Source: Candidatus Doudnabacteria bacterium
GTDB taxonomy: Bacteria; Patescibacteriota; Doudnabacteria; UBA920; 2-01-FULL-46-14
Direction: 5' to 3'
Length of the DNA stretch: 64,000 nucleotides
Assembly (NCBI GenBank): GCA_041497195.1
Contig: JBGQGB010000004.1
Span: forward strand, 1,770-65,769
Part shown: piece by piece, positions 1 through 64,000 of the stretch
How positions within the stretch are numbered: the stretch's first letter is position 1
Layout of the letters: each line of letters begins with the position of its first letter
Notes under the pieces: model-generated
The model's database searches: none
What the model saw: only the letters and a program-made list of their open reading frames with translations
What the model was told of the DNA's origin: nothing
Made by a program: the position numbers and the translations under genes

Positions 1-53
1 GCACCCCTGGCGACAAACTACGGTTCAATACCGCGACTACCACGCTTTTCTCC

Positions 54-1412
54 ATGGCAGAGTCAGGCCAGTTCATTTGTAAAGCCCTTTGTTCGTCAAG
101 CGGTGCTCCCGACTATGCCGAAATGGTTTTGGGTGGTCCGGGGGTAGAAGCAGCAGACGTGGTAGCGCTTGACCCGAGTGTAAAAGAGGGAGTAGTGAAA
201 AGTACTCAGCCCTACCAAAGCGATTTGGTTGGAATAATGTCCACTAGCCCAGGTTTTACGATTCAATCATTCAACACAGGCAGCATAGATGACCCAACCA
301 TCGGCAAACCGCTAGCTTTGGCAGGGCGCGTGCCAGTGAAAGTGACGACTGAAAATGGCCCCATCCACATAGGAGACATGCTGACTTCGTCCTCAATACC
401 GGGTATGGCGATGAAAGCGACCAAAGCAGGTCCCATAGTCGGCGAAGCTATGGAGGACTTTGCAGGGCCGGACAATGGCCGGGTGTTGGCCTTGGTGTTC
501 CATGCACATTATACCGGGGTGAAACTGACAGACCTGGTTTCGCCGCAAGACTTGCTAGCCGCCGGCTCCAGCGGCGTGGCTTTTGACAAACTGGTATTGA
601 ATCAGCTGGTGGCAAACCAGCAAAATTCAGGGACCGCGAGCACGACATTCACGAATTTGTCAGAGATCTTTGCTGATCGTATCGGAGCGGCCTTGGAAAT
701 CGTTTCCCCGCACGTGGTGACGAAGGGCTTGGTAGTCGACACGATCAGCAGCGTGGATGCAGCGATTTCTTTCATGAACGACACGATATTCTTCGGCCGG
801 CCATACTTTAATTCTGACACCGGGGGGTTCGTGGCGATTGGCCAAGGGCAAAAACAGGCCGACGTGACGTTCGACCAAGAATACCTGGATACACCTGTGG
901 TAAATGCCAGTATTTCTTTGGACAAATCAGCCAATGCCAATCAGGACGCGCAGAATGCCCAAACTTTATTTGACTACGGTCTGCAATTTGTAATTACGCA
1001 AAAGAGCACCACCGGGTTTACGATTCTTCTTAATAAACCGGCGCCGATTGATTTGAATTTCAGCTGGATTGCTCTCGCGGTCAAAAATGCGAAAGTTTTC
1101 TCCAGCAAAGACATTCCGCAGCCGCTCTCACAGCCTAGTGTCGCGGGCACTACTACTTCTGCCCCGTCAGGAGGTGGAAGTGCTACCACTCCGCCGAGTC
1201 CTCCTACTAGTCCTGCGCCAAGCAGCCCCCCGACCGCGACTTCTACTCCCACTTCAGCAGCAGTTCCTCCTGCCACGAGCAGCAGCCCCCCCACCAGCTC
1301 CAGCGCCCCCACAACCTCGCCTCCAGTCATACCTCCGGCGAGCATAGACACTGGGGCTTCGGCGCCAACTGTACCTGTAAGTGCGGCGACTTCCACTCCG
1401 ATCAGTCCATAG
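54..1412 (+). CDS. hypothetical secreted/surface protein, possibly 5'-truncated by the window edge; S/T/P-rich low-complexity C-terminal tail
   Basis: ORF 54..1412. The reading frame is open back to nt 3, so the true start may lie upstream of the window. The last ~100 aa are almost pure P/S/T/A (PSGGGSATTPPSPPTSPAPSSPP...). No catalytic motif recognised. Confidence 0.4.
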   Translation: MAESGQFICKALCSSSGAPDYAEMVLGGPGVEAADVVALDPSVKEGVVKSTQPYQSDLVGIMSTSPGFTIQSFNTGSIDDPTIGKPLALAGRVPVKVTTENGPIHIGDMLTSSSIPGMAMKATKAGPIVGEAMEDFAGPDNGRVLALVFHAHYTGVKLTDLVSPQDLLAAGSSGVAFDKLVLNQLVANQQNSGTASTTFTNLSEIFADRIGAALEIVSPHVVTKGLVVDTISSVDAAISFMNDTIFFGRPYFNSDTGGFVAIGQGQKQADVTFDQEYLDTPVVNASISLDKSANANQDAQNAQTLFDYGLQFVITQKSTTGFTILLNKPAPIDLNFSWIALAVKNAKVFSSKDIPQPLSQPSVAGTTTSAPSGGGSATTPPSPPTSPAPSSPPTATSTPTSAAVPPATSSSPPTSSSAPTTSPPVIPPASIDTGASAPTVPVSAATSTPISP

Positions 1413-1480
1413 CCATATTGTAAGTGGGAAGAAAATTTTGCTATAATTAAATAGATTTACTTGCGGTCGGACAAACGGAT

Positions 1481-2479
1481 ATGACATTGTTTTCTGCTTC
1501 AAAAAAAGTTCTTTTACTAGCGTTGCCATTCGCCTTTGGAATCGGAGTGGGGATATGGGGATACTCCAATGTTTTGAGCAAATCCTCAAACAGTTATTTT
1601 CAGGAGATCCGCGGCGGCGGCCAGCGTTTCACCAATCCGTTATTGGATTGTCAAGCGGGTAAAGATTATTTAAATTCGCTCGAACCTTTTAAAAATCACC
1701 TGACCCGGTTTTTGCAAGATGTCACAGTAAAAAACCATCTTAGCACAATGGCGACTTATTTCCGTGATTTGAACGATGGCCCGTGGTTTGGCATAAATGC
1801 ATCGGCGCTATTTAGTCCAGCCAGTCTGTTGAAAGTGCCGGTGATGATGGCGCTTTTCAAGCAAGCCGAGACTGATCCCGGACTTCTACAAAAAAAGGTC
1901 CGCTATACCGGGGACAGCACCAAATATTCTTATACCTACCCGCCCGCAAAAAATCTGGTTGTTGGCCAGGAATATACTGTTGATGAGTTGATTAGTCAGA
2001 TGATTATTTATTCTGATAATGCTGCCAAAGACTTTTTATTCCAGTACGTCAGCGATGAGCAGATTAAAGGAGTTTACGCGCAGGTCGGAGTGGAGGTCCC
2101 AAATGACCTGACCGGAACAGATCTGGACGTTACGTCGTATGCTTCGTTTTTCCGGATTCTCTACAATGCTTCTTATTTGGGAGTGGATATGTCGGAAAAA
2201 GCTTTGAATTTGTTACATCAGTCAACTTTTCACGACGGCCTTGTGGCCGGGGTGCCAGCGAATATTGTGGTGGCACATAAATTTGGGGAACGGGTGGCCG
2301 AGACCCCAGGCTTGCAGATAGGAGAAAAGCAACTGCATGATTGCGGCGTAGTCTATTATCCAAAAAATCCTTACCTGCTTTGCATGATGACTCGCGGCAG
2401 TGACTTCTCGAATCTCAGTGCAGCCATTCAGCAAGTTTCCCAAGCAGTGTATCAAGAAGTGGATAAGCAGAATCAATAA
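1481..2479 (+). CDS. class A beta-lactamase-like serine hydrolase with N-terminal membrane anchor
   Basis: N-terminal hydrophobic helix (LLLALPFAFGIGVGIW). S-x-x-K (SLLK), S-D-N (YSDNAAKDF) and a KTG-like HKFG box occur in the order expected for the class A beta-lactamase/PBP-like fold. Confidence 0.5.
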   Translation: MTLFSASKKVLLLALPFAFGIGVGIWGYSNVLSKSSNSYFQEIRGGGQRFTNPLLDCQAGKDYLNSLEPFKNHLTRFLQDVTVKNHLSTMATYFRDLNDGPWFGINASALFSPASLLKVPVMMALFKQAETDPGLLQKKVRYTGDSTKYSYTYPPAKNLVVGQEYTVDELISQMIIYSDNAAKDFLFQYVSDEQIKGVYAQVGVEVPNDLTGTDLDVTSYASFFRILYNASYLGVDMSEKALNLLHQSTFHDGLVAGVPANIVVAHKFGERVAETPGLQIGEKQLHDCGVVYYPKNPYLLCMMTRGSDFSNLSAAIQQVSQAVYQEVDKQNQ

Positions 2480-2504
2480 GATTTTTAAAATATTTCAAAT
2501 TTCT

Positions 2505-2987
2505 ATGGATGAAACAAAACCGGAGACAAAAATTGAGGAAAAGCCCGTTGCTACTAGTGCGGGCAAGAACAAAATGTTCATTGGGCTAGTTGTTCTCTTG
2601 GTCGCCGTTACATTGGCGGCTGCGGGATTCGCGTTTTATTACTATCAGAAGTTCAATACTCTGAAGGCTGACCCCCAGAGTCTGGCGGATCAGGAAACCC
2701 AGGCCCTGATCAATCGAGTCTCGCAAATCATTGTGTTGCCGACGAACGAACAGCCGACCATTGCCACAGTCGCCGACCCCTCGCAGCTCCAGGATCAGCC
2801 GTTTTTTGCCAAAGCCAAGCAGGGTGATAAAGTTCTGATTTATACCAATGCCCGCAAGGCTATCCTTTATGATCCAGTCCTAAACAAGATTGTGGAAGTG
2901 GCCCCTTTGAGCATCGGCAATAGTTTTGCCGGCGGGACCAGCCCCACCCCACCCGCACCCGCGCCAACCCCTGCAAAAAAGAAGTAA
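2505..2987 (+). CDS. hypothetical membrane-anchored protein with PAPAPTPAKKK tail
   Basis: The ORF track start (2400) overlaps the upstream gene. An internal ATG at 2505 (MDETKPE...) is followed by one TM helix (MFIGLVVLLVAVTLAAAGFAFYYY). Pro/Ala-rich C-terminus. Confidence 0.4.
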   Translation: MDETKPETKIEEKPVATSAGKNKMFIGLVVLLVAVTLAAAGFAFYYYQKFNTLKADPQSLADQETQALINRVSQIIVLPTNEQPTIATVADPSQLQDQPFFAKAKQGDKVLIYTNARKAILYDPVLNKIVEVAPLSIGNSFAGGTSPTPPAPAPTPAKKK

Positions 2988-3109
2988 AGAGTACTTTGGA
3001 TAAAAAGCCTGCTGGTCGGGCGTTGGGGCAACAATCATTTCGTAGATTTTTGAGCGCTCGAATTATCGTATTTTCCCCTAAAGCCCAAATATTGGATCAG
3101 CCTAATCAT

Positions 3110-4498
3110 ATGCAAATTTTCCTCAAATCCAGAGTCAAAAAAACTTTAATCCCGGTGTTGGTGATTATTTTGGTGGTGGCTATAGTTTATGGTCTGAGCC
3201 GGACTCCCCAGGCCCAGGCTCAAGTCACTATTTCTTCTTCCGGCACAGTCACGAACGCCACGGGCCGGGGAGACCAAAACCATCTGATTTATGCGGTGAA
3301 TGACGCGGCGTGGTGGATGTTTTATATAGATAGCACGGACAACACTTTGATGCGTACCCAGCGCTCCACAGGCCTGTCGACCTGGGTCGCGGGTGCCACC
3401 TTGACACTGCTGAAGAAACACAATAGCGATGGGGCCAACTTTGCCGTGGCCTATGCCAATATCTCCAGTAACGACGTGGTGCACGTGGCGATTTTTTACT
3501 GCTTGCTCGCCGGTGGCAATCCTTGCGATGCGGTCACCGCGAGTACTGACCGGGAAGAAAATCATGTCCGCGCCACTATTTCCGGGGGGACGCTGACTTG
3601 GGGTACGGAGAGTCATTTGGAAACCCTGGCTACTTCCGACACCTCCCATACCAGAGACGGGGTCTCAGTGGCGTACGATAGCAGCAACAAGATTTTCCAG
3701 AGTGGGGGCTGGTTCAACGATACCAGTCCATGTATTTTCGGCGATATGAAAGGAGCGGTCTCCACAAACGCTGACGCCGGCTCAAGCTGGACTGCCGGAT
3801 TCGGGGCTTCACAATGTATTAACGGCACAGGCAATACCCAAAGGCATTCAGTGATGGCCAGTTTAGGCTCGGGCAATATGGTCATAGTGACGACGAATGC
3901 AGGCAGCGGCACTTTCACTGATTTGGACTACGTCAAATACTCCGGGAATTGGGGTTCAGGGTCAGCCACTTCCATAAGAGGCAGTGTGTTTTCTCCGGCC
4001 CAAGACCAAAATGATTTTGGGGCGGTGCGGATCAGTAATACAAATGTCGAGCTGGTCATGAAGACGGGAACCAATACGTTTGAGCTATGGTCATATGACG
4101 GGAACACCACCTGGACTCACAAGACTGACCCTGCCACCCAGAACACTGTGGCGGCTTCGGGCATATTTCTGGCTACTGACAACACAGATTTTTGGCTGTT
4201 TATCATTGATTCTGACGCGGCCAATACCCTTCGCTATAATAAATACACTGTGGCCACCGACAGTTGGGGCGGCTGGACGGCTTTTGAAACTACCACTCAA
4301 ACGAGAAACTGGATCTCTGGTTATCAGCTGGTGTCCACCAACCAGATTGCCGTGATTTGGTCGCAGACCAATGGCTCGAATTTTGACATAGTCGTGGAAG
4401 CGCTCAGCTTGGGCGGGGCCGCAGCGCGCGCTGCCGGCACGGCGAGCGAGAAAGTCAGAGGCGGGACAAAAGTCAGAGGCGGGGTGAAATTCCGTTGA
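3110..4498 (+). CDS. secreted BNR/Asp-box repeat protein (sialidase-like beta-propeller), function unknown
   Basis: Probable start at ATG 3110 (MQIFLKSRVKK followed by a TM/signal helix). Several Asp-box-like repeats S/x-D-x-G-x-T-W (GGTLTWGTES, ADAGSSWTAG, YDGNTTWTHK, TDSWGGWTAF). Confidence 0.45.
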   Translation: MQIFLKSRVKKTLIPVLVIILVVAIVYGLSRTPQAQAQVTISSSGTVTNATGRGDQNHLIYAVNDAAWWMFYIDSTDNTLMRTQRSTGLSTWVAGATLTLLKKHNSDGANFAVAYANISSNDVVHVAIFYCLLAGGNPCDAVTASTDREENHVRATISGGTLTWGTESHLETLATSDTSHTRDGVSVAYDSSNKIFQSGGWFNDTSPCIFGDMKGAVSTNADAGSSWTAGFGASQCINGTGNTQRHSVMASLGSGNMVIVTTNAGSGTFTDLDYVKYSGNWGSGSATSIRGSVFSPAQDQNDFGAVRISNTNVELVMKTGTNTFELWSYDGNTTWTHKTDPATQNTVAASGIFLATDNTDFWLFIIDSDAANTLRYNKYTVATDSWGGWTAFETTTQTRNWISGYQLVSTNQIAVIWSQTNGSNFDIVVEALSLGGAAARAAGTASEKVRGGTKVRGGVKFR

Positions 4499-4610
4499 GA
4501 GGCGAGTGAGCTCTGGGGTGAGGAACCATTCGCAGGGGAAAACGGTAGCAAATTAATATTGAAAAACGCGTGTGCCAATTTTTTTATCAAATCGCGCGAT
4601 TTTTTTTCAT

Positions 4611-4639
4611 TTGACTTATTCGTCATTTTTTGCTATAAT
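4611..4639 (+). promoter_or_regulatory. sigma70-like promoter (TTGACT-17nt-TATAAT)
   Basis: TTGACT at 4611-4616, 17-nt spacer, TATAAT at 4634-4639, directly upstream of the small membrane-protein ORF. Confidence 0.5.
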
Positions 4640-4688
4640 ATCAGTACAAGAATCAAATCTTGGTCTAGAAACAAAAATAAAAAAGAAT

Positions 4689-5135
4689 ATGTTTAAGAAT
4701 GAAAAGCGGATTTCTCGGCGTGTCCAGCCGACTGTCTGGGAATCTCTGAACGAGCCTGTGGCGGATGTTTCTGCCGGTTTTGCCGAGTTTATGGCCTGCG
4801 TGGCCTTGTTTCTTTTGTTGGTCGCCTGGGTGGCACCGCACTGGACTCTGGTGCAAAGCAAACTCCCAGAATTTACCTATTCTTCTTCGCCTTTAGTAAA
4901 TCCTTTTGGGGCGCAAGTGGCTGGGGCGCAGATCGTAAATCCGGCCGATGTTTCGGTTCCTATAGCATATGCAGTTGCGGTTTCTCTGCCTGGCGACGTA
5001 GCTACGGCTTTCAGCACTGCGGCGACTCAGGTTTTGGATATTTCCGTGCCGGTGACCCAGGTGGTGGATTTTTATTCCCCTGGGGTGCAGGCAGTGAATG
5101 ATGCCTGGCTGGATTTGATGAAAGATCCATATTAA
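4689..5135 (+). CDS. hypothetical small membrane protein
   Basis: ORF track 4572..5135 begins upstream of the promoter -10 element. The in-frame ATG at 4689 (MFKNEKRISRR...) lies downstream of the promoter. One hydrophobic helix (FMACVALFLLLVAWVAP). Confidence 0.35.
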   Translation: MFKNEKRISRRVQPTVWESLNEPVADVSAGFAEFMACVALFLLLVAWVAPHWTLVQSKLPEFTYSSSPLVNPFGAQVAGAQIVNPADVSVPIAYAVAVSLPGDVATAFSTAATQVLDISVPVTQVVDFYSPGVQAVNDAWLDLMKDPY

Positions 5136-5200
5136 TTTGCAAAATCCCTTTCTTCCTCAAAAATCTGGAGAAATCCAGGTTTTTTTGTTAAACTAGCCTT

Positions 5201-8161
5201 ATGTTTCAAACAGTCGAACCACATCCTGATTTTTCCAAAATGGAAGAAGAAATTCTGAGGTTTTGGGAAGAACAGAAAATTTTTACAAAAACTTTGACCG
5301 CCACGGAAAAAGGCAAGCCCTTTACTTTTTATGACGGGCCGCCTTTTGCCACCGGCCTGCCCCACTATGGGCATATTCTCGCTTCGACCATCAAAGACCT
5401 GGTGCCGCGGTATCAGACCATGAACGGTCGGTTTGTGAGGCGGCGGTGGGGCTGGGATTGCCACGGTTTGCCGATTGAGGAGATTGTCGAGCGCAAGCTG
5501 AAGATTTCCGGGAAGAAACAAATCGAGGCGATTGGGATCAAAAAATTTAACGAAACATGCCGCAGCATGGTCCTGGAGTTTGTCGAAGAGTGGGGGAAGA
5601 TGGTGCGGCGCATGGGGCGGTGGGTGGATTTTGAGAACTCCTACAAGACCATGGACCGGGACTATATGGAATCAGTGTGGTGGGGGTTCAAGCAGATTTA
5701 CGAAAAGGACTTGGTCTACGAGGGGCGTAAAGTTTTGTTGTATTGCCCGCGCTGCGAAACGCCGGTGTCAAACTTTGAGGTGGCCATGGACAACAGCTAC
5801 CAGGACGTGACCGAAGAGGCGGTGACAGTGAAGTTCAAAGTAAAAGACCAAGAGAATACCTATCTGCTGGCTTGGACGACTACACCATGGACACTACCGG
5901 GGAACGTAGGACTGGCTGTGGGCAAAAATATTGTTTATGTAAAAATTGAAGTTTTCGATTTTTCTCCCAAAAAAGCTGAGTTTAAAGGAACCGTGCTTGA
6001 GGGAACAGAACCGACAATTGTTAAAATGTTGAAAAATTATTTTATTCTCGCCAAAGAGCGACTTTCAGTGGTTGAGAATAAATATAAAATTATTAAAGAA
6101 ATAAATAGTAAAGATTTAGTTGGTTGGGAATATGAGCCGCTCTTTGTTGTGCCGGAAATGAAGTCAGAAAAGTCATACAAAGTTTATGCTGCGGATTTTG
6201 TGAACACTGAAGAGGGGACAGGCATCGTTCATACGGCTGTGGTTTATGGTGAGGACGATTACAATTTAGGCCTCAAAGAAGGCTTGCCAGTGGTGCCTCT
6301 TCTGGATGAAAAAGGGGTTTTCAATGACCAAGCGCCTGAGCTCGTACGGGGCAAATATTTCAAGGACTCGGAACAGGCAATCAGAGACGATTTGGCGAAA
6401 CGGGGCCTCCTTTTCAAAACGGAAATGCACCAGCACTCGTATCCGCATTGCTGGCGCTGCGGCACAATGCTGTATTACAACGCGATTCCAGCCTGGTTTA
6501 TCAATATTCAAAAGATTAAGAAGAAACTTCTGGCCTCGAATAAAAAAGAAATCAATTGGTTTCCCGAGCACTTGAAGTTTGGCCGCTACGCCAAGAGCGT
6601 CGAAGCGGCTCCCGACTGGAACATCTCCCGCAATCGTTATTGGGGCAATCCGATCCCAGTGTGGAAATGCGACAAATGCGGGCAAGTCACAGTCATCGGT
6701 AGCATCAAAGAGTTGAAAGCCGCCGCCATCTCGGGATTTAGTGATGATTTGGATTTGCACCGGCCGTATATTGATGAAGTCGTGGTAAAATGCGCGCACT
6801 GCGGCAATCCGGCGCACCGCACCCCCGAGATTTTTGATTCCTGGGTGGAGGCGGCCTCGATGCCGTTTGCCGAGTATCATTATCCTTTTGAAAACAAGGC
6901 GGTTTTTGAGTCCCGGTTTCCCGCGCAGTTCGTGGCCGAATACATCGCTCAGACTAGAGCGTGGTTTTACGTGATGCACGTGGTCTCCGAGGTTTTGTTT
7001 GAAAGAGCGCCTTTTGAGAACGTAGTCACCACAGGCACAATTCTCGCTGAAGACGGGTCCAAGATGAGCAAGTCCAAAAACAATTATCCGGATCCGTGGC
7101 TGGTCATAGAAAAATACGGAGTAGACAGTTTGCGCTTTTATTTGATGAGTTCGGCGGTGATGCAGGCGGACAATCTCAATTTCAATGAAGGGGACCTAGC
7201 CAGCGTCAATCGGAAAGTTTTTCGTATCCTTTGGAATGTCTACAATTATTTCGTGACTTATGCCAACGAAGCGCAGTGGCAGTTCGATCCGAAATTTTCT
7301 CCCGCAGAAAGCAAAAAATCAAAAAATTTGCTCGATCAGTGGATCAACATCAGGCTGCAGGAGCTCATAAATAATGCTTCAGACTATTATGACCGGTATG
7401 ATATGGTCCGGGTTACGCGCGAACTGGAAAAATTCATCGACGACGACCTGTCCACATGGTATCTGCGGCGCAGCCGGGGGAGACAGGACAACGCTTTTTT
7501 TGCGACCTTTTATCGCGCGCTCATCTATGTGAGTAAACTTTTGGCACCAGTGGCGCCTTATACCGCCGAACATATTTATCAAAATCTCCACCACCCGGAC
7601 TATCCTGAATCAGTCCATTTGGACAAGTGGCCGGAAGCAAAAAAGCTGACCGTCCACCAGGACGAGGTCCTAAAAAATATGTCCCTCGCCCGAGCGGAAC
7701 TCGAAAAGGTCCATGCCGAACGCGCGAAGGCAGGCATACCGCTGCGCCAGCCGCTTTCAATCCTTGGCACCATGGTCAGAGTTATTGTCGAGGATCCGGA
7801 TTTGAAGGCAATCGTCCAGGAGGAAGCCAACGTGCGCGAAGTAAGGTTCGATACAGCTTTTAATTTGAATACAGAGATTTCCGATGAGCTAAAAATTGCC
7901 GGCCTCACCCGCGTACTGGAGCGGCAAATCAATCAACTTCGTAAAGAAGCAGGCCTCAAGATTGGCCAAAGGGTTGATTTAGCATACCGTACGGATTCTG
8001 CTAAAATAAAAGAAGCTTTGACCCAGATTGACCGCAAGAAGACTTATATTGAAAATCTCACAGCAGAGGGTTTCCCCGGAGAGGCTGATTTCGAGAAAGA
8101 GGTTGTGATTGAAGGAGACAAGGTTGGTTTTCAAATCAAAGTGAGAAACCAAAAATTTTAG
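5201..8161 (+). CDS. ileS: isoleucyl-tRNA synthetase
   Basis: HIGH-type motif PHYGHIL, KMSKS motif (SKMSKSKNNYPDP) and CP1 editing-domain zinc knuckles (CPRCETP, CWRCGT). 986 aa. Confidence 0.95.
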   Translation: MFQTVEPHPDFSKMEEEILRFWEEQKIFTKTLTATEKGKPFTFYDGPPFATGLPHYGHILASTIKDLVPRYQTMNGRFVRRRWGWDCHGLPIEEIVERKLKISGKKQIEAIGIKKFNETCRSMVLEFVEEWGKMVRRMGRWVDFENSYKTMDRDYMESVWWGFKQIYEKDLVYEGRKVLLYCPRCETPVSNFEVAMDNSYQDVTEEAVTVKFKVKDQENTYLLAWTTTPWTLPGNVGLAVGKNIVYVKIEVFDFSPKKAEFKGTVLEGTEPTIVKMLKNYFILAKERLSVVENKYKIIKEINSKDLVGWEYEPLFVVPEMKSEKSYKVYAADFVNTEEGTGIVHTAVVYGEDDYNLGLKEGLPVVPLLDEKGVFNDQAPELVRGKYFKDSEQAIRDDLAKRGLLFKTEMHQHSYPHCWRCGTMLYYNAIPAWFINIQKIKKKLLASNKKEINWFPEHLKFGRYAKSVEAAPDWNISRNRYWGNPIPVWKCDKCGQVTVIGSIKELKAAAISGFSDDLDLHRPYIDEVVVKCAHCGNPAHRTPEIFDSWVEAASMPFAEYHYPFENKAVFESRFPAQFVAEYIAQTRAWFYVMHVVSEVLFERAPFENVVTTGTILAEDGSKMSKSKNNYPDPWLVIEKYGVDSLRFYLMSSAVMQADNLNFNEGDLASVNRKVFRILWNVYNYFVTYANEAQWQFDPKFSPAESKKSKNLLDQWINIRLQELINNASDYYDRYDMVRVTRELEKFIDDDLSTWYLRRSRGRQDNAFFATFYRALIYVSKLLAPVAPYTAEHIYQNLHHPDYPESVHLDKWPEAKKLTVHQDEVLKNMSLARAELEKVHAERAKAGIPLRQPLSILGTMVRVIVEDPDLKAIVQEEANVREVRFDTAFNLNTEISDELKIAGLTRVLERQINQLRKEAGLKIGQRVDLAYRTDSAKIKEALTQIDRKKTYIENLTAEGFPGEADFEKEVVIEGDKVGFQIKVRNQKF

Positions 8162-8170
8162 CATCCTGCT

Positions 8171-8926
8171 ATGTATCAAAAATACACCGGAGTAATTTTG
8201 AAAAAATACCCGCTGGGCGAAGCGGATGATTTGTTGACCATTTACACGAGGGAAGCCGGCAAGCTGAGGGTAAAGGCAGTGGGCAGTCGCAAGATCCGCA
8301 GCCGCCTGGCCGGAATTTTGCAAAGCCTCAATGAAATCGATTTTGAAACGGCTGGGCGTCATTCTTCCCGGCGAAGCCCCGGCCGGGACGGTTTGCCAGT
8401 CTTGATTTCTGCGAGAGCCCGCGCCATTAACAGTTACTTGCGGGAAAATCTAAAAAAGTTCGCTTACGCGCTTGTCGGCATCGAGACCCTCTACCGCCTC
8501 GCTTCCGATTATCAGGAAAACGGCGAGGCGTATGCTGGCTTGGTCCAGTTTTTGCAAGATTTGGGAGAAGTACAGGAAGAAAAATTGTCAGTCCGGCGTT
8601 TTCAGCTGCATCTTTTGCAGATCTCCGGGTTCCGCTTGCCGGTGGAGCAGTGCCTGAATTGCGGCGTCCGGTTTCCCGACAGCGGCAGTGCTTATTTCGC
8701 TTCAGAGAAAGGCGGTTTCTTTTGTCCCAGCTGCAGCCACCGCGAGAAAATCGAAGTCCTGCTCAACGCCGAAAGTATCGGACAGCTACAGGATTTGGGA
8801 GCAGGCCGAATGGTGAAGGAACTAAATCCGGAAACAGAGCTGACCATCGAGGGATTTCTGAACTACGTTTTGGAGCGAGAGATAAAGTCTAACGGTTTTT
8901 TGAGAACTCTAAACCAAGAAGCCTAG
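8171..8926 (+). CDS. recO: DNA repair protein RecO
   Basis: N-terminal OB-fold region (YQKYTGVILKKYPLGEADDLLTIYTREAGKLRV) and C-terminal Cys4 zinc motif (CLNCG...CPSC) typical of RecO. 251 aa. Confidence 0.8.
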   Translation: MYQKYTGVILKKYPLGEADDLLTIYTREAGKLRVKAVGSRKIRSRLAGILQSLNEIDFETAGRHSSRRSPGRDGLPVLISARARAINSYLRENLKKFAYALVGIETLYRLASDYQENGEAYAGLVQFLQDLGEVQEEKLSVRRFQLHLLQISGFRLPVEQCLNCGVRFPDSGSAYFASEKGGFFCPSCSHREKIEVLLNAESIGQLQDLGAGRMVKELNPETELTIEGFLNYVLEREIKSNGFLRTLNQEA

Positions 8927-8945
8927 GTTTTTTTAAATTTTTTTT

Positions 8946-10697
8946 ATGGCTGACATACCAGAACCAATGCAAACTCCGCCCACCTCAGGTCCGGCGGGCA
9001 AAATATCAGGGCTTTTTAGCCGGTTCAACAAACCGCTTTGGTTAACTTTGATAATTTTGGCCGCGCTGACTTTGGTGTCGGTTGTTTATGTTTTGTTTTT
9101 CCGCGGGATAGGAATGAAACAAAGTTATAAGGGCGACCTGAAAGTCTCCGTCCAAGCTCCCGATTCTTCCCCAACCGGTTCGGAACTGACTTATGGCGTT
9201 GATATCGAGAATCTGACAAACGTGAAAATGACCAATGTGACCTTGGAAGTTGTGTATCCGTCCGGTTTCACTTTTGTGAATTCGACTCCTGATCCGCAGG
9301 AAAGCTCGGCCCGGACTTTTGTCTTTCCTGACCTCGCGTCCCAGGGCAAGCAGCATTTGGCGATTGTGGGCAGGCTCGACGGCTCGGTCCAGGAAATCAA
9401 GACCCTGACCGTAAAACTCCATTACATACCTGTAAATTTTCGTTCTTCATTTGAGACAGACGCGAGCGCCACGACTGTCATCGCGGCCCCGGCTCTGGCG
9501 ATGCACCTCGCCGCGCCCGCCCAGTTCATCACAGGTGAGCTGATCAATTACCAATTGCAAGTTACTAACGTAGCTACTCATCCTTTCTCCGGCGTAGGCT
9601 TGAAACTCTCTTACCCGGAAAAATTCCAGTTTAACAAAGCTGACAATCTCCAGCCAAACCAGACCTCAGACCGGGGGAGCGAATGGGATATCAGCAACAT
9701 TGATATCGGCCAGTCACTCAATTTTTCCGTGTTGGGACGTTTATCCCAGGAGCCGGGCAAAGAAGCTGCGGTCCAGGCGGAAATTTTTCTGAAAAGTCCG
9801 GACGGGAACGTGGTTTCCGCGGGACAGATTTCCGCGGTCACGCAGATGTTGCCGTCGCCTCTGATCCTGACCCAAAGGCTTATCAAGCCCCCGGATGTTT
9901 TTTTGCAGGGCCAAGATTTGAATTATGAGGTTGATTATCAGAATGTCAGCCAAGTGGGACTGACCAACGTCGTCGTCCAACTGGATTTTGATACACAGGT
10001 GTTCGATTATACCAAACTCCGCATAGAGAAAGGCCAGCTGAAAAACAATACCATTGTCTGGACCCCTGCCCAGCTTCCCGAGCTCCTGGCCATGCAGCCG
10101 AATCAGCAAGGGCAGTTCCAATTTAGCATCGCCTTGAAGGCCAACCTGGCCGGTAGTAGTGTAAAAAATTCCACCCTGCGCACGCGGCTACAATATACTT
10201 CGCAGGAACTCTCCGAGCCGATTTTCGGCAACACTCTGGAGTATAAAGTCCAGAGCGAAATGCAGGTTGTGGCGAGCGCGAAGCTTATTTCCGGAGCAAA
10301 CCCGCCGGTGGTGGGCCTCCCCACGACTTATCAGATCGATTTGACCGTGACCAACGGAGTGAACGACGTCAGTCAGGCGATTCTCTTGGCAACGATCCCG
10401 CGGACAGAGGCGCAGTTTTCTGTGGCTGCAGTCAATCCGCCGGAGGAGCAGGCCAACGTACAATTTGTCCCAGTGTCAGGGAGCTTGCGCTGGCAGCTCG
10501 GGGAAATTTTTGCACTGACCGGATCGTTTCATGATCCGCGGAAATTGTCCTTTCCCTTGACCGTCACGCCGACCGCCAGCGATAATCTCAACAGGCTGAC
10601 TTTGCTGCAAGGAATTCAGGCCAGCGGGACTGACAATTTTACCAGCAATGACCTCAAGTCAAATCAAATAGACTCTTTGGTTACCAGTAACCAATAG
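8946..10697 (+). CDS. membrane-anchored protein with DUF11-like repeated beta-sandwich domains
   Basis: N-terminal TM helix (LWLTLIILAALTLVSVVYVLFF). At least four repeats of the pattern L-x-Y-x-V/I-x-N-x-(S/T)-x...V-x-L matching the conserved repeat domain (DUF11) seen in surface proteins. Confidence 0.45.
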   Translation: MADIPEPMQTPPTSGPAGKISGLFSRFNKPLWLTLIILAALTLVSVVYVLFFRGIGMKQSYKGDLKVSVQAPDSSPTGSELTYGVDIENLTNVKMTNVTLEVVYPSGFTFVNSTPDPQESSARTFVFPDLASQGKQHLAIVGRLDGSVQEIKTLTVKLHYIPVNFRSSFETDASATTVIAAPALAMHLAAPAQFITGELINYQLQVTNVATHPFSGVGLKLSYPEKFQFNKADNLQPNQTSDRGSEWDISNIDIGQSLNFSVLGRLSQEPGKEAAVQAEIFLKSPDGNVVSAGQISAVTQMLPSPLILTQRLIKPPDVFLQGQDLNYEVDYQNVSQVGLTNVVVQLDFDTQVFDYTKLRIEKGQLKNNTIVWTPAQLPELLAMQPNQQGQFQFSIALKANLAGSSVKNSTLRTRLQYTSQELSEPIFGNTLEYKVQSEMQVVASAKLISGANPPVVGLPTTYQIDLTVTNGVNDVSQAILLATIPRTEAQFSVAAVNPPEEQANVQFVPVSGSLRWQLGEIFALTGSFHDPRKLSFPLTVTPTASDNLNRLTLLQGIQASGTDNFTSNDLKSNQIDSLVTSNQ

Positions 10698-10703
10698 GCA
10701 AAC

Positions 10704-10733
10704 AAAAACCCCTCCGTTTCGGAGGGTTTTTTT
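10704..10733. terminator. bidirectional rho-independent terminator between convergent genes
   Basis: AAAAACCCCTCCGtttCGGAGGGTTTTTTT: GC-rich 8-bp stem flanked by an A-run and a T-run. Confidence 0.65.
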
Positions 10734-11895
10734 ATGGATGGAGGTAGTTTAGAGGATTTACCGCCTGGCCGTTGAATCTGAGCTCGAAGTGCAGATGCGG
10801 ACCAGTCGAGTGTCCGGTCGAACCGGAAATCATAATTTCCTGGCCTTGTTTGACATGCTCGCCGGCAGTGACCAGCAATTTTGAACCGTGTCCGTAACGG
10901 GTGGTCACTCCATTGCCGTGGTTCAAAAGTATGGTATTGCCGTAGCCGCCTTGCCACCCGGCGATTTCCACTACTCCGTCCGCCGCGGCCACAATCGCGC
11001 AATTTTTGCATGGAATATCTACGGCAGGGTGGCCACTCCAAAAACCCTGGCTCAATTTGGTCGCCCCCGGCTCCGGCCAGACAAAGCCGCTGCTGGCGCC
11101 CCTGTAGTCAGCGGGGACGGCTACTTTTTTGTAGTCTTCTCTGGTCAACCCGGCTAGATATTGTTGACGTTGGGGTGAGGGCGGATTTTGTTTCGTGCCA
11201 TTCGGAATGATTAGTTGATCACCGGGCTGGATATAATCTGCGATTTCGATGTCATTGTAATCCAGGATTTCGGCAGGGTCGACGCCATATTTTTTGGCAA
11301 TGCTATAAACCGTTTCCCCTTTTAGTACAGTATGTGCAATCCCGGACACCGGCAGGATTTTCAGTTCTTGGCCGGGTTTCAGGGAGCTGGTCGTAGAGAT
11401 ATTATTTTCCCAAGCAATGGTATCTATGGTGACGCCATAGGCTGAAGCAATGCGCGTCAGGGTATCACCGCCGCGGACTTGATAGACCTCGATGTCTCTC
11501 TTCACCTGCAGGCCGTCGCTGGAGGCGGGATTGGGTTTGATCATAGTGGAACCGGACAGCATCGGCAGAGGAACTGCCGGCGCTGGATCGGTTTTTTGTA
11601 CGGTCGACGCGCCCAGCACTTCCGGGCCTGTGGGCAGGCTGGTCGTGCTGGCCAGTTTCAAGCTCACCGTTTCGTAGGCGTTCAGTAATTTTCCGTTGAG
11701 GTTCGAGTGGGTTTTGAGGTAAACAAAAAACAAACTCCGGTTGAGAACCGCGGCAGTCTTGGCAGAGTTTGTTCGAAGGTAAAGATTAGTGCCGGCCGTG
11801 AAACCTGTAATCACAATCAAAAGGAGTTCGACTGCAAAATATGTGTGCAGGTTGCGGGCTTTGATTTTACTGAAAATACGGCTGAATCTAGCCAT
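10732..11895 (-). CDS. LysM-domain M23 family metallopeptidase (peptidoglycan hydrolase)
   Basis: Two LysM-like segments (DTLTRIASAYGVTIDTIAWENNI; GETVYSIAKKYGVDPAEILDYNDI) and the M23 signature (HxxxD ... GSTGHSTGPHLHFELRFNGQAVNPLNYL). Confidence 0.85.
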   Translation of the reverse strand: MARFSRIFSKIKARNLHTYFAVELLLIVITGFTAGTNLYLRTNSAKTAAVLNRSLFFVYLKTHSNLNGKLLNAYETVSLKLASTTSLPTGPEVLGASTVQKTDPAPAVPLPMLSGSTMIKPNPASSDGLQVKRDIEVYQVRGGDTLTRIASAYGVTIDTIAWENNISTTSSLKPGQELKILPVSGIAHTVLKGETVYSIAKKYGVDPAEILDYNDIEIADYIQPGDQLIIPNGTKQNPPSPQRQQYLAGLTREDYKKVAVPADYRGASSGFVWPEPGATKLSQGFWSGHPAVDIPCKNCAIVAAADGVVEIAGWQGGYGNTILLNHGNGVTTRYGHGSKLLVTAGEHVKQGQEIMISGSTGHSTGPHLHFELRFNGQAVNPLNYLHP

Positions 11896-12236
11896 TGGTC
11901 AGGTTAGTAATCAGGGGTTATCGCTTCATTTACGATAATAGTGAATTTATCACAAATCGACTCTTGCGGTCAAGGGGATAAGGTCTTGCCAAAAGTTCAA
12001 ATTTCAGGGTTTTTTTGGCTTATTTAAGGCAAAATTTTGTCAAACCGAAGTGTCCACACCAATGGTTTTTTGGCTTAGGCTAGGGCTTTTCGCCAAAAAA
12101 GAAAAATCATTTTTTTAAAACAAATTTTACCGAGGTTTGGCAAGCTTTATCTGGTTTTTTTCCAAGACGTCCAGAGACTCAAGAACCTATCAAAAATCAA
12201 GGTGACAATCTCGGCTAAAACCGGTATGTTTAGTTC

Positions 12237-14333
12237 ATGAAAGATTTTTTAGCGGGGTTGAATGAGGAGCAGCGTGTGGCTGTGACCGCTCCTCTGGGTT
12301 CGGTTTTGGTTTTGGCCGGAGCCGGTTCAGGCAAGACCCGGGTTTTGACTTTCCGGATCGCTTATTTGTTGGGGCAAAAAACGTTTCGTCCCGCTGATAT
12401 CCTGGCTTTGACTTTTACCAACAAAGCCGCTGGCGAAATGCGCGAGCGGATAGAAAAACTTTTGGGCGGTTCGATCGCCGGCAAACGAAGCGGACCCTCT
12501 GTACCCGTCTTGACCATGGGAACGTTTCACTCAGTGTGTGCCAGATTGTTGCGCGTGGAGATAGAAAAACTCAATCGCGGCTATGACCACAACTTTGTGA
12601 TTTATGATACGGATGACGCGCTGCGACTCTTGAAGCAAATCACCTTGGAGCTCGGGATCAGCGAGCGGATCCGTCCGCAGGTTTTGGCTTATTACATCAG
12701 TGCAGCCAAAAATCGTCTGACCAGTCCCGCCGGCCTGGCCTTAGAAAGCTCCTTTGTCGCAGAAACTCTGGAGCAAGTCTATGAACTTTATGAAAAAAAT
12801 CTGCAGAAGCATAATGCCCTGGATTTTGACGATCTGTTGCGCTTGACCTGTGAATTGTTCATGACCCACCCGGCTGTTTTAGCTAAGTATCGAAAACGGT
12901 TCAAATACGTTTTGGTGGACGAATATCAGGATACCAACCACGCCCAGTACATGTTTTTGAAGTTTTTGGTGGAAGAGCACCAGAACCTGTTCGTGGTGGG
13001 CGATGACGCGCAGAGTATTTACGGGTTTCGCGGGGCCAATATGCAGAACATTCTGGATTTTCAAAAAGACTACCCCAAGGCCACAGTTGTAATGCTGCAG
13101 CAGAATTACCGTTCCACGCAAACCATTTTGGATGCCGCGGCGGAGGTCATCAAGCTCAACCCGACCCAGTATGAAAAAAAACTCTGGACCGAAAACAGCG
13201 CCGGGAGCAAGATTAATCTCTATGAGGCGGCAGACGAGCTCGACGAAAGCAGTTTCGTGCTCAGGCAGATTCTGCGCAGTGTCCCATACGCCAATGGTCA
13301 GGCTCTAGCTGAGGCAGAGGCCGAGCTGGTGTACGAGCCGGAAGCCACCCCGATCCTCGACCGATTTTTCAAAGCCGAGCGGCGACCAGCAGTGCCACGC
13401 GTGTCTACCCTGGAGATGCCTGCGGATCTCGGGCAAAACGTCGTCCTTTACCGGACCCACGCGCAAAGTCGTCCTTTGGAAGAAGTTTTTTTGACCGCTG
13501 GCGTACCTTATCAGATCATCGGCGGCATCAAATTTTACGAACGCAAAGAAATCAAAGACGTCATTTCCTATCTGCGCTTGCTGTTGAATCCGCGCGATCT
13601 GGTCAGCTTGGCCCGGATCATCAACCTTCCCGCGCGCGGGATCGGTCCGGCGAATCTCAAAACCCTGACCAAAGCGTTTTCTGCATACGAACATAATTAC
13701 ACCAGACTTTTACGCAATGTTGACGAGCTGTCTCTCCAGCCCAAGGCCTTAGCCGGGGCCAGAGATTTTTTGTCACTTTATGTGGTCGCCAAAAAGTTAG
13801 CCAAAACCAAGACTCTGCCGGAAGTGATGCATTTGATGCTCAATCGCTCCGGCTACAAAGACCAGCTCCTCGACGGCTCTACAGAAGGCGAAGCCCGCTG
13901 GGAAAATATCGAAGAACTGTTCAATGTTGCTGTCCGCTACAAACACCTGCCGTGGGCCGAGGGCTTGCAGGCTTTTCTGCAGGAAGTGGCTCTGATGACT
14001 GACCTCGACAGCATGGAGGAACAGGGCAACAAGCTGACCTTGATGACCCTGCACTCAGCCAAAGGCCTGGAGTTTGAGAATGTCTTCATGGTCGGGCTGG
14101 AAGAGGGATTGCTGCCTCATTCCCGCGCTCTGTTGTCGCCGCAGGAAATCGCCGAGGAAGTGAGGCTCGCTTATGTCGGCATCACCAGAGCGAAGCAAAA
14201 TCTCTATTTGAGTTATGCCAGACAACGGCAGACCTTCGGCGAGACCAAGCGGGCCATCCCGTCTCGTATCCTCAAAGCCATACCGAAAAAGCTGATCAAC
14301 AAGATTCCCAATTTTTCCATTCAAGAAAATTAG
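12237..14333 (+). CDS. uvrD: ATP-dependent DNA helicase UvrD/PcrA
   Basis: N-terminal LNEEQRVAV...LVLAGAGSGKTRVLTFRIAYLL (Walker A, helicase motif I) followed by SF1 motifs. 698 aa. Confidence 0.9.
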   Translation: MKDFLAGLNEEQRVAVTAPLGSVLVLAGAGSGKTRVLTFRIAYLLGQKTFRPADILALTFTNKAAGEMRERIEKLLGGSIAGKRSGPSVPVLTMGTFHSVCARLLRVEIEKLNRGYDHNFVIYDTDDALRLLKQITLELGISERIRPQVLAYYISAAKNRLTSPAGLALESSFVAETLEQVYELYEKNLQKHNALDFDDLLRLTCELFMTHPAVLAKYRKRFKYVLVDEYQDTNHAQYMFLKFLVEEHQNLFVVGDDAQSIYGFRGANMQNILDFQKDYPKATVVMLQQNYRSTQTILDAAAEVIKLNPTQYEKKLWTENSAGSKINLYEAADELDESSFVLRQILRSVPYANGQALAEAEAELVYEPEATPILDRFFKAERRPAVPRVSTLEMPADLGQNVVLYRTHAQSRPLEEVFLTAGVPYQIIGGIKFYERKEIKDVISYLRLLLNPRDLVSLARIINLPARGIGPANLKTLTKAFSAYEHNYTRLLRNVDELSLQPKALAGARDFLSLYVVAKKLAKTKTLPEVMHLMLNRSGYKDQLLDGSTEGEARWENIEELFNVAVRYKHLPWAEGLQAFLQEVALMTDLDSMEEQGNKLTLMTLHSAKGLEFENVFMVGLEEGLLPHSRALLSPQEIAEEVRLAYVGITRAKQNLYLSYARQRQTFGETKRAIPSRILKAIPKKLINKIPNFSIQEN

Positions 14334-15275
14334 ATGCGCCGTCCGATTATTTTTACCCTGATTTTATTTGTCGGCATTGCCTTGGGGTTTTTTTTCCGCG
14401 AGCTTTTACCGGGGAAGCCTGTGGGCGCCAAGGTGGTCAGGATTGAGAGTCGGGGCTTGAGTTACCATTTGGCGACCAAAGCGAAAACAGTCGGGGAGGC
14501 GCTGGCTGCGGAAAATTTCCAAACGCAGGACAGCCGCATTGTTCCCGATCCCAGCGCATCCCTGACTGGCGGCATGACCATTGAGGTCGCCAAAGCCTTG
14601 ACTGTCAATCTAGTGGATGGCGGCAACCGCAGTCAGGTCGTCACCCACGCCGCCACGGTTGGGGATTTTTTGTTCGAACAAAAAATCGCACTGGCCGCCA
14701 CTGACCGGGTCACCCCGGATTTTTCGCAATTTTTGGGCGAGGGCATGACTGTCACGATTGACCGGATTGTGGATCTAGAAGTTGTTGAGGCTCATGATAT
14801 TCCTTTTGAAATTATCCGGCGCGACGATCCCCTCGTCTTTTACGGTCAAGCAAAAATCCTGACCCCGGGTATATTAGGCCAAAAGGAGCAGACCTTTTTG
14901 ATTACCTATAAAAACGGGGTCGAAATCAAGCGGAAATTGGAGAAAGCCAAGGTTTTGGAAAAACCTCATTCGGAAATTCGCGATTTTGGCACCAAAATCA
15001 TGGTCCAAGAAACCCGGGACGGGCGCGCCAGTTGGTATGCGTTTCGCGGCTGCATGTGCGCGGCGCACCCGTTTTACGCGAAAGGGCGATTCGTGCGCGT
15101 CACTTCAGAAGCCACGGGCAAAAGCATTATTGTTGAGATCAATGACCTTGGGCCGGACCTCGGCATTCATCCCGACCGCATCATTGATCTCGATTCCGTG
15201 GCTTTCAAACAACTAGCCCCGCTGAATTCCGGTACACTGGGAGTCAGGGTGGAGCTTCTCCAAGATGGAAATTAG
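14334..15275 (+). CDS. membrane-anchored cell-wall protein with DUF348/G5-like region and C-terminal RlpA-like double-psi beta-barrel domain
   Basis: C-terminus ASWYAFRGCMCAAHPFYAKGRFVRVTSEATGKSIIVEINDLGPDLGIHPDRIIDLDSVAF matches the RlpA DPBB pattern (ASWYG...AAH..LP...V.V.N..NGKS..VRINDRGP...RIIDLS). The start codon abuts the uvrD stop. Confidence 0.65.
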   Translation: MRRPIIFTLILFVGIALGFFFRELLPGKPVGAKVVRIESRGLSYHLATKAKTVGEALAAENFQTQDSRIVPDPSASLTGGMTIEVAKALTVNLVDGGNRSQVVTHAATVGDFLFEQKIALAATDRVTPDFSQFLGEGMTVTIDRIVDLEVVEAHDIPFEIIRRDDPLVFYGQAKILTPGILGQKEQTFLITYKNGVEIKRKLEKAKVLEKPHSEIRDFGTKIMVQETRDGRASWYAFRGCMCAAHPFYAKGRFVRVTSEATGKSIIVEINDLGPDLGIHPDRIIDLDSVAFKQLAPLNSGTLGVRVELLQDGN

Positions 15276-16116
15276 AGAATTGCAAAAACAGTTGGCCCAA
15301 TTCCGCATCCGGCCCGATAAACGGCTGGGGCAGAATTTTTTGCTCTCCGACGAGGTACTCGAGCAAATCGTCAGCGCCGCGGACCTGGGCATCACTGACG
15401 AAGTTTTGGAGATCGGTCCGGGTTTGGGATTTTTGACCAGACGCCTGGCGGACAAAGTGTCTCGCGTTTACGCGGTGGAAAAGGACCGCCACCTGGCCCT
15501 GGCCCTGCGAAAAATTTTCAGAAAAAACCGCACGGTCACAGTCATCCAGGATGACGGTTTGTTTTTTGTGCCAGGAAGCGTCGGACTGAAACCCTGGCAA
15601 TACAAACTGGTCGCCAACCTGCCCTATTACATCACCGGCAAGATTTTGCAGGTTTTTTTGACCGCGCCAACCAAACCATCCCTAATGGTGCTGATGGTCC
15701 AAAAAGAAGTAGGGGAGCGGCTGACCGCCCAGCCAGGGCAGATGTCTTTGCTGTCAGTCTCTGCCCAGTTTTATTCAAACCCGGAAATCATTGGTTTTGT
15801 GCCAAAGCAAAATTTTTATCCGCAACCCGAGGTGGACAGCGCGATTGTGCGGCTCCAGGTTTTGCCGCAGCCGCGGCTGCCGGTTGATGAGGCGAAGTTT
15901 TTTCAGCTGGTGAAAATCAGCTTTGCCAACAAACGCAAACAACTGCACAACAATCTGATGAGCGTGCCCTTGGGTGACGCTGGTTCGCCGGCGCGGCCTG
16001 ACTTCAAGCAGATCTTGGCAGATTTGGGTCTCAGCGCCACCGTAAGGCCCCAAGAACTCTCGGTGGAAGATTGGGGACGGCTCTATGCTAGACTGTTTCC
16101 CGCACAAACCGAATAA
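15265..16116 (+). CDS. rsmA: 16S rRNA (adenine1518/1519-N6)-dimethyltransferase RsmA/KsgA
   Basis: Classic N-terminal RPDKRLGQNFL motif and SAM-binding LEIGPGLGFLT. 283 aa. Overlaps the upstream gene by 11 nt. Confidence 0.9.
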   Translation: MEIRELQKQLAQFRIRPDKRLGQNFLLSDEVLEQIVSAADLGITDEVLEIGPGLGFLTRRLADKVSRVYAVEKDRHLALALRKIFRKNRTVTVIQDDGLFFVPGSVGLKPWQYKLVANLPYYITGKILQVFLTAPTKPSLMVLMVQKEVGERLTAQPGQMSLLSVSAQFYSNPEIIGFVPKQNFYPQPEVDSAIVRLQVLPQPRLPVDEAKFFQLVKISFANKRKQLHNNLMSVPLGDAGSPARPDFKQILADLGLSATVRPQELSVEDWGRLYARLFPAQTE

Positions 16117-16206
16117 TCCGGGCAGTAGATATCAGAAGGAAAAAAATCCGCAATCACCTGTGGTTTGGGCCTTGCGGAAGTTTGGCTCCGTTTAGCACCC
16201 CTCCGG

Positions 16207-16236
16207 TTGACACGAGGGGTTCTTTTATGCTATAAT
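16207..16236 (+). promoter_or_regulatory. sigma70-like promoter (TTGACA-18nt-TATAAT) at the head of the T4SS-like gene block
   Basis: TTGACA 16207-16212, 18-nt spacer, TATAAT 16231-16236, ~65 nt upstream of the ATG at 16301. Confidence 0.5.
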
Positions 16237-16300
16237 GGTTATAGAAAAATCCAGTATAGGAAACAAAAAGGAAAACAAAAAAACAAAAGAATAAGCCCAA

Positions 16301-17299
16301 ATGGCGTCTTTAATGCATGACTTTTTGGAGAGTCAGCGGCTAGCCCACCGATTCCGTAAATTCGTTTTACCATCGGTCATTTTGCTTGCGGTAGTGGTGG
16401 CTGGGGCCGCTGGTTTTTATTTTTACCAGAAACACCAATCCAACCCGGCTCCTACGGCCAAAGCCAGCACCAGCCAAGTGGCGGGAGCGCAAGCGACTAC
16501 TGCTGCAGCGCAGCAGCTACCCCAGGATTGGGTCTTGAAGTATTTTCATACTGCAAACGAAAATGATCCCAAAGTCGGCGGTGCGGCCGGTGATCCGGAT
16601 CATGATTTTTTGTCGAATTATCAAGAATATATTTACGGGACTGATCCGACCAAAGCCGATACTGATGGGGACGGGTCAGTGGATGGAGCAGAGGTGGCGC
16701 TAGGACGTAGTCCCCTCGGCAGTGGTGATTTGGTGTTAACCAATCAGGAGACCAACTATCTCCAGGACCTGGTAAATTCAAATCAAGATTATGCGAAGTT
16801 TTCTCAGGATAATATCCAAAAACAGTTGACACAGACGTTTCAACCGGACAGAGCCGTAGTCATGGATTTTCCCCAAGATTCGGAAATCGTCATAATTAAT
16901 CAAAACGATCAAGCCGCCTTGGAAAGCTACTACAATAGCATGAAAGCTTTGACTGTTGTCGATCCTAGCGATCTAGTCAAGATGCAAAACGGATTGCTCG
17001 GACTCTCGCAAGACGATTTGAATAATTACATCACCAAATTACAAATCACTGTCAGTTTGCTGGAAAAAGTACCAGTGCCGTCGGGGGTCGTCAACATCCA
17101 AAAATTAAAGATAGCGGAGTTGCGCGCGGGGATACGAATGTTCGAGCTGGTTCGCGACGAATACCAAAACGGGACACCTGCCCCAACTTTTTGGTCGGAT
17201 TTGTTTTACCAAACAGTGATTGCCCAAAACTCCGCAGCTTTACAAGTGGTGGGATGGCAGCAGGTCGGTCAGCTGCTTCGGGATAAAGGCGGGATATAA
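16301..17299 (+). CDS. membrane-anchored hypothetical protein with a calcium-binding thrombospondin type-3-like repeat
   Basis: N-terminal TM helix (FVLPSVILLAVVVAGAAGFYFY). Dx(D/N)xDG repeats (GDPDHDF...DTDGDGSVDGAE). Remainder unrecognised. Confidence 0.4.
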   Translation: MASLMHDFLESQRLAHRFRKFVLPSVILLAVVVAGAAGFYFYQKHQSNPAPTAKASTSQVAGAQATTAAAQQLPQDWVLKYFHTANENDPKVGGAAGDPDHDFLSNYQEYIYGTDPTKADTDGDGSVDGAEVALGRSPLGSGDLVLTNQETNYLQDLVNSNQDYAKFSQDNIQKQLTQTFQPDRAVVMDFPQDSEIVIINQNDQAALESYYNSMKALTVVDPSDLVKMQNGLLGLSQDDLNNYITKLQITVSLLEKVPVPSGVVNIQKLKIAELRAGIRMFELVRDEYQNGTPAPTFWSDLFYQTVIAQNSAALQVVGWQQVGQLLRDKGGI

Positions 17300-17304
17300 A
17301 AAGA

Positions 17305-17726
17305 TGTCCTTACCAAAGAAGAGCCAAAACAGGAACAACAAAAAAATTTATATGGCAGTAGCTTTGATTACCTTGACGGTAGCAGCTTATTTTTTTGTTC
17401 TGCAAATACATCCCGCAGAAGCTTTCCTTTCGAGCACGGCGTGTCCGCCAATACTTCCGCCCCCGTTCAGCTGTTACGGCGGTCCCATAGTCGGCATTAT
17501 CCCCCCGTGGATCCCGCTCATTCCCAATCCTTTTGAATGTCTGGGGCCGCAGTATATCATTGGGCCGCCCCGGCCGGCGATAGTGGCTTTTATTCCAGGA
17601 ATTTCCCGGCTTTACGCTCGTTTTGCTCTTCGTGAGGGCGCAAACGTTTTGGGCAATGCCCTACCGGCGATTCCTTTTATTTGCGGGACCGCGGACATCA
17701 TTATGAAAATCGGGACTAGTTTTTAG
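17305..17726 (+). CDS. small secreted Pro/Cys-rich hydrophobic protein, candidate pilin-like subunit
   Basis: Internal ATG at 17305 (MSLPKKSQNRNNKK) gives a basic N-terminus, a signal/TM helix ending AEA|F, and a ~100-aa mature part with two hydrophobic stretches and 6 Cys. ~140 aa. Size and topology are reminiscent of VirB2/TrbC-type pilins, with no sequence-level proof. Confidence 0.3.
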
Positions 17727-17741
17727 GCAACCCTCCAGTTT

Positions 17742-19694
17742 ATGAAACAAAAATTTCACTTAAAATTTACAGCCTCCCTCCTGCTTTTGACCTTAGCGAT
17801 CAGCCTCGTCTTGGGGCTTTTCGGTGACGTACAACCTGCAAGCGCTCTTTTGGATGTGCCGGTGACAGGCGACGGCGGAGCTTTTGACCGCGTTGATAGC
17901 ATTGGGAGCATTGATACGAGCGGTTATGACCAGGGTCAGCTTCAAAATGAGATCACTCAGACTGCTGCTTCCTCAGCTATGAACGACGCGTTCCAGGCCA
18001 TGGATGGTCAATTTACTAGCAGCGTCGAAACTGACCTCGGAATAGGAAATCCTGCGTATTATGAAGACGCGCTGGTTGAGGGTAAATTCATCCCCGACCT
18101 TTACTCTAAATACAATGGGAGCGATTCTGTTCCTATTGGATGCAAAGGCCTGGGAGTCGATTGTATAGCAGCCACTGAGATGAGTTTGCCTATGAATAAT
18201 ATGACTACAGCCCAGCTCCAGCAGTTAGCTTCTTTGCAAGGTGCCACGGCGGCAAATTCTCCGGCAGCTAGTACTCAGTTGACCCAGGATATCCAAAGAA
18301 TTGTGGTAGGTGCATCTTCGCTGTTTCAACCCTCTATCGCCTGCGGCGGCATAGATGCCAATGCTTTGGATAAAGCCGCCAGTTATCTCGCTGCCAGCAC
18401 TGCCGGAGTGGTGGCCAACCAGATTGATCCTGGCAGCGGAATGAAGTTTTACCAGGATATGAGCAAATTGGGCAGCCCATACGCCACGAACCCTTTTTGG
18501 AAACTCCAGTTGCAGGACACTGCCATGCTCAACCAGTCCAATGCTCGCGGCGCAGCTGCCAACGAAATCAATTCCCCTGGTCTGAAGGCGACTCAAGCCA
18601 CGAGCACAGCCGCCACTCAATATAGTCAAATCCAGCGGACTTTATCGTTGGTTAAAAACGGGGAAGATAGCAGTGGTCAGGCCCTGTTCAATGTTGCGAT
18701 CAATGCGGTCAACGGGACCTACAATACCGCGACTTTTAGAAATTTCCTCATTCAATTGGTTTCCAACGAGCTGGCTAGAATCGCAGCTACGCAAATCAGC
18801 AAATTCGTGGGCTGGATTGCCAGCTTCATCGGCTCTGGGGTTGGCCTTGCGCAAAAAGACCAGTTTAGACTCTTGGCAGAAAATAGCGCCCGGACTATCG
18901 CTCAGGGCTTGATCCAGCATTTCGCAGTCAATTTATTTACTAGACTCAGTCAAAAGATTTTCCAGGGGCAGATTCTAGCTGAGAGTACGCGCTGCCGCCA
19001 GCCGAAGACGCTAGCTAATTTTACCCCCGCGGCCACGACTTTCACTGCTGCGGCCAATACGCCTATTCAAGCCTTTGGCGACACGGGTCCTACGCCGCCA
19101 ACGCCTCCTCCAGGCGGGCCGCCGAGCAGTATAATTTTTAACGCGCCAGCGAGCATCAACGCGGGTGGCACTGTGGTGCTCACTTGGGATGCCAGTGCCG
19201 CGCCCGCAGGCTCTACAGTCACTCTCACTGGCGGCGCCTTGAGTGGCGCGGTTCCGCTGGTCGGCTCGCGCAATGATACGCCGAGTGTCACCACGACCTA
19301 TACCCTGACCGTGACTGGGCCAGGCTTCAATCAGACTGTGCAGCGTACAGTCGTGGTCACTGCCGGGGGAGCGAGTGCTGTGACCTTTGACGTGCAGCCG
19401 CGCTCTGTGGTTGCCGGCGACACAGTCACTATCACCTGGGACGCTTCCGCCATCCCGAACGCGCAAGTGGAAATCTTCCCACTCTCTACATCCCTCCTAC
19501 CAGTTTCAGGTGCGCAGGATTTCACAATCAACGCCACGACTGTTTTCGTTTTTACAGTTGTCGACCCGTCGGGTGCAAATCCTGACATCGCCCGCACCAT
19601 TACTGTCACAGTAACGACTGGCGGAGGTTGCGGTGCAGTGATCTGTGTCCTCGGCGCTCAAACCACTAATCCGCAGTTTGGGGTGAGGGAATAA
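17742..19694 (+). CDS. large secreted protein with C-terminal tandem Ig-like/fibronectin-like repeats
   Basis: Signal peptide (MKQKFHLKFTASLLLLTLAISLVLGLFGDVQPASA). PTPPTPPPGGPP linker. Two homologous ~60-aa repeats (GGTVVLTWDASAAPAGSTVTLTGG... / GDTVTITWDASAIPNAQVEIFP...). Confidence 0.5.
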   Translation: MKQKFHLKFTASLLLLTLAISLVLGLFGDVQPASALLDVPVTGDGGAFDRVDSIGSIDTSGYDQGQLQNEITQTAASSAMNDAFQAMDGQFTSSVETDLGIGNPAYYEDALVEGKFIPDLYSKYNGSDSVPIGCKGLGVDCIAATEMSLPMNNMTTAQLQQLASLQGATAANSPAASTQLTQDIQRIVVGASSLFQPSIACGGIDANALDKAASYLAASTAGVVANQIDPGSGMKFYQDMSKLGSPYATNPFWKLQLQDTAMLNQSNARGAAANEINSPGLKATQATSTAATQYSQIQRTLSLVKNGEDSSGQALFNVAINAVNGTYNTATFRNFLIQLVSNELARIAATQISKFVGWIASFIGSGVGLAQKDQFRLLAENSARTIAQGLIQHFAVNLFTRLSQKIFQGQILAESTRCRQPKTLANFTPAATTFTAAANTPIQAFGDTGPTPPTPPPGGPPSSIIFNAPASINAGGTVVLTWDASAAPAGSTVTLTGGALSGAVPLVGSRNDTPSVTTTYTLTVTGPGFNQTVQRTVVVTAGGASAVTFDVQPRSVVAGDTVTITWDASAIPNAQVEIFPLSTSLLPVSGAQDFTINATTVFVFTVVDPSGANPDIARTITVTVTTGGGCGAVICVLGAQTTNPQFGVRE

Positions 19695-19698
19695 GTTT

Positions 19699-22600
19699 AT
19701 GTTAATGAAGGTCGCAAGAAAAGTTTTTATGAGTAAAGTAGGTATTTTTGCAATATCTATATTATTTTTGTCAGTTTTGTTTCCTCTTGGCGCGCAGGCC
19801 GCTACATTTCAGGCAACTCAAGTCAGCTGGTCAGTACACACCAATGCTACGATTTATCGGGTGGTGGTCGGTGGATCGGCCACGATCCAAGTTCAGGCGC
19901 AAAGTACCCCAGCTCTCGCCGTCGGAGACATAATCGTGACTCCCGGAGGTTCCAACAGAACGATTGCCGCATTTTACGCGGCATATTTTGGTGCGGGGTG
20001 TAGCTTATCATGCGCAGCTGAAGATGAGAGTTCCCACGTTTCTAATGACCCGTTCAGCGTGACCGTGACTACCGATCCTTTCTACAATCCGCCTATTCCA
20101 GCTGGCCAAACCATGGCGACCAGAATCATCCAAGTTTTTCCAGCGGTGGATGTCTCATTTGCGGGAGACGGCAATTTTTTTCAAAATGCGGCGCAGATAA
20201 CTTTGCAAATCTTCAGCGACCAAACTGCACTCAATCAAGCCGCGCAAGCCGCTTGTACGGCCAACCCGAATCAGGTCGGTTGCAATCCCGATGGGACGGT
20301 CAGCAATTCAAGTGTCGGCGGTGCGGCTACTGCGGCAACCACTGGTATATCAAATCCCCCCGGGGTGGGGGATGGACTTCTCGGCATTCTTATTAGCATA
20401 GTCAACATTGTACTCGGGGTAATCATCGCGATTTTACGTTTCCTGGTGTGGCTCATCGGCACTGTCATTGCCGTGCCTTTGCTTGAGTCGACCCTGCAGT
20501 TGCAGGCTGGTAATCTGGCGGGCGGGGTGATTTTGACTGGCTGGACTCTGGTGCGGGATGTGGTCAATATGTTCTTCATCCTATTTCTGATTATTATTGG
20601 CCTCGGTACTATCCTGAAAATCGAGAGCTACAATTACAAAAAGCTCCTGGTCAATCTGATTATGATGGCGCTTTTGGTCAATTTCAGCCTACTCATCGGG
20701 CGCATTATTATCCAGATTGCTGACACGGCTCAGTTCACTTTTCTGCCTTTGGGCACAGGCATAACAGGAGTGAGGGCCCTGTTTCAAAATTTGGTGACCG
20801 GGCCAAAGGAATTTACTGATCCTATCATGATTTTAACCACGGATAAAAATGTGGCGATGGCCTCGACCTTTACAATGCTTTTTCAGTTTATATTTGAAGC
20901 CTCGGTGATCGTGACTTTTTTGGCCATGGCTGTTTTGATGCTCATCAGGACAGTAATGCTCTGGATTTTGCTCATCCTCTCGCCTGTGGCGTATGCTTTC
21001 TACGTTTTGCCAGCCACAGCCAGCATTGCCAAGAAATGGTGGTCAGAGTTTATCAAATACGCCCTATTTGCTCCAATTTTTGCTTTCTTTTTGCGGCTCA
21101 CATTTGTCCTCTATGACCAAGGCCTCAATATTTTTCCTACGACAGCAGCCTCCTTTGCCGGTCGTCCACCCAATTTGATAGGGGCAATAGACGCGCTTTC
21201 TCAGCTACCCGGGGGATTTAATTTCACTCAGGCTTTACAGCTGCTTTTGATCTACATAGTGGTGCTGGCGTTTCTCTGGGCTGGCATGATTGTGGCCAAA
21301 AGCATGGGAGTAATGGGAGCGAGTGGGATCATGAGCATTGGGGAGCGGGGCTTGCGGAGCGGATTTGGATTGAAGCAAATCGGTGGCGGTGCTACAGGTC
21401 TGGTGGCGCGAACATATTCGGGTTGGGTTGGGCGAAAAATTGGCGCGGCTAGTCAGAAGGGAGAACAAGCAGCGAAGGAGGCTCAAAAGGCAGAGCGCCG
21501 GGCAGCCGTACTCCGTGCCGGCGGAAAAATTGTCGAAGCGAAACAGGCCGAGGCACAGGCGACCGCCGCCAGATCTAGACAGCGAGCGGCTTCACTATCC
21601 AGCGGTGGGTGGCGGGCTTTGTCCCTTTTGAATCCGCATGTTGTCAAAGAGGCATGGAAGAAGCGACGGGAAGAAAAAGAATTGCGTGCTTATGGACCGG
21701 CAGTTGGCCATATGCAAGACACTTTCAATCGGATTATGCCGACCGAGTTTCTGAAGTGGAACCGGATGTTGGCTGGTCAATTTGGCAAAAAAACCCCACA
21801 CGGTCTTGTAGGGGAACGTGCTGTGGTTGCCAAAGAAGCTGAAGAGCTTCTCAAGGGTATTCGGACTAGAGAGGATGCGGCAAGAGTCGCGGGCGACGCG
21901 TTTAAATCAGGGGATCATGATGAAATCATGGCTGCCCTGAAAGTCTTGCAGCATGGGAATTGGCAGGATGATTATATGAACCTCGAGGGTAAAACATTCA
22001 GCCCCCTGAAGTATCTGGATCATATTACCGAACAGATGAAAAAGTCAGGATTTTCTAAAGAGGAAATTACAACAATTTTGGATGACCTGAAAGAAACTGG
22101 CGAGCAAACAGGTCGGATTCGTGCTTATGGTTATACCACAGAAGATCCTGACGGCCATATTCGGGCTGCCAATGATCTGTCTTTTTATCAACAACTGAGA
22201 GGTGACGATTTGGCTAAAGTATTCGAGAACCAGGCGGAAAAATTCAAGTTGGCTTTTGACGAAAGCGGAGTGGATGAGTTTGGTAAACAGGCGCGAAGCT
22301 TTGAAAATGCGGCGGCCCAAGCCAGAGCGGGGCAGTCTTTTGACCAAATTTCTACAGTTAAATATATTCCAGATGCGGAGGTGCAGGACGAGAATTCAGA
22401 ATACCATGGTCGTACGGATGTGACGATTCGAGATGCCATGGTTGCGCGAAGGTTTATGGACGAAGCACATATCAAACTCCAGCGCGGTAATGCCGGGGTG
22501 CATGCCAGAAACATCGAAGCCGCAATCATCGTTGACCAGGATCCGGAAAAAGGCTGGACAAACCAGAATGCTTTGGGAAAAATGATGGCACACGAAATCG

Positions 22601-22977
22601 GACCGAATATTATCGAGTCAATCACCGGTCGTATTCACGAGAGTCAAGGTCGCTTGCTCTACGCTTTTGGCGCGCTCCGAGACAAACAGACTGGTAAATG
22701 GACGCCCCCAGATATTAATATTGGGAGTAGAACAGATGTGCAAATCCATGGTATGGCGAGGAACCCAGAAGAGGAGCAAGTCTTAAAGGATCAGCGTGAT
22801 GCTCATCGCACCGCTTGGAACAAAATCATGGACACCCAGAAACTTAACGAAAAGATGTTTAACGCCATTATTGGAAGTCAAAAACTGTTTACTGAAGAAC
22901 AGCGCGATTATTTTAAACAACAATTTAATACTTATGCAACAAACAACCCGAATGAGAGACTTCAACAAATTCCTTAA
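19699..22977 (+). CDS. VirB6/TrbL-like polytopic membrane protein with large charged C-terminal extension
   Basis: Signal peptide and ~190-aa extracytoplasmic domain, then ~7 hydrophobic helices between aa ~215 and 560 in a TrbL/VirB6-like arrangement, then a ~500-aa hydrophilic K/E/R/A-rich tail. Sits upstream of the PrgI-like and VirB4-like genes. Confidence 0.5.
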   Translation: MLMKVARKVFMSKVGIFAISILFLSVLFPLGAQAATFQATQVSWSVHTNATIYRVVVGGSATIQVQAQSTPALAVGDIIVTPGGSNRTIAAFYAAYFGAGCSLSCAAEDESSHVSNDPFSVTVTTDPFYNPPIPAGQTMATRIIQVFPAVDVSFAGDGNFFQNAAQITLQIFSDQTALNQAAQAACTANPNQVGCNPDGTVSNSSVGGAATAATTGISNPPGVGDGLLGILISIVNIVLGVIIAILRFLVWLIGTVIAVPLLESTLQLQAGNLAGGVILTGWTLVRDVVNMFFILFLIIIGLGTILKIESYNYKKLLVNLIMMALLVNFSLLIGRIIIQIADTAQFTFLPLGTGITGVRALFQNLVTGPKEFTDPIMILTTDKNVAMASTFTMLFQFIFEASVIVTFLAMAVLMLIRTVMLWILLILSPVAYAFYVLPATASIAKKWWSEFIKYALFAPIFAFFLRLTFVLYDQGLNIFPTTAASFAGRPPNLIGAIDALSQLPGGFNFTQALQLLLIYIVVLAFLWAGMIVAKSMGVMGASGIMSIGERGLRSGFGLKQIGGGATGLVARTYSGWVGRKIGAASQKGEQAAKEAQKAERRAAVLRAGGKIVEAKQAEAQATAARSRQRAASLSSGGWRALSLLNPHVVKEAWKKRREEKELRAYGPAVGHMQDTFNRIMPTEFLKWNRMLAGQFGKKTPHGLVGERAVVAKEAEELLKGIRTREDAARVAGDAFKSGDHDEIMAALKVLQHGNWQDDYMNLEGKTFSPLKYLDHITEQMKKSGFSKEEITTILDDLKETGEQTGRIRAYGYTTEDPDGHIRAANDLSFYQQLRGDDLAKVFENQAEKFKLAFDESGVDEFGKQARSFENAAAQARAGQSFDQISTVKYIPDAEVQDENSEYHGRTDVTIRDAMVARRFMDEAHIKLQRGNAGVHARNIEAAIIVDQDPEKGWTNQNALGKMMAHEIGPNIIESITGRIHESQGRLLYAFGALRDKQTGKWTPPDINIGSRTDVQIHGMARNPEEEQVLKDQRDAHRTAWNKIMDTQKLNEKMFNAIIGSQKLFTEEQRDYFKQQFNTYATNNPNERLQQIP

Positions 22978-23001
22978 ATAAAACAAAAAACATCTTAAGG
23001 A

Positions 23002-24432
23002 ATGAGTATATATATGGATATAAAAGACGAAAAAAAAATTCCTATTTCAGCAGCCCCCCCAAATCAGGTAACTAGCCCAGAACAGATAGTTAGCATTACT
23101 TGGGATAATTTTAGCGTGCTTCAACCAGAATGGTTGGAAGATGAGAATATCTTGTATCAACTGAAGCTTTTTGTGCAGGACATATCGGATAGTGGCGACG
23201 CATCTGATGCAAGTCAGGCTTTCGTGCTTTTGCATCAACTTTTGCAAAAATTGCCGCTCCTGGTGCAGAATCACCCCGATGTTTATCGGGAATATCTTCG
23301 ATTGCTGACTGTTTTAAAGGCTTGTTTTTTGTCCTTGATGCCGGATGGGGACATTCATAATTTTCTCCGAGATGAGTTGACTCTGTCTTTGGAAGTCCAG
23401 GATTTTGACATTAAGGACAAGCTGAATGATTTATTGCTGGTCTATAGACAATTTCCAGACGTACAAGCAAATTTTGCACAGGAACTATTGAAGCCAATTG
23501 AAGAAAACCAAGAATATTTAGGCACTGATCCAATTGTCATCCGCGGTCATGACGATGAACAATTGCCCAGAATTGCTAACTGGCTGGTAGATTATACCCA
23601 GTTTGTAGTAAGCAAGACCAAGCTGGGGGCATCGGTCGTTAGAGCAGGGGGTTTGGAGCGGGCGACGTATCTTTCGCAAAGTCCGAACTCCCGGCGTCTT
23701 ACTGAAGACGAGCGAGATATTTTGAAGAGGCTTTTAGAATTGCACGATTGGTTGAAAGCTTTTGTTCCAGTCCCACAGGCTAGCGAGGCTACTGCGGCCC
23801 TACCGAATTATATAACTACCCAACGAGAGAAGATTAGTGTGCCCCCTCCTCCCCGGCCAGTACAACAACGCCCGCAAGCCCCTGTTTATAGAGCGCCGGC
23901 AATTCCCCCACAGCCAGCTGCTCCACAGCCGCGGGTCACTCCGAGTCTTGTGGTGCCGAGGACTCAGGTGCCACCAGCCCAGCCGCGGCCATCAGTTTTG
24001 CCGCCAGCGCCAAAACCCGCTGCTACCTCAGTGCGGCCGTCTATGACGTTTGCTCCGACGCCGCCCCAGGCTGCAGCGCCCTCTCCCGCGCCCCAATCTT
24101 CGGCTAATGAAGATTTGTACCGTTCCACCCTTGAGGAGCTGGCAAAGATGAGGCAGAAAGAGGCTGCCCAAACGCCCGGAAGATCAGTGAGTGCTAGCCC
24201 CAAACCCTCGGGCCCGACCATCGTGCCGCTGTCTGCAGGGCCAGGTCGGCCTGCGGCCTCAGTGGCCCAGGGGCCAATGCGCCCGATGAAACCAATGGAA
24301 CCTTTTTCGGTAAATGAAGCTCTGGTCCACGGGGATTTGAATCCTGATCTCAATGATCGCGGGGAAATGGTGTCAGGAGACAAAGATGACGTGGCAAAGA
24401 AATTGAAGGATTTGGAAGACAGGGTCAAATAG
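23002..24432 (+). CDS. hypothetical protein with central proline-rich low-complexity region
   Basis: No TM segment. A ~270-aa N-terminal globular part is followed by PPPPRPVQQRPQAPVYRAPAIPPQPAAPQPR... No known motif recognised. Confidence 0.4.
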   Translation: MSIYMDIKDEKKIPISAAPPNQVTSPEQIVSITWDNFSVLQPEWLEDENILYQLKLFVQDISDSGDASDASQAFVLLHQLLQKLPLLVQNHPDVYREYLRLLTVLKACFLSLMPDGDIHNFLRDELTLSLEVQDFDIKDKLNDLLLVYRQFPDVQANFAQELLKPIEENQEYLGTDPIVIRGHDDEQLPRIANWLVDYTQFVVSKTKLGASVVRAGGLERATYLSQSPNSRRLTEDERDILKRLLELHDWLKAFVPVPQASEATAALPNYITTQREKISVPPPPRPVQQRPQAPVYRAPAIPPQPAAPQPRVTPSLVVPRTQVPPAQPRPSVLPPAPKPAATSVRPSMTFAPTPPQAAAPSPAPQSSANEDLYRSTLEELAKMRQKEAAQTPGRSVSASPKPSGPTIVPLSAGPGRPAASVAQGPMRPMKPMEPFSVNEALVHGDLNPDLNDRGEMVSGDKDDVAKKLKDLEDRVK

Positions 24433-24454
24433 TTAGAGGGCCTTTGTTTACGTT

Positions 24455-25381
24455 ATGCCAATGGCAGATCTCGACCGGTTGAAATCAAAAATTCAAAATT
24501 CCACTATCCTCTCCGACAGCGAAAAAAAGGAGTGGCTTTTTTTGTTGCCGAAAATGACGCCGCCCCAGATGCAAGAGCTCAATGAGGTGCTATCTTCTCA
24601 TAAGTCGCTACAGTCACAATCAGTACCTGCGCAAAAATTGCCAGCTACTGAGGAAAAATCGGCAGTTAGCTCGCTTCAGACAAATGTAAAGCCGTTGATG
24701 CCCAATCAGCCGGCCACGCCAACCCCGATGACAAAACCTGCCGGGCCGGCTGCTATCCCTGCTGACGCACGATATTCAGAAGAACCGACTAAACCGTTAA
24801 CTACCGCGCCGAAGCCGTCTGTCCCTGCATCGGTAAAACCAATTGTAGTACAGCCGATAGACTCAAACCGCAGACCAGAGACCAAGCCCGGAGTAAACAT
24901 TTTGCCAGACAAAGTAAAAATCGCAGCCAAGCCGCTTGATTCGTTCAAGCCGGTAAACAGCGCGATGGTCCCGCCGCGAGACGCTTCAGTCAAACAATCG
25001 CTAACCGCGCCAGCCGGCATGAGCAAGACCAAACTTGATCCAGTGGTCAAGCCAGGGAGCGGCCAGAGCGTGAAAGCCGTCCAGGCCGCCTCGGACGAGT
25101 TGGGGAAATTGCGCGCTTTGGCTGTTGCTGATTTGCGGCAGGCCCCGTCTGTGTACGTGTTCCTCGAAGATCTGGCTAAAAAGATGAATGAGCTGAAGAA
25201 ATACCGCGAGCTCAGTCTGGAACAAATCACTTCCAGTTTTGAACAGAGTCCGTTGTATCATACTTATCTGGAAGCTGGCCTAAAGATCATGGACAAGCAG
25301 GAATTTGACCGGTTGTCGCATTCCGAATTTGAGGCCATGGCTGATTTTCGGGCTTCTTTGCGCAAACTTTTGAGCAAGTAA
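24455..25381 (+). CDS. hypothetical proline-rich protein
   Basis: 308 aa, P/K/A/S-rich central region (PATPTPMTKPAGPAAIPADA...) and a C-terminal helical segment. No known motif. Confidence 0.4.
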   Translation: MPMADLDRLKSKIQNSTILSDSEKKEWLFLLPKMTPPQMQELNEVLSSHKSLQSQSVPAQKLPATEEKSAVSSLQTNVKPLMPNQPATPTPMTKPAGPAAIPADARYSEEPTKPLTTAPKPSVPASVKPIVVQPIDSNRRPETKPGVNILPDKVKIAAKPLDSFKPVNSAMVPPRDASVKQSLTAPAGMSKTKLDPVVKPGSGQSVKAVQAASDELGKLRALAVADLRQAPSVYVFLEDLAKKMNELKKYRELSLEQITSSFEQSPLYHTYLEAGLKIMDKQEFDRLSHSEFEAMADFRASLRKLLSK

Positions 25382-25661
25382 GGGTTTTTTGTCCCTATAA
25401 CCGCCAAGAACCCAGGCCCCTAGCGGGGATTTTTTGTATATTTGGAGGATTGTGCTATAATAAAAACACTTTAAAAGTGAAGATTTGAAAGCAAAACTCA
25501 AACTAAGGGTTAAATTTTCAGTTCTCAATTTGCAATTTTCAATGCCTGAAGTTTCAAAAAGAAGCGCAGGAACTTACTTTGATATTTCAAAAGATTACCA
25601 ACTCGTTAAAGCGAGCTAGCCGGATTGAATTTAATGAAAATTGAGAATTTGAAATTGAAAA

Positions 25662-26138
25662 TTGTTTTCCATGCAGTCATATAGCCTCCCACAATTCATT
25701 GAGGTGGAGGACAAGATCATCGGGCCTTTGGGCATCAAGCAGTTTTTGTTTCTGCTTTGCGGCGGTCTCATATGTTTGGGCATTTGGAGCGTTGCTCAAT
25801 TCAGTATTTTTTTCTTCCTCCTGGCAGCGCCGGTGATGATAGTCGTCATCGCCTTGGCGTTTGGCAAGTTTAACGGCCGGCCAGTAATGAGCAATGTCGC
25901 CGGGCTAATCAAATTCCTCTCCTCACCGCGTATACGGGTCTACCAGCGTACTGGCGACAAGGAATTGTCAGAGGTGACCAAAGCACCGCGCAAAGTTGAA
26001 ATGGTGGAGACCGAAGCTCCGGAGCAGGTCGACAGCCGGTTGAAGCGCCTGGCGTATCTGCTGGACCAGCAGTCAGCGGAAGAAAAGCGGCTCATCGAGA
26101 CCGGGCAAATGAAACAGAAATGGTTGAACCAAATCTAG
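25662..26138 (+). CDS. PrgI-family (VirB3-like) small membrane protein of Gram-positive-type T4SS
   Basis: Pattern IEVEDKIIGPLGIKQFLFLLCGGLICLG then two TM helices then PRIRVYQ closely parallels the PrgI/TcpD family (…LTKRQLICF…PKIRVYQ…), as recalled from family alignments. Confidence 0.65.
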   Translation: MFSMQSYSLPQFIEVEDKIIGPLGIKQFLFLLCGGLICLGIWSVAQFSIFFFLLAAPVMIVVIALAFGKFNGRPVMSNVAGLIKFLSSPRIRVYQRTGDKELSEVTKAPRKVEMVETEAPEQVDSRLKRLAYLLDQQSAEEKRLIETGQMKQKWLNQI

Positions 26139-26144
26139 CTAGCC

Positions 26145-26885
26145 ATGGAAATGCAGACGAACAAATTGCGCAGAAACAAACCGACTGAGTCCACTCAGAA
26201 GTATTTGAATATTTCGCAAATCAAAGAGGGGGTCATCGTGATGAAAGACAAAAGTTTGCGCTCCATTCTGGTGGTGTCCTCCACCAATTTCGCTCTCAAA
26301 TCCGAAGAAGAACAAAATGCTTTGATCGCCGCCTATCAGAATTTTTTGAATTCCCTGGATTTTCCCATCCAGATTTTGATTCATTCGCGGGTGCTGGATA
26401 TCGACGGGTATTTGACCAAGCTGCGCGGCCTTGCTTCGGGTCAGACCAACGAGCTGCTGCGCATCCAGATGAGCGAGTATATCGAGTATGTCGGCAAGTT
26501 GGTGGAATACGCGAGCATCATGACCAAAACTTTTTATGTCGTGATTCCTTATTCAGTTGCAGTGGCCACCAAAGAAACTTTTTTCGGCAGAATGAAGAAG
26601 GTACTCAATCCCGCCGCTACCATCACCGCCAACCAGGAAGATTTTCAAAAGCAGAAACTCAAACTGGAAGAGCGGATCGAACACATCGCCGGCTCCCTGG
26701 GCGGCATGGGTTTGCGCAGCATGGTGCTCAACACTCAGGAACTGATTGAACTTTTGTATACTTCTTATAATTTTGAGACTGCATCCCCTCTGCATCCGGA
26801 GGCGATGGGTGAGATTCAGCTGACTGACTCGACCCCGGATCTGGCCATGCCCAGCAGGTCAGGAGGGCTGAAGGTGGGGACCTAA
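26145..26885 (+). CDS. N-terminal domain of VirB4/TraE/PrgJ-like conjugal ATPase, encoded as a separate ORF
   Basis: ISQIKEGVIVMKDKSLRSILVVSSTNFALKSEEEQNALIAAYQNFLNSLDFPIQI matches the conserved N-terminus of Firmicutes VirB4 homologues (IKDIxDGIIITKDxxYVKIxEVxPINFxLxSxxEQ). Ends with TAA at 26883-26885. The next ORF is in a different frame. Confidence 0.6.
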   Translation: MEMQTNKLRRNKPTESTQKYLNISQIKEGVIVMKDKSLRSILVVSSTNFALKSEEEQNALIAAYQNFLNSLDFPIQILIHSRVLDIDGYLTKLRGLASGQTNELLRIQMSEYIEYVGKLVEYASIMTKTFYVVIPYSVAVATKETFFGRMKKVLNPAATITANQEDFQKQKLKLEERIEHIAGSLGGMGLRSMVLNTQELIELLYTSYNFETASPLHPEAMGEIQLTDSTPDLAMPSRSGGLKVGT

Positions 26886-26919
26886 AAAAAGCAGGCAGTT
26901 TTTGTTAGCATAAAATTTT

Positions 26920-28731
26920 ATGGCCGAAAATCCGCAACCAAAAAAGCCCACGAAAAAAAATTCCGCCCATCAACTGCTGGAGGCAGAACGGGCTTTTCGC
27001 AAAGGCCTGACTTCGGTCAAAGATCTGATTGCCCCTTCGGCTGTGAGGATTGAGGCGTCCTATCTGCAAATTTCCGGCAAATTTGCCCGGACGTTTTTCA
27101 TTTTGACCTACCCGCGCTACCTCTCGAGTAATTGGCTAGATCCGATCATCAACCTGGATGTGCCCATGGATGTGTCGTTTTTTGCCTACCCGATGGAGTC
27201 AGACCAAGTCATGAAAAAACTGCGTGACAAGGTCGGCCAGCTGCAGGCGTCCATCGCGATCAACGAGGACAAAGGCGAGGTCCGCGACCCAATGCTGGAA
27301 ACGGCTTATCACGACGTGGAAGAACTGCGCGACAAATTGCAGCAAGGTACTGAGCGATATTTCCGATTTTCGCTGTATTTCACGATTTACGCCACCGATC
27401 CGGTCAGCTTGGACAAAATTTCCTCGAACATTGAGTCAATGCTCTCGTCCAAACTGGTCGTGGCCAAGCCCGCGATTCTGCAGGCTGAGGCCGGATTCAA
27501 TTCCACTCTGCCCTTGGGAGATGACGAGCTGGCTATTTCCACCAACATGAATACCGGGCCGTTGTCCACGACGTTTCCTTTCGTGTCGTCGGAACTGACG
27601 AGCAATGACGGCATCTTGTACGGGATCAATCGGCACAACAACAGTCTGATTTTATTCGACCGGTTTCAGATGGAAAACGCCAACTCCGTGGTGTTTGCCA
27701 AATCCGGTTCCGGGAAATCCTACGCCGTCAAGCTGGAGATTTTGCGGTCGTTGATGCTGGGGGTGGATGCGATCGTGATTGACCCGGAAAACGAATACAA
27801 ACATTTGACCGAAGCGGTCGGCGGCGCTTTTCTCAACGTTTCTCTCAATTCGCAGTCGCGCATCAATCCGTTTGATTTGCCCAAAGCCATCGAGGGTGAG
27901 GCGCCGGAGGACGTACTGCGTTCTGCGGTGATCAACCTCATGGGACTGATGAACTTGATGCTGGGCAAGCTCGACCCGACCGAGGAAGCGATCATGGACC
28001 GGGCTTTGTGGGAAACTTACGCGACGCGCGATATCACGCCGCAGGTGGATTTTACCAACGCAGAGATGCCCACCATGGCCGAACTGGTGAACGTGCTCGG
28101 CGGCATCGCCGGGGGCGAGAGTCTGGCGCAGCGATTGACCAAATATACGGAAGGGACGTTTTCCGGGATTTTCAACCAGCCGACGAATATCAATTTGGAC
28201 AACCAACTGGTCGTGTTTTCGGTGCGGGATTTGGAGGATTCCCTGCGGTCCATCGCTATTTATGTCATTTTGACGTTTATCTGGAATGAGGTCCGCTCGA
28301 TTTTGAAAAGGCGGATTTTGGTCATTGACGAAGCCTGGTGGATGATGCAGCACGAGGATTCGGCCAGATTTTTGTATGGCATCGCCAAGCGGGCCCGCAA
28401 ATACTATTTGGGGGTCACCACCATCAGCCAGGATGTCCAGGATTTTTTGCAAAGCCCGTACGGCAAGCCAGTGGTGACCAACTCGTCCATTCAGCTCCTG
28501 ATGAAGCAGTCGCCCACAGCGATTGACATCGTGGCCGAAACTTTTTATCTGACTGAGGGCGAAAAATATCTCTTGCTGGAGTCTGAGGTGGGGGAAGGGA
28601 TATTTTTTGCCGGGCTCAAGCATGTCGCTATCCGAGTGGTGGCCTCGTACACCGAGGATCAGATTATCACCACTGATCCGCGGCAGCGCATCGAAATTGA
28701 GAAAGCCAAAGAACAGCTGGGAGGGACCTAA
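26920..28731 (+). CDS. VirB4/TraE/PrgJ-like T4SS ATPase, central and C-terminal ATPase part
   Basis: LIAPSAVRIEASYLQISGKFARTFFILTYPRYLSSNWLDPIINLDVPMDVSFF block. Walker A VVFAKSGSGKSYAVK. VIDPENEYK. Walker B ILVIDEAWWMM. TTISQD. 603 aa. Confidence 0.85.
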   Translation: MAENPQPKKPTKKNSAHQLLEAERAFRKGLTSVKDLIAPSAVRIEASYLQISGKFARTFFILTYPRYLSSNWLDPIINLDVPMDVSFFAYPMESDQVMKKLRDKVGQLQASIAINEDKGEVRDPMLETAYHDVEELRDKLQQGTERYFRFSLYFTIYATDPVSLDKISSNIESMLSSKLVVAKPAILQAEAGFNSTLPLGDDELAISTNMNTGPLSTTFPFVSSELTSNDGILYGINRHNNSLILFDRFQMENANSVVFAKSGSGKSYAVKLEILRSLMLGVDAIVIDPENEYKHLTEAVGGAFLNVSLNSQSRINPFDLPKAIEGEAPEDVLRSAVINLMGLMNLMLGKLDPTEEAIMDRALWETYATRDITPQVDFTNAEMPTMAELVNVLGGIAGGESLAQRLTKYTEGTFSGIFNQPTNINLDNQLVVFSVRDLEDSLRSIAIYVILTFIWNEVRSILKRRILVIDEAWWMMQHEDSARFLYGIAKRARKYYLGVTTISQDVQDFLQSPYGKPVVTNSSIQLLMKQSPTAIDIVAETFYLTEGEKYLLLESEVGEGIFFAGLKHVAIRVVASYTEDQIITTDPRQRIEIEKAKEQLGGT

Positions 28732-28734
28732 CCT

Positions 28735-29727
28735 ATGCCAGTCTTGGAAGACGAAGAAATTGACAATGATGTAGGGGATGACAGGAGAGCGCGTTCCTAC
28801 CGAGAAGAACAGCAAAAAAAAGCCCAGCTGCAGCAGCAACGACAGGAGGAAGAATTGAGGCGGCAGGAAGAACTGCAGATGCGGCAAGCCCAAGACCGCC
28901 AGAGAAAGCAGCAAGCCGCCAAAGATCTGCAAAGACGAGTGGCCATCAAAGCGCTCGAAGGAAACGAGGCTGGAGCAGTTGAAGAGTTGGCCAAACATCC
29001 GGGCACCGCGGCAAAAGTCGCCGGGAAAAAAATAGTTCGACAGGCCTTGCTGGCCCTGCTCGAATGGGCCTTGCCATTTCTATTGATTGTTTTGGGGATA
29101 ATTTTGGTGGTCGTGATCGTGATTGTGGTGGCAGTTTATGAGTGCAACTCGACCTCCTGGCATGGCCGCCTGGCGCAAGTCAGTTCTACGGTCGTGGGAT
29201 TTTTTGGAGGCCCTGATTTTTGCGCATATTTCAAAGATTTCAAAGGCGTCGGGACTTTCATTGACCAAGCCCAGATTCCGTCGCCAGGAGGCCCCGGGGG
29301 TGGGCGGTGTGTACCAGTCACGTCCGGCCCAGCCACGGTAGCAAATTTGAGTCAGACTTGTTTTGGTGCCAACGCCCAGCAAGCTTCCAGTATCGCTAAC
29401 GTGGAAAGTGGCGGCAACCCCCTTGCCCATGGTGACCAATGTGCAGATGGAAGTTACGCTTCGTGGGGCCTATTTCAAATCAACATAAGCGCAAATAGCA
29501 TTGCGGGGCTTGATTGTCCAAGTGCATTCGACAAGCCGGCAAATTCCGCCAGTCTCATTGACCCAGTCGCAAATATTTACGATTGTCATGTCGTTAATCC
29601 TGCTCTCTACAGCGCCTGCGTTTCAGCTGCCCGTGATCCGGCAACCAATATTCAAGCGGCTTGCCAAATTTCCAGTAATGGGACGAACTGGCGACCCTGG
29701 GGAGCAAACTCGATTTGTAATTTTTAA
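28735..29727 (+). CDS. T4SS-associated VirB1-like lytic transglycosylase (coiled-coil, TM helix, SLT-like domain)
   Basis: N-terminal Q/E/R-rich coiled coil. TM helix (LPFLLIVLGIILVVVIVIVVAVY). Extracytoplasmic domain with ESGGNP ... GSYASWGLFQIN, resembling the catalytic ES / GLMQ motifs of family-1 lytic transglycosylases. 8 Cys. Confidence 0.5.
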   Translation: MPVLEDEEIDNDVGDDRRARSYREEQQKKAQLQQQRQEEELRRQEELQMRQAQDRQRKQQAAKDLQRRVAIKALEGNEAGAVEELAKHPGTAAKVAGKKIVRQALLALLEWALPFLLIVLGIILVVVIVIVVAVYECNSTSWHGRLAQVSSTVVGFFGGPDFCAYFKDFKGVGTFIDQAQIPSPGGPGGGRCVPVTSGPATVANLSQTCFGANAQQASSIANVESGGNPLAHGDQCADGSYASWGLFQINISANSIAGLDCPSAFDKPANSASLIDPVANIYDCHVVNPALYSACVSAARDPATNIQAACQISSNGTNWRPWGANSICNF

Positions 29728-29738
29728 AAACTTGAATT

Positions 29739-30212
29739 ATGTCCACTAGGTTAAAAATATTTCTGATAATTGGCGCAATCATCATCCTGACGGGTTTAGT
29801 TTGGTTTTTTGTTTTTTCACATCCGCAGAATCCTGCCAATAACCAGATACAGAATAATAATCCCTCCCAGGGAAACGGTACACAAACGCTGAATATTTCT
29901 ACCCCTCAGGGGATAGTGCCTGTGAGAGATTTTACGAAACAACCGGTGGAGGCAGTCGCGGGGACTATGGCTCTCGCCGAAACGAAAGATTATCAGATTA
30001 TTTATTTTACGCAAGATCGGTCATTTGAAATCACTTTGCTTTCACGGCCGATCGCGCAAGCGCAGCAATTAGCAGAAAGCGCCTTTTTGAATCTCCTTGG
30101 AGTGTCACAAGCCGGTGCCTGCAAATTGAACGTTCGTGTCTCAGTGCCCTACAGGCTAGATCCCGCCGCGGCAGGTGGAAACCAGGGTTTGAGTTTTTGT
30201 ATCGGCCAGTAA
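29739..30212 (+). CDS. hypothetical membrane-anchored small protein
   Basis: N-terminal TM helix (LKIFLIIGAIIILTGLVWFFVF), 157 aa, no known motif. Confidence 0.35.
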   Translation: MSTRLKIFLIIGAIIILTGLVWFFVFSHPQNPANNQIQNNNPSQGNGTQTLNISTPQGIVPVRDFTKQPVEAVAGTMALAETKDYQIIYFTQDRSFEITLLSRPIAQAQQLAESAFLNLLGVSQAGACKLNVRVSVPYRLDPAAAGGNQGLSFCIGQ

Positions 30213-30275
30213 AACAGGAAAGTCTCGAAACCTTGCATTGACAACAGATCAACTAAAAGTCAGAAGAAACTTTAA

Positions 30276-31310
30276 ATGCGAAATAGAATTTTATTGATAA
30301 TTTTGGCGCTTCTGGTAGTCGGTATTGTCGTATTTTTTTCCGTAAAAAAGTTTGGCCATCATCAGTCGCCAGTAGTACCTGTTGCCAAAGTCCCAGTATC
30401 GCCGCTAAAGTCCTTGGTCAGCGAACTGGTCATTTCCCCGATCCTGTCTTTTGACGGGCAAAAGGTCTGGTTTATGACCGCTGACGGAAAAATGTTCCGG
30501 AAAAATATTGATGGCACCACTGACAAAGAGGAGTATGTCTTGCCGCAAAAATTTCAGGATGCGACTTCGGTGATCTGGCCGGACCAAGGAGGAAATTTTA
30601 TTGTCGTGGAGAACCTCAGCGGCCATACCAGATACAATTTTTTTGACTCATTTGCCAAAGCCTTTACGCAATATCCGGAATTTGTGCGCGATCCCCGTTT
30701 TTTGCCAGGCGGCAGCAAGATTGTCTATGATTGGACCGCTACTTCCACCCAGGATGATCTGAAAATTTCCGACTCGAACGGGAGCAATTTTTCCAAAGTC
30801 ACCACTCTCTTGCGCTCGGATTACGAATTTGTCCCGTCTCCGGCAAAACAAGAGATGGTAGCTTTTACCAAAGATATGACTGACCCGACTCCGCTGTTTA
30901 TCGTGGATTTGTTCACTGGCAAATTCCGCGCCATCACTGCAAAAGCGCCCTATCAGGGTGTGAGTTTTTCACCGGATGGGAACCAGTTGTTGATTGCCAG
31001 AATGTCGGCCAAAGCAGGGGCTGACCCGAGTCTGGAGCTTGTTGATTTGCTCACGAACAAAGCCTTTGACCTTGGGCTGGCAGCGCCGATTGAACAAACT
31101 GCGTGGAGGAAAGACAGCCAGTCGATATATATCGGTACGAGTGGAAGTATCACAAAATTTGACGTGGCTACTCAGCAGAAGAGCGAAGCGTACAAATTCG
31201 CGGACACGGAAAAATATCAGCCCACGAATTTGTTCGCTCATCCGCAGCTGTCGGTTCTGTTTTTTGTGGATCAAAAAACCGGCTTTCTCTATCGGTTGGA
31301 TTTGAAATAA
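30276..31310 (+). CDS. membrane-anchored TolB-like/PD40 beta-propeller protein
   Basis: N-terminal TM helix. Repeated F-S-P-D-G-x-x-L/I-type segments (SFDGQKVWFMTADG, FLPGGSKIVYDW, FSPDGNQLLIARMS) resembling PD40/WD40-like propeller blades. Confidence 0.4.
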   Translation: MRNRILLIILALLVVGIVVFFSVKKFGHHQSPVVPVAKVPVSPLKSLVSELVISPILSFDGQKVWFMTADGKMFRKNIDGTTDKEEYVLPQKFQDATSVIWPDQGGNFIVVENLSGHTRYNFFDSFAKAFTQYPEFVRDPRFLPGGSKIVYDWTATSTQDDLKISDSNGSNFSKVTTLLRSDYEFVPSPAKQEMVAFTKDMTDPTPLFIVDLFTGKFRAITAKAPYQGVSFSPDGNQLLIARMSAKAGADPSLELVDLLTNKAFDLGLAAPIEQTAWRKDSQSIYIGTSGSITKFDVATQQKSEAYKFADTEKYQPTNLFAHPQLSVLFFVDQKTGFLYRLDLK

Positions 31311-31448
31311 ATAGTGGAAACAAAAAAATACGGGAGCTAGGCTCTTTCCAGAGAATGAACTGCTTCATCCAAAGGATTGAGTCTAGCCCCCGCGGTTTGC
31401 CGGGGCTATCTTTTGGGCGTCCGGCGCTGGGGAACTCTGTAGGGTCAG

Positions 31449-31491
31449 CATTCCTGATCAGATAATCCTGTTGCGCCCAGGATCAGGAATG
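31449..31491. repeat. perfect 11-bp inverted repeat CATTCCTGATC / GATCAGGAATG with 21-nt spacer containing a nested ATCCTG/CAGGAT palindrome
   Basis: Read directly: 31449-31459 and 31481-31491 are exact reverse complements. No flanking T-run, so not a canonical terminator. Confidence 0.6.
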
Positions 31492-31501
31492 ATGACACCT
31501 A

Positions 31502-31873
31502 TTACGAAAGTGTCCTGGCTGTGTTTCTTGCGAGTTTGGTCAGGATTTCCAATTTCTGCGGGTCCACGGCCATGACCCGCATCCTGGATACTCGACATGT
31601 GAACCGTTCTGGACCTTTGGCCTCGGGTTTACCGACCCACATCAGTGGTTCTCCCGGTCTCGGCGGTAGTTCGATGCCGTAAACCTGAGCGCCAGAGTGA
31701 AGGGTGGTGGGCAAGCCGGGACAGAGTTTTGCCTCCCCGTTAAGGTGAATTGGGAATTGCAAGTGATCCGGTGCCACAAAAATCGTGTGGGCCGACCGTT
31801 GAATCGGGTGGACAAACTTTACGACCTCAAGCTTCAGATGAGTTGGATTCATCTGAACACTTCTTTTTTTCAT
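31502..31873 (-). CDS. MazF/PemK-family endoribonuclease toxin-like protein
   Basis: 123 aa. The order VVKFVHP...RSAHTIFVAPDH ... LPTTLH ... ERFTCRVSRMRVMAVDPQKLEIL parallels MazF/EndoA (VYFADLSP...RPVLVIQND ... LPTHVEI ... ERDSVILLEQIRTIDKQRL). A good SD (AGGAG) lies 7 nt upstream of the ATG. Confidence 0.4.
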   Translation of the reverse strand: MKKRSVQMNPTHLKLEVVKFVHPIQRSAHTIFVAPDHLQFPIHLNGEAKLCPGLPTTLHSGAQVYGIELPPRPGEPLMWVGKPEAKGPERFTCRVSRMRVMAVDPQKLEILTKLARNTARTLS

Positions 31874-31931
31874 CCCCAGTCTCCTAGTACTAGATTTGGT
31901 TCAAGTTTCCTCCTTGGATCGCCGCTTTGTT

Positions 31932-31942
31932 GGGGGGGGGGG
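31932..31942. repeat. G11 homopolymer tract
   Basis: Eleven consecutive G at 31932-31942, between recG and the MazF-like gene, inside a weak 64-codon minus-strand ORF (31890..32084). Confidence 0.7.
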
Positions 31943-32116
31943 ATTTTAAGGTCTCCGACCTCAGCCATTCCACGAGCGCCATTTCAGTGGTTTGGCAAGG
32001 CTTACCGCAGGTAACCTTGAGGGAAAAAGATAGAGGTGGGGCGGCTATTACGCCTAGTTTATTCTCACCAAATTGGTCTGTCAAATCTCCGAAGGTCCAG
32101 GTTAGAAGGGTGGAAT

Positions 32117-34192
32117 TTATTCCAAATGCGCATTGCGGGCGAGGGCTTCGACTTTTTCTTTCAGCAGTAGCGAGATTTTTAATTTTGGGTCTGCGTCCAG
32201 GAGTCGTTCAGCCTGAGCTTTGGCTTCTTTGATCAATTTGCCGTCTGAAAGTTTTGCGATTTTGAAAGGGACGAAGCCTGACTGCCGCAGCCCGATGATT
32301 TCCCCGGGGCCCCGCAGTTCCAGGTCCTTTTCCGCCAATGCAAAGCCGTCATTAGAAGCCACAACCGCCTCCAGCCGCTGGCGGGTCGTTTCGCCGGCAT
32401 TTTCCGTGAATAACAGGCAAAAGGACTGAGCGGTACCTCGGCCGACCCGGCCGCGCAGCTGGTGGAGTTGGGCAAGCCCAAAGCGCTCGGCGTTTTCGAT
32501 GATCATAATAGCCGCATTAGGCACATCCACGCCGACCTCGATGACAGTGGTGGTGACGAGGATTTGCAGGCGGTTCGCCTTGAAGTTTTCCATGACTTGT
32601 TTTTTTTCTTCGCCCTTCATCTGGCCATGCAGCAGGCCGATGGCAAATTCCGGAAAGATTTCTGTTTTGAGGCGCTGCATTTCCGCGATCGCAGATTTGT
32701 TACCCAAGGTTTCCCCCTCTTCGATTAGAGGAGTGACGACGTAAGCCTGTTTGCCAGCTGCCAAGTGTTTGCGCACAAATTCGTAGGCCACCTGCCGTTT
32801 GTCCGGCTCGACCAGGCGAGTGATGATTTTTTTCCGGCCAGCCGGCAACTGCCTCAGTTGGGAAATATCCAAGTCACCGTAAAAAGCCAGCGCGAGAGTG
32901 CGCGGAATCGGCGTGGCAGTCATGGATAAGAGATGGGGAACCAAATCTCTGCTGTTTTGCAGTTGGCTCCTCTGCTCGACGCCAAAACGGTGCTGCTCAT
33001 CTACTACCAGCAGGCCGATTTTTTTGAAATTTACCCTCTCTTGTAAAAGTGCGTGGGTTCCGATGATGATGCGGATTTGCCCGTTTCCGATATCTTCCAG
33101 ATCGCCGATTTTGTGGCTACGGGTCAGCAGAGCTATGCTCAGACCCGTTCCCACCAACAGCTTTTCCAGGGTTTGGTAGTGCTGCCAGGCCAGGATCTCA
33201 GTAGGGGCGAGGAGGACTGACTGCCAGCCGGCGTTGGCCGTGGCGAGCATGACCAAGCCGGCAACCACGGTTTTGCCAGAGCCGACCTCTCCCTCCAGGA
33301 GCCGGTTCATGGGGTGCGGGTTGTCCAGGTCCTTCAGGATTTCCCAGGCCGCCAGCCTTTGGGAATTGGTCAGCTGGAAAGGCAGCTGCTCGACAAAGTT
33401 TTTGATGAGCTTGGTATCAAATGGGATGCGGGGAGCGGGCAGGGCTTTCAGTTTTCGCTTGAAAGCCTGTAAGGCCAGCTGGAACAAAAACAATTCGTCA
33501 AAAGCCAGCCGCTTGCGCGCAGTTTTCAGCAGCTCTAGATTTTTGGGAAAATGGATGTCGGTCAGTGCGGTCTTGAGGTCCGCGAGCTCGAGCGTTTGTC
33601 GCAAGGCCGGCGGGAGATGATCTGGGATATTTTGCAGAATCGTCAAACAGTTTTTGAGCCAGTAGCGGAGCTGCTTCTGAGTCAATCCCTCGGTCAAATC
33701 ATAGACCGGGATGATGCCGGCGGTGTGAATCGTGTCTGCTTTGACCAGTTCAAAAGCAGGATTGGCCAGTTGCAGGGTCGCCGCTGATTTCGTGGCGATC
33801 ATCGCCTTGGGCTGTGTATTGCGTGCAGAATACAGCTGAGCCTTGCCGCTGAAATAGTACTCCCGCCCCTCGTGCAGGGTATTTTGGAGATATGGCTGGT
33901 TGAACCACACTGCGGGTACAGTCCCGGTATGGTCTTGAAGCAGTGCCTGCGTCAGGTGCAGGTGCCGTTTCGGTGTGCGGTGGGCACTAAGCTTTTTGAC
34001 CGTAGCTTTAAGATTGATGAGCTCGTTTGGCTTGATGTCGGAAATCGTTCTGACGTCGCTGAGGTCTTGCCAATCGCGGGGGAAGTAATAAAGCAGATCC
34101 GCAAAGGTTGTGATACCCAAGTGATGCAAAGCTTGCTCGTTTTTCGGGCCGACCAAGCGGAGTTTGGATATGGGATCAGTCAGGTAAAACAT
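32117..34192 (-). CDS. recG: ATP-dependent DNA helicase RecG
   Basis: Wedge/OB N-terminal region, helicase motif I GEVGSGKTVVAGLVMLA, DEQHRFG and the C-terminal helicase domain. 691 aa. Confidence 0.9.
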   Translation of the reverse strand: MFYLTDPISKLRLVGPKNEQALHHLGITTFADLLYYFPRDWQDLSDVRTISDIKPNELINLKATVKKLSAHRTPKRHLHLTQALLQDHTGTVPAVWFNQPYLQNTLHEGREYYFSGKAQLYSARNTQPKAMIATKSAATLQLANPAFELVKADTIHTAGIIPVYDLTEGLTQKQLRYWLKNCLTILQNIPDHLPPALRQTLELADLKTALTDIHFPKNLELLKTARKRLAFDELFLFQLALQAFKRKLKALPAPRIPFDTKLIKNFVEQLPFQLTNSQRLAAWEILKDLDNPHPMNRLLEGEVGSGKTVVAGLVMLATANAGWQSVLLAPTEILAWQHYQTLEKLLVGTGLSIALLTRSHKIGDLEDIGNGQIRIIIGTHALLQERVNFKKIGLLVVDEQHRFGVEQRSQLQNSRDLVPHLLSMTATPIPRTLALAFYGDLDISQLRQLPAGRKKIITRLVEPDKRQVAYEFVRKHLAAGKQAYVVTPLIEEGETLGNKSAIAEMQRLKTEIFPEFAIGLLHGQMKGEEKKQVMENFKANRLQILVTTTVIEVGVDVPNAAIMIIENAERFGLAQLHQLRGRVGRGTAQSFCLLFTENAGETTRQRLEAVVASNDGFALAEKDLELRGPGEIIGLRQSGFVPFKIAKLSDGKLIKEAKAQAERLLDADPKLKISLLLKEKVEALARNAHLE

Positions 34193-34263
34193 AAAAATTT
34201 TTGCCAGAGTGCAAAAATTTCATTTAAAAAATTATGGGATTGAAATGATAGTGTGGAAAATTT

Positions 34264-34339
34264 TGGTGCGCCCGGCAGGATTTGAACCTGCGACCCCCAG
34301 CTCCGCAAGCTGATGCTCTATCCACTGAGCTACGGGCGC
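34264..34339 (-). tRNA. tRNA-Arg (anticodon GCG)
   Basis: Reverse complement folds as GCGCCCG-TA-GCTC-AGTGGATA-GAGC-A-TCAGC-TTGCGGA-GCTGG-GGGTC-GCAGG-TTCAAAT-CCTGC-CGGGCGC-A-CCA. 7-bp acceptor, GTTCAAATC T-loop, CCA encoded. Confidence 0.8.
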
Positions 34340-34410
34340 GCGGGTGATTCGGAATTTCAGTTTTCGCAATCCCGCGAGCGGGATTTCTGCAACTTCCGTT
34401 CGAATTCCCC

Positions 34411-34437
34411 TTTTTCCCAAAAAACGCCTAACGTTTT
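34411..34437. terminator. palindromic hairpin CCCAAAAAACG-cctaa-CGTTTTTTGGG downstream of the minus-strand membrane-protein gene
   Basis: Perfect 11-bp inverted repeat. A/T-rich, so a weak terminator at best. Confidence 0.3.
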
Positions 34438-34510
34438 TTGGGAGCCCTTGAGGAACTCAAGCCGAAGAATCAAATCACGGACAGCTCTGAATGTTTGGGA
34501 TTAAAAAAAT

Positions 34511-34996
34511 TTAGAATTTCAAAGTCCGCGATACTATGTCTGAAAACTGTTCCCCCCGGTCCGCATCCTCCGGCAGAAACTCCAGCAAGAAACTGCGAAT
34601 CGTAGTCGGATCTTGGTCCATCAGCTGTACTGTCAGGAATCTATTAAATCTCGCCGTGGTCTCAAAATTGAGGGTTTTGACGTAGGGCGGATCATAGACT
34701 ATCCAGAAGGTTTTTATCTGCTGAAAGGGCAGGCGATACGTATTGAGTTTTACTCCTTGTGGGGAGATTTCCACATTGACAGTCTTGGGTGCCATATTGC
34801 CAAAGTAGAGGATGACGACGAAAAACAAAACCAACAAAGCGGTGGTGAGGAAATCCTTTTGGAAGGCAAAATAGGCAATCAGGCCGAGGCCGAGGATGGA
34901 AATCCCCACAATCCAAATTTTATTTTTTGGGTAGTGGATGAATTCTGGCGCTTCCCAAATGAGATGTGGTTTTGGTTTGATAGGCGAATCTGCCAT
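34511..34996 (-). CDS. hypothetical membrane protein
   Basis: 161 aa with two adjacent TM helices (IWIVGISILGLGLIAYFAF; LLVLFFVVILYFG) and a soluble C-terminal domain. No known motif. Confidence 0.4.
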   Translation of the reverse strand: MADSPIKPKPHLIWEAPEFIHYPKNKIWIVGISILGLGLIAYFAFQKDFLTTALLVLFFVVILYFGNMAPKTVNVEISPQGVKLNTYRLPFQQIKTFWIVYDPPYVKTLNFETTARFNRFLTVQLMDQDPTTIRSFLLEFLPEDADRGEQFSDIVSRTLKF

Positions 34997-35007
34997 GATT
35001 TGATTTT

Positions 35008-35036
35008 ATCATAAGCATTGTTCAGAGGCCAGCCTT
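35008..35036 (+). promoter_or_regulatory. sigma70-like promoter (TTGTTC-17nt-TATAAT) driving the leader plus tRNA-Ser
   Basis: TTGTTC 35008-35013, 17-nt spacer, TATAAT 35031-35036. Confidence 0.4.
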
Positions 35037-35184
35037 TTGATATAATTGCCCGTAGTTAAGCTTTTTGGTGGGGTCGCATAGTGGACGAGTAGCACCGGTC
35101 TTGTCCGCCTTCATAAAAATTAATAATTGCGGCGGATCTGCAACAGCTTGAAAACTTGGAAAGCGGAGGCGGAAAAACCTAGAT

Positions 35185-35274
35185 GGTGGGGTGGCCGAGT
35201 GGTTTAAGGCAGCAGTCTTGAAAACTGCCATACCTGAAAGGGTATCGCGAGTTCGAATCTCGCCCCCACCGCCA
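35185..35274 (+). tRNA. tRNA-Ser (anticodon TGA), type II with long variable arm
   Basis: GGTGGGG-TG-GCC-GAGTGGTTTAA-GGC-A-GCAGT-CTTGAAA-ACTGC-[CATACCTGAAAGGGTATC]-GCGAG-TTCGAAT-CTCGC-CCCCACC-G-CCA. Confidence 0.85.
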
Positions 35275-35335
35275 GAAAGATTCAGCAGTAGCGCTACTCG
35301 ATTCTACTAAAAATTAAAAAGAAAGGGAATAGGAT

Positions 35336-35518
35336 ATGGCTAGAAAAGTTTCCGATTGCCGGGAGACCCCGAGTGAGAAAAATTGCTCATTGACGATTGC
35401 CGGAGAGGAAGGCGAGGTTTTGGATGCGGCTGTGATGCATGCCGTGGCTGCACACGGGCATCAAGACACGCCAGCGTTGCGGGCAGAACTGAAAGCCGGA
35501 CTCAAGGACGAAGCTTAA
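35336..35518 (+). CDS. DUF1059-family small protein
   Basis: MARKVSDCRETPSEKNCSLTIAGEEGEVLDAAVMHAVAAHGHQDTPALRAELKAGLKDEA matches the DUF1059 pattern (CRExPSExNCSL...AVxHGHxDTPELR) as recalled. An SD-like GGGAATAGG lies upstream. Confidence 0.65.
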   Translation: MARKVSDCRETPSEKNCSLTIAGEEGEVLDAAVMHAVAAHGHQDTPALRAELKAGLKDEA

Positions 35519-35539
35519 TCAATTTTTTTAGGCAAAATC

Positions 35540-35574
35540 AAAAACCCATCCGCACTCGCGGATGGGTTTTGTTT
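35540..35574. terminator. bidirectional rho-independent terminator
   Basis: AAAAACCCATCCGC-actc-GCGGATGGGTTTTGTTT between the convergent DUF1059 gene and the anti-sigma-like gene. Confidence 0.6.
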
Positions 35575-35583
35575 ATCAAAAGT

Positions 35584-36432
35584 TTAGAAACCCAGGGTCG
35601 GTTCGGGTAGAATTTTTGGCTCTTGCGGTGTTGCCGAACTTTGATCTTGGCTGGAATTGGTCACACCATTGAGCTGGATTTGCGATTCGATCACTCCATC
35701 TCGCCCCTTTGATTTCGGAGGTTTGCTGGCATCCTCTGGCGTAGAGGTCGCTGCCCCTTGAACGGTCTCACCCGTGCTGTCTTGAGTATTGCCGTCTTTT
35801 AGCTTACCTGCCGAAGCTTGCGATGAATTGATGACGTCCTGGACGACCGCCCCCACATTATCGGAAACTTGGGTTTTGACTGAATCCAGAACCTGAGTTT
35901 CTTCGTTGACCAAATTTTGAGCGTTGTCGCGCAATTCCGGTTGCGCGGCCGAAGCGGCGCTGAGGACCTGCTCAGTAGTTGACTTCAAATCCTGGAGCGT
36001 GTCAGTGACAATTTGCCCTTCTTTTTTGTCCGCCACGAGCTGTTTGACCTCGTCCAGTCGGCTTTTGGCATGCTTGATGCCGACCTTGATTTTGGCTTCA
36101 TCGCTGGTGGCCAGGATTTGCTCTACTGTTTCCGTGGCTCGCTTGACCGAATATAGGGTTTCTCCCGGCAGGCTGCCTTCCGAGGCTTTGCTGACCCCGA
36201 TGGCGAGGCTGACCGCCAGGGTTAAAATGATGGCAGTGACAGCGAGGCCGCCCAAGCGGAACATGCGGACAAAAACCGAGGCTTTTTCCGATGTGGCATG
36301 CGCGAGTCGTGTCTGCCGGATATGGTTTTGCACGCGCAGCCAAGCCCCCGCTTTGTCCGGCGCGGGTGGAGTCTGGCGGGTCAGTTTCGCCAGATAGGCC
36401 CTGATAAATTGTTCGAGTTCTTTATCTTCCAT
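35584..36432 (-). CDS. putative anti-sigma factor (single-pass membrane protein) co-transcribed with the ECF sigma factor
   Basis: Overlaps the sigma-factor gene by 11 nt. N-terminal cytoplasmic helix (MEDKELEQFIRAYLAKL), then TM (FRLGGLAVTAIILTLAVSLAIGV), then an extracytoplasmic domain. Confidence 0.5.
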   Translation of the reverse strand: MEDKELEQFIRAYLAKLTRQTPPAPDKAGAWLRVQNHIRQTRLAHATSEKASVFVRMFRLGGLAVTAIILTLAVSLAIGVSKASEGSLPGETLYSVKRATETVEQILATSDEAKIKVGIKHAKSRLDEVKQLVADKKEGQIVTDTLQDLKSTTEQVLSAASAAQPELRDNAQNLVNEETQVLDSVKTQVSDNVGAVVQDVINSSQASAGKLKDGNTQDSTGETVQGAATSTPEDASKPPKSKGRDGVIESQIQLNGVTNSSQDQSSATPQEPKILPEPTLGF

Positions 36433-36976
36433 GATTGAGAAGTTTTTTTAGTTCCGTGATGGCACGATGCTGAATGACTCTGATGGTGCCCTCGGGTTTA
36501 TCCAAAATGTTCGCTATTTCGTCATTGCTGAGGTCTTCCAGAAATTTGAGCTTGATTACTACCTGCTGGTCTGCAGAAAGTGTACGTAAAGCGTCGAGAA
36601 ATAATTTTTCATCAAATCCGAGGTTGGTTTTGTCGACGAGATTGTCCTCGTATTCCAGGATATTTTCCAAATCCTCGAGATCGACAGTGATTTTTCTGGC
36701 TCGATAGTGGTCAATCACCAAATTGCGTGCAATCTGGTAGACCCAGCCGTTGAAAGCGGCGGGACCGCGGATTTCCGAGATTTTGTCCCAAACGCGGATA
36801 AACGTCTCCGAAGCCAAATCCTCGGCTGATTCCTTGTGGTTTACCCGGAAAAAGATGAACCGGTAGACCTTTTCAAAGTACAGATCATAAATCTGGCCGA
36901 AAGCTGTTTCGTCCCCAGAGGACGCTTTTCTGACCAGTTCATCAAGAACTGGTTTTTGATTTGAAGCTTCTGCCAC
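36422..36976 (-). CDS. ECF-type RNA polymerase sigma-70 factor
   Basis: Region 2 (FGQIYDLYFEKVYRFIFFRVNHKESAEDLASETFIRVW) and region 4 HTH (LSADQQVVIKLKFLEDLSNDEIANILDKPEGTIRVIQHRA). Confidence 0.85.
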   Translation of the reverse strand: MAEASNQKPVLDELVRKASSGDETAFGQIYDLYFEKVYRFIFFRVNHKESAEDLASETFIRVWDKISEIRGPAAFNGWVYQIARNLVIDHYRARKITVDLEDLENILEYEDNLVDKTNLGFDEKLFLDALRTLSADQQVVIKLKFLEDLSNDEIANILDKPEGTIRVIQHRAITELKKLLNHGR

Positions 36977-37188
36977 AAAAATGGCTCAAAAATAAAGACG
37001 AAGGAAACGGAAAATTGTTTCATCATTATAACACAAAATCATTTAGTTTGCGTAAACAAAAAAATCACCTCGCGCAGTCTGCCGGTGATTCTGGGATAAG
37101 CACAAAATCCTGCTTGTTTTCGTTTTTCTATATTGAGAACTTATCAGTTCCCATTTTTTTGGCAGCAAATTCTTTTATCTCCGATCTA

Positions 37189-37641
37189 ATTTTTTGATTC
37201 GGCAAGCTCCTGAAAACGAGCGTAGGCAGCTTTTCTTTTGCTAGCGAGATCGCCGTATTCTTTAGCCAACCCGTCCAAGTCAGCATTTTTACTTTGAATT
37301 GCTCTTTTGTAGGTTCTAAGACCCTCTAGCTCTTTTCCAGAAAGATTCGCGACCGCAAGTGATTGGTCCATGAGTTGTGCGTCGTTTTTGATTAAAGAAG
37401 ATAGTCTAAAAGTAGCTTTTGTACTAAGTTCGACAAGGGCATCATCAGCTTTTTTCTCTAAGTCGTCAGTCTTACTAATGGAGAGATCCGAAATGGCTTT
37501 ATCAAATTTTTCGTAGGAACCAGAAAAATCCGCGAGTACCTTAACATTGTTATGATACATTTGATAAAAAAAGAAAAAAGCGCCCGCCATCACTGCTAGA
37601 GCAAGAACAAGCGCCGCTTTGTATTTTTTGATAATTTCCAT
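37189..37641 (-). CDS. hypothetical membrane-anchored coiled-coil protein
   Basis: ORF track 37186..37740 starts inside the tRNA-Ser. The internal Met at 37641 (MEIIKKYKAALVLALAVMAGAFFFFY) gives a TM anchor plus a ~120-aa helical domain. Confidence 0.35.
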
Positions 37642-37713
37642 AATAACTGGATGCTGTTTCCCCAGGGGAGAGGGCGGGATTTTCACCCAGCACCATTTTT
37701 TTAATCTGCCCAA

Positions 37714-37804
37714 GGCGGAGAGGATGGGATTCGAACCCATGAGGGACCTTTTAGAGTCCCGCAGTTTAGCAAACTGCTGCCTTAAACCACTCGGCCACCT
37801 CTCC
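37714..37804 (-). tRNA. tRNA-Ser (anticodon GCT), type II. 3' CC encoded, terminal A not encoded
   Basis: Reverse complement folds as GGAGAGG-TG-GCC-GAGTGGTTTAA-GGC-A-GCAGT-TTGCTAA-ACTGC-[long variable arm]-TGGG-TTCGAAT-CCCA-T-CCTCTCC-G-CC. Confidence 0.8.
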
Positions 37805-38038
37805 GCTCTGGGTAGATATTTTGTTAAAGAAATTTATAATGGTGCTGGGCAAGCCCACGAGGGACGTGCCGGTTTAGTCTACCTGCGGGAGATCCCCTGA
37901 AGGGGGACAAACTTTTGTTCTTTCAGCCCAAGGCGGACTCCTTTCCCCAAAAATCCATGCTCGTCCGGCCTTCAGCCATTCCTGCGCTCCTCATTTTCGG
38001 GGACCCCTTTAAATTTTGGGAACTACCTTATTTTATCA

Positions 38039-38755
38039 TCAATTCCTCGCTACAACCAGGCCCCAGACTTCGCCCACTTCCTGATGACGCAAGACCTTAG
38101 CGCATTCGTTGAGAGTGGCACCGGTCGTGGCTACATCGTCAATCAAAAGGATTTTTCGCTCGCCGAGGGATGGGCGGATTTCCGCGATAAACGCGTCTGC
38201 GATATTTTGTAGTCGCTCTTCGCGCGGCAGATCCACTTGGCTGGCAGTATTTTTGACTCGGTGCAAAATCGGCAGATAGTCGAGCCGCAGGTTTTCGGCA
38301 AAACGTTTAGCAATCGCCTCGGCCTGGTTGAAGCCGCGCGTGCGCAGTCTTTTTTCATGCAAGGGGACTGGCACCACCGCAGCCCCGCCAAAATACTCGA
38401 GCAAATCCCGGCTCGTCAGGTAGTCAGTCATCAGCGTGCCAAAACTGGCGGCAATGTCAAAGACCGAATTGTATTTGAGATGCCAAATCAATTTGCGAAT
38501 GCTCTCCGCGTGATAGTCAGCCGCCACCATCAGGCCGGTCAGGGCTACATCGCGGGAGCGGCACTCGGGATGAGTCAGGCCCAAGAGCGAATTTTTGCCG
38601 CAAACCAGGCAACGCTCCAGAGGGGCTTTCAGTTTGCCCTGGCAATTGAGGCAGAGATAGGTCCCTTCTAGGGAGCAGCCCTGACAGACTGCTGGAAAAA
38701 TCAGGTCCAGGGTCAGTTCCCAGAGAGGCGAGGCCAGTTTAGCTATTGATTTCAA
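38039..38755 (-). CDS. comFC: ComF-family protein (competence protein ComFC, phosphoribosyltransferase domain)
   Basis: N-terminal double zinc-finger (CQGC...CLNCQGK...CLVCG). C-terminal PRTase motif ILLIDDVATTGATL. Confidence 0.8.
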   Translation of the reverse strand: MKSIAKLASPLWELTLDLIFPAVCQGCSLEGTYLCLNCQGKLKAPLERCLVCGKNSLLGLTHPECRSRDVALTGLMVAADYHAESIRKLIWHLKYNSVFDIAASFGTLMTDYLTSRDLLEYFGGAAVVPVPLHEKRLRTRGFNQAEAIAKRFAENLRLDYLPILHRVKNTASQVDLPREERLQNIADAFIAEIRPSLGERKILLIDDVATTGATLNECAKVLRHQEVGEVWGLVVARN

Positions 38756-41279
38756 GGCGAGTTAGTTTTCCTTGTTTTTTGAGTTTGGCCGTGGCTGTGC
38801 TACCGGGTTTGAGTTTGTTTTCCAATATGAGTTCGGCGATGCGGTCCTCGAGCAAATCCTGGAGATTGCGCCGAACGAGGCGTGCCCCTTGGGCCGGGTC
38901 AAAACTTTTGTCTGTGAGAAAGTTTACTGCGGGGCTCGGAAGCTTCAATTTGATTTTTTGGTCGTCCTTGAGCCGGTCCTGCAATTTTTTCAGTTCGAGT
39001 TTGACCACTTTTTGAATGTCTGTTTTTTTGAGGGGCTCAAAGACTACGATTTTGTCGACCCGGTTCAAAAACTCCGGCCGGAAGTGTTCCCGGATCTTTT
39101 CCAGAACCTGCTGTTTGACGAGCTCCGGGTCCAGCTCGTCCGCATTAGCTTTTGCTTTGGTGCTAAAACCGAAGCTTTGCGCCCATTTGTTGAGTTGGCC
39201 CAAGCCGACGTTTGAAGTCATAATTATCAAGGTATTGCGAAAGTTCGTTCTTTTCCCCGAGGCGTCAGTGAGCTCGCCCTCCTCGAGGATTTGCAGCAGC
39301 ATGTTCAGCACGTCGGGATGGGCTTTTTCGATCTCGTCAAAAAGAATGACGGCATAAGGGCGGCGTTTAATAGCTTCCGTGAGCCGGCCGCCTTCTTCAT
39401 ACCCGACGTAGCCGGCGGGGGCCCCGATCAGCCGGGCGACATTATGTTTTTCCATAAACTCGGACATATCGATGCGGATGAGCGCGTTTTGGTCTTCGAA
39501 AAGCTCCTGAGCCAAAATTTTTGCTGTCAAAGTTTTGCCCACACCCGAAGGCCCCAGAAACATGAATGAGCCTAGAGGTCGCAGTGGGGCAGTGATGCCG
39601 GCGCGAGAGCGGCGGATGCTGGCCGCGATTTCCGCGATGGCATGGTCCTGACCGATGATTTGATTTTTGAGATTTTTTTCCAGAGCCAAGATTTTTTGCG
39701 ATTCTTTTTTGACGATGTTTTGGGTGGGAATGCCGGTGATGCGGGCCACGGTTTCGGCGATGTGGCTGGCGGAGATTTTGAGATCGTATTTTGTTTTTTC
39801 CGTTTTTTTCTGGAGGATTTTGTGCCGGTGTTTCAGCAGTTGTACTTCGCGCTGTTTGAGGACGCGCGCCGTGGTGAAATCGCCGGTGTTGACCGCTTGT
39901 TTTTTTTGGTCGGAAAGATCGGAGAGGTCGCGTTCGATGGTATTGATCGAAGTTTTTTGAGTCCGGTTGAAGACCACGGTTTTGTAAAACGCCGCGGTCT
40001 CGTCGATGAGGTCTATGGCTTTGTCCGGCAAAAATCTTTCGGTCAGATACCGGGTCGACAATTTGACTGCGGCCTCCAACGCATCGTCTGAAATTTCCAA
40101 GTCATGGTGGGTTTCATAGTAAGGCCGCAAACCCCGCAAAATCGCCAGGGTTTCTGCGGCGTCGGGTTCTTTGATGATGATAGGCTGAAACCGCCGCTCC
40201 AGAGCAGCATCCGGTTCGATATGTTTTTTGTATTCCGCCAGAGTGGTCGCTCCGATGGCGCGCAGTTCTCCGCGGGCCAGGCCCGGTTTGAGGATATTGG
40301 CGGCATCGAGACTCCCGGTGGTTGCCCCAGCACCCACAACTGTGTGCAACTCGTCGATAAAGAGGATGATATCATTGGCCGCTTTGACTTCATCGATGAT
40401 TTGTTTGAGTCGATTTTCAAATTCGCCCCGGAACATGCTGCCTGCCACTATAAGAGCGAGATCAAGAGCGAGAATGCGTTTACCCAACAGGGTATCGGGG
40501 ACTTTGCGGTCGCGAATGGCCAGGGCCAGACCCTCGACGATGGCAGTTTTGCCGACTCCTGGATCGCCGATGAGGACTGGATTGTTTTTGGTTCGCCGGT
40601 TAAGAATGGAGATGAGTCGGTCTACTTCTTTTTTCCGGCCGATGAGCGGATCGATTTTGCCGCGCCGGGCTTTTTCGGTGAGATCGTCGGTAAAATAGTC
40701 CAGGGCCGGGGACGTGGAAGTGGTCGTGGCCGGCGGCGCTTGGGTTTCTTCCTGGTTTTTTTGCTGTTCCCGGGCGTTTAGCATCTCGGGGAACTTCGCC
40801 ACGTTTTCAAAAATCGACAACAAATTTTTTTTGATTTCGCCCGGATTGACGCCAAGGTGGGTCAGGATTTTTTGAGCCTGATTGAGTTCCTCGTCAACGA
40901 TGCCAAAGAGGAAATGCTCGGTGCCGATGAATTGGTATTCGTGCCGGCTCGCCACGACCGCCGCTTTTTCCAAAGTTTTTCTCAAATTTTCGGACATGTG
41001 CGGTCGCCAGGTTTCTCCGGGTTTCCGCTCGCTCGGGTGGATGCGGATGAGCTCAAGGCGGACCGCTTCCTGCGAGATGCGGTTTCGCAAGAGCACTTCT
41101 GTGGCAAAAGAGCTCAGCTCGGCGACAATTCCGTACAGGAGATGTTCGGTGCCGATGTGGGGGTGGCCTAATTCCCGGGAGATGTTCTGGGCGGATTTTA
41201 GCGCACCTTTGGCGCGGGTCGAGAATTTTTCATTGAGGAAGCTTTGCATGTTATCATTATAACATATGGCTGAACTCAA
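38739..41279 (-). CDS. clpC: ClpC-like AAA+ chaperone ATPase (ClpA/B/C family; two Clp-N repeats, two NBDs, short M-domain)
   Basis: Clp_N repeats (GHPHIGTEHLLYGIV; QFIGTEHFLFGIV). NBD1 Walker A (LIGDPGVGKTAIVEGLA). NBD2 (FLGPSGVGKT). The ~95-aa middle region favours ClpC over ClpB. 846 aa. Confidence 0.8.
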   Translation of the reverse strand: MSSAICYNDNMQSFLNEKFSTRAKGALKSAQNISRELGHPHIGTEHLLYGIVAELSSFATEVLLRNRISQEAVRLELIRIHPSERKPGETWRPHMSENLRKTLEKAAVVASRHEYQFIGTEHFLFGIVDEELNQAQKILTHLGVNPGEIKKNLLSIFENVAKFPEMLNAREQQKNQEETQAPPATTTSTSPALDYFTDDLTEKARRGKIDPLIGRKKEVDRLISILNRRTKNNPVLIGDPGVGKTAIVEGLALAIRDRKVPDTLLGKRILALDLALIVAGSMFRGEFENRLKQIIDEVKAANDIILFIDELHTVVGAGATTGSLDAANILKPGLARGELRAIGATTLAEYKKHIEPDAALERRFQPIIIKEPDAAETLAILRGLRPYYETHHDLEISDDALEAAVKLSTRYLTERFLPDKAIDLIDETAAFYKTVVFNRTQKTSINTIERDLSDLSDQKKQAVNTGDFTTARVLKQREVQLLKHRHKILQKKTEKTKYDLKISASHIAETVARITGIPTQNIVKKESQKILALEKNLKNQIIGQDHAIAEIAASIRRSRAGITAPLRPLGSFMFLGPSGVGKTLTAKILAQELFEDQNALIRIDMSEFMEKHNVARLIGAPAGYVGYEEGGRLTEAIKRRPYAVILFDEIEKAHPDVLNMLLQILEEGELTDASGKRTNFRNTLIIMTSNVGLGQLNKWAQSFGFSTKAKANADELDPELVKQQVLEKIREHFRPEFLNRVDKIVVFEPLKKTDIQKVVKLELKKLQDRLKDDQKIKLKLPSPAVNFLTDKSFDPAQGARLVRRNLQDLLEDRIAELILENKLKPGSTATAKLKKQGKLTRLEINS

Positions 41280-41349
41280 TTCCCAAGTTTACCCAGTCAC
41301 CTAGTAATGTTGCCAGTAAATTTAAGATTGCAATCATAACTTTAACATC

Positions 41350-41817
41350 ATGAGCGAAGAAACGTCTTCATCAAGCAATATAGGTGACAGGGTTTATGAC
41401 AAAGCGGTGCAGCTCCTGAGTATGCGCATGCACACGACGGGAGAGCTTCACCAAAAATTGCAGAAGCGCGGTTTCAAGGACGAGGATATTCGGCCGGTCT
41501 TGCATCGCCTGGAAGAACTGAAGTTTCTCGATGATGAGAAATTTGCGCAGATTTTTGTGGACAATTTCAAGCGCTACAAAGATTTTGGATATTTTGGGAT
41601 CAAAACCAAACTGATGCAAAGGAGGGTGCCTTCGGACATCATCGAAAAAGCGCTGGCGGAATTTTTTTCTCCTGACGATGAGCGAGCAGTTGCTCTGCGC
41701 CTCATCAAAAAATTAAAAAAAACCGGGCGGACAAAGTACGACCAGCTGGCCAGAAGTCTGCAAAGCCGGGGATTTCGAAGTGCGGTAGTCGGTGCTCTTT
41801 TGTCGGATAGGACCTGA
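41350..41817 (+). CDS. recX: recombination regulator RecX
   Basis: Three-helix-repeat RecX pattern (LLSMRMHTTGELHQKLQKRGF...VLHRLEELKFLDDEKFAQIFV...). 155 aa. Confidence 0.7.
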   Translation: MSEETSSSSNIGDRVYDKAVQLLSMRMHTTGELHQKLQKRGFKDEDIRPVLHRLEELKFLDDEKFAQIFVDNFKRYKDFGYFGIKTKLMQRRVPSDIIEKALAEFFSPDDERAVALRLIKKLKKTGRTKYDQLARSLQSRGFRSAVVGALLSDRT

Positions 41818-41833
41818 AGCCGCCAGGTATTTT

Positions 41834-42751
41834 TTACCCGCCTTCCATTTCTTTTAGCCGTTTGATGCGTTCTTCAATCGGCGGGTGAGTGTTAAAAAGA
41901 CCGGCGAACCAGCTCCTTGCCCCGTGAGTTTGGGAGTCGAGGTGAAAAGGATTTTCGATATATAAATGGGCCGTGGCTTTGTTGGCCGCTTCCAAAGGTT
42001 CAGTATCAGCGGAAATTTTTTCGAGCGCCGAGGCCAGGCCTTCGGGATATCTAGTCAAAAGTGCGCCCGAGGAGTCAGCGAGGAATTCGCGTTTCCGCGA
42101 AATCGCCAGTTGAATGAGGGTGGCAATCAGAGGAGAGAGAAGGGCCAGAATAATTCCGACTATCATGAAAATGCCTTGTATCTGGTTGCCATCACGGGAC
42201 CGGGACCGGCCGCCGCCCCAAAATGAAAAACGTAAGAAAAAGTCTGCCAGCAGGGTAAGAACACCGGCCAGAACCACGACCAGGGTCATGAGCCTGCTGT
42301 CATAGTTGCCGATGTGTGACAGTTCGTGAGCAGCGACACCTTCAAGCTCGGTTTTGTTCAGTTTTTCCAAAATGCCTCTGGTGAAGACAATCACCGCGGT
42401 TTTGGGATTGCGTCCGGTGGCAAAAGCATTGAGCGCGGTATCGTCAATGACGTAAATCCGTGGTGTTGGCAATCCGGCCGCAATGCAGAGGTTTTCCATC
42501 AGTTTGTACAAGTCAGGATTGCTTTGCCGGTCCACCTCCTTCGCTCGGGAAATTGCTAAAGTGATGTTGGCACTGAAGTAATAGCTGATGAGTGAATAAA
42601 TGACACTGAAGCCCACAGCAAAATACAAAATCCCTGGAGAATTATATGCTTGCGAAAACACAAAACCCAAAAGAATGATGATGACCAAAAACGCGCCTAG
42701 GAGGAGCGCGGTTTTGCGTTTGTTGGAGGAAATTTGATCGTAGACAATCAC
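41834..42751 (-). CDS. htpX: M48 family zinc protease HtpX
   Basis: HELSHIGNYD (HExxH), four TM helices, C-terminal E...ATHPPIEERI typical of HtpX. Confidence 0.85.
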   Translation of the reverse strand: MIVYDQISSNKRKTALLLGAFLVIIILLGFVFSQAYNSPGILYFAVGFSVIYSLISYYFSANITLAISRAKEVDRQSNPDLYKLMENLCIAAGLPTPRIYVIDDTALNAFATGRNPKTAVIVFTRGILEKLNKTELEGVAAHELSHIGNYDSRLMTLVVVLAGVLTLLADFFLRFSFWGGGRSRSRDGNQIQGIFMIVGIILALLSPLIATLIQLAISRKREFLADSSGALLTRYPEGLASALEKISADTEPLEAANKATAHLYIENPFHLDSQTHGARSWFAGLFNTHPPIEERIKRLKEMEGG

Positions 42752-42815
42752 CCTGAAATAAGTTGTAGAGTTGTCAGTTGTAAGTAGCTCCCTACTTACG
42801 GCTTACAACTTACTA

Positions 42816-43364
42816 CTAAAATTTAACCTCGACTGGCTGGCCTTCTGGACCTTTTTCATCAATATCGAAAAAGGGCTTGGCCTGGAAATGCAAGATGGCG
42901 TTGACGAGATTGGTGGGAAAGACTTGGAGCTTGGTATTGAAATCCCTGACAGTGCCGTTGTAGAAGCGGCGGGCGGCTTGGATTTTATTTTCCGTATCTG
43001 TGAGGTCGCCCTGAAGCTGCAGGAAATTTTGATTAGCCTTGAGCTCCGGGTAATTCTCCGCCACAGCAAACAGGGATTTGAGGGTCGAGGACAGCATATT
43101 TTCCTTGGCTAGCTTGTCAGGCAGCCCTTGGGCGGACATTGCCTGAGTGCGGGCGGCCGTGACATCCTCAAACACGGTTTTTTCGTGCGACGCATAGCCC
43201 TTGACTGTATTGACCAAATTGGGTATCAAGTCATAGCGGCGTTTCAACTGCACCTCAATATCGCTCCATGCTTCGTCCACCTGGTTACGGGAACGGATCA
43301 GGGCATTGTAAGTGGCGATGAGCCAGATGACCACCAGCGCGATAAATATCCAAAAATAGATCAT
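42816..43364 (-). CDS. lemA: LemA family protein
   Basis: N-terminal TM followed by ATYNALIRSRNQVDEAWSDIEVQLKRRYDLIPNLV, the LemA signature. Confidence 0.85.
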   Translation of the reverse strand: MIYFWIFIALVVIWLIATYNALIRSRNQVDEAWSDIEVQLKRRYDLIPNLVNTVKGYASHEKTVFEDVTAARTQAMSAQGLPDKLAKENMLSSTLKSLFAVAENYPELKANQNFLQLQGDLTDTENKIQAARRFYNGTVRDFNTKLQVFPTNLVNAILHFQAKPFFDIDEKGPEGQPVEVKF

Positions 43365-43441
43365 ATTTTTCCTTAATAGTTTCGTTGTCTAATAAGCTCA
43401 GTGTATACTATTATTATTACATGTCAATTTAACCGACGACC

Positions 43442-43732
43442 ATGCCGATAACCAAAAAAGAAGTCGAACATATCGCCAAACTCGCCCGCATCGAACTCAC
43501 TCCCGAGGAGGTGGAAAAGTTCCAGGGTGATTTGAACAAAGTCCTCGGATACATCGAAATTTTGAAGACCGTGAATACGGAAGGGGTGGAGCCGTTGGCC
43601 CAGGTCACGGGCTTGGAAAATGCGTTTCGAGAGGACATAGCCGAGCAATCTCCTTATCCCGCGGATATTGTGAAAAATGCGCCTGAACATTCGGGCCGGT
43701 TTATCAAGGTCAAGAAAGTTTTCGATTCATGA
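43442..43732 (+). CDS. gatC: Asp-tRNA(Asn)/Glu-tRNA(Gln) amidotransferase subunit C
   Basis: ITKKEVEHIAKLARIELTPEEVEKFQGDLNKVLGYIEIL. The stop TGA overlaps the gatA ATG (ATGA). Confidence 0.85.
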   Translation: MPITKKEVEHIAKLARIELTPEEVEKFQGDLNKVLGYIEILKTVNTEGVEPLAQVTGLENAFREDIAEQSPYPADIVKNAPEHSGRFIKVKKVFDS

Positions 43733-45219
43733 ATAAGCAGTGGGCCTTCGCCAGCCTTTCGGAACTCCAGGAAGGACTGAAGCAAAAAAAGTTTTCGTCA
43801 GTCGAGCTGACCAAGTATTTTCTTGCCCGGATCAAGCAATACGACTCGCTGCTGAAGGCTTTTCTGACCATCACGGAGAAAGAGGCGCTTGCGCAGGCGC
43901 AAGAAGCAGATCAGACAATCGCTCGAGGACAAGCCGAGCCCTTGACCGGCATTCCATACGCGGCCAAGGATTTGTTCAGCACCAGAGGAGTGAGGACCAC
44001 GGCTGCTTCCAAGATTTTGGACAAGTTTGTGCCGGTTTTCGACGCGACCGTGATTCGAAAACTCAAGGAGCAGAAGGCTGTCATTTTGGGCAAAACTAAT
44101 TTGGATCAATTCGCCCATGGGTCCTCTACCGAAACATCCTACTACGGGCCTAGCCATAATCCTTGGGATATGTCTCGCATTCCGGGAGGATCCTCGGGCG
44201 GCAGTGCTGCTGCAGTCGCGGCCGGTCTGGTCCCTTTTGCTTTGGCCACTGAAACAGGAGGATCCATCAGACAGCCGGCGAGTCTTTGTGGGATTTCTGG
44301 CTGGAAGCCGACCTATGGCCGCGTGTCCCGGTTCGGCGTGATTGCCATGACGTCTTCGACAGATAGCATCGGCACCGTGGCCTGGAGTGTTGCAGACCTC
44401 GCTCTCACTGCCGAAGTTTTGGCAGGATACGACCCGAAGGATTCGACCACTTCCAAAGTTGAGGTACCGCCATGGACTAATCTCATGAAGCAGGGGGTAA
44501 AGGGCCTGAAAGTCGGCGTGCCTCAGGAATATTTTGTGGCTGGCATGGAAAAGGGCGTCAGGAAACGGGTGGGGGAGGCGATTGATGAAATTCGGCGTTT
44601 GGGTGCCCAAATTAGTGAAGTGTCCTTGCCTTCTACTCCTTATGGCTCCATGGTCTACGCCATTGTCACTCCCTCCGAGGTCAGCTCCAATCTGTCTCGG
44701 TATGACGGGATTCGCTACGGGCACGTCACGACCGAGGCCCGAGAACTTTTTGAAATTTACAGCAAGACCCGCCGCGAAGGGTTTGGCGACGAAGCCAAAC
44801 GTCGCATCATGACTGGCACCTACGCTCTCTCAGCCGGCTACCGCGATGCTTATTACCTCAAAGCCCAGCGAGTGAGAAGGCTTTTGGTCAATGAGTTCAA
44901 TGAGGTTTTCAAAAAAGTTGACGTGCTGCTTTGTCCAGCGACCCCGAACGTGGCACCGAAAATCGGCGGAGCGGCGGATAACCCTCTGTTCGGCTATATT
45001 GCAGACCAGTTGAACATTCCGGGAGCGTTGGCCGGCCTGGCGGCTCTCTCTGTGCCGTGCGGTTTTGCTAAACCTGAGGACAAAGCTGATGTGGAGTTGC
45101 CAGTGGGATTGCAGATTATCGGGCCGCAATGGGGTGAGGACAAGATCTTTCGAGTCGGGTATGCCTATCAGCAGGTCACTGAGTTTCATAAAATGCATCC
45201 GAAAGAGTTTGCCAATTAA
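43729..45219 (+). CDS. gatA: Asp-tRNA(Asn)/Glu-tRNA(Gln) amidotransferase subunit A
   Basis: Amidase signature GGSSGGSAAAVAAGLVPFALATETGGSIRQPAS. 496 aa. Confidence 0.9.
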   Translation: MNKQWAFASLSELQEGLKQKKFSSVELTKYFLARIKQYDSLLKAFLTITEKEALAQAQEADQTIARGQAEPLTGIPYAAKDLFSTRGVRTTAASKILDKFVPVFDATVIRKLKEQKAVILGKTNLDQFAHGSSTETSYYGPSHNPWDMSRIPGGSSGGSAAAVAAGLVPFALATETGGSIRQPASLCGISGWKPTYGRVSRFGVIAMTSSTDSIGTVAWSVADLALTAEVLAGYDPKDSTTSKVEVPPWTNLMKQGVKGLKVGVPQEYFVAGMEKGVRKRVGEAIDEIRRLGAQISEVSLPSTPYGSMVYAIVTPSEVSSNLSRYDGIRYGHVTTEARELFEIYSKTRREGFGDEAKRRIMTGTYALSAGYRDAYYLKAQRVRRLLVNEFNEVFKKVDVLLCPATPNVAPKIGGAADNPLFGYIADQLNIPGALAGLAALSVPCGFAKPEDKADVELPVGLQIIGPQWGEDKIFRVGYAYQQVTEFHKMHPKEFAN

Positions 45220-45321
45220 TGTTTTAATTTCTCAATTCTCATTGAATTTTAAATCATCATTTTTTGAAGATTAAAGTTTGACAATTGTTTGGAAATTTAA
45301 GAAAATGAAAATTATAAATTT

Positions 45322-46824
45322 GTGAAGACTTACGAAACAATCATCGGTCTCGAGATTCACGTGCAGCTCAAGACTGCATCGAAGATGTTTTGCAGCTCAC
45401 CGAACAATCCCGATATTACGGAGCCAAACGTAAACATTTGTGAGGTCTGCACTGGCCAGCCTGGCAGTCTGCCAGTGGCGAACAAAGAGGCGGTTCGCAA
45501 AGCCATCCTGGTGGGGCTGGCTCTGGGTTGCCGCATCCCGGAACACTCGAAATTTGACCGGAAAAATTATTTCTATCCGGATTTGCCGAAAGGTTACCAG
45601 ATTTCCCAGTATGATCAGCCCCTCTGCGTGGGCGGAGAAGTAATCATCACAAGCGGAGGAGAGGCCCGGCCGATTCACATCACTCGAGCGCATTTGGAAG
45701 AAGACGCGGGGAAACTCATTCACGAGGGCGGAGCGACGCTGGTTGATTTGAACAGGGCGGGCGTGCCACTCCTCGAGATTGTCACTGAGCCGGATTTCCG
45801 CACTGCGCAAGAAGCAAAACTTTTTTTGCAGAACCTGCGCAACACCGTGCGTTACCTCGGCGTTTCCGACGCGGACATGGAGAAGGGGCATCTGCGCTGC
45901 GATGCCAATATTTCTCTGCGGCCAGCGAGTGAACAGAACCTGCCTGGTTATAAAGTTGAAATAAAAAATTTGAACTCATTCAAGGCCGTAGAGGCTGCTC
46001 TGGAATACGAACGAATTAGGCAAACCGAAGCTTTGACAGATGGTGGTAAGCTCGTGAATGAAACGCGGGGCTGGGAAGATGCCAAAGGCCTTACCCTCGC
46101 CCAGCGGACCAAGGAAGAAGCTCAGGATTATCGGTACTTCCCAGAGCCGGATTTGCCAGTAATGCGCTTTGAGCCTAAATATATCGAGGAGCTGCGCGCC
46201 ATGTTGCCGGAGCTGCCAGGGGCTAAGACGGTCCGTTTCAGAAACGAATATAAATTGCGGGATGCTGACATTGAAAATCTGATTAACTGGAAAGAATTGA
46301 GCGAATACTTTGAGGAGGTGATTAGCGAACTCAAAGATTTATCCAACCCTACAGTTGACGGCATGACATACAAGTTGGATTCATCCATGCTCTACCAACA
46401 GGCAGTAAATTGGTGCTCGCGGGATTTTACTGCACTGCTCAATGAGAGTGGTCTGAATCCTCAAGAATCTAACGTAAGTCCCGAAAATTTGGCGCAACTG
46501 ATTATTCTCATACAAACTGCCAAAATTTCGAGTTCTGCCGCTCGGGCTGTATTTAAGGAAATGTTTGAAAAAGGCGGCGAGCCGGAAAATATTGTGCATG
46601 ATTTAAACTTGGGCCAGGTCAGCGATAAAGCCCCAATCGTCAAAGCGGTTGATGAAGTCATTGCGGAAAATCCAAAAGCCGCTGAGGATTTCAAATCAGG
46701 CAAAAAACAGGCTGGTGGTTTTCTGGTCGGCAAAGTTATGGCCAAAATGCAGGGCAAAGCCAATCCGCAGATGGTCAATGAGATTCTGGAGGAGAAATTA
46801 AGAGCGGAGAAATCGTCTGATTAG
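45322..46824 (+). CDS. gatB: Asp-tRNA(Asn)/Glu-tRNA(Gln) amidotransferase subunit B
   Basis: GTG start. YETIIGLEIHVQL N-terminus. C-terminal GatB/YqeY domain (GFLVGKVMAKMQGKANPQMVNEIL). Confidence 0.9.
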   Translation: MKTYETIIGLEIHVQLKTASKMFCSSPNNPDITEPNVNICEVCTGQPGSLPVANKEAVRKAILVGLALGCRIPEHSKFDRKNYFYPDLPKGYQISQYDQPLCVGGEVIITSGGEARPIHITRAHLEEDAGKLIHEGGATLVDLNRAGVPLLEIVTEPDFRTAQEAKLFLQNLRNTVRYLGVSDADMEKGHLRCDANISLRPASEQNLPGYKVEIKNLNSFKAVEAALEYERIRQTEALTDGGKLVNETRGWEDAKGLTLAQRTKEEAQDYRYFPEPDLPVMRFEPKYIEELRAMLPELPGAKTVRFRNEYKLRDADIENLINWKELSEYFEEVISELKDLSNPTVDGMTYKLDSSMLYQQAVNWCSRDFTALLNESGLNPQESNVSPENLAQLIILIQTAKISSSAARAVFKEMFEKGGEPENIVHDLNLGQVSDKAPIVKAVDEVIAENPKAAEDFKSGKKQAGGFLVGKVMAKMQGKANPQMVNEILEEKLRAEKSSD

Positions 46825-47700
46825 TTTCTTAGCCTCAGCCGGGCGTTTTATCCACGTCACCGGCATTTTTTTGAACCAGGTCATTTGCCGCTTGGCGTAT
46901 CGCCAAGTGTTTTTGTTGATTTCGTTTTCCAGTTCTGCCAAAGGTAACCGGCCTTGTAGAAAATCGATTGATTCCCGGTAGCCAATCGCGTCGAAGGGCA
47001 CTCGCCGGAAGCCATATTTTTTCACTAGCTTTTTCGTTTCCGCGACCAGGCCCCGCCGGAGCATGAGCTTCGTGTGCTGGCGGATTCGCTGCTTCAATTC
47101 ATCGGCCGGGAGATTGAGGCCCACAAGCAGAGGCTCAACGAGTTTTGCGCCGCGCCTGCGCTGCTTTGTAAAAGGTTTTTTGCTGGCAATGGTTACTTCC
47201 AGAGCTCGAATGACGCGGCGAGGATTGCGTGGGTCGACGATATGGGCTGCTTCGGGATCAAGGGTCGTGAGTTTGCCGAAAAGATAGTGGAGCCCCCGGG
47301 TTTGCCAAAGCCGCTCCAATTTTTTGCGCAAATTGCGGTTTGGTTTGACTCGAGGGAATTCCAAATTGTCTGTCACTGCCCAGACGTAGAGGCCGGTCCC
47401 GCCGACCAAAAATGGCATTTTTCCGGCGCGAGTAATTTGGCTAATGGCTCGAAGGGCGTCTTTTTTGTATTGCCCGACCGTATATGGTTGATCGGGGTTT
47501 TTCAGATCAAAGAGAAAGTGCTTCGCGCTTTTTTGTTCGACGCGGTTAGGTTTGGCTGTTCCGATGTCCATGCCCCGATAGACTTGCCGCGAGTCAGCGG
47601 AAACGATCTCTCCGTTGAATTTTTTCGCCAGCGCGATGGCGAGAGCGGTTTTGCCCGAAGCGGTCGGGCCAACTATGCAGATGAGTTTCGGCAGGTTCAT
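46798..47700 (-). CDS. miaA: tRNA dimethylallyltransferase MiaA
   Basis: P-loop ICIVGPTASGKTALAIALA, SADSRQVYRGMDIGTAKP. 300 aa. Confidence 0.9.
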   Translation of the reverse strand: MNLPKLICIVGPTASGKTALAIALAKKFNGEIVSADSRQVYRGMDIGTAKPNRVEQKSAKHFLFDLKNPDQPYTVGQYKKDALRAISQITRAGKMPFLVGGTGLYVWAVTDNLEFPRVKPNRNLRKKLERLWQTRGLHYLFGKLTTLDPEAAHIVDPRNPRRVIRALEVTIASKKPFTKQRRRGAKLVEPLLVGLNLPADELKQRIRQHTKLMLRRGLVAETKKLVKKYGFRRVPFDAIGYRESIDFLQGRLPLAELENEINKNTWRYAKRQMTWFKKMPVTWIKRPAEAKKLIRRFLRS

Positions 47701-47840
47701 TTTTTGGTTTTTTTGTGGATGTGCAAAATTGGCCGCATCGAGCTCTTTTTCAGGCTCTTGCCGTGCTGGCGCATCCGCGGTCGCTTTTTTTGTTCCCGCC
47801 GTGTGGCTCGTCGGTCTTCTAAATTTTCGTAATCACTGCT

Positions 47841-48605
47841 ATGATGCATAATATGAAAAAAATTCTATCTACAGTTTTCATTATACTGACTTTACCTTTT
47901 TTAGTCTCGGCCCGGGTAACCCCTCCGGATCTGCATGCAGCTCCGGGCGCGCTGCCTGGCCAGAGCGGCTACTTTTTTCAAAACATCCGCGAATGGTTGG
48001 AAATCAACTTTTTTGCGGTCAGCACCACAGCCAAACAGGAAAAAATGCTGGAGCTATCTAGCCGCCGCCTGGCTGAAATTTCGAAAATTGCCAGTTTACC
48101 GAGCGTCAATGTCGAAGTCTTGAATATTGCTACCAGTCACTATGGGGATTTGCTTGGGCAAGCAGAAGACGTGGCCGAGAAGCTTGTCATTTTGGACGGT
48201 GCACAATTGCCGGTTGCCGAGAAGCTCGAGCAAATCTCGCGTATGCACGAGCAGATTTTGTTGGGACTCCTCCAATCCAGCGACAAAAGCGATTACCGGC
48301 AGCTTTTGGAGGCCTTGAATTCGGCGCGAATCAACAATGAATTGATTTTCAAGTTTATGGTCAAAAATTATCAGTACAACCAAACTGACATTGCCAAATA
48401 CGGCAACATGGTCACCGAGCAGATTAAATTTTTACGAGAATTCGCCCCAACGCTCCCTACGCCTTTACCCTTGAACAAGCAGACAGAGTTGGCCAAGGCT
48501 TACGTGGAATTGGGCAAAGCCGAAGCGGCTGGCCTGAATCCAAACTCGTATGACCAGTTGAAAGTAGCGACTGACACGGTTGTCAATCAAATGCTGCCAC
48601 GGTAG
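47841..48605 (+). CDS. hypothetical secreted helical protein
   Basis: Signal peptide (MKKILSTVFIILTLPFLVSA), 254 aa. No motif recognised. Confidence 0.4.
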   Translation: MMHNMKKILSTVFIILTLPFLVSARVTPPDLHAAPGALPGQSGYFFQNIREWLEINFFAVSTTAKQEKMLELSSRRLAEISKIASLPSVNVEVLNIATSHYGDLLGQAEDVAEKLVILDGAQLPVAEKLEQISRMHEQILLGLLQSSDKSDYRQLLEALNSARINNELIFKFMVKNYQYNQTDIAKYGNMVTEQIKFLREFAPTLPTPLPLNKQTELAKAYVELGKAEAAGLNPNSYDQLKVATDTVVNQMLPR

Positions 48606-48609
48606 CGGG

Positions 48610-50397
48610 TTACAGAGATTTGGTTTTTATTTTTTCTCGAATTTTGTGGACAAAGTCTTCCAGTTTCATCGAGCCCAGATCTTTTTCCCCGTGCTGCCGT
48701 ACAGAGACGGTTTTTTCACCCATTTCTCTTTTCCCGACAATGAGCATATACGGGATTTTTTGCATTTCCGCTTCGCGGATTTTTTTGCCGATTGATTCGT
48801 TGCGCTCATCAAATATCGAGCGGATATCGGCATCGTTTAAAGTTTCCAGTATCTCTTTTCCATATTTTTCGGTTTCCTCGGAAATCGACAGGATGGCCAC
48901 TTGCACGGGTGCAAGCCAGACTGGGAGGGCTCCGGCGAAATGTTCTATCAAAATCGCAATAAAACGCTCGAGTGAGCCCAAAACCGCAATGTGCAAAATC
49001 GCAGGACGTTTTGGTTTCGCGTCTTTATCAGTGTAGACTAGATCGAAATTTTCAGGCTGATTGAAATCGAGTTGAATCGTCGTGAGCTGCCATTCTCTCC
49101 CAATCGCGTCTTTGATCATAAAGTCAATTTTTGGTCCGTAAAAAGCAGCTTCTCCTTCTTTTACAATGAAGGAAATTCCTTTTTCTTTTACTGATTGTAC
49201 GAGCTGCCTTTCTGCTTTGTTCCAAACAGCGTCGTCCCCCAAGTATTGTTTGAGGTTTTTGGGATCTCTCACCGAAATTTGAGCTTTATAGCTTTTCAAG
49301 CCAAAGTCTCTGTAGATCGTTTGGGTCAGCTCAATAGCGCGGTCAATTTCTGCCGGGAGCTGTTCGTGAGGCACGAACCAATGACTATCATCTTGAGTGA
49401 TGGCGCGAACCCGGAAGAGCCCGTTGATTACGCCGCTTTTTTCGTAACGATATACCGTGGCGTTTTCGGCTAAGCGCAAAGGGAGGTCGCGGTAGCTGCG
49501 GGGCTTGGCCAGGTATATCTGAAAGTGATGCGGGCAATTCATGGGCTTGAGAGTATATTTTTCTCCTTCGAGTTCCAAAGGCGGCATCATGGCATCGTAT
49601 TTTTGCCAATGTTTGCTTTGGATATAGAGTTGACTCCTAGCGATATGTGGGGACCAGACGAAAATTAGACCAAAACGTTTTTTTATATTGAATAAGTAAT
49701 CTTCGATGGTTTTTCGCAAGGTAAACCCTCGTGGCATTAGAAGTGGCAGGCCCGGCCCGACCGTCGGCGAGAAGGTAAACAATTCTAATTCCCGACCGAG
49801 AATTTTGTGATCCCTTTTTTTGGCCTCCCGCATCATTGTTAGATAGTTTTCCAGTTCGGTCTTATCCATAAAAGCCGCTACGTAGATCCGGGTGAGCATC
49901 GGGTTTTTTTGATCCCCGCGCCAGTACGCACCCGCCGTATGGGTGAGCTTGAAAGCATCACTCGGGATTTCGCCGATATTCTCGAGGTGGCCGCCTTTGC
50001 ACAGGTCGGCGAATTCACCGATGCGGTAAAAAGTCACTTTCTCTTCGGCCACTCCTTTGATTTTTTGCCGTTCCCCTTTGGCGATTTCTGCGATGAGGTC
50101 AGTCTTGTATGTTTGCCCCTCCTTTTTTGTCAGTTTCAAGGCGTCTTTGATTGGCAAAGTTTCCTGCGCCATGGTCAGGTTTTGTTTGATGAGTCGGCGC
50201 ATTTCTTTTTCGATTTTGGGAAAGTCGGCATCGGAAATGGGGACGGGAAAATCAAAGTCGTAATAAAAGCCAGTATCAATCACTGGCCCGATGCCGAGCT
50301 TGACCTTGTCGCCGTACAGGTTTTTGACCGCGTAGGCGAGGACGTGCGCGGCCGTATGGCGCATGTTATGCAACCAATTTTCATCATGTTTGGGCAT
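48610..50397 (-). CDS. thrS: threonyl-tRNA synthetase (N-terminal TGS domain absent)
   Basis: Begins in the N2/editing region (HTAAHVLAYAVKNLY), followed by class II motifs and a C-terminal anticodon-binding domain. 595 aa. Confidence 0.9.
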   Translation of the reverse strand: MPKHDENWLHNMRHTAAHVLAYAVKNLYGDKVKLGIGPVIDTGFYYDFDFPVPISDADFPKIEKEMRRLIKQNLTMAQETLPIKDALKLTKKEGQTYKTDLIAEIAKGERQKIKGVAEEKVTFYRIGEFADLCKGGHLENIGEIPSDAFKLTHTAGAYWRGDQKNPMLTRIYVAAFMDKTELENYLTMMREAKKRDHKILGRELELFTFSPTVGPGLPLLMPRGFTLRKTIEDYLFNIKKRFGLIFVWSPHIARSQLYIQSKHWQKYDAMMPPLELEGEKYTLKPMNCPHHFQIYLAKPRSYRDLPLRLAENATVYRYEKSGVINGLFRVRAITQDDSHWFVPHEQLPAEIDRAIELTQTIYRDFGLKSYKAQISVRDPKNLKQYLGDDAVWNKAERQLVQSVKEKGISFIVKEGEAAFYGPKIDFMIKDAIGREWQLTTIQLDFNQPENFDLVYTDKDAKPKRPAILHIAVLGSLERFIAILIEHFAGALPVWLAPVQVAILSISEETEKYGKEILETLNDADIRSIFDERNESIGKKIREAEMQKIPYMLIVGKREMGEKTVSVRQHGEKDLGSMKLEDFVHKIREKIKTKSL

Positions 50398-50400
50398 ACA

Positions 50401-50640
50401 AATATCCTTTTAATAAACAAAAAACCCAGCACAACATATTCGTTGTCTGGGATCCACCTTTGCGCAAGGCTTTGGCGGACGGTTCCACCCAGGTTCCCCC
50501 CGCCTATGAACGGGGGACTCTTAATCGATTTGCCAGAAGCTTTGAGGTTGGTGAGGTCTCATCTTGCCCCGCCGCAGCAGGACGAACGCTTTTGGTATTT
50601 GCAGTTTAAGTCGAGCCTCGGGATTTGTCAAAAAAAATAA
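50401..50640 (-). promoter_or_regulatory. probable T-box riboswitch leader of thrS (promoter, specifier region, T-box/antiterminator, terminator)
   Basis: On the minus strand: TTGACA-17-TAAACT promoter. Possible specifier context UCACCAA (ACC=Thr). T-box-like AACCUGGGUGGAACCG (cf. AAUUAGGGUGGNACCGCG). Terminator CCCAGACAAC-gaatat-GUUGUGCUGGG-UUUUUUG that competes with a CUGGG...CCCAG antiterminator. Ends 20 nt before the thrS ATG. Confidence 0.55.
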
Positions 50641-50666
50641 CCAGGGCCGCTTGGGGGCGACCCTGG
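50626..50666 (-). terminator. rho-independent terminator of the cdd-like gene
   Basis: Minus strand: GCCAGGGTCGCCCCCAAGCGGCCCTGG followed by TTATTTTTTTTG. Confidence 0.6.
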
Positions 50667-50690
50667 CAGGAAAAGCAAAACCCGCAGGCT

Positions 50691-51224
50691 TCAGAATCTC
50701 GCATGTTCCCTGCTGGCCCGTTCTCTGACCATCTGAATCGGCGGACCTGAGCGAACTCGTCGGGCATAAGGAAGCGTGTAAAGTGCTGTGACGGGCAGTT
50801 TGGCCAGACCCTCGCTATTCCAGTCAGTCTCCCGCGGCACGATCACTTTCACATCGGGAGCAAACTGCCAGAGGCGTTCCAGACACATCGCGCAAGGCGC
50901 AACCACGCGCCATCCTTGGGTATGACCGTGGTGGATGGCAATGATTGTTTCCAAGCCGTCGCCGGCCTCCTCAGCTTTGGCCAGCACCATAGCCTCTGCG
51001 CACACGGATGCTTGCCCAATTTTGCAGTCAGTTTGCAGGGCTGTGTAAGTTTCCTGTCGCCAGCCCCGGGCTGCGGCTGCGAGATGGTGAAAGTCTTGTT
51101 GGTAGCTTCCCTCAATGGCTTTGCGCGCGGCGTCACGCAGTGCCCAGTCCCTTTCCTCGATCGGGTAGAGGTTTCCTACTCTTGTAAGAAAGTCTTCGAC
51201 TAACGCAACGATCAATTCAGGCAT
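50691..51224 (-). CDS. cdd: cytidine/deoxycytidine deaminase family protein (CDA fold) with N-terminal extension
   Basis: Zinc-ligand motifs CAE (VCAEAMVLAKAEEAG) and PCAMC (PCxxC), plus the C-terminal LPVTALYTLPY typical of tetrameric cytidine deaminases. 177 aa. Confidence 0.55.
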   Translation of the reverse strand: MPELIVALVEDFLTRVGNLYPIEERDWALRDAARKAIEGSYQQDFHHLAAAARGWRQETYTALQTDCKIGQASVCAEAMVLAKAEEAGDGLETIIAIHHGHTQGWRVVAPCAMCLERLWQFAPDVKVIVPRETDWNSEGLAKLPVTALYTLPYARRVRSGPPIQMVRERASREHARF

Positions 51225-51304
51225 TGAGAATCCTCCTTTTGAATATTGCGAACCCTATATCATAGTTGAGGATAAATGGTCTCGTCAAGCTGTCGGGCAT
51301 GTTT

Positions 51305-51347
51305 CGAACAAAACAAAAAGGGCTGGGCAGTTGCAGGCGCCCAGCCC
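51305..51347 (-). terminator. rho-independent terminator (minus strand)
   Basis: Minus strand: GGGCTGGGCGCCTGCAACTGCCCAGCCC followed by TTTTTGTTTTGTT. Ends the small transcription unit between dnaE and cdd. Confidence 0.55.
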
Positions 51348-51403
51348 TTCCACTTTCAAAAAATTACTTAACGCTCAGGCGGACCTCGAATCCTCAAGGT
51401 TCG

Positions 51404-51520
51404 CTCCGGGCGTTCATCCACCCGAGTGCTCCGCGGCAGTCGAGCCGGCCCTGCTGGCGTTCATCAAATAGTAATCAAGGGCCCACTTCGACTTCGGAGG
51501 CGACTTCATGCTGCTTGTCG
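51404..51520 (-). CDS. 38-codon ORF with strong Shine-Dalgarno, inside an orphan promoter-terminator unit (small protein or leader peptide; unverified)
   Basis: AAGGAGG-6nt-ATG, then MKYPTSSMKSPPKSKWALDYYLMNASRAGSTAAEHSGG, then TGA. Not in the ORF track (<60 aa). Confidence 0.25.
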
Positions 51521-51598
51521 GGTACTTCATTTGGTTCCTCCTTCATCATCCCAATGCTTGATTTGGCCGAGTTTCAGCCAGCACAAGGATGATAAAGG

Positions 51599-51627
51599 AA
51601 TATAGCAAAAAAGGCCCTGCAGGTCAA
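51599..51627 (-). promoter_or_regulatory. sigma70-like promoter on minus strand (TTGACC-17nt-TATATT) immediately after dnaE
   Basis: Minus-strand TTGACC (plus 51622-51627) and TATATT (plus 51599-51604) with a 17-nt spacer. Confidence 0.4.
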
Positions 51628-51662
51628 GGGGTCTTTTGGAAAAGTCGACAAACAAGCTTAAT

Positions 51663-54600
51663 TTATGGAGTTTTCAGGCTCTCGCGCAAAAGCTCTCTCA
51701 GTTGCGTTTTGAATTCCTCTGAGCTTTCTACTGTAAAATTGGTTTTGACTTCGCGAGGCGTGCCTTCGCGGTCCGGCACCAGGAGTGAAACAGGCGTGCG
51801 CCCAGGAAATTTCGCAAATACGCCTTTGAGCTTGGTAAAAACTTGGGGCGAGGCGGCCTTGGGGATTTTAATCTTCAAAAGTTTTCCATTAGCTGCTGGC
51901 GCTGTCGGTTCCTCCGGAGGCGGAAAGTTTTCCGCACTACCCCGGTAAGGGGTTTTGGTGTTCCAGTTTTCCGGAATCGGCGCATCAATGGAGAGCATTT
52001 TTTCGACCAGGAGTTTTATCTCCCCGTCTTTTTCGGACAGCTTGCCGTACACGAGCACCATCTGGTCGTTTTCCACGAGGGTTTTGTATTCGTTGAAGAT
52101 GTTCGGAAATATTACCAATTCAATCATACTGTCCAGATCTTCAAGATTTGCAAAGCTCATTTGCTCGCCTTTTTTGGTCAGAATTTTTTGGACCCGAGTA
52201 ATGATGCCGCCCACAGTGAAAAATCGGCCTTCTTGTTCCGGCCCCAGGGTTTTTACTGGTTGGCAGTAACGCTCCAGGGTTGTTCTGTAGTTTTCCAGGG
52301 GGTGGGAAGAGACATACAATCCCAAAAGTTCTTTTTCCCAGGCCAATTTTTCTTTTTCCGTGGCCGGGGGAACAGGTTTTAGAATCAGTTCCCCATTTTT
52401 TTGGCCGTTTTGCATAAACAAGGCAGACTGGCCCAGGCTGGCTTGTCGCTGGCTGGTGCGGGCGTGGTCCAGGATACCCTCGGTATTTAGGAGCATTTGA
52501 TTGCGCTCGCCGAATTTGTCGAGACTGCCGCTTTTCACGAGCGCTTCCCAAGATTTTTTGTTGAAATTACGGGTTTTGACCCTGTGGATGAAATCCGTCA
52601 GCGACTGGAAAGCGCCGGCCTGTTTGACTTCGGCTATGATTGTGGTGATGACGTCGGAGCCGAGGTTTTTGATCGCGGAGAGGCCGAAGCGGATTTGCCG
52701 TTCGTTTATGACTGTGAATGACGCCAAAGATTCGCTCACGTCAGGAGGCAGCACTTGAATACCGAGGCTTTCGCATTCCGCCACGGCGGCCGCAATTTTT
52801 TGGTTATCGCCGGATTCGGCCGTCAGGACCGCGGCCATAAATTCGACCGGAAAATTTGCTTTCATGTAAGCAGTTTGGTACGCCACCATGGCGTATGAAG
52901 CGGCGTGGGCTTTGTTAAACCCGTAGGCGGCGAAAGGCTCAATGAGACTCCAAAGTTTGATGGCTTTTTCCGTAGCCATTCCGTTGTCGATGGCACCCTG
53001 GATGAATTTTTCTTTCTGAGCCGCCATTTCTTTGGGGATTTTTTTCCCCATGGCTTTACGCAGTTTGTCGGCTTCCTCCCAGGTATAGCCGGCCAATTGT
53101 ATAGCGATGAGTAGTACGTCATCCTGGTAGGTGATGACCCCATAGGAAAGATCCAAGATTTCTTTCATCCGCGGATCCAAATAGGAGATGAGTTTGGGAT
53201 TGTGCTTGCGGGCAATGAATTCCGGGATGGACTCCATCGGGCCTGGCCGGTACAGGGAAATCATCGCCATAATGTCAAAGATATTGGAGGGTTTCAGGTC
53301 GACTAGATATTTGGTCATCCCGGAACCGCCGAGCTGAAATACGCCAATGGTCCGGCCAGAAGCCAGCAGCGAAAAAGTTTTTTTGTTATCAAGGGGAATC
53401 CGCTGCAGGTCTACATCCAAGCCGCGGGTTTGTCGCACGATTTCCACGGCATTTCCCAGAATCGAGAGATTGCGGATGCCCAGAAAATCCATCTTCACGA
53501 GGCCCGTGTCTTCGATTGAGTACATGTCATATTGGGTGATGATATTTTGGTTGTCGGTATCCAGTTGCAGCGGGGTGAAATCAGTAAGCTTGGTCGGCGC
53601 AATCACCACGCCGGCGGCGTGAACCGAGGCGTGTCGCGCGGAACCCTCGACTTTTTTGGCGAGTTCAATGAGGTTTTGAGTTTCCGGATCCTTTTGGTAA
53701 GCTTCCCTCAGTTCCGGGGAAATGCTGAGGGCTTTTTCGATATTCATGTGGAATCCTTGTTTGCCGAAAGGAATCATTTTGGCGATACGGTCGCATTTGG
53801 AGTAGGGAACCCCCAAAGCCCGGCCCACATCCCGGACCGCGGCTCTCGCCATCATAGTGCCGAAGGTTACGATTTGCGCCACTTTGTTTTTTCCATATTT
53901 TTCGCTGACATATTGCAACACCTCATCGCGGCGGTTGTCGGCAAAATCCATGTCAATATCAGGAGGGGTCGGCCTGTACGGATTTAAAAACCGTTCGAAA
54001 GGCAATTTATACTCCACCGGGTTCATAGTCGTGATACCGAGGGCATACGCAGCGACTGAGCCGGCCGCGGAACCGCGAGTGGTGCTGATGATCCCGCGCC
54101 CCCGGGCCCAATTCACCATATCGGCGACTACGAGAAAGTAAGCGGAATATCCTTTGGTTTTAATGATTTCAGTTTCGTATTTGAGACGAGCCAGGATGTC
54201 TTCCGGGATGCGGTTGTCCTCGTAACGCTTTTTTAAGCCCTCCAGGCAGAGCTCTTCCAAATAGCTTTCCGCGGTGTACGTATCCGGGACTGGGAAGCTC
54301 GGAAAATAACGTTTGTCCAAAGTCAGCTCGAGATCAACACTGTTGGCAATTTTTACGGTATTGGCCAAAGCTTCCGGCAAATCAGGGAAAATCGCCGCCA
54401 TCTCGGCAGCTGATTTCAAATGCAGTTCCGAACCGCGCATATCCAAACGGTCCGTATCCTCTACTGTTCGGCCAGTGCCGACGCAAACCAGGATGTCCTG
54501 CGCGGCGCTGTCCGTCGGCGCCAAATAATGGCTATCATTCGTGGCCACTATTGGCAATCCCAGTTCTCGCGCAATTTTCAGCAATCCCGAGTTGACTTGG

Positions 54601-55166
54601 GTTTGGGTGTCGTTGTCGGCATTATTTTTGAGGTTACGCTGGAATTCGAGATAGAAATTATCTTTTTCAAATATGTGCTGATATTCTTGGGCGACTCTGC
54701 GGGCTTGTTCGTAGTTGTCCCCGACGATGTGCCGGGCAATCTCCCCGCGCAAACAGCCGGACAGACCCACGAGCCCCTCGCTGAATCGGCTCAGGGTTTC
54801 CTTGTCAATGCGCGGTTTATAATAGTACCCCTCCAGATGAGCTATAGTCACCAACTGCAGCAAGTTTTGGTATCCGACCAGATTGCGCGCCAGCAGAGTC
54901 ATGTGATAGTAGTCCGGTCCGCCACTGCCTTTTTTTGCATACAAACTTTCAGGGGCCAGGTACGCCTCGACCCCCAAGATCGGTTTTATGCCTATCCGCC
55001 GCGCTTGTTTGTAAAATTCTATGGCCCCGTACATGGACCCGTGGTCCGTGAGCGCCAGGGCCGACATCTCCATTTGTTTGGCCGCCGCCACCAGGTCGGG
55101 AATTTTCGGCAAACCATCGAGCAGTGAATAGTGCGAATGTACGTGCAAGTGAACGAAATCGGACAT
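51663..55166 (-). CDS. dnaE: DNA polymerase III alpha subunit DnaE
   Basis: PHP domain N-terminus (HLHVHSHYSLLDG), polymerase core, C-terminal OB domain. 1167 aa. Confidence 0.95.
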   Translation of the reverse strand: MSDFVHLHVHSHYSLLDGLPKIPDLVAAAKQMEMSALALTDHGSMYGAIEFYKQARRIGIKPILGVEAYLAPESLYAKKGSGGPDYYHMTLLARNLVGYQNLLQLVTIAHLEGYYYKPRIDKETLSRFSEGLVGLSGCLRGEIARHIVGDNYEQARRVAQEYQHIFEKDNFYLEFQRNLKNNADNDTQTQVNSGLLKIARELGLPIVATNDSHYLAPTDSAAQDILVCVGTGRTVEDTDRLDMRGSELHLKSAAEMAAIFPDLPEALANTVKIANSVDLELTLDKRYFPSFPVPDTYTAESYLEELCLEGLKKRYEDNRIPEDILARLKYETEIIKTKGYSAYFLVVADMVNWARGRGIISTTRGSAAGSVAAYALGITTMNPVEYKLPFERFLNPYRPTPPDIDMDFADNRRDEVLQYVSEKYGKNKVAQIVTFGTMMARAAVRDVGRALGVPYSKCDRIAKMIPFGKQGFHMNIEKALSISPELREAYQKDPETQNLIELAKKVEGSARHASVHAAGVVIAPTKLTDFTPLQLDTDNQNIITQYDMYSIEDTGLVKMDFLGIRNLSILGNAVEIVRQTRGLDVDLQRIPLDNKKTFSLLASGRTIGVFQLGGSGMTKYLVDLKPSNIFDIMAMISLYRPGPMESIPEFIARKHNPKLISYLDPRMKEILDLSYGVITYQDDVLLIAIQLAGYTWEEADKLRKAMGKKIPKEMAAQKEKFIQGAIDNGMATEKAIKLWSLIEPFAAYGFNKAHAASYAMVAYQTAYMKANFPVEFMAAVLTAESGDNQKIAAAVAECESLGIQVLPPDVSESLASFTVINERQIRFGLSAIKNLGSDVITTIIAEVKQAGAFQSLTDFIHRVKTRNFNKKSWEALVKSGSLDKFGERNQMLLNTEGILDHARTSQRQASLGQSALFMQNGQKNGELILKPVPPATEKEKLAWEKELLGLYVSSHPLENYRTTLERYCQPVKTLGPEQEGRFFTVGGIITRVQKILTKKGEQMSFANLEDLDSMIELVIFPNIFNEYKTLVENDQMVLVYGKLSEKDGEIKLLVEKMLSIDAPIPENWNTKTPYRGSAENFPPPEEPTAPAANGKLLKIKIPKAASPQVFTKLKGVFAKFPGRTPVSLLVPDREGTPREVKTNFTVESSEEFKTQLRELLRESLKTP

Positions 55167-55296
55167 GTTCTACAAATTTACAAAATTTTTACAAACTGCG
55201 AAATCAGACGATAAGTATCCTGATATTTTATACTGCCGCAACTGATTCGTAATTTCTCAGCCTATCTATTATAATACAAACAAGGAGATTGCTTAA

Positions 55297-56145
55297 ATGC
55301 TAAAGTTGCCAAATTTGCCCGAGAAAGAGGAGCTTGAATATCAAAAACAAGAGTTTTTTTTGTCGATTCTGGAAGAATTTCAAGCGACGTCGAAGCTTTG
55401 GTTCTATTTTTTGGGGGCGTTTGTGCTGATTGCCATTCCGGCTGGCATTTTGATGAAGAATGTCTGGACCAGTTCGTTTATTTCTCAGTACCAACCCCCA
55501 GCCGTAAATACGGTTCCTTATCAAGCTGTTCCTTTGCGAGTTTTGAAAACGGAAATTCTGCCCGTGACCGACACCCTCGATTCGGTTTATTCCCAGATTT
55601 TCAATCCAAATTCCGATATTTCAGCCAGCGATATTCAGTACGAATTGTTGCTCAAAGGTTCGGGCGGAAACATTTTGAACACTATAAAAGGGGACAGTTA
55701 TTTGTTAGCCGGGGAGAGTAAATTTTTATTGTCTCCGACAGTTGCCGCCAACCCATTGCTGGCGTCCGTTGAGCTTAAATTTGGCGAAATTCACTGGACG
55801 AAATTTAAACCCCAGTTTGTCTTAAAGTTGAGTGTTCTCCAGGCAAACACCGGTACCGCGCCTGAGGGAAAATTTTTTGTCGAGGGATTAGTCCGAAACC
55901 CCGAAGGTTATCGCGTAAAAAAAGTTGAAGTAGCAATAGTCGTGTTTGACAAGACTAATCAAAATATTCAGGCGATCAACTCCACAGTATTAACAGATTT
56001 GTTGCCTCTGGAGAGTCGGTATTTCCGTGTGATCTGGCCGTTCGGCAAAACTTATCCGGTGGCCCAAGTCCAGATTATACCCTATGTCAATTTGTTAGAC
56101 CCTGGTTTCGTTATCCAAAAACCCGATAAACTGCCGGCTCGATAA
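55297..56145 (+). CDS. hypothetical membrane-anchored protein
   Basis: N-terminal TM helix (LWFYFLGAFVLIAIPAGILM), 282 aa, no motif recognised. Confidence 0.4.
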   Translation: MLKLPNLPEKEELEYQKQEFFLSILEEFQATSKLWFYFLGAFVLIAIPAGILMKNVWTSSFISQYQPPAVNTVPYQAVPLRVLKTEILPVTDTLDSVYSQIFNPNSDISASDIQYELLLKGSGGNILNTIKGDSYLLAGESKFLLSPTVAANPLLASVELKFGEIHWTKFKPQFVLKLSVLQANTGTAPEGKFFVEGLVRNPEGYRVKKVEVAIVVFDKTNQNIQAINSTVLTDLLPLESRYFRVIWPFGKTYPVAQVQIIPYVNLLDPGFVIQKPDKLPAR

Positions 56146-56166
56146 GTTTCCGTAACCCACGAAGGC

Positions 56167-57270
56167 ATGATCCTAAGCAAGACCTTTAAATATTTTGATT
56201 GGCCGTTTTTTGCGGCGGTGATTCTGTTGACCTTGATCGGACTTTTGATGATTTACAGCACCGGTCTCAGCGGCAAGACCGAATCCATTTTGTGGATCAA
56301 ACAGACCGCAGCTTTGGTGGTGGGCGTGGTGGGCCTATTTTTTTTGGCCAGCCTGGATTACAGATTTTTCGCCAAAAACAGTACGATTTTGTATCTTCTG
56401 GCTTTATTTTTACTTCTCGTCGTTTTGCTTCTCGGTCACACGATTCGCGGTTCGACCCGCTGGTTTGATTTGGGGGCAATCAATTTTCAGCCAGCTGAGT
56501 TTTCCAAGCTCGCTATCATAATTCTTTTGGCAAAATTTTTCCAGACCAAGAAACAGCTTTTGGCAAAATTCGGTTATGTTTTGCAATCCTTCGTGTACGT
56601 TTTTATTCCCTTGGGACTCATCATGCTTCAGCCTGACCTGGGTTCGGCAATCGTGCATCTGGCGATTTGGTTCGGGATGCTGCTCATTAGCCCGATGCCG
56701 CGGCGATATTTTTTGTATCTCTTAGTTATTTTTTTGGTGGTTTCCTCGGTGGTCTGGCAATTTCTGCTGGCCGGATACCAAAAGGACCGCGTCAGAAGTT
56801 TTATTGATCCGACTGCTGATCCACGAGGCCGGGGCTACAATGCCCTTCAGTCCGTGGTGGCGGTCGGTTCCGGCGGCTGGTTTGGCAGTGGGCTGGCAAG
56901 GGGATTGCAGAGCCAGTTGAAATTTTTACCGGAACGGCAAACGGATTTTATTTTTGCCTCCACTACAGAGGAATTGGGTCTCATAGGGGGAGGGCTGGTA
57001 ATAATTCTTTTGGTTTTTGTTCTGCTGAGGGTGGTGAAAATTTTACGGGAAGCCAGGGATTCTTTTGGGGCGTATATCGCTGCCGGAATTTTTTTCTTGA
57101 TTTTTAGCCAGAGCGTGGTCAATATCGGCATGAATCTCGGGTTGGTGCCCGTGACCGGAATCACTTTGCCGTTCTTAAGTTACGGTGGGTCCAGTTTGGT
57201 GATTACTTTTTGGCTCATCGGCATTTTGGAGAACATTGCTCAAAATTCCGTGCCAGTGCGCTTCGGTTAG
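56167..57270 (+). CDS. SEDS-family peptidoglycan glycosyltransferase FtsW/RodA
   Basis: Ten predicted TM helices. Conserved FLPERQTDFIFASTTEELGLIGG and GITLPFLSYGGSS segments. 367 aa. Confidence 0.85.
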   Translation: MILSKTFKYFDWPFFAAVILLTLIGLLMIYSTGLSGKTESILWIKQTAALVVGVVGLFFLASLDYRFFAKNSTILYLLALFLLLVVLLLGHTIRGSTRWFDLGAINFQPAEFSKLAIIILLAKFFQTKKQLLAKFGYVLQSFVYVFIPLGLIMLQPDLGSAIVHLAIWFGMLLISPMPRRYFLYLLVIFLVVSSVVWQFLLAGYQKDRVRSFIDPTADPRGRGYNALQSVVAVGSGGWFGSGLARGLQSQLKFLPERQTDFIFASTTEELGLIGGGLVIILLVFVLLRVVKILREARDSFGAYIAAGIFFLIFSQSVVNIGMNLGLVPVTGITLPFLSYGGSSLVITFWLIGILENIAQNSVPVRFG

Positions 57271-57464
57271 ACTAGTCGCCGGCAGTAGATGCCTCTTCGC
57301 ATCACTCATTTGGCGCGAGTCGGATTGGCATAGCGTCGATACATTTGGTTGTCGTCGCTGATTCAGAAGAAATTCGCTGCCCAGAACTGGACAAAAGCCA
57401 AAAAAAGGTATATAATTAGGATGTACTCTTCAATGAATTGAGAGAAACAAATAATTTGGCATAA

Positions 57465-57821
57465 ATGGCTAAGTTAAACTATCAAAAATGGATTGAGCTT
57501 CTCTCTGTGATCCTGCATTGCCCTGTTTGCAGCAACAAATACAATGCCGAGCAGACTAGCATCATAGAATCAAAAGATCCGGAAAAGTACGAAAATTCCT
57601 CACTTTTGGTTCACACCGAATGTGAACGTTGTAAAAGTTCCGTAGTTTTCAGCATCGCTCTGGACGGCCCGGAAGTTTTTTCCGTGGGTATGGTGACTGA
57701 CCTCAATTCCACAGATGCGAAAAGATTCCGTGATGCGGATAGCATTTCCCTCAATGAGGTGATTGATTTTCACGAGTTTTTGAGCGTATTTGACGGAGAT
57801 TTTGAGCGGATGTTGCACTAA
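57465..57821 (+). CDS. hypothetical small zinc-ribbon protein
   Basis: CPVCSNKY ... CERCKSS (CxxC...CxxC). 118 aa. Confidence 0.4.
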   Translation: MAKLNYQKWIELLSVILHCPVCSNKYNAEQTSIIESKDPEKYENSSLLVHTECERCKSSVVFSIALDGPEVFSVGMVTDLNSTDAKRFRDADSISLNEVIDFHEFLSVFDGDFERMLH

Positions 57822-57832
57822 ATTTATTTGAT

Positions 57833-57866
57833 TAAAACCCTCCGTTCTTGACGGAAGGTTTTTTAT
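57833..57866 (+). terminator. rho-independent terminator
   Basis: AAAACCCTCCGT-tcttga-CGGAAGGTTTTTTATTT. Confidence 0.55.
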
Positions 57867-57915
57867 TTGGTACGCTATTTCAGCATTTAGTGTAAACTTT
57901 TTTATAGCGAAATTC

Positions 57916-58683
57916 ATGCAGCCAACAATCAAAGCCCAGACACGAATAGTGTTTGGCAAGCAGACCAATAAACTGCGCTCCAGCGGCAAGCTACCAGCGG
58001 TTTTGTATGGTAAAGGCAAGCCGAGCCAGGCCTTGGAAGTTTCCCACAAAGAATTTGATCGAGTGTTTCGCCAATCTGGAGAAAATACTTTGATCAATTT
58101 GGTCATAGAGGGAAAAGGGGAAACCAAAGTGCTGATCCACGACGTGGCCAAGCATTTTATGAAAGACGAGCCGATTCATGTGGATTTTTATGAAGTCGAC
58201 CTGACCCGCAAGATCCACGCGAAGATTCCGCTGCACTTTGTGGGGATTTCTGCGGCGGTAAAAGAGCTGGGGGGCATCCTCCTGAAAAATATTTCTGAAG
58301 TATCTGTCGAAGCATTGCCGGCTGACTTGCCCCAATTTTTCGAGATAAATATCGAAAGACTGAAGACTTTTGACGATCTGGTCAGGCTGGGGGATCTCAA
58401 GGTTGATGAGAAGATTAGACTTTTGGGGCATCCCGAAGAAGTTTTGGTGTCCGTGCAAGCCCCGAGAACGGAAGAAGAGTTGGCTGAGCTGGAGAAGCCG
58501 ACTGCGGAAGCGGAGAAGGCTGCCATTGAGGGCATGGAAGCAAAGACAGTCGAAGAAAAAGCCGCCACAGAAGCTGAGAAAGCCGGGGCTGAAGGCGAGA
58601 AAGCTCCGGCCGAGGCCAAAGCCGAAACGGCGGAGCCGAAAAAAGCAGAGAAGAAAGTTGAGAAGAAACCTGAGAAGAAGTAG
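57916..58683 (+). CDS. rplY: 50S ribosomal protein bL25 (Ctc form) with charged low-complexity C-terminal extension
   Basis: TRIVFGKQTNKLRSSGKLPAVLYGKGKPSQALEV...IHVDFYEV, then an E/K/A-rich tail. 255 aa. Confidence 0.85.
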   Translation: MQPTIKAQTRIVFGKQTNKLRSSGKLPAVLYGKGKPSQALEVSHKEFDRVFRQSGENTLINLVIEGKGETKVLIHDVAKHFMKDEPIHVDFYEVDLTRKIHAKIPLHFVGISAAVKELGGILLKNISEVSVEALPADLPQFFEINIERLKTFDDLVRLGDLKVDEKIRLLGHPEEVLVSVQAPRTEEELAELEKPTAEAEKAAIEGMEAKTVEEKAATEAEKAGAEGEKAPAEAKAETAEPKKAEKKVEKKPEKK

Positions 58684-58699
58684 AGCAAATCTGATCAAC

Positions 58700-58728
58700 T
58701 TCCAAAGCCAGGCAATCCCTGGCTTTTT
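58700..58728 (+). terminator. rho-independent terminator of rplY
   Basis: AAAGCCAGG-caat-CCCTGGCTTTTTTTG. Confidence 0.6.
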
Positions 58729-58785
58729 TTGAAAAAAAATTCCAGAGAGCGTCCTCGAAAGGATGCTCTCTGGCCGTATTTTCCA
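58728..58785 (-). terminator. rho-independent terminator of purA (convergent)
   Basis: Minus strand: CCAGAGAGCATCCT-ttcg-AGGACGCTCTCTGG followed by AATTTTTTTTC. Confidence 0.5.
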
Positions 58786-58796
58786 TAGAACGGTTT

Positions 58797-60092
58797 TTAG
58801 TCGCCGAGCCAGATGGTTTCCTTGGTCTCAGGCCCGGTGGAAATTCCGACGATTGGAATTCCCGCGATTTCCTGGATCCTGCGGAGAAACTCTCGGGCCC
58901 GTGGCGGAAGCTGTCCCCAGGCGGTCGCGCCCCTGGTTTGAGACTTCCACCCTGGCAGAGCTTGGTAATTCGGTTGAACCCTCTCGAGGCCTGACCGCGG
59001 CATGGTTTTGAGGAAGTCCCCGTCGCGCTTGTAAGCCGTGCAGATAAGAATCTCCGACAGTCCGTCCAGGACGTCGAGCTTAGTCAGGAACAGATGGGTA
59101 AGCCAGTTCAGTCTGACGGCGCGTTGCAAGGGCACCCCGTCCAGCCAGCCGCAGTCGCGAGGCCGGCCTGTCACTGACCCAAACTCACCCCCATGATTTT
59201 GCAGATAGGCAGCGATGTCCCCCTCGATTTTGGTGGGGAAATCCCGTCGCCCCACGCTGGTGGTATACGCTTTACACACGCCGATCCGCATACCCCAGTT
59301 GCCCAAACGCAAACCGAAGATCTTGTTGAGGTCGTGGATGGTCGTCCCCGAAGAGGTGTTGTAGGGATAATTCGGCGACTGGATATCGAGCATGGTGCCC
59401 TGGGCTTGCTCGAAACATGCCAGCATCTCGTTGCCGAGCTGACCTTGCAATGCCCGATTCACGTAACGGTCGAGCTCAACCACGTATGGTCGGAGCATTT
59501 CGCCGTAACGAAACAAAGTCTCGGTCATTTTTTCTGGTGTGTAGCCCTGGGCTTGGACTGCGGGGACGAGATTTTTGACCGCAAGAACTGACTCGAGTCT
59601 GCTTAGCAACCGGTCACGGTCAAGCAAGTCCTCTATGGTGATGCCGTAGCGGGCAGTGATGTCCGCGTAAGCCGGTCCGACCCCGTTCATGGTCGAGCCG
59701 AGGCCTGTGCCCCCGAGTGCCTCTTTTTCGGCTTTCTCCAAGTCCAGGTGCCACGGCATTACCGTGAAAGTTTCCCTGGCGATGTGAAGCCGCTTCAAAC
59801 TAATCCCGGCTTTGACCGCCTCGGGCATTTCCCGGTCCACGAGGTCCTGAACGTTCACCACGCACATCGGGGAGATGAGCGAGTCCACGTCCGGATTGAG
59901 TATGCTAGAAGGCAGCATGCGCAAAATTATTTTTTTCCCGTTTTGCACGACGGTGTGGCCCGCGTTGTTTCCGCCGTTCCAGCGGGAGTTGACAGCAACA
60001 CGCCCAGCCCACGGGCCAGAAAGCAGATACGCAATGACTTTACCCTTGCCGGAATCCCCCCAGTGGGTATCGAAAATTCCACAAGCTTTCAT
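58797..60092 (-). CDS. purA: adenylosuccinate synthetase
   Basis: THWGDSGKGKVIAYLL (P-loop GDEGKGK-like), GGNNAGHTV, GTTGRGIGPAY-like GSTMNGVGPAYAD. Strong SD GAGGAGG upstream. Confidence 0.9.
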   Translation of the reverse strand: MKACGIFDTHWGDSGKGKVIAYLLSGPWAGRVAVNSRWNGGNNAGHTVVQNGKKIILRMLPSSILNPDVDSLISPMCVVNVQDLVDREMPEAVKAGISLKRLHIARETFTVMPWHLDLEKAEKEALGGTGLGSTMNGVGPAYADITARYGITIEDLLDRDRLLSRLESVLAVKNLVPAVQAQGYTPEKMTETLFRYGEMLRPYVVELDRYVNRALQGQLGNEMLACFEQAQGTMLDIQSPNYPYNTSSGTTIHDLNKIFGLRLGNWGMRIGVCKAYTTSVGRRDFPTKIEGDIAAYLQNHGGEFGSVTGRPRDCGWLDGVPLQRAVRLNWLTHLFLTKLDVLDGLSEILICTAYKRDGDFLKTMPRSGLERVQPNYQALPGWKSQTRGATAWGQLPPRAREFLRRIQEIAGIPIVGISTGPETKETIWLGD

Positions 60093-60187
60093 TTATTTCC
60101 TCCTCAGTTTTTCGGCATTTTCTTGCAGATCCGGAATTACAATCAAATCATTTTACCCTATCATTTTGTTTTTATCTCGTCAATAAA

Positions 60188-60216
60188 ACAACCCGTTTTC
60201 ACGGGGTTGTTTTATT
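60188..60216 (-). terminator. rho-independent terminator after guaA
   Basis: Minus strand: AACAACCCCGT-gaaa-ACGGGTTGTT-TTATTG, overlapping the guaA stop. Confidence 0.5.
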
Positions 60217-61735
60217 CCCACTCAACAGTCCCGGGGGGTTTGGAGGTGATGTCGTAGACAACCCGATTGATGCCTCGGACTTTGTTGGTAATCCGCACTG
60301 AGATTCGCTCCAGTAATTCGTGCGGCAGCTTCGCCCAGTGGGCGGTCATATAATCGGTCGTGGTAATGGCGCGGATGATTATTGGATAGCCATATGTACG
60401 CGCGTCACCCTGGACGCCGACAGCGTGGATGGACGGGAGCACAGCAAAATATTGCTGGACGCTCTCTCTGCTTTTGCTGATTTCTTCCCGGACAATGGCA
60501 TCAGCCGCGCGGAGGAGGTCTAATTTTTCCTCAGTAATTTCTCCGATGATGCGCACTGCCAAGCCCGGTCCAGGGAAAGGCTGGCGCTCGGTGATGGATT
60601 TGGGCAGCCCCAGCAGCCGACCGATCTGGCGCACTTCGTCTTTGTATAGCTCGCGCAGGGGCTCGATGAGTTTGAAGCCGAATTTTTTGGGCAGCCCGCC
60701 TACATTGTGGTGGGATTTGATGACAGCAGCAGTTCCGCCGACGCTGACGCCCGAAGTGATCGCGTCAGTATAGAGAGTGCCTTGCGCCAGCCATTTCGCA
60801 TTTTTGATTTTTTTGGCCTCACGCTCGAATATTCTTATAAAAAGTCCACCAATGATTTTTCGTTTTTGCTCTGGATCAGTGACTCCGCGCAAGGCGTCCT
60901 GGAATTCGAGCGCAGCGTCAATAACTCGAAGATTCAGCTTTCCATATTTACGGAAAGTCTCAACAATTTCTTCAATTTCATTGAGTCGGCCGAAGCCATG
61001 ATTGACAAGGATGCAATGTAGTCGTTGACCGATAGCTTTGTGGACTAGCGTTGCGGTGACAGACGAGTCAACGCCCCCGGAGAGACCGCACACGACCGTA
61101 TCCTTTTTCACTTTTTTTTTGATATCCGCAGTTGTTTTTTCCAAAAAATCTTTGAGTTGCCAAGTTTTTTGTGCCCCCGAGATTTTTATAAAATTTGCCA
61201 GGATTTTTTGTCCGTTTTCGGTATTGGTCACTTCGGGATGAAATTGCAGACCGTAAATTTTGTAGTTTTCGTCCGCTATGGCGGCATACCGACAGTTGGC
61301 CGATTGCGCGAGAGTGACGAATCCGGCCGGTAGCACCGTGATTTGGTCGCCATGAGACATCCAGGTCATTTGTTTTGGTCTGAGGCCCTGGAAAATGGGC
61401 GAGGCTTTGGTGATTTTTATTTCCATTGGTCCATATTCGCTCGTTTTTCCTGCTCTCACTTCGCCGCCGAGTTCAAAGGCCGTGAGCTGCTGGCCGTAGC
61501 AAATCCCCAAAATCGGCCGGCCCAATTTGAAAATCGCTTTGCTGACTCGTAGAGCGCCTCGCTCGGAGAGATTTTGTGGCCCGCCCGAGAGGATAATCGC
61601 CTGGGCTTGTTGGAGTTTTTTGAGGGGAAAATTGTGGGGAACCAGCTCGGCATAAACGCCGAGCTCGCGGATGCGTCGGGTGATGAGGTGCGAATATTGG
61701 GAACCAAAATCGAGAACGTAGACGAGATTTTTCAT
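60212..61735 (-). CDS. guaA: GMP synthase (glutamine-hydrolysing)
   Basis: N-terminal GATase (VLDFGSQYSHLITRRIRELGVYAEL), ATP-PPase SGGVDSSV, C-terminal dimerisation domain ending ...GTVEWE. Confidence 0.9.
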   Translation of the reverse strand: MKNLVYVLDFGSQYSHLITRRIRELGVYAELVPHNFPLKKLQQAQAIILSGGPQNLSERGALRVSKAIFKLGRPILGICYGQQLTAFELGGEVRAGKTSEYGPMEIKITKASPIFQGLRPKQMTWMSHGDQITVLPAGFVTLAQSANCRYAAIADENYKIYGLQFHPEVTNTENGQKILANFIKISGAQKTWQLKDFLEKTTADIKKKVKKDTVVCGLSGGVDSSVTATLVHKAIGQRLHCILVNHGFGRLNEIEEIVETFRKYGKLNLRVIDAALEFQDALRGVTDPEQKRKIIGGLFIRIFEREAKKIKNAKWLAQGTLYTDAITSGVSVGGTAAVIKSHHNVGGLPKKFGFKLIEPLRELYKDEVRQIGRLLGLPKSITERQPFPGPGLAVRIIGEITEEKLDLLRAADAIVREEISKSRESVQQYFAVLPSIHAVGVQGDARTYGYPIIIRAITTTDYMTAHWAKLPHELLERISVRITNKVRGINRVVYDITSKPPGTVEWE

Positions 61736-62733
61736 TTGATAAAGCTCGCGTCAAAGGCCCAGCGCGTGCAACGGGCGACTTCGGCAGCGCTCAAGATTTT
61801 TTCTTTTTTGAGAAACTCTTGCTCCTTGTAGATATTCGTCCGGTACATTTCCGGTCCGTCGGTATTGATAGTGAACCGGACATGATTTTTCAGAAGCGTC
61901 CGCAGCGCTAGTTTGAGTTCGGCCGGATTTTTCATCACGCTGTTGCGCAAGTTCGACGTCGGGCAGATTTCCAGAGTAATTTTGTTTTTTGCCGTTTCTT
62001 TCATGAGTTCCCGGTCCTTGTAGCAGAGGATGCCGTGGCCAATCCGGTCTGGTCTGATTTCCCGGACCACGTACCACATTTCTTCCAGACCGTTTTCCTC
62101 GCCAGTGTGCACGGTGATACCCAGTCCGGCGCGTTTGGCTTGCTGAAACAACGGTGCTAGTTGCTTCATGGAAAAAGTTTTTCGCCACGGCCCTGCCACG
62201 TCCACGCCGATGACGCCCTGCGATTTGTATTTGATTGCTTTCTTGAGGATTATTTCGTTTTGTTTGAAACTTAACGTTCGATCCATCATCAGGATTATTC
62301 CGGCTTTGACCTGCGGGTATTCCAGCGTGGCTTTGTCCAGGCCCCAGACTGCGGACATGATGATATGGTCGAGATCGCGTTCACCGCCGCGGTTACGTTT
62401 CATGGGATTGAATCGTAGTTCCTGCAGGACCAGATTGCAGGCCCGGTAGCCTCCGCCGATGACGCTTTTGACCGACTCCTCCACGGCTTCCGGAGAGGAC
62501 TGGATCAGTTCAGTCCAGCGGAAAAAATGATAATGCATTTCATTCAGGTTTTTGTTCCGTTCGTTTCCGCTCATAGTGATGAGTTTCTCGAAATCCCAGT
62601 AATTTTTACTGGGCAGTTTGATTCCTTGGCGGTGGGCGATAGACCACAAAAGAGGCGGATCAACAGCCGCACCCAGGTGGGTATGCAGTTCTGCTCTAGG
62701 AGTAGTAGTTTTTTGCGGCATGTTGCTATCCAA
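61732..62733 (-). CDS. add: adenosine deaminase
   Basis: ELHTHLGAAVD (HxH metal site), GVIGVDVAG, FTINTDGP (SLNTDDP-like). 333 aa. 4-nt overlap with guaA. Confidence 0.8.
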   Translation of the reverse strand: MDSNMPQKTTTPRAELHTHLGAAVDPPLLWSIAHRQGIKLPSKNYWDFEKLITMSGNERNKNLNEMHYHFFRWTELIQSSPEAVEESVKSVIGGGYRACNLVLQELRFNPMKRNRGGERDLDHIIMSAVWGLDKATLEYPQVKAGIILMMDRTLSFKQNEIILKKAIKYKSQGVIGVDVAGPWRKTFSMKQLAPLFQQAKRAGLGITVHTGEENGLEEMWYVVREIRPDRIGHGILCYKDRELMKETAKNKITLEICPTSNLRNSVMKNPAELKLALRTLLKNHVRFTINTDGPEMYRTNIYKEQEFLKKEKILSAAEVARCTRWAFDASFIK

Positions 62734-62752
62734 AAATTAAAAAGAAAAACTG

Positions 62753-63811
62753 CTAGTAGTTGGGTGCCCTTTTGGTGATTGTGATTGAATGCGGATGGGA
62801 TTCACGCAGGCCGGCATTGGTAATGCGGATGAAGCGGGCTTGCTTCCACATCGCCTCGATAGAGCGGGCGCCGATATAGCCCATGCCCGAGCGCAGCCCG
62901 CCGGTGATCTGTTCCACGACGTCTTTTACCGGTCCTTTGTATTGCACAGCTCCGGTGACGCCCTCGGGGATTTTGATTCGGGCATTTTTCTGAAAATAGC
63001 GGTCAGAGGAACGGTTGCTCTGCATGGCTTCGAAACTGCCCATACCCCGATAGGTTTTCATCAGCTCTCCGTGAAGCTTCTCGATTTTGCCAGGGGTTTC
63101 TTTGGTCCCAGCTAGCATGGAGCCCAGCATCACGGTCGAGGCCCCGGCGGCCAAGGCTTTGACCACGTCTCCGGAGTAGCGCACGCCGCCGTCGGCAATG
63201 ACCGGGATTTTTTTCTTTTTGACTATTTCTACGACATTCAAAATCGCGGTCAATTGTGGGACGCCGACTCCTGCCACGACCCGAGTCGTGCAGATGGAGC
63301 CTGGGCCAATGCCGACTTTGATGCCATCAGCAAATTTGGCCAACTCAACTGCTGCTTCACGGGTGGCGATATTGCCGACTATGAGCTGGGCCTTGGTAGC
63401 TTTTTTTATTTCTCGCGCACTTTTGAGGGCGCGCAAGTTGTGCGCATGCGCAGTGTCAACGACGATGACGTCAGCGCCGGCTTTGTCGAGGGCGAGAGCA
63501 CGCTCGAGGTCGCCCGGGCCAACTGCGGCCGCGGCCAGAACCCCGGCGCGTTTAACAGCCTTGAGCATGCCAACTTGTTTTTCTATCGAGCAATTGCGGT
63601 GCAGGACCGCGACGCCGCCGAGTTTGCCCAAAGAAATAGCCATGGCGGTTTCGGAAACCGTATCCATGGCTGCGGCTATAATCGGGATTTGGATGGTAAG
63701 TTTTTTGGTTAGACGAGTTCGAAGAGTGACCTCGCCTCGACTGACTCCTGACGCTTGAGGTTGCAGAAGTACGTCATCAAAAGTTAATCCTAGTGGAAAT
63801 TGCACGTCCAT
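62753..63811 (-). CDS. guaB: IMP dehydrogenase, short form lacking the CBS subdomain
   Basis: Catalytic loop [42 protein letters not shown]-terminal [19 protein letters not shown] (IMPDH-type end, not GuaC-type). Only 352 aa. Confidence 0.8.
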
Positions 63812-64000
63812 AATCTATTATATAGGAAAGGTCTTATTTTTGGCAAATTTCCAAAACTCGGAACCTGCCTGAAAGATCTTTATGAAATTCGGGCTTGGTT
63901 CTGGGGAAGTATTTTTTGGAGATTCGCCACACCGCCTGTTTTTGCCGCGGATCAAATTCTATTAGCACAACACTCGCGCCAATTCTGTCTTTGGCAGCTT

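Follow-up and report, generated by a model that had tools for sequence, protein, structure and literature searches.

A chromosomal T4SS gene block of monoderm type, with no relaxase or coupling protein at the locus, in a Candidatus Doudnabacteria-like genome

What does a T4SS do when its genes sit in a bacterial chromosome with no coupling ATPase, relaxase or integrase beside them? The question arises from a first-pass annotation of a 64-kb stretch of DNA, called here the window, which proposed such a block, described it as being of Gram-positive type, argued that it was not a classical conjugative element, and suggested DNA uptake, adhesion or host interaction as its possible use, with a CPR-like cell as a possible host. 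T4SS genes are common in the Patescibacteria. VirB4 is found in 2,417 of 3,035 genomes, mostly as one clade nested in MPF_FATA; TrsD, PrgI and VirB6 adjoin virB4, relaxases are nearly absent, and the neighbourhoods include ksgA, or recG and comF (PMC12102498). The role of these systems has been called “completely unknown” (PMC11665869). The Saccharibacterium Southlakia epibionticum is reported to need its T4SS for epibiotic growth (PMC12857230, PMC11665869).

The block lies where it had been placed, and consists of 12 consecutive + strand ORFs from 16301 to 31310, not the fourteen genes originally counted (Table 1). All 12 are intact, with Walker motifs present, and they are separated by 3–63 nt, with the single exception of a 280-nt spacer. 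The good promoter that had been claimed is P1, which begins exactly where the claimed feature begins; it has 12/12 consensus matches plus the TG extension and is the top site within 16 kb in a consensus scan. The spacer contains a weak hairpin and T-run (~25417-25437) and an extended -10 element, TGcTATAAT, at 25453-25461, identical to that in P1 and passed over by the consensus scan because its -35 is poor. It is possible that the spacer acts as a second promoter for the PrgI-to-propeller genes. In some relatives it holds small mobile-looking genes. The hairpin that follows the last gene has five G-C pairs and a T-rich tail.

Table 1. Features of the T4SS block, in positions of the window
Feature	Position	Strand	Description	Basis
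P1	16207..16236	+	Promoter-like site TTGACA-18-TGcTATAAT, putative promoter	5′ of g1
g1	16301..17299	+	N-terminally membrane-anchored surface protein, 332 aa	TM segment, residues 21-39
g2	17352..17726	+	Small secreted Cys/Pro-rich protein, 124 aa from ATG 17352	
g3	17742..19694	+	Secreted protein, 650 aa	Signal-like TM segment at 9-27
g4	19699..22977	+	Extended VirB6/TrbL-like polytopic membrane protein, 1092 aa	TM profile, orthologues
g5	23002..24432	+	Cytoplasmic protein	No TM segment
g6	24455..25381	+	Cytoplasmic protein	Domain search, fused-homologue alignment, model
Spacer	25382..25661	+	280 nt between g6 and g7	Sequence read directly
g7	25662..26138	+	PrgI/VirB3-like small membrane protein	Pfam PrgI PF12666
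g8	26145..26885	+	TrsD/TraD-like, separately encoded N-terminal segment of VirB4, 246 aa	NCBIfam matches
g9	26920..28731	+	VirB4-family ATPase, short form, 603 aa	NCBIfam conju_CD1110, Pfam, PDB
g10	28735..29727	+	VirB1-like cell-wall hydrolase	Pfam SLT_3
g11	29739..30212	+	Small membrane-anchored external protein, 157 aa	TM segment at 7-25
g12	30276..31310	+	Membrane-anchored external PD40/TolB-type beta-propeller, 344 aa	TIGR02800, PD40
Hairpin	31388..31405	+	Terminator-like, 3′ of g12	Consensus match only

The proposed PrgI/VirB3-like protein, g7, scores 33.9 bits against PF12666 (cut-off 27), displays a hydrophobic hairpin and has homologues in 75 of 80 loci. Translation probably starts at the ATG at 25671 and yields 155 aa, the product length recorded in a public gene call. 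A VirB4/TraE-like ATPase “in two ORFs” had also been proposed. The second of these, g9, reaches 361.8 bits against NCBIfam conju_CD1110 (cut-off 325; profile positions 179-732) and matches P-loop_TraG (82.8 bits), AAA_10, DUF87 and CagE_TrbE_VirB in Pfam, and VirB4 (4AG5, E 1.7e-44) and TrwK (2.4e-4) in the PDB. Its translation contains the Walker A motif AKSGSGKS and the Walker B motif ILVIDE, at residue 466. The first, g8, matches the NCBIfam models VirB4_plasma (E 2.1e-9, profile positions 92-233), TrsD NF041427 (E 1.1e-5), TIGR00929 (positions 5-170) and CD1110 (positions 9-163), and is PF26593 TraC-like in the public gene call. Together g8 and g9 tile the full VirB4 profile. The two ORFs are as described, but they represent a conserved TrsD/TraD-type gene and a short VirB4 rather than a broken VirB4 gene; the split, with a g8 homologue, is kept in 77 of 80 related loci. 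The same split is seen on Firmicutes plasmids, and g8 homologues adjoin VirB4 on plasmids of Bacillus and Clostridium.

The polytopic protein g4 comprises a signal/anchor, an external domain of ~190 aa, ~6 TM helices (227-533) and a cytoplasmic tail of ~560 aa. It is present in 58 loci, and residues 280-540 of the orthologue alignment form the conserved core. The window copy has no direct match in Pfam or NCBIfam; the suggested VirB6/TrbL kinship holds because its orthologues match TrbL (PF04610; 21 of 26, best E 2e-8), the window protein itself having no such match. Downstream of virB4, the suggested VirB1-like enzyme g10 is a lysozyme-fold hydrolase with a score of 37.3 bits against SLT_3 (cut-off 27) and a weak match to SLT. 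A cytoplasmic coiled-coil N-terminus is followed by a TM segment (116-134) and an external lysozyme-like domain with an ESGG motif at residue 224. Its homologues, in 41 loci, vary from 253 to 1218 aa.

The two proteins described at the outset as proline-rich, g5 and g6, have linkers with 24% and 17% Pro. The g5 protein, which has no Pfam match, starts with an all-alpha N-domain (~1-260) and ends in a degenerate C-tail, the Pro-rich linker between them being disordered. A short N-motif that repeats the last part of the g5 N-domain opens g6, whose Pro-rich linker leads to an all-alpha C-domain (~200-308). The g5 N-domain is present in 56 loci, the g6 C-domain in 69 and the g6 N-motif in 49. On sequence comparison g5 and g6 are the halves of one protein; 12 genomes have a locus in which the g5 N-domain and the g6 C-domain are encoded as a single fusion. 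In a model of a fused homologue, pLDDT is > 90 in each domain, and no specific fold match was obtained.

Five proteins are exported or anchored with an external part. The predicted TM protein with a Ca-binding repeat is g1; it has one TM segment, and its one TSP3-type Ca-binding motif is sub-threshold (TSP3_bac 22.1 bits, cut-off 25; CglD TSP3 region E 2.7e-6). It has a helical C-terminal domain and homologues in 22 loci, a count limited by flank reach. The next protein, g2, for which longer ORFs begin at 17220 and 17304, had been called pilin-like. It is not VirB2-like: a Pfam search and a model from a shallow alignment of 5 sequences, with a signal helix and an OB-like beta-barrel, speak against a VirB2-type pilin. 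The large secreted protein with tandem Ig-like repeats, g3, was correctly recognized. Its N-terminal region is specific to the family, and its C-terminus carries two tandem repeats of ~80 aa, with an internal repeat score of 115 compared to 35 +/- 7 in shuffles. A family occupies this position, 5′ of the VirB6-like gene, in 33 loci, with C-termini that are variable beta-sandwiches (SdrD_B, PKD, CarboxypepD_reg), and g3 is a candidate surface or adhesin component. The small TM protein g11 carries a conserved Cys pair, belongs to no Pfam or NCBIfam family and has close relatives in 8 other loci. Elsewhere its slot is occupied by an NTF2/TcpC/VirB8-like protein, to which kinship is not demonstrable. 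The TolB-like propeller g12 matches TIGR02800 below the cut-off (E 1.1e-5), and PD40 is found in 18 of 25 orthologues (best E 6e-11). It occurs in 67 loci, invariably between VirB4/g10 and recG. In the window, no protein could be shown to be VirB8-like or VirB2-like.

As had been noted, the block is flanked by housekeeping genes, with ksgA upstream and recG and tRNA-Arg downstream. Gene order was compared in 80 species-level Doudnabacteria-type genomes. The order ksgA, g1, g3-type, g4, g5/g6, PrgI, g8, VirB4, g10, g12, recG(-) is conserved and continues past recG with sigma, comF and clp, and the flanks are identical in order in dozens of these genomes. Across them VirB4 is 66-85% and recG 41-63% identical; the best VirB4 relatives are named Candidatus Doudnabacteria, which accords with the CPR/Patescibacteria host first suspected. 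A domain scan of ~50 ORFs of at least 150 aa in the window gave no VirD4, relaxase or integrase, as claimed. No oriT-associated gene is carried by the locus, no att-like repeats were found around it, and its G+C agrees with that of the flanks. Because the order from ksgA through the block to recG and comF is conserved across the 80 genomes, the block is not regarded as an integrated element. It is very probably a chromosomal, vertically inherited T4SS of a Candidatus Doudnabacteria-like cell, a lineage-specific derivative of monoderm (MPF_FATA) conjugation machinery, with PrgI, VirB4 and the hydrolase above curated thresholds.

The relaxase-less chromosomal T4SS of Patescibacteria is already known from work of 2023-2025 (PMC12102498, PMC12857230, PMC11665869), and this locus is a typical, intact further copy. 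As in the Patescibacteria clade, the host is CPR and the genes are chromosomal; virB4 adjoins a TrsD-like gene, PrgI/VirB3 and VirB6 are present, a hydrolase gene lies 3′ of virB4, neither relaxase nor T4CP is encoded at the locus, and the neighbours include ksgA, or recG and comF (Quinonero-Coronel et al. 2025, PMC12102498). The T4SS of S. epibionticum ML1 is grouped with that clade here (Wang et al. 2023, reviewed in PMC12857230, PMC11665869). The Saccharimonadia and Microgenomatia loci are marked by pilin arrays, whereas no VirB2-like pilin gene or array is detectable here. The main text of PMC12102498 names neither Doudnabacteria nor the accessory genes g5/g6, g2, g3-type and PD40 propeller; what is added here is the recognition of g5/g6 as one protein's halves and of g2 as not VirB2-like.

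Among Firmicutes MPF_FATA plasmid modules with a separate TrsD/TraD, the tested example, Bacillus cereus pJ7_3 (NZ_AP022939.1), has the same order: VirB3-like (PrgI-like), TrsD-like, short VirB4 (~600-620 aa), lysozyme-family hydrolase and small TM protein. Its TrsD-like protein matches g8 (E 6e-19), and its VirB4 is 28% identical to g9 over the full length (E 5e-69). The type is presumably that of TrsC-TrsD-TrsE-TrsG of pGO1/pSK41, pGO1 and pIP501 being matched by gene names alone. The plasmid systems lie on mobile replicons, and their prototypes have a relaxase and T4CP; in contrast, the Doudnabacteria module is chromosomal and fixed, and joined to the 1092-aa extended VirB6 and lineage-specific genes.

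The locus lacks a coupling protein, a relaxase, an oriT-associated gene and an integrase, and its position between ksgA and recG is fixed; conjugation is therefore most likely not its function, a translocon for interaction with a host bacterium being more likely. From family knowledge, g7, g8 and g9 would form a membrane-bound motor. The channel through the membrane would be g4, g10 would open the peptidoglycan, and g1, g2, g3, g11 and g12 would make up the external and contact part, with the g5/g6 pair as a lineage-specific cytoplasmic partner. The preferred reading is that the machine would move macromolecules across the CPR envelope upon contact.

The same machine might instead run inwards, in the style of ComB of Helicobacter or Ced of Crenarchaeota, importing DNA or RNA for recombination or nucleotide salvage and tied functionally to recG, comF, recX, recO and uvrD. 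We consider this unlikely, if worth weighing. T4CP and relaxase are absent from the locus, recO, uvrD, recG, a ComF-like gene and recX all lie within 25 kb, the recG to comF neighbourhood is conserved, and the class ABY1 has a comparable one (PMC12102498). T4SS are a candidate route of nucleotide acquisition (PMC11665869), and according to a 2026 preprint a relative in culture feeds on the RNA of its host and has tubular structures, possibly T4SS pili (10.64898/2026.06.21.733656). However, the neighbourhood is weak evidence because CPR genomes are tiny and gene-dense, and recG and comF, which run on the opposite strand, are not co-transcribed with the block. The secreted OB-like barrel modelled for g2 would fit uptake, but g2 is a hydrophobic, Pro-rich protein that has few basic residues, its model comes from 5 sequences, and secreted OB folds often bind non-nucleic ligands. 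ComB, Bordetella Ptl, Brucella VirB and Ced, VirB4-based machines able to import DNA or export proteins (PMC12857230; PMC11665869), likewise have no locus-encoded coupling protein or relaxase. They are diderm or archaeal, with other accessory sets and no specific sequence relation past VirB4; the similarity to CedB is a P-loop match only (41.6 bits, cut-off 700).

A conjugative or mobilising T4SS with its coupling protein and relaxase encoded elsewhere in the genome is a good deal less probable. In its favour are the homology of the machinery with monoderm conjugation systems and the VirD4-like genes reported in most Patescibacteria genomes, usually distant from virB4 (PMC12102498), which leave some probability for conjugation or T4CP-dependent secretion. 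Relaxases, however, occur in just 103 of 3,035 Patescibacteria genomes, and in S. epibionticum the t4cp homologue is reported not to be essential while the other T4SS genes are (PMC12102498). The vertical inheritance and fixed position of the locus, and the domain scan of the window, which found no relaxase, also argue against this reading. That the block is a conjugative element integrated near tRNA-Arg, or what is left of one in decay, is scarcely credible: that gene is ~3 kb from the block and mobile-looking genes occur in the spacer of some relatives, but integrase, relaxase and att-like repeats are lacking, recG separates the block from tRNA-Arg, composition is unbroken, 12/12 ORFs are intact with Walker motifs kept, and the flanks are unchanged in dozens of species-level genomes.

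The T4SS-like block is probably, in both identity and general mode, a non-conjugative translocon for host interaction. Its parts, its synteny and its relatives support the first-pass annotation in placing a chromosomal, non-conjugative system in a CPR-like host. The block consists of twelve open reading frames (g1 to g12) on the + strand, not the fourteen genes first counted. Intergenic distances are 3–63 nt, with the sole exception of a 280-nt gap between g6 and g7, and no unannotated gap in the block is big enough to hide a missed gene. The good promoter described ahead of the block corresponds to a perfect sigma-70-type TTGACA-18 nt-TATAAT site with a TG extension (P1), the top-scoring promoter-like site within the scanned 16-kb region. 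A second transcription unit may start from an extended -10 element at 25453, inside the 280-nt gap. An Rfam scan returned three tRNAs and nothing else. An ORF of 448 aa, antisense to g9 and g10, has a translation of low complexity in places and is most likely a chance ORF.

Features of the block and its surroundings (positions in the window)
Feature	Position	Strand	Remark
RecO	8171-8926		
DUF11/cohesin-like protein	8946-10697		
M23 peptidase with LysM repeats	10732-11895	-	
UvrD/PcrA	12237-14333		
Rpf-like G5 + DPBB lytic transglycosylase-fold protein	14334-15275		
P1	16207-16236		promoter-like site
g1	16301-17299	+	first gene of block
g2	17352-17726	+	small secreted protein
g3	17742-19694	+	Ig-like surface protein
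g4	19699-22977	+	VirB6/TrbL-like candidate
g5	23002-24432	+	Pro-rich linkers
g6	24455-25381	+	Pro-rich linkers
Spacer	25382-25661		280 nt
g7	25662-26138	+	PrgI
g8	26145-26885	+	TrsD-like
g9	26920-28731	+	VirB4
Antisense ORF	27652-28998	-	448 aa
g10	28735-29727	+	VirB1-like
g11	29739-30212	+	
g12	30276-31310	+	propeller; last gene of block
Terminator-like hairpin	31388-31405		3′ of g12
RecG	32117-34192		
TM protein	34511-34996	-	161 aa
ORF	37186-37740	-	184 aa
tRNA-Ser	37714-37804		
ComF-like protein	38039-38755		
RecX	41350-41817		

The VirB4-like ATPase is g9 (603 aa), which scores 361.8 bits (cut-off 325) against the NCBIfam equivalog 'VirB4-like conjugal transfer ATPase, CD1110 family' (conju_CD1110). 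It also matches P-loop_TraG (82.8 bits), AAA_10, DUF87 and CagE_TrbE_VirB in Pfam, and the solved VirB4 C-terminal domain, PDB 4AG5, at E 1.7e-44. Walker A (AKSGSGKS, read in the translation) and Walker B (ILVIDE, residue 466) are both intact. The PrgI/VirB3-like protein, g7, adjoins the VirB4 region and reaches 33.9 bits against Pfam PrgI (PF12666, cut-off 27). The lytic transglycosylase predicted to be VirB1-like, g10, reaches 37.3 bits against SLT_3 (PF18896, cut-off 27); its ESGG motif lies at residue 224. Profile searches thus bear out VirB4, PrgI and the transglycosylase above the model cut-offs. The related loci, 80 in all, were found by scanning a single genome for each species, and their VirB4 proteins are 65–84% identical; 75 contain a PrgI-like gene.

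Between g7 and g9 lies g8 (246 aa), whose matches to four VirB4 models are confined to their first ~170 positions: VirB4_plasma (best, E 2.1e-9), TIGR00929 (positions 5-170), CD1110 (positions 9-163) and PRK13853. Since g9 covers CD1110 positions 179-732, g8 and g9 together tile one VirB4, as was claimed for an ATPase in two ORFs, but the gene is not a broken one. A frameshifted VirB4 was rejected: the pair (225-258 aa and ~600-620 aa) is kept in 77 of the 80 loci, the public gene call for a protein identical to g8 carries PF26593 ('TraC-like'), and tblastn with g8 found relatives on 366 plasmids, mainly of Bacillus and Clostridium, including one with the annotation TrsD. Against the TrsD/TraD model NF041427, g8 gives E 1.1e-5 and 25.3 bits, under the curated cut-off of 200. 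The split is the normal, native combination of TrsD and a short VirB4, and annotators should therefore not label it a pseudogene. Bacillus cereus pJ7_3 has its genes in the order seen here from g7 to g11 (PrgI-like, TrsD-like, short VirB4, lysozyme-family protein, small TM protein), with E 6e-19 for the TrsD-like protein and 28% identity (E 5e-69) for the short VirB4. Comparison of the g8 and VirB4 families by hhalign gave no relation (probability 0.4%), which is expected because g8 is the segment absent from the short VirB4 rather than being paralogous to the N-terminus of VirB4. The g8 family profile, and likewise that of g4, met coiled-coil noise or no match among PDB sequences.

In the polytopic g4 (1092 aa), a signal or anchor and a cytoplasmic tail of 560 aa accompany ~6 TM helices (residues 227-533); the protein fits the 'extended VirB6' type (PMC12857230). 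The window copy has no Pfam or NCBIfam match of its own, but of 26 positional orthologues sharing its conserved TM core, 21 are matched by TrbL/VirB6 (PF04610; best E 2e-8). The VirB6/TrbL-like assignment comes through these orthologues, and g4 may be regarded on their evidence, not that of the window copy, as a putative channel. A profile search of the window proteins matched no VirB8, TcpC or PrgL. In some related loci the slot of g11 is occupied by a TcpC/VirB8/NTF2-like protein (TpcC in two members, E 9.5e-5; VirB8 in one, E 0.024). The protein g11 was matched to no family, and its candidacy as VirB8 is not supported, as the jackhmmer family fuses two subgroups and the TcpC, VirB8 and NTF2 matches fall only in the other one.

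A profile search of ORFs of at least 60 aa matched no TrbC/VirB2 or T4SS_pilin family in the block. The pilin-like small secreted protein of the first-pass annotation, g2, is the sole small secreted protein of the block; its model shows a beta-barrel in place of the two helices of a pilin, and it was rejected as a VirB2-type pilin. Its family is narrow and fast-evolving (5 clusters among 1.84 billion representatives), and its OB-fold match is a fold-level resemblance of a model built from a shallow alignment, not evidence of DNA binding. The secreted protein with tandem Ig-like repeats was recovered in g3, whose C-terminus consists in the window of two tandem repeats and varies among 33 positional homologues (Ig-like or beta-sandwich). 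The membrane-anchored propeller, g12, matches TolB at E 1e-5, below the model cut-off; the TolB-like label is upheld to the extent that 18 of 25 orthologues have PD40 repeats (best E 6e-11). In two more distant loci, L060 (12288-18203) and L065 (13126-18193), VirB4 is followed not by g10-g12 but by large proteins (700-995 aa) in tandem, two or three in number, that match g1. They presumably match through TSP3-type repeats and would provide the same core with another external module.

The two proline-rich proteins, g5 and g6, are present as described, with no TM segment in either. Their disordered Pro-rich linkers are attached to all-alpha domains, an N-domain recognised in 56 loci and a C-domain recognised in 69. 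In 12 genomes (L010, L012-L016, L018, L020, L021, L054, L064, L065) a single ORF encodes both domains and separate copies are absent, a fusion from which the pair is shown, at the level of sequence, to be one functional unit. In the alignment the N-terminus of g6 is a copy of the region around the final helix in the N-domain of g5; the two therefore look like one gene that was duplicated and complementarily degenerated, and in the window g5 and g6 would be duplicate copies that each keep one globular domain.

Among ORFs of at least 150 aa in the 64-kb window, none has a VirD4/TcpA, relaxase or integrase domain, as first noted, and those outside the block with a family match are all housekeeping or cell-envelope genes. 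Upstream are IleRS, RecO, the DUF11 surface protein, the M23/LysM peptidase, UvrD, the Rpf-like G5/DPBB protein and KsgA. Downstream are RecG, tRNA-Arg, an ECF-type sigma factor with its DUF5667 partner, the ComF-like protein and a Clp ATPase, followed by RecX, GatA/B, MiaA, ThrRS, DnaE, FtsW, L25 and purine genes. The housekeeping flanks are thus those claimed, with ksgA on one side and recG and tRNA-Arg on the other. Synteny comparison found the ksgA-block-recG arrangement across the 80 related loci, most of them assigned by name to Candidatus Doudnabacteria or labelled generically as CPR. The recurring order is ksgA, g1, g3-type, g4, g5/g6, PrgI, g8, VirB4, g10, g12 and recG on the - strand, continuing with the 161-aa TM protein, DUF5667, sigma, comF and clp, so that the recG...comF side is also kept. 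Divergence of RecG (41–63% identity across these loci) parallels that of VirB4. This synteny and the lack of integrase, relaxase and VirD4 in the window uphold the argument against a classical conjugative element, and by its sequence context the block has a fixed place in the chromosome of this lineage and does not represent an integrated element.

The best 120 VirB4 database relatives are 73–100% identical, and nearly all of those with a name belong to CPR bacteria. The best NCBIfam model for g9 is of the monoderm CD1110 type, and a Firmicutes plasmid VirB4 is 28% identical. VirB4 occurs in 2,417 of 3,035 Patescibacteria genomes, nearly all in one clade nested in the monoderm conjugation class MPF_FATA, and near virB4 are found TrsD (the commonest partner), PrgI/VirB3, VirB6 and often, though not universally, one or more VirB2-like pilin genes (PMC12102498). 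The neighbourhood includes ksgA, or comF, recG and radA in class ABY1 (PMC12102498). The block shares with these systems a chromosomal location, housekeeping flanks, conservation in the lineage and a predicted TrsD-like gene adjoining virB4; unlike many of them, it has no detected VirB2-like pilin gene. A few relatives with VirB4 ~75% identical to that of the window (loci L011 and L040; database relatives P0061, P0070 and P0089) are labelled Verrucomicrobiia, Acidobacteriaceae or Methylomirabilota, probably through binning or labelling errors in MAGs; L040 also holds PrgI-, g8-, g10- and g12-type ORFs.

In a host-interaction translocon, a PrgI/TrsD/VirB4 motor would be seated on the extended VirB6 channel, the VirB1-like hydrolase would allow passage through the cell wall, and anchored or secreted external proteins would mediate contact. 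Epibiotic growth of Southlakia epibionticum requires the T4SS, whereas comEC is dispensable; the role of the Patescibacteria T4SS has been described as 'completely unknown', and either effector delivery or nucleotide import has been suggested (PMC11665869; PMC12857230). The main rival on direction, import of nucleic acid by the same machine, is unlikely; its case consists of the neighbourhood of RecO, UvrD, RecG, ComF and RecX and the weak OB-like lead from g2. A 2026 preprint on a cultivated relative describes host-RNA feeding and tubular structures that are possibly T4SS pili (10.64898/2026.06.21.733656). It is improbable that the Doudnabacteria T4SS is a distinct pilin-less variant in which g2, g3 (with swappable Ig-like ends), g12 and g5/g6 replace VirB2, VirB8 and coupling, and which imports host nucleic acid to be handed to RecG, ComF, RecX and RecO. 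Conjugation with coupling protein (T4CP) and relaxase encoded in trans is more doubtful still. In Patescibacteria, T4CP genes are mostly far from virB4, and relaxases occur in only 103 genomes (PMC12102498). The earlier inference of a non-conjugative system therefore reproduces a published conclusion. A remnant of an integrative conjugative element is the least credible reading, with no att-like direct repeats flanking the block, no integrase in the window and no break in G+C (0.46-0.53 in the block, not different from the flanks).

The T4SS is nearly universal in Patescibacteria and essential in the one species tested. The present locus adds a clean, fully syntenic Doudnabacteria example with conserved accessory parts, namely the g5/g6 pair, the PD40 propeller g12, the g3-type surface protein and the small secreted g2. 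These genes are wanted in the parts list for modelling or dissecting the machine; the g5/g6 fusions and the failure to detect VirB2 and VirB8 in the block are also useful.

Directly upstream of PrgI, 27 of 72 related loci have an unassigned ORF in place of the g6-type gene. Nearly all these ORFs are of 100-155 aa (the exception, in L013, is 368 aa), and by eye the small ones look like four-helix-bundle (23S rRNA intervening-sequence type), PIN-domain, GxxExxY/PD-(D/E)XK-like and GIY-YIG proteins. The corresponding spacer is empty in the window, in contrast to relatives among L001-L064, and the g6-PrgI interval looks like an insertion hot-spot within the T4SS locus. The RecO, UvrD/PcrA, RecG, ComF-like and RecX genes all lie within ~25 kb of the block, and in a ~1-Mb genome chance clustering is possible. 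The 161-aa protein has two TM helices and matches nothing in Pfam; it stands beside recG in 44 related loci and is not obviously part of the T4SS. The 184-aa ORF has no homologues in the related loci and overlaps the 3′ part of tRNA-Ser by 27 nt; its true start probably lies further downstream. Surface and cell-wall-active genes (DUF11/cohesin-like, M23/LysM and Rpf-like G5 + DPBB) lie directly upstream of the block, and M23 and LysM domains are found on some VirB1-like proteins (PMC12102498).

What the first reader, a model, noticed from the sequence alone, without database searches (positions are those of the whole stretch)
26145..28731. VirB4-like ATPase encoded as two adjacent ORFs in different reading frames
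The conserved VirB4 N-terminus (IKEGVIVMKDKSLRSILVVSSTNFALKSEEEQ...) is in ORF 26145..26885 (frame 3, stops at TAA 26883). The continuation (LIAPSAVRIEASYLQISGKFARTFFILTYPRYLSSNWL..., Walker A/B) is in ORF 26920..28731 (frame 1, with an in-frame TAA at 26911 just upstream). Combined length (~850 aa) equals a typical full-length Firmicutes VirB4. The 34-nt gap contains A7 and T5 homopolymers. Either this is a genuinely split two-polypeptide VirB4, which would be unusual and is testable, or a recent frameshift/pseudogenisation or assembly error inactivating the system.
Basis: partly seen in the sequence, partly recalled or inferred. Interest (0 to 1): 0.7.

Follow-up and report, generated by a model that had tools for sequence, protein, structure and literature searches.

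The report
Natural two-gene VirB4 of Patescibacteria
The "broken" secretion-system ATPase is two intact neighbouring genes, a small TrsD-like protein resembling the VirB4 N-terminus and a shortened VirB4 ATPase; this arrangement is standard in ultra-small Patescibacteria and was already published, so the finding is real but ordinary.

Summary
ORF1 (26145-26885, 246 aa) and ORF2 (26920-28731, 603 aa) lie in different frames, 34 nt apart. They match full-length VirB4 profiles collinearly and without overlap (CD1110 positions 9-163 and 179-732).

It is not a frameshift, pseudogene or assembly error:
- All three frames carry stops in or at the gap.
- Five independent assemblies have the identical junction.
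- The 120 closest homologues of each ORF are stand-alone (about 230 aa and about 600 aa).
- In 71 of 80 species-representative loci the two genes are adjacent but never fused. All three frame offsets occur, and spacing runs from a 4-nt overlap to about 450 nt. Two Doudnabacteria loci have unrelated genes inserted between them.
- In the other 9 loci (titled Peribacteria or Gracilibacteria) the ATPase gene is not within reach.

The same split is seen in Staphylococcus plasmid pGO1 (TrsD + TrsE), in the same gene order. Quinonero-Coronel et al. 2025 (PMC12102498) already report TrsD homologues, remotely homologous to the VirB4 N-terminus, as the most abundant T4SS component of Patescibacteria. 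They report most as next to virB4, with Gracilibacteria the exception, and one as listed essential in Ca. S. epibionticum.

Verdict: a real, functional two-cistron arrangement that is already known, so interest is low. That the two proteins assemble in trans is inferred, not shown.

The parts
25671..26138 (+). PrgI / VirB3-like small membrane protein, the first gene of the apparent operon. The mechanical ORF begins at TTG 25662. Gene callers on identical contigs start it at the ATG equivalent to 25671, giving 155 aa.
   Evidence: Pfam PF12666 PrgI, E 4.7e-8, 33.9 bits against a cutoff of 27. One long hydrophobic stretch at residues 19-72, compatible with a two-helix hairpin. Called as a 155-aa PrgI gene on L083-L086. 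It occupies the same position as trsC in pGO1 and prgI in pCF10.
26145..26885 (+). ORF1: stand-alone TrsD-like / 'TraC-like' protein (246 aa) homologous to the first ~170-180 residues of full-length VirB4. It has no transmembrane segment and no ATPase motifs.
26886..26919 (.). 34-nt intercistronic spacer. Together with the ORF1 stop it carries stop codons in all three frames: TAA 26883, TAG 26906 and TAA 26911. No consensus promoter or terminator lies inside it.
   Evidence: Sequence, frame scan, promoter/terminator scan. Identical in five independent assemblies.
26920..28731 (+). ORF2: VirB4-family ATPase (603 aa) that lacks the N-terminal ~180-220 residues of full-length VirB4. It retains the second half of the N-terminal domain and the whole P-loop C-terminal domain.
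   Evidence: NCBIfam CD1110 family, E 7e-108, 361.8 bits (> cutoff 325), profile 179-732 of 752. Pfam P-loop_TraG, AAA_10, DUF87 and CagE_TrbE_VirB. PDB 4ag5 VirB4 C-terminal domain, E 1.7e-44. BLASTP to pGO1 TrsE E 4e-39 with residue 35 aligned to TrsE 36, and to pCF10 PrgJ E 1e-40 with residue 29 aligned to PrgJ 221.
27697..27720 (+). Walker A motif (AKSGSGKS, ORF2 residues 260-267).
   Evidence: Motif located by script. It lies within the P-loop_TraG/AAA_10 match.
28315..28341 (+). Walker B region (ILVIDEAWW, ORF2 residues 466-474).
   Evidence: Motif located by script. D741/E742/A743/W744/W745 are invariant in the 12-sequence alignment A2.
28735..29727 (+). Membrane-anchored lysozyme-like protein (a VirB1-like cell-wall hydrolase candidate) starting 4 nt after ORF2.
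   Evidence: Pfam SLT_3, E 3.8e-9, 37.3 bits against a cutoff of 27. One hydrophobic segment at residues 100-142. Its position is comparable to the hydrolase genes near the VirB4 genes of pGO1 (trsG, two genes after trsE) and pCF10 (directly after prgJ).
19699..22977 (+). 1092-aa polytopic membrane protein upstream in the same orientation. It is a possible VirB6-like translocon component. This is inference only.
   Evidence: Seven hydrophobic segments by a Kyte-Doolittle scan. No Pfam or NCBIfam hit.

Best explanation
ORF1 and ORF2 are two intact genes that are translated separately and are probably co-transcribed. They belong to the chromosomal type IV secretion system (T4SS) of a patescibacterium whose closest relatives are Doudnabacteria. 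ORF1 is the TrsD-like ('TraC-like', PF26593) module and corresponds to the first ~170-180 residues of a canonical VirB4. ORF2 is a VirB4 ATPase that begins where ORF1's homology ends. The apparent operon order is prgI/virB3-like, trsD-like, virB4, then a virB1-like hydrolase, which resembles trsC-trsD-trsE-(trsF)-trsG of plasmid pGO1.

Shown:
- Both genes are intact and conserved.
- They are collinear and complementary to full-length VirB4 profiles.
- They are never fused in relatives.
- The split point matches pGO1 TrsD|TrsE.
- The ORF1 model resembles R388 VirB4.

Inferred (about 0.6): ORF1 binds ORF2's remaining N-terminal domain and the VirB3-like PrgI protein at the membrane. This would rebuild in trans the N-terminal domain that in R388 anchors the VirB4 ring to VirB3/VirB8 and links protomers. 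The ATPase would then power assembly or secretion by a T4SS reported as essential for epibiotic growth in Saccharibacteria.
For: Complementary profile coordinates appear in three independent full-length VirB4 models. Controls behave as expected: pGO1 TrsE likewise starts at CD1110 position 183, whereas pCF10 PrgJ covers positions 1-751.

ORF2 aligns from its residue 35 to TrsE residue 36, and from its residue 29 to PrgJ residue 221.

Lengths of relatives: the best 120 ORF1 homologues are 185-341 aa and the best 120 ORF2 homologues are 575-664 aa. In 1.84 billion representative proteins there are 3370 hits, and the best 150 are 132-443 aa, none of ATPase length.

Among 80 GTDB-representative loci, 71 have ORF1-like then ORF2-like as separate ORFs. 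Frame offsets 0/1/2 occur in 15/22/34 loci, and spacing runs from -4 (ATGA overlap) to about 450 nt. Unrelated genes sit between the pair in L009 (23S_rRNA_IVP family) and L019 (PDDEXK_3 family).

Stops are present in all three frames at the junction, and the junction is identical in 5 independent assemblies.

Literature: TrsD homologues are the most abundant T4SS component in Patescibacteria. 1664 of 2272 lie next to virB4, Gracilibacteria are the exception, and the homologue is listed as essential in Ca. S. epibionticum ML1 (PMC12102498). VirB4 N-terminal domains contact VirB3/VirB8 and the membrane (PMC12857230).
Against: Similarity of ORF1 to pGO1 TrsD itself is weak. The NF041427 score is 25 bits against a cutoff of 200. 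The hhalign E-value is 5.6e-4 at 30% probability. BLASTP is not significant.

In 9 of 80 loci the ATPase gene is not within 6 kb, so tight stoichiometric coupling is not universal. No SD-like sequence is evident by eye in the 25 nt upstream of ORF2.
Confidence: 0.85

Rival explanations
1. A recent frameshift or nonsense mutation (pseudogenisation), or a homopolymer-length sequencing/assembly error, broke a single ~850-aa virB4 gene.
For: The gap contains A7 and T5 runs, and the two ORFs are in different frames.
Against: No single indel can fuse the ORFs. ORF1's frame stops at 26883. ORF2's frame has stops at 26869 and 26911. The third frame stops at 26906. The junction is identical, with 0 mismatches over the region, in three Logan run assemblies and two NCBI MAGs. 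All 71 adjacent orthologous loci are split at the same place, in all three frame combinations. No fused homologue was found. Both ORFs are under evident purifying selection, with 52 invariant columns in A1 and 73-85% identity among ORF2 homologues.
Confidence: 0.01
2. Programmed recoding (ribosomal frameshift or stop read-through at the A-rich junction) yields a single fused VirB4 polypeptide.
For: The sequence A AAA AAG directly follows the ORF1 stop. It resembles a known slippery heptamer (own knowledge).
Against: The heptamer lies after the TAA stop, and every frame is closed within the gap. Orthologues show all three frame offsets, overlaps, gaps of hundreds of nt, inserted unrelated genes, and unlinked genes in Peribacteria/Gracilibacteria. 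None of this is compatible with a conserved recoding signal.
Confidence: 0.01
3. ORF1 is an independent accessory T4SS protein that only descends from a VirB4 N-terminus, for example an assembly factor, regulator or membrane adaptor acting on other partners. On this view it does not rebuild a VirB4 N-terminal domain, and ORF2 works as a naturally short VirB4.
For: TrsD has no assigned function (PMC12102498). The genes are unlinked in 9 of 80 loci. Some family members carry extra C-terminal extensions of 100-200 aa. Similarity to VirB4 N-termini is only E 1e-5 to 2e-9.
Against: The homology is strictly collinear and non-overlapping with the part ORF2 lacks. The pair is adjacent in 71 of 80 loci; 7 of these show an ATGA overlap, which suggests translational coupling (inference). 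The two genes co-occur across the phylum.
Confidence: 0.13

Closest known systems
TrsD homologue + VirB4 pairs of the Patescibacteria T4SS (Quinonero-Coronel et al. 2025, Microb Genom, PMC12102498)
   Same: This is the same protein families, phylum, adjacency and gene neighbourhood (PrgI/VirB3-like upstream, chromosomal location). No relaxase or coupling protein was detected among the neighbouring ORFs scanned. The Gracilibacteria exception is also the same. The window locus is simply one more instance.
   Different: [quoted passage not shown] The passages read here do not state that the patescibacterial VirB4 lacks exactly that portion. The complementary profile coordinates shown here make the fission reading explicit.
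TrsD / TrsE of Staphylococcus aureus plasmid pGO1 (and TraD/TraE of the pSK41/pIP501 group), MPF-FATA class
   Same: The gene order is comparable: trsC (small upstream gene in the VirB3 position), trsD (227 aa), trsE (672 aa, DUF87 ATPase), and a cell-wall hydrolase two genes further on. TrsE starts at the same VirB4 profile position as ORF2, CD1110 183 versus 179. ORF2 residue 35 aligns to TrsE residue 36.
   Different: ORF1 is only remotely similar to TrsD and is in fact closer to VirB4 N-terminal profiles than TrsD is. The pGO1 system is a plasmid conjugation machine with a relaxase and coupling protein. The window locus is chromosomal, and neither was detected nearby.
Full-length VirB4 ATPases (pCF10 PrgJ, CD1110 family; R388 TrwK; Agrobacterium VirB4)
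   Same: ORF1 plus ORF2 together cover the full-length profiles collinearly. ORF2's C-terminal domain matches the solved VirB4 C-terminal domain 4ag5. The ORF1 model resembles TrwK.
   Different: These are one polypeptide of about 790-830 aa, whereas here there are two polypeptides. The break lies inside the N-terminal domain, not at the boundary between the N- and C-terminal domains.
VirB3-VirB4 fusions (own knowledge: e.g. Helicobacter CagE, Campylobacter) and the actinobacterial SCO6880-family protein
   Same: These show that the modules around the VirB4 N-terminus are shuffled between polypeptides in evolution. The SCO6880 profile matches the PrgI-like ORF (profile positions 13-79) and the ORF2 N-terminal domain (positions 363-476).
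   Different: Those are fusions or a different partition. PMC12102498 reports no VirB3-VirB4 fusions in Patescibacteria. The SCO6880 lead was not followed up.

Membership tests
VirB4 ATPase, CD1110 family (NCBIfam NF045971) | Whole-protein score above the curated cutoff (325 bits) | tested here: met
   ORF2 scores 361.8 bits, E 7.4e-108.
VirB4 ATPase, CD1110 family (NCBIfam NF045971) | Walker A and Walker B P-loop NTPase motifs in the C-terminal domain | tested here: met
   AKSGSGKS at residues 260-267 and ILVIDEAWW at 466-474. P-loop_TraG/AAA_10/DUF87 Pfam hits. 4ag5 VirB4 C-terminal domain, E 1.7e-44.
VirB4 ATPase, CD1110 family (NCBIfam NF045971) | Complete N-terminal domain (profile positions 1 to ~180) within the same polypeptide | tested here: not met
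   The ORF2 match starts at profile position 179, and ORF2 residue 29 aligns to PrgJ residue 221. The missing part is matched by ORF1 (profile 9-163, E 1.6e-5). pGO1 TrsE has the same deficit.
TrsD/TraD family conjugative transfer protein (NCBIfam NF041427) | Score above the curated cutoff (200 bits) | tested here: not met
   ORF1 scores 25.3 bits, E 1.1e-5, profile 5-152 of 201. pGO1 TrsD itself scores 227.6 bits. The relationship is remote homology only. hhalign of A1 against TrsD gives E 5.6e-4.
TrsD/TraD family conjugative transfer protein (NCBIfam NF041427) | A small (~200-250 aa) soluble protein encoded immediately upstream of an N-terminally short VirB4 and downstream of a VirB3-like gene | tested here: met
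   The window order is PrgI-like, ORF1, ORF2. pGO1 has trsC-trsD-trsE.
Pfam PF26593 'TraC-like' | Significant match to the Pfam model | tested here: inconclusive
   The precomputed annotation lists PF26593 (unmarked, E <= 1e-5) for the identical protein and for all 120 homologues. The local Pfam-A scan returned no family for ORF1, presumably because the model is absent from that copy.
Patescibacteria-clade T4SS (PMC12102498) | The VirB4 closest relatives are patescibacterial, and the TrsD homologue and PrgI/VirB3 homologue lie next to virB4 | tested here: met
   Searches show Doudnabacteria, Parcubacteria and 'Patescibacteria group' records. Searches show the gene order. No phylogenetic tree was built.
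Patescibacteria-clade T4SS (PMC12102498) | Chromosomal location without an adjacent relaxase or coupling protein | tested here: met
   Flanking genes are housekeeping: IleRS, RecO, UvrD, KsgA, RecG, ClpB-like, GatA/B, ThrRS, DnaE, FtsW and PurA. No relaxase or VirD4 family was hit among the ORFs scanned. Several ORFs (17742-25381) have no family hit at all.
Functional VirB4 complex assembled from two chains | Physical association of ORF1 with ORF2 (and with the VirB3-like protein) | not testable with these tools

The most novel reading that the evidence does not exclude
The TrsD-like protein and the short VirB4 are the two halves of one ancient fission inside the VirB4 N-terminal domain. That fission would be shared by pGO1-type Firmicutes plasmids and the whole Patescibacteria clade, which would point to a pGO1-like ancestor for the patescibacterial T4SS. 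The detached N-module would work in trans, so its stoichiometry or timing relative to the ATPase ring can be tuned, and the two genes can even be unlinked, as in Gracilibacteria. The published descriptions read here imply this but do not state or test it.
Probability: 0.5. Interest if true: 0.3.

Novelty: already known. Interest (0 to 1): 0.15.

Why it matters
The result matters mainly as a caution for annotation. In Patescibacteria and in pGO1/pSK41-type plasmids, a short 'hypothetical' gene in front of an N-terminally short virB4 is a conserved partner gene. It should not be flagged as a pseudogene or 'repaired' as a frameshift. The T4SS it belongs to is reported as essential for the epibiotic lifestyle of cultivated Saccharibacteria. 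Knowing that the VirB4 N-terminal module is a separate chain is therefore useful for anyone modelling or purifying that machine. As a discovery it adds little beyond PMC12102498.

Tried and rejected
- Local Pfam-A scan of ORF1: no hit, although precomputed annotation lists PF26593.
- BLASTP of ORF1 against pGO1 TrsD: not significant.
- hhalign of alignment A1 against the single PrgJ sequence: no signal. The NCBIfam profile hits were relied on instead.
- Profile search of A1 against PDB sequences: only chance coiled-coil matches. A fold search was needed.
- Full-text search for 'split VirB4': 0 papers.
- Main text of Guglielmini et al. 2014 (PMC4027160): it does not mention TrsD by name. The statement about TrsD/VirB4 N-terminal homology is therefore cited from PMC12102498 only.
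- Linked-chain model: I built a 12-row paired alignment of ORF1 + (GGGGS)5 + ORF2 (A2) to model both chains together.
- P0066 (341 aa) was checked as a possible fusion. Its extra tail is unrelated to ORF2.
- Recoding at the A-rich junction was considered and rejected.
Full report
**1. Observation**

- ORF1 runs 26145..26885 (246 aa, TAA at 26883).
- ORF2 runs 26920..28731 (603 aa), shifted by +1 relative to ORF1.
- A 34-nt spacer separates them. It contains an A-run (A7, counting the last two bases of the stop codon) and a T5 run.

NCBIfam profiles confirm the homology claim and make it more precise.
- ORF1 matches only the N-terminal part of three independent full-length VirB4 models: CD1110 family positions 9-163 of 752, TIGR00929 5-170 of 792, and Mbov_0397 family 92-233 of 894. 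The E-values run from 2e-9 to 1.6e-5.
- ORF2 matches the rest of the same models: CD1110 179-732 (E 7e-108, 361.8 bits, above the curated cutoff of 325), TIGR00929 239-724, and Mbov_0397 292-892.
- The two matches are collinear and do not overlap.

Two controls behave as expected. The single-chain VirB4 of pCF10 (PrgJ, 796 aa) covers CD1110 positions 1-751. TrsE of pGO1 starts at position 183, like ORF2. Walker A and B motifs lie in ORF2, and its C-terminal half matches the solved VirB4 C-terminal domain 4ag5 (E 1.7e-44).

**2. Not an artefact or a pseudogene**

- *The junction itself.* ORF1's frame ends at TAA 26883. ORF2's frame is closed at 26869 and 26911. The third frame is closed at 26906. 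No single indel in a homopolymer can join the ORFs.
- *Independent assemblies.* The exact ORF2 protein is encoded on seven public contigs. Five loci were retrieved: three Logan assemblies of different sequencing runs and two NCBI MAGs. All have a junction identical to the window, with 0 mismatches over the ORF1-ORF2 region held.
- *Homologue lengths.* ORF1 has 2700 homologues in the 5.8-billion-protein set, and the best 120 (54-100% identity) are 185-341 aa. The 341-aa outlier carries an unrelated tail. The best 120 ORF2 homologues (73-100% identity) are 575-664 aa. A profile search of 1.84 billion cluster representatives finds 3370 ORF1-family proteins, and the best 150 are 132-443 aa, none of ATPase length.
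- *Comparative loci.* Eighty loci were fetched from one-genome-per-species contigs.
  - In 71, the ORF1 homologue is followed by a separate ORF2 homologue and is never fused.
  - Frame offsets of 0, 1 and 2 occur in 15, 22 and 34 loci.
  - Spacing ranges from a 4-nt ATGA overlap to about 450 nt.
  - In two Doudnabacteria loci, unrelated genes have been inserted between the pair: a 23S_rRNA_IVP-family gene in L009 and a PDDEXK_3-family gene in L019.
  - In 9 loci, all titled Peribacteria or Gracilibacteria, no ORF2 homologue lies within the 6 kb fetched.

These facts also exclude programmed frameshifting or read-through.

**3. What it is**

The surrounding genes are chromosomal housekeeping genes: IleRS, RecO, UvrD-like helicase, KsgA, RecG, a ClpB-like AAA+ protein, GatA/GatB, MiaA, ThrRS, DnaE, FtsW and PurA.

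All close homologues come from Patescibacteria, chiefly Doudnabacteria.

The local gene order is as follows:
- a PrgI/VirB3-like small membrane protein (25671-26138)
- ORF1
- ORF2
- a membrane-anchored SLT_3 lysozyme-like protein (28735-29727)
- two further small membrane-anchored proteins

A hairpin plus T-run and a TGCTATAAT element lie between 25381 and 25662. No consensus promoter or terminator falls between ORF1 and ORF2. Co-transcription from upstream of the PrgI-like gene is therefore likely, though this is inference.

The Staphylococcus plasmid pGO1 has a comparable order: trsC, trsD (227 aa), trsE (672 aa ATPase), trsF, then the hydrolase trsG. ORF2 aligns to TrsE from residue 35 to residue 36 (E 4e-39), so the two ATPases begin at the same place. 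Against PrgJ, ORF2 residue 29 aligns to residue 221.

ORF1 is only remotely similar to TrsD itself: the NF041427 E-value is 1.1e-5 and far below cutoff, and hhalign gives E 5.6e-4.

**4. How it most likely works**

Two points are shown: there are two intact conserved cistrons, and together they contain the sequence equivalents of one VirB4.

The rest is inferred. In the R388 machine, the VirB4 N-terminal domains connect protomers, embed in the membrane and contact VirB3 and VirB8 (review PMC12857230). By analogy, the ORF1 protein is expected to dock onto the remaining N-terminal domain of ORF2 and onto the adjacent VirB3-like protein, completing the membrane-anchoring module of the ATPase ring. 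Seven of the 71 adjacent loci show ATGA overlaps, which suggests translational coupling and roughly equimolar synthesis there (inference). The unlinked genes in the Peribacteria/Gracilibacteria-titled loci show that adjacency is not obligatory.

I could not test the interaction.

**5. Comparison with what is known**

This arrangement is already in the literature. Quinonero-Coronel et al. 2025 (PMC12102498) surveyed 3035 patescibacterial genomes and reported the following.
- Gracilibacteria are the notable exception to that adjacency.
- TrsD otherwise occurs only in the pGO1 subclass of the MPF-FATA class.
- TrsD has no assigned function.
- The homologue in Ca. S. epibionticum ML1 is listed as essential.

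Wang et al. 2023 (PMC10633639) describe that T4SS as essential and as lacking recognisable coupling and relaxase proteins.

My comparative results reproduce these statements independently, including the Gracilibacteria exception. Pfam also already has a family for the module (PF26593 'TraC-like').

The only increment here is the explicit demonstration of three points:
- the patescibacterial VirB4, like TrsE, lacks precisely the segment that the upstream protein resembles
- the break point coincides with that of pGO1
- insertions and all frame phases occur between the two genes

**6. Verdict**

The claim that the split is unusual does not hold, because it is the norm for this phylum and is already published. 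Novelty is 'already known' and interest is low (0.15).

The most novel reading still open is that this is a single ancient fission shared with pGO1-type plasmids, and that the N-module acts in trans with tunable stoichiometry. I put this at about 0.5 probability and moderate interest.

Noticed in passing
L009:6685-7142 and L019:6679-7124: In two Doudnabacteria genomes an unrelated small gene sits between the TrsD-like gene and virB4. L009 has a 23S_rRNA_IVP (four-helix-bundle) family gene, and L019 has a PDDEXK_3 family gene. The intervening DNA has low GC (0.32-0.36). These look like small mobile or selfish insertions into the intercistronic spacer.
   Followed up: partly
L054, L068, L069, L072, L074, L076, L078, L079, L080: In loci titled Peribacteria or Gracilibacteria, the TrsD-like gene has no VirB4-like gene on either strand of the fetched locus, which held up to 6 kb on each side. 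This agrees with the Gracilibacteria exception reported in PMC12102498. What lies next to the gene there was not examined, and Gracilibacteria use an alternative genetic code.
   Followed up: partly
window 25662-26138 and 26920-28731: The actinobacterial SCO6880-family profile (NF042935, 477 positions) matches the PrgI/VirB3-like ORF at profile positions 13-79. It also matches the N-terminal domain of ORF2 at positions 363-476. This suggests that in Actinobacteria a VirB3-like hairpin and part of the VirB4 N-terminal domain are combined in one protein, a different partition of the same modules.
   Followed up: no
window 25417-25461: Between the 308-aa ORF ending at 25381 and the PrgI-like gene there is a GC hairpin followed by a T-run (CCCCTAGCGGGG-ATTTTTT, about 25417-25435). 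An extended -10-like TGCTATAAT follows at about 25453-25461. This is compatible with a terminator followed by the promoter of the prgI-trsD-virB4 operon. The consensus scan did not list it as a promoter.
   Followed up: partly
window 17742-25381: Four consecutive same-strand ORFs upstream of the PrgI-like gene (650, 1092, 476 and 308 aa) have no Pfam or NCBIfam hit. The 1092-aa protein has about 7 hydrophobic segments, making it a VirB6-like candidate. The 650-aa protein has an N-terminal signal-like segment and a C-terminal hydrophobic segment. They are probably lineage-specific T4SS or surface components.
   Followed up: partly
proteins P0252, P0256, P0259, P0288 and others: A sizeable minority of TrsD-like family representatives are 300-443 aa, with the conserved module at the N-terminus and an extra C-terminal extension of 100-200 aa of unknown nature.
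   Followed up: no
window 26145-26885: The local Pfam-A library returns no family for ORF1. The precomputed annotation of the identical protein lists PF26593 'TraC-like'. The model is apparently missing from the local copy, which is worth knowing when reading a 'no Pfam hit' result.
   Followed up: partly
[not shown]
   Followed up: no
window 1481-2479 and 8946-10697: A Beta-lactamase2-family protein (E 4.6e-37) and a DUF11/cohesin-like repeat surface protein lie among housekeeping genes in this small-genome bacterium.
   Followed up: no

Follow-up and report, generated by a model that had tools for sequence, protein, structure and literature searches.

Transcriptional T-boxes generally require a long Stem I carrying a platform that binds the tRNA elbow, and the 'ultrashort' Stem I's with a specifier in the apical loop belong to actinobacterial translational T-boxes, which barely bind tRNA without Stem II and the IIA/B pseudoknot (PMC7583486, PMC11297988). 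The only T-boxes known without Stem II and IIA/B are those for glycine (PMC11297988). The prevailing view, from structural and kinetic studies, is that transcriptional T-boxes depend on a long Stem I to seize tRNA by its elbow with sufficient speed. The discriminator is made up of 5'-RRRxG-Stem III-AA-3', helices A1 and A2 flanking a 7-nt UGGNACC bulge, and, closing A2 at its base, a G.U pair that acts as a steric sensor (PMC7583486). The short-Stem-I model of TBDB has been applied only to Actinobacteria and to sequences already found by the Rfam model.

The window (the whole stretch of 64,000 nt analysed here) contains, on its minus strand, a leader of approximately 200 nt before thrS. This leader is very probably a T-box that regulates thrS by sensing tRNA and attenuating transcription. 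It is a strongly reduced T-box, a new variant of the T-box mechanism class; its decoding half is the unusual part, while its discriminator half is standard. Its expression platform and its lack of Stem II are those of the glyQS type, and its ultrashort Stem I is like that of actinobacterial ileS leaders; the codon is for Thr and the host is a CPR bacterium.

In the glyQS T-boxes of Bacilli, as in the thrS leader, an intrinsic terminator competes with an A1/A2 antiterminator, Stem II and IIA/B are absent and a short linker joins Stem I to Stem III. The RRRxG-Stem III-AA arrangement, the UGGNACC bulge and the G.U pair closing A2 are also shared. However, the glyQS Stem I is long (about 85-90 nt): its specifier lies in a side bulge, and at its distal end a double-T-loop platform stacks against the tRNA elbow. 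The thrS leader has no such platform and is specific for Thr (ACC) rather than glycine, with an ultrashort Stem I and an apical codon.

The ileS T-boxes of Actinobacteria (Mycobacterium and Nocardia; TBDB class II) resemble the thrS leader in their short Stem I with an apical-loop specifier followed by a conserved purine, in the lack of an elbow-binding platform and in the same discriminator core. They differ in being translational and sequestering the ribosome-binding site, while the thrS leader ends in a hairpin plus U6 and leaves the site free. Their tRNA binding depends on Stem II (S-turn) and IIA/B, where the thrS leader has 10 nt, and their hosts are Actinobacteria rather than CPR. Classical thrS T-boxes of Bacillaceae, Clostridia and Chloroflexi precede the same gene and share the ACC specifier, the UGGA bulge and the terminator logic with the leader, but have a long Stem I, Stem II, IIA/B and an F-box; they score 75-118 bits with the Rfam T-box model RF00230, with which the leader gives no score. 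A non-exhaustive literature search found nothing linking T-boxes to CPR/Patescibacteria and nothing on terminator-type T-boxes with a truncated Stem I, and prior description of either is possible.

The thrS locus and its host

The coding sequence of thrS (48610-50397, minus strand) specifies a 595-aa protein with the editing (tRNA_SAD), class II core and anticodon-binding domains of ThrS; the N-terminal TGS domain is absent. Its best matches are CPR proteins, from Roizmanbacteria (58% identity) and Gottesmanbacteria (52-57%). DnaE, a second marker encoded in the window, also places the host in the CPR, judged by sequence identity: 73% to 'Parcubacteria group bacterium GW2011_GWA2_51_12' and 54-60% to Doudna-, Kerfeld-, Uhr- and Saccharibacteria. 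By both proteins the host is CPR-like, as the earlier note had only supposed. In that lineage thrS follows dnaE, and four loci, L205-L208, have exactly the architecture of the window. Two closer contigs, L081 (ThrS 81%) and L082 (74%), carry the same leader. No tRNA-Thr gene was found in the window or among the retrieved loci.

A sigma-70-type promoter lies at 50603-50631 (minus strand), with TTGACA at 50631-50626, a 17-nt spacer and TAAACT at 50608-50603, as the earlier note had read it. It matches 10 of 12 consensus positions and is the sole promoter-like site in 50200-50900 (0.3 expected by chance). Both hexamers are kept in L081 and L082, and the corresponding sequence in L205 is TTGACA-17-TACACT. 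Transcription would start near 50596, judged from the position of these hexamers. Upstream, the terminator of a 177-aa ORF (50640-50667, minus strand), conserved in L081, has a U-run that extends into the -35 hexamer of thrS. No Pfam family matches this ORF, and in L205 it does not occur between dnaE and thrS.

Discriminator and decoding halves of the leader

The discriminator half begins with the purine motif AAGAG (50518-50522, minus strand), which matches the RRRxG flanking Stem III. Its equivalents are GAGCG in L081 and AAGUG in L082 and L205, and AAGAG, AAGCG, AAGUG or GAGUG in leaders from metagenomes; RRRxG is conserved in all 12 leaders that have Stem III. Stem III follows at 50496-50517 (minus strand) as UCCCCCG-UUCAUAGG-CGGGGGG and is the hairpin that had been noted before a T-box-like element. 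In L081 its CCCCC/GGGGG is changed to CCUCC/GGAGG. The T-box-like element itself was likewise found as described (AACCUGGGUGGAACCG at 50495-50480, minus strand). Within it the T-box sequence (50481-50495) comprises AA (50495-50494), the A1 5' strand CUGGG (50492-50488) and the bulge (50487-50481), and agrees with the consensus AGGGUGGNACCGCG (PMC11297988) at 10 of its 13 specified bases. The 7-nt bulge, UGGAACC, fits UGGNACC and lies between helices A1 and A2; from its sequence, its UGGA would pair with a tRNA 3' end reading UCCA. Helix A2 (50452-50480, minus strand; GUCCGCC ... GGUGGAU) is closed by a G50480.U50452 wobble. Among 12 leaders, six have G.U as this closing pair, three have A-U and two have G-C. 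The whole antiterminator therefore reads CUGGG-UGGAACC-GUCCGCC...GGUGGAU-CCCAG. The short core GGTGGNACC is not significant alone, as the window has four copies where 1.4 are expected, and four are also attained in 6 of 100 shuffles; the case therefore rests on the whole arrangement.

An intrinsic terminator occupies 50419-50451 (minus strand; CCCAGACAAC-GAAUAU-GUUGUGCUGGG followed by UUUUUU). A simple terminator scan overlooked it because of a bulged G in the stem, and RNAfold gives its hairpin -13.5 kcal/mol. CCCAG (50451-50447) provides both the first five bases of the terminator and the 3' strand of A1, so that terminator and antiterminator are mutually exclusive. The complementarity of this terminator arm to the T-box CUGGG (50492-50488), pointed out in the earlier note, is real, and the same shared-strand arrangement is present in 16 leaders. 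In leaders of the L002/L056 type, a second variant, the A1-bulge-A2 element is contained within the terminator hairpin. For the full leader, the terminator fold has -43.9 kcal/mol and the antiterminator fold -29.1 kcal/mol. Without ligand, the terminator fold is thus favoured by approximately 15 kcal/mol, and the leader, like classical T-boxes, is OFF by default. With all hallmarks of the discriminator present, and with covariation of Stem III and A2 in relatives, the proposal of a T-box leader with competing antiterminator and terminator is supported.

The decoding half is confined to a Stem I of 63 nt (50595-50533, minus strand), built from a basal helix (P1) and two hairpins, P2 with 7 bp and a 4-nt loop and the specifier hairpin P3 with 5 bp. 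The 5' strand of P1, CCAAAAGC (50588-50595, minus strand), starts at about the first transcribed base and pairs with the 3' strand GCUUCUGG (50533-50540, minus strand) in both MFE and centroid folds. When the 5' part is folded without constraints, P1 encloses P3 in the window, L081, L082 and L002 alike. The P1 equivalents have other sequences: CCAGUUGC/GCAUCUGG in L082 and CUUUUCU/AGAGAAG in L002, both from folding, and UGAAGC/GCUUCA in L205, read by eye. The support for P1 is thus from folding and sequence reading and not from a formal pair count, because the 5' strands of P1 in L082 and L002 were wrongly placed in the MAFFT alignment.

P2 (50566-50583, minus strand; GUCCUGC-UGCG-GCGGGGC) is predicted by folding. 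It is kept in L081, with U.G changed to C-G and a new loop, and in L205 as CCCCGC-CUCG-GCGGGG, being present throughout L205-L208; L082 and L002 lack it. The changes are one-sided only and weakly suggest that P2 forms.

P3 (50543-50561, minus strand; UGAGA[CCUCACCAA]CCUCA) carries the Thr codon ACC (50552-50550, minus strand) in its apical loop, followed by the conserved purine A50549. The specifier context UCACCAA that had been proposed is present at 50554-50548 (minus strand). ACC plus purine fits the amino acid of the regulated gene and is invariant across relatives. In the lineage of the window ACC-A-A is invariant (ACC-A-C in L082) while nearby loop bases drift; in L205 the P3 loop is CCCAACCAA, in which the bases 5' of the codon are changed and ACC-A-A is unchanged.

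Stem I was read for the AG bulge and distal loop of an elbow-binding platform, neither of which is present. Between P1 and RRRxG there is only the 10-nt linker CAAAUCGAUU (50523-50532, minus strand), too short for Stem II or the IIA/B pseudoknot to fit. In several sister leaders a compact pseudoknot-like segment with an F-box-like GCGUUA, assigned by eye, occupies the linker position. The ultrashort Stem I with its apical ACC, and the missing Stem II and pseudoknot, had not been foreseen in the earlier note.

A K-turn at the base of Stem I appears, from sequence, to be at best degenerate in the lineage of the window. In the window P1 and P3 can be joined by G.A and A.A pairs, P2 then being an insertion in the bulged strand, and the key G of the K-turn is replaced by C in L081, L082 and L002. 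Other short leaders (L051, L056, L103, L140, L187 and L192) have a textbook K-turn around the specifier hairpin. Of the features for which Stem I was to be folded, the hairpin presenting ACC is therefore there and supported by covariation, the distal loop is not, and the K-turn appears degenerate at best.

Conservation, covariation and gene association

L081, L082 and L205-L208 keep the promoter, P1, P3, RRRxG, Stem III, the T-box sequence and the terminator, with compensatory changes. In two close relatives, L209 and L211, the leader is wholly absent and is thus dispensable.

A DNA pattern of specifier plus T-box gave 120 matches in metagenomes. In 17 of these, thrS lies just downstream on the same strand; these 17 comprise eleven leaders whose Stem I is short, as in the window, and six classical ones. 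Three further real discriminators are at contig ends, and the remaining pattern matches are chance. Among the 120 matches no real discriminator precedes any gene other than thrS. As the pattern was derived from the window, every leader retrieved necessarily has the 12-nt core and CACCAMCC; RRRxG, the helices and the proximity of thrS were not specified by the pattern.

A structure-based search covered 80 thrS loci from named genomes and required UGGNACC with complementary strands for A1 and A2 on either side. Twelve loci match, with a T-run following in 11, and every one of these 12 thrS discriminators has A as its variable bulge base. Seven are among the 16 CPR-labelled loci, three are classical (L029, L031 and L063) and two (L004 and L039) are from MAGs with uninformative or doubtful labels. 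Scanning the same 80 loci for GGTGGNACC within 500 nt of the tblastn match misses L002, L004, L030, L044, L049 and L056, because A1 differs or the ORF starts further upstream. Examples of classical thrS leaders are L029, L031, L063, L114, L116, L118, L143, L149 and L177. Approximately 30 similarly reduced thrS leaders were found in total, and those from named genomes are all from CPR (Gottesmanbacteria, Parcubacteria, Saccharibacteria and "Patescibacteria group") except for two MAGs.

Across 12 leaders, with helix ends for the pair counts picked by eye, 96.4% of cells in the discriminator helices are paired, compared with 72% in shuffles (helix-end columns). The covariation score is 0.768 against 0.287 for shuffled alignments and was reached by none of 500 shuffles, and when partners are slid by 1-3 columns pairing falls to 33-62%. 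In Stem III all six counted pairs change on both sides across the 12 leaders (98.6% of cells paired), as do four of the five counted pairs in A2; A1 also covaries, across variants. For the specifier hairpin, counting was restricted to the 10 leaders with 9-nt loops, as MAFFT put 7-nt and 9-nt loops out of register. Here 86% of cells are paired against 66% in shuffles, three of five pairs are changed on both sides and the score was reached by 0 of 500 shuffles.

A covariance model (R1) was trained on seven discriminators from other contigs, leaving out the window, L081 and L082. It matches 50445-50525 (minus strand) with 39.9 bits (E 2.3e-7), at full length and with every pair standard, and this is its sole significant match in the window (128 kb searched). 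A second match, at 53028-53101 inside dnaE, is noise (E 1.1).

The Rfam check proposed in the earlier note was negative: RF00230 has no match to the window at the gathering score, nor at E ≤ 10 on 321 nt, and none to L081 or L082 even at relaxed E (1 to 10). Of the two findings that had together been held to count against a T-box, the missing Infernal match was thus obtained, while the other, the lack of a foldable Stem I with ACC, was not. The RF00230 gathering score of 93 bits is strict, being passed by only two of six classical long-Stem-I thrS leaders in the control set; the classical leader L116 is below it, yet has 75 bits. Sister short leaders with the architecture of the window score 40-44 bits (E 5e-7 to 7e-6), which is sub-threshold, in alignments that run through Stem III and the T-box sequence, and these scores link the short-leader group to the T-box family. 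The leader in the window belongs to a diverse set of miniaturised CPR thrS T-boxes that RF00230 overlooks, and standard annotation at 93 bits misses the whole short-leader group. The range of T-box regulation would thereby include CPR/Patescibacteria, a large radiation whose genomes are reduced.

Proposed mechanism and alternative explanations

By analogy with the known T-box mechanism, the nascent RNA, starting near 50596, would form a very small Stem I in which P1 encloses P2 and P3. The apical loop of P3 would display ACC for pairing with the GGU anticodon of tRNA-Thr, and 10 nt further on would come the standard discriminator (AAGAG, Stem III, AA, A1, the bulge UGGAACC and A2). When an uncharged tRNA is bound, its 3' end would pair with the UGGA of the bulge and stabilise the A1/A2 antiterminator, allowing polymerase to read into thrS. 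With a charged tRNA, or none bound, CCCAG would instead join the more stable terminator hairpin and transcription would stop at the U-tract. Binding of tRNA, sensing of its charging and the regulatory outcome are all presumed from this analogy. Function is not guaranteed: among characterised T-boxes, a shortened Stem I has hardly any affinity for tRNA when Stem II is missing, and the transcriptional ones need the elbow-binding platform (PMC7583486, PMC11297988).

It may be, although we put this at a little under an even chance, that CPR possess widespread, previously unannotated thrS mini-T-boxes, of which the form in the window, of approximately 150 nt, senses charging co-transcriptionally by contacts with the anticodon and the 3' end alone. 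If true, such two-contact sensing overturns the need for the elbow contact in transcriptional T-boxes and for Stem II where Stem I is short. A conserved, covarying and terminator-coupled T-box without platform, Stem II or pseudoknot would mean either that two contacts are sometimes enough, as they might be with a slow polymerase, pausing or a high tRNA concentration, or that a compensating factor exists. Natural minimal scaffolds of this kind would be a useful start for engineered tRNA-responsive switches.

A compensating factor could be a trans partner, such as a K-turn-binding or other RNA-binding protein, or P2 itself, replacing the missing tRNA contacts, so that the RNA would not be the whole sensor. 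The missing affinity must have some source; P2 is kept in the window, L081 and L205-L208, and L7Ae-family proteins can stabilise weak T-box K-turns (PMC7583486). This explanation is nevertheless rather unlikely, as L082 and L002 do without P2 despite an otherwise shared architecture and no candidate protein is tied to the locus, the 177-aa ORF, with no Pfam match, being missing in L205.

Loss of the distal part of Stem I, Stem II and the pseudoknot, and the existence of relatives (L209 and L211) that do without the leader, would also be consistent with a T-box remnant, in which discriminator and terminator are kept as a constitutive attenuator or a plain structured leader and tRNA sensing has been lost. 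Such decay is improbable: it would not be expected to leave ACC-A fixed in the apical loop while the surrounding stem covaries, and the UGGA of the bulge (12 of 12) and RRRxG are kept across lineages whose ThrS proteins are only 42-58% identical.

A T-box leader is also to be preferred to a leader-peptide attenuator, in which a ribosome stalling on a 13-codon ORF would control the terminator. Such an ORF (AUG at 50562, MRPHQPQSFWQID) does overlap the specifier hairpin and is present in both the window and L081, but ACC is out of frame in it and the peptide has no Thr. Furthermore, 8 of 16 short leaders have no AUG-initiated ORF across ACC and the frames vary in the others, and the AUG itself follows from the GAUGA-type junction sequence. 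We regard this possibility as very slight.

An operator of the E. coli thrS type, where ThrRS binds a mimic of the tRNA-Thr anticodon arm in its own leader, is scarcely credible: although the gene is thrS and the leader has hairpins, what the conserved loop holds is the codon ACC, whereas an anticodon would read GGU, UGU or CGU; the 3' half, also conserved, combines a T-box discriminator with a terminator; and the ribosome-binding site is, by folding, in no conserved structure. Translational control in general is unlikely for the leader, as the Shine-Dalgarno-like AAGGA (50409-50405, minus strand) is not sequestered in the predicted folds; it lies outside the terminator hairpin, 9 nt past the U-tract, and is unpaired with it.

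Variation in the discriminator of reduced thrS leaders

The discriminator is the part of the T-box that is usually described as invariant. Stem III appears to be wholly lost in some short thrS leaders (L051, L135 and L191 among the comparison loci), for example in the L051 leader, ...GGAAUUAAGAUAAGCAUUGGGUGGAACC. Four others (L082, L139, L155 and L192) carry long insertions within Stem III or A2.

A second reduced design of the thrS T-box was found in Saccharibacteria, Gottesmanbacteria and 'Patescibacteria group' genomes (L002:330-420, L056 at approximately 1340-1470, and also L004, L030, L044 and L049). It is without Stem III, and its A1 has diverged to GAGA/UCUC or UGGA/UCCA in place of UGGG/CCCA. 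The terminator hairpin of this design encloses the entire A1-bulge-A2 element, and a conserved AUUAAG purine motif lies within the base of that hairpin; in L056 the terminator base is AAGACC/GGUCUU, followed by U7. The second design must use a switching logic unlike classical strand competition. One possibility is that the AAG motif would dock on the tRNA-bulge duplex, with consequent melting of the terminator base.

The thrS leader position and its upstream junction

L209, L210 and L211 are close relatives, with DnaE proteins 69 to 72% identical and the same dnaE-thrS synteny. A T-box leader is absent ahead of thrS in L209 (6960-7030) and L211 (7600-7900). L210 has a different leader of 275 nt (7001-7276), which contains a hairpin with the loop UACCACC and a terminator, and from which the UGGNACC bulge is absent. 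Because these close relatives differ at the leader position, sequence comparison indicates that the thrS T-box element is gained, lost or remodelled at the family level.

Upstream of thrS lies a 177-aa ORF without a Pfam match, which has a terminator at 50640-50667 (minus strand). The U-run ending this terminator continues straight into the -35 hexamer of the thrS promoter, TTGACA (50626-50631, minus strand), an arrangement kept in L081.

Palindrome and short ORF within the leader

The linker between Stem I and the discriminator contains a palindrome, AAUCGAUU (50523-50530, minus strand), which is longer in L081 (10 nt, CAAUCGAUUG) and not present in L082 or L205. It could be a coincidence, or a self-pairing site between two RNAs.

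A 13-codon ORF (MRPHQPQSFWQID) lies at 50521-50562 (minus strand). Its start codon is the AUG within the GAUGAG junction, and its stop codon is the UAA immediately 5' of Stem III. L081 retains this ORF, which there terminates at UGA. Most other leaders either lack it or have it in a different frame, so it probably arises as a by-product of the RNA motifs.

ThrS architecture and tRNA genes

ThrS of the window (48610-50397, minus strand) is without the N-terminal TGS domain and begins in the editing domain. P0017, the 760-aa ThrS of L002 (Gottesmanbacteria), has an additional YbaK/tRNA-editing-like domain (PF04073) as an N-terminal fusion; L004 looks similar.

The 64,000-nt window contains three tRNA genes, encoding tRNA-Arg(GCG) (34264-34339, minus strand), tRNA-Ser(UGA) (35185-35274, plus strand) and tRNA-Ser(GCU) (37714-37804, minus strand), and none for tRNA-Thr. 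Elsewhere, a tRNA-Val gene (GAC or CAC) is directly upstream of thrS in L001, L005, L021, L114, L143 and L149, which represent several unrelated lineages, with and without a T-box alike.
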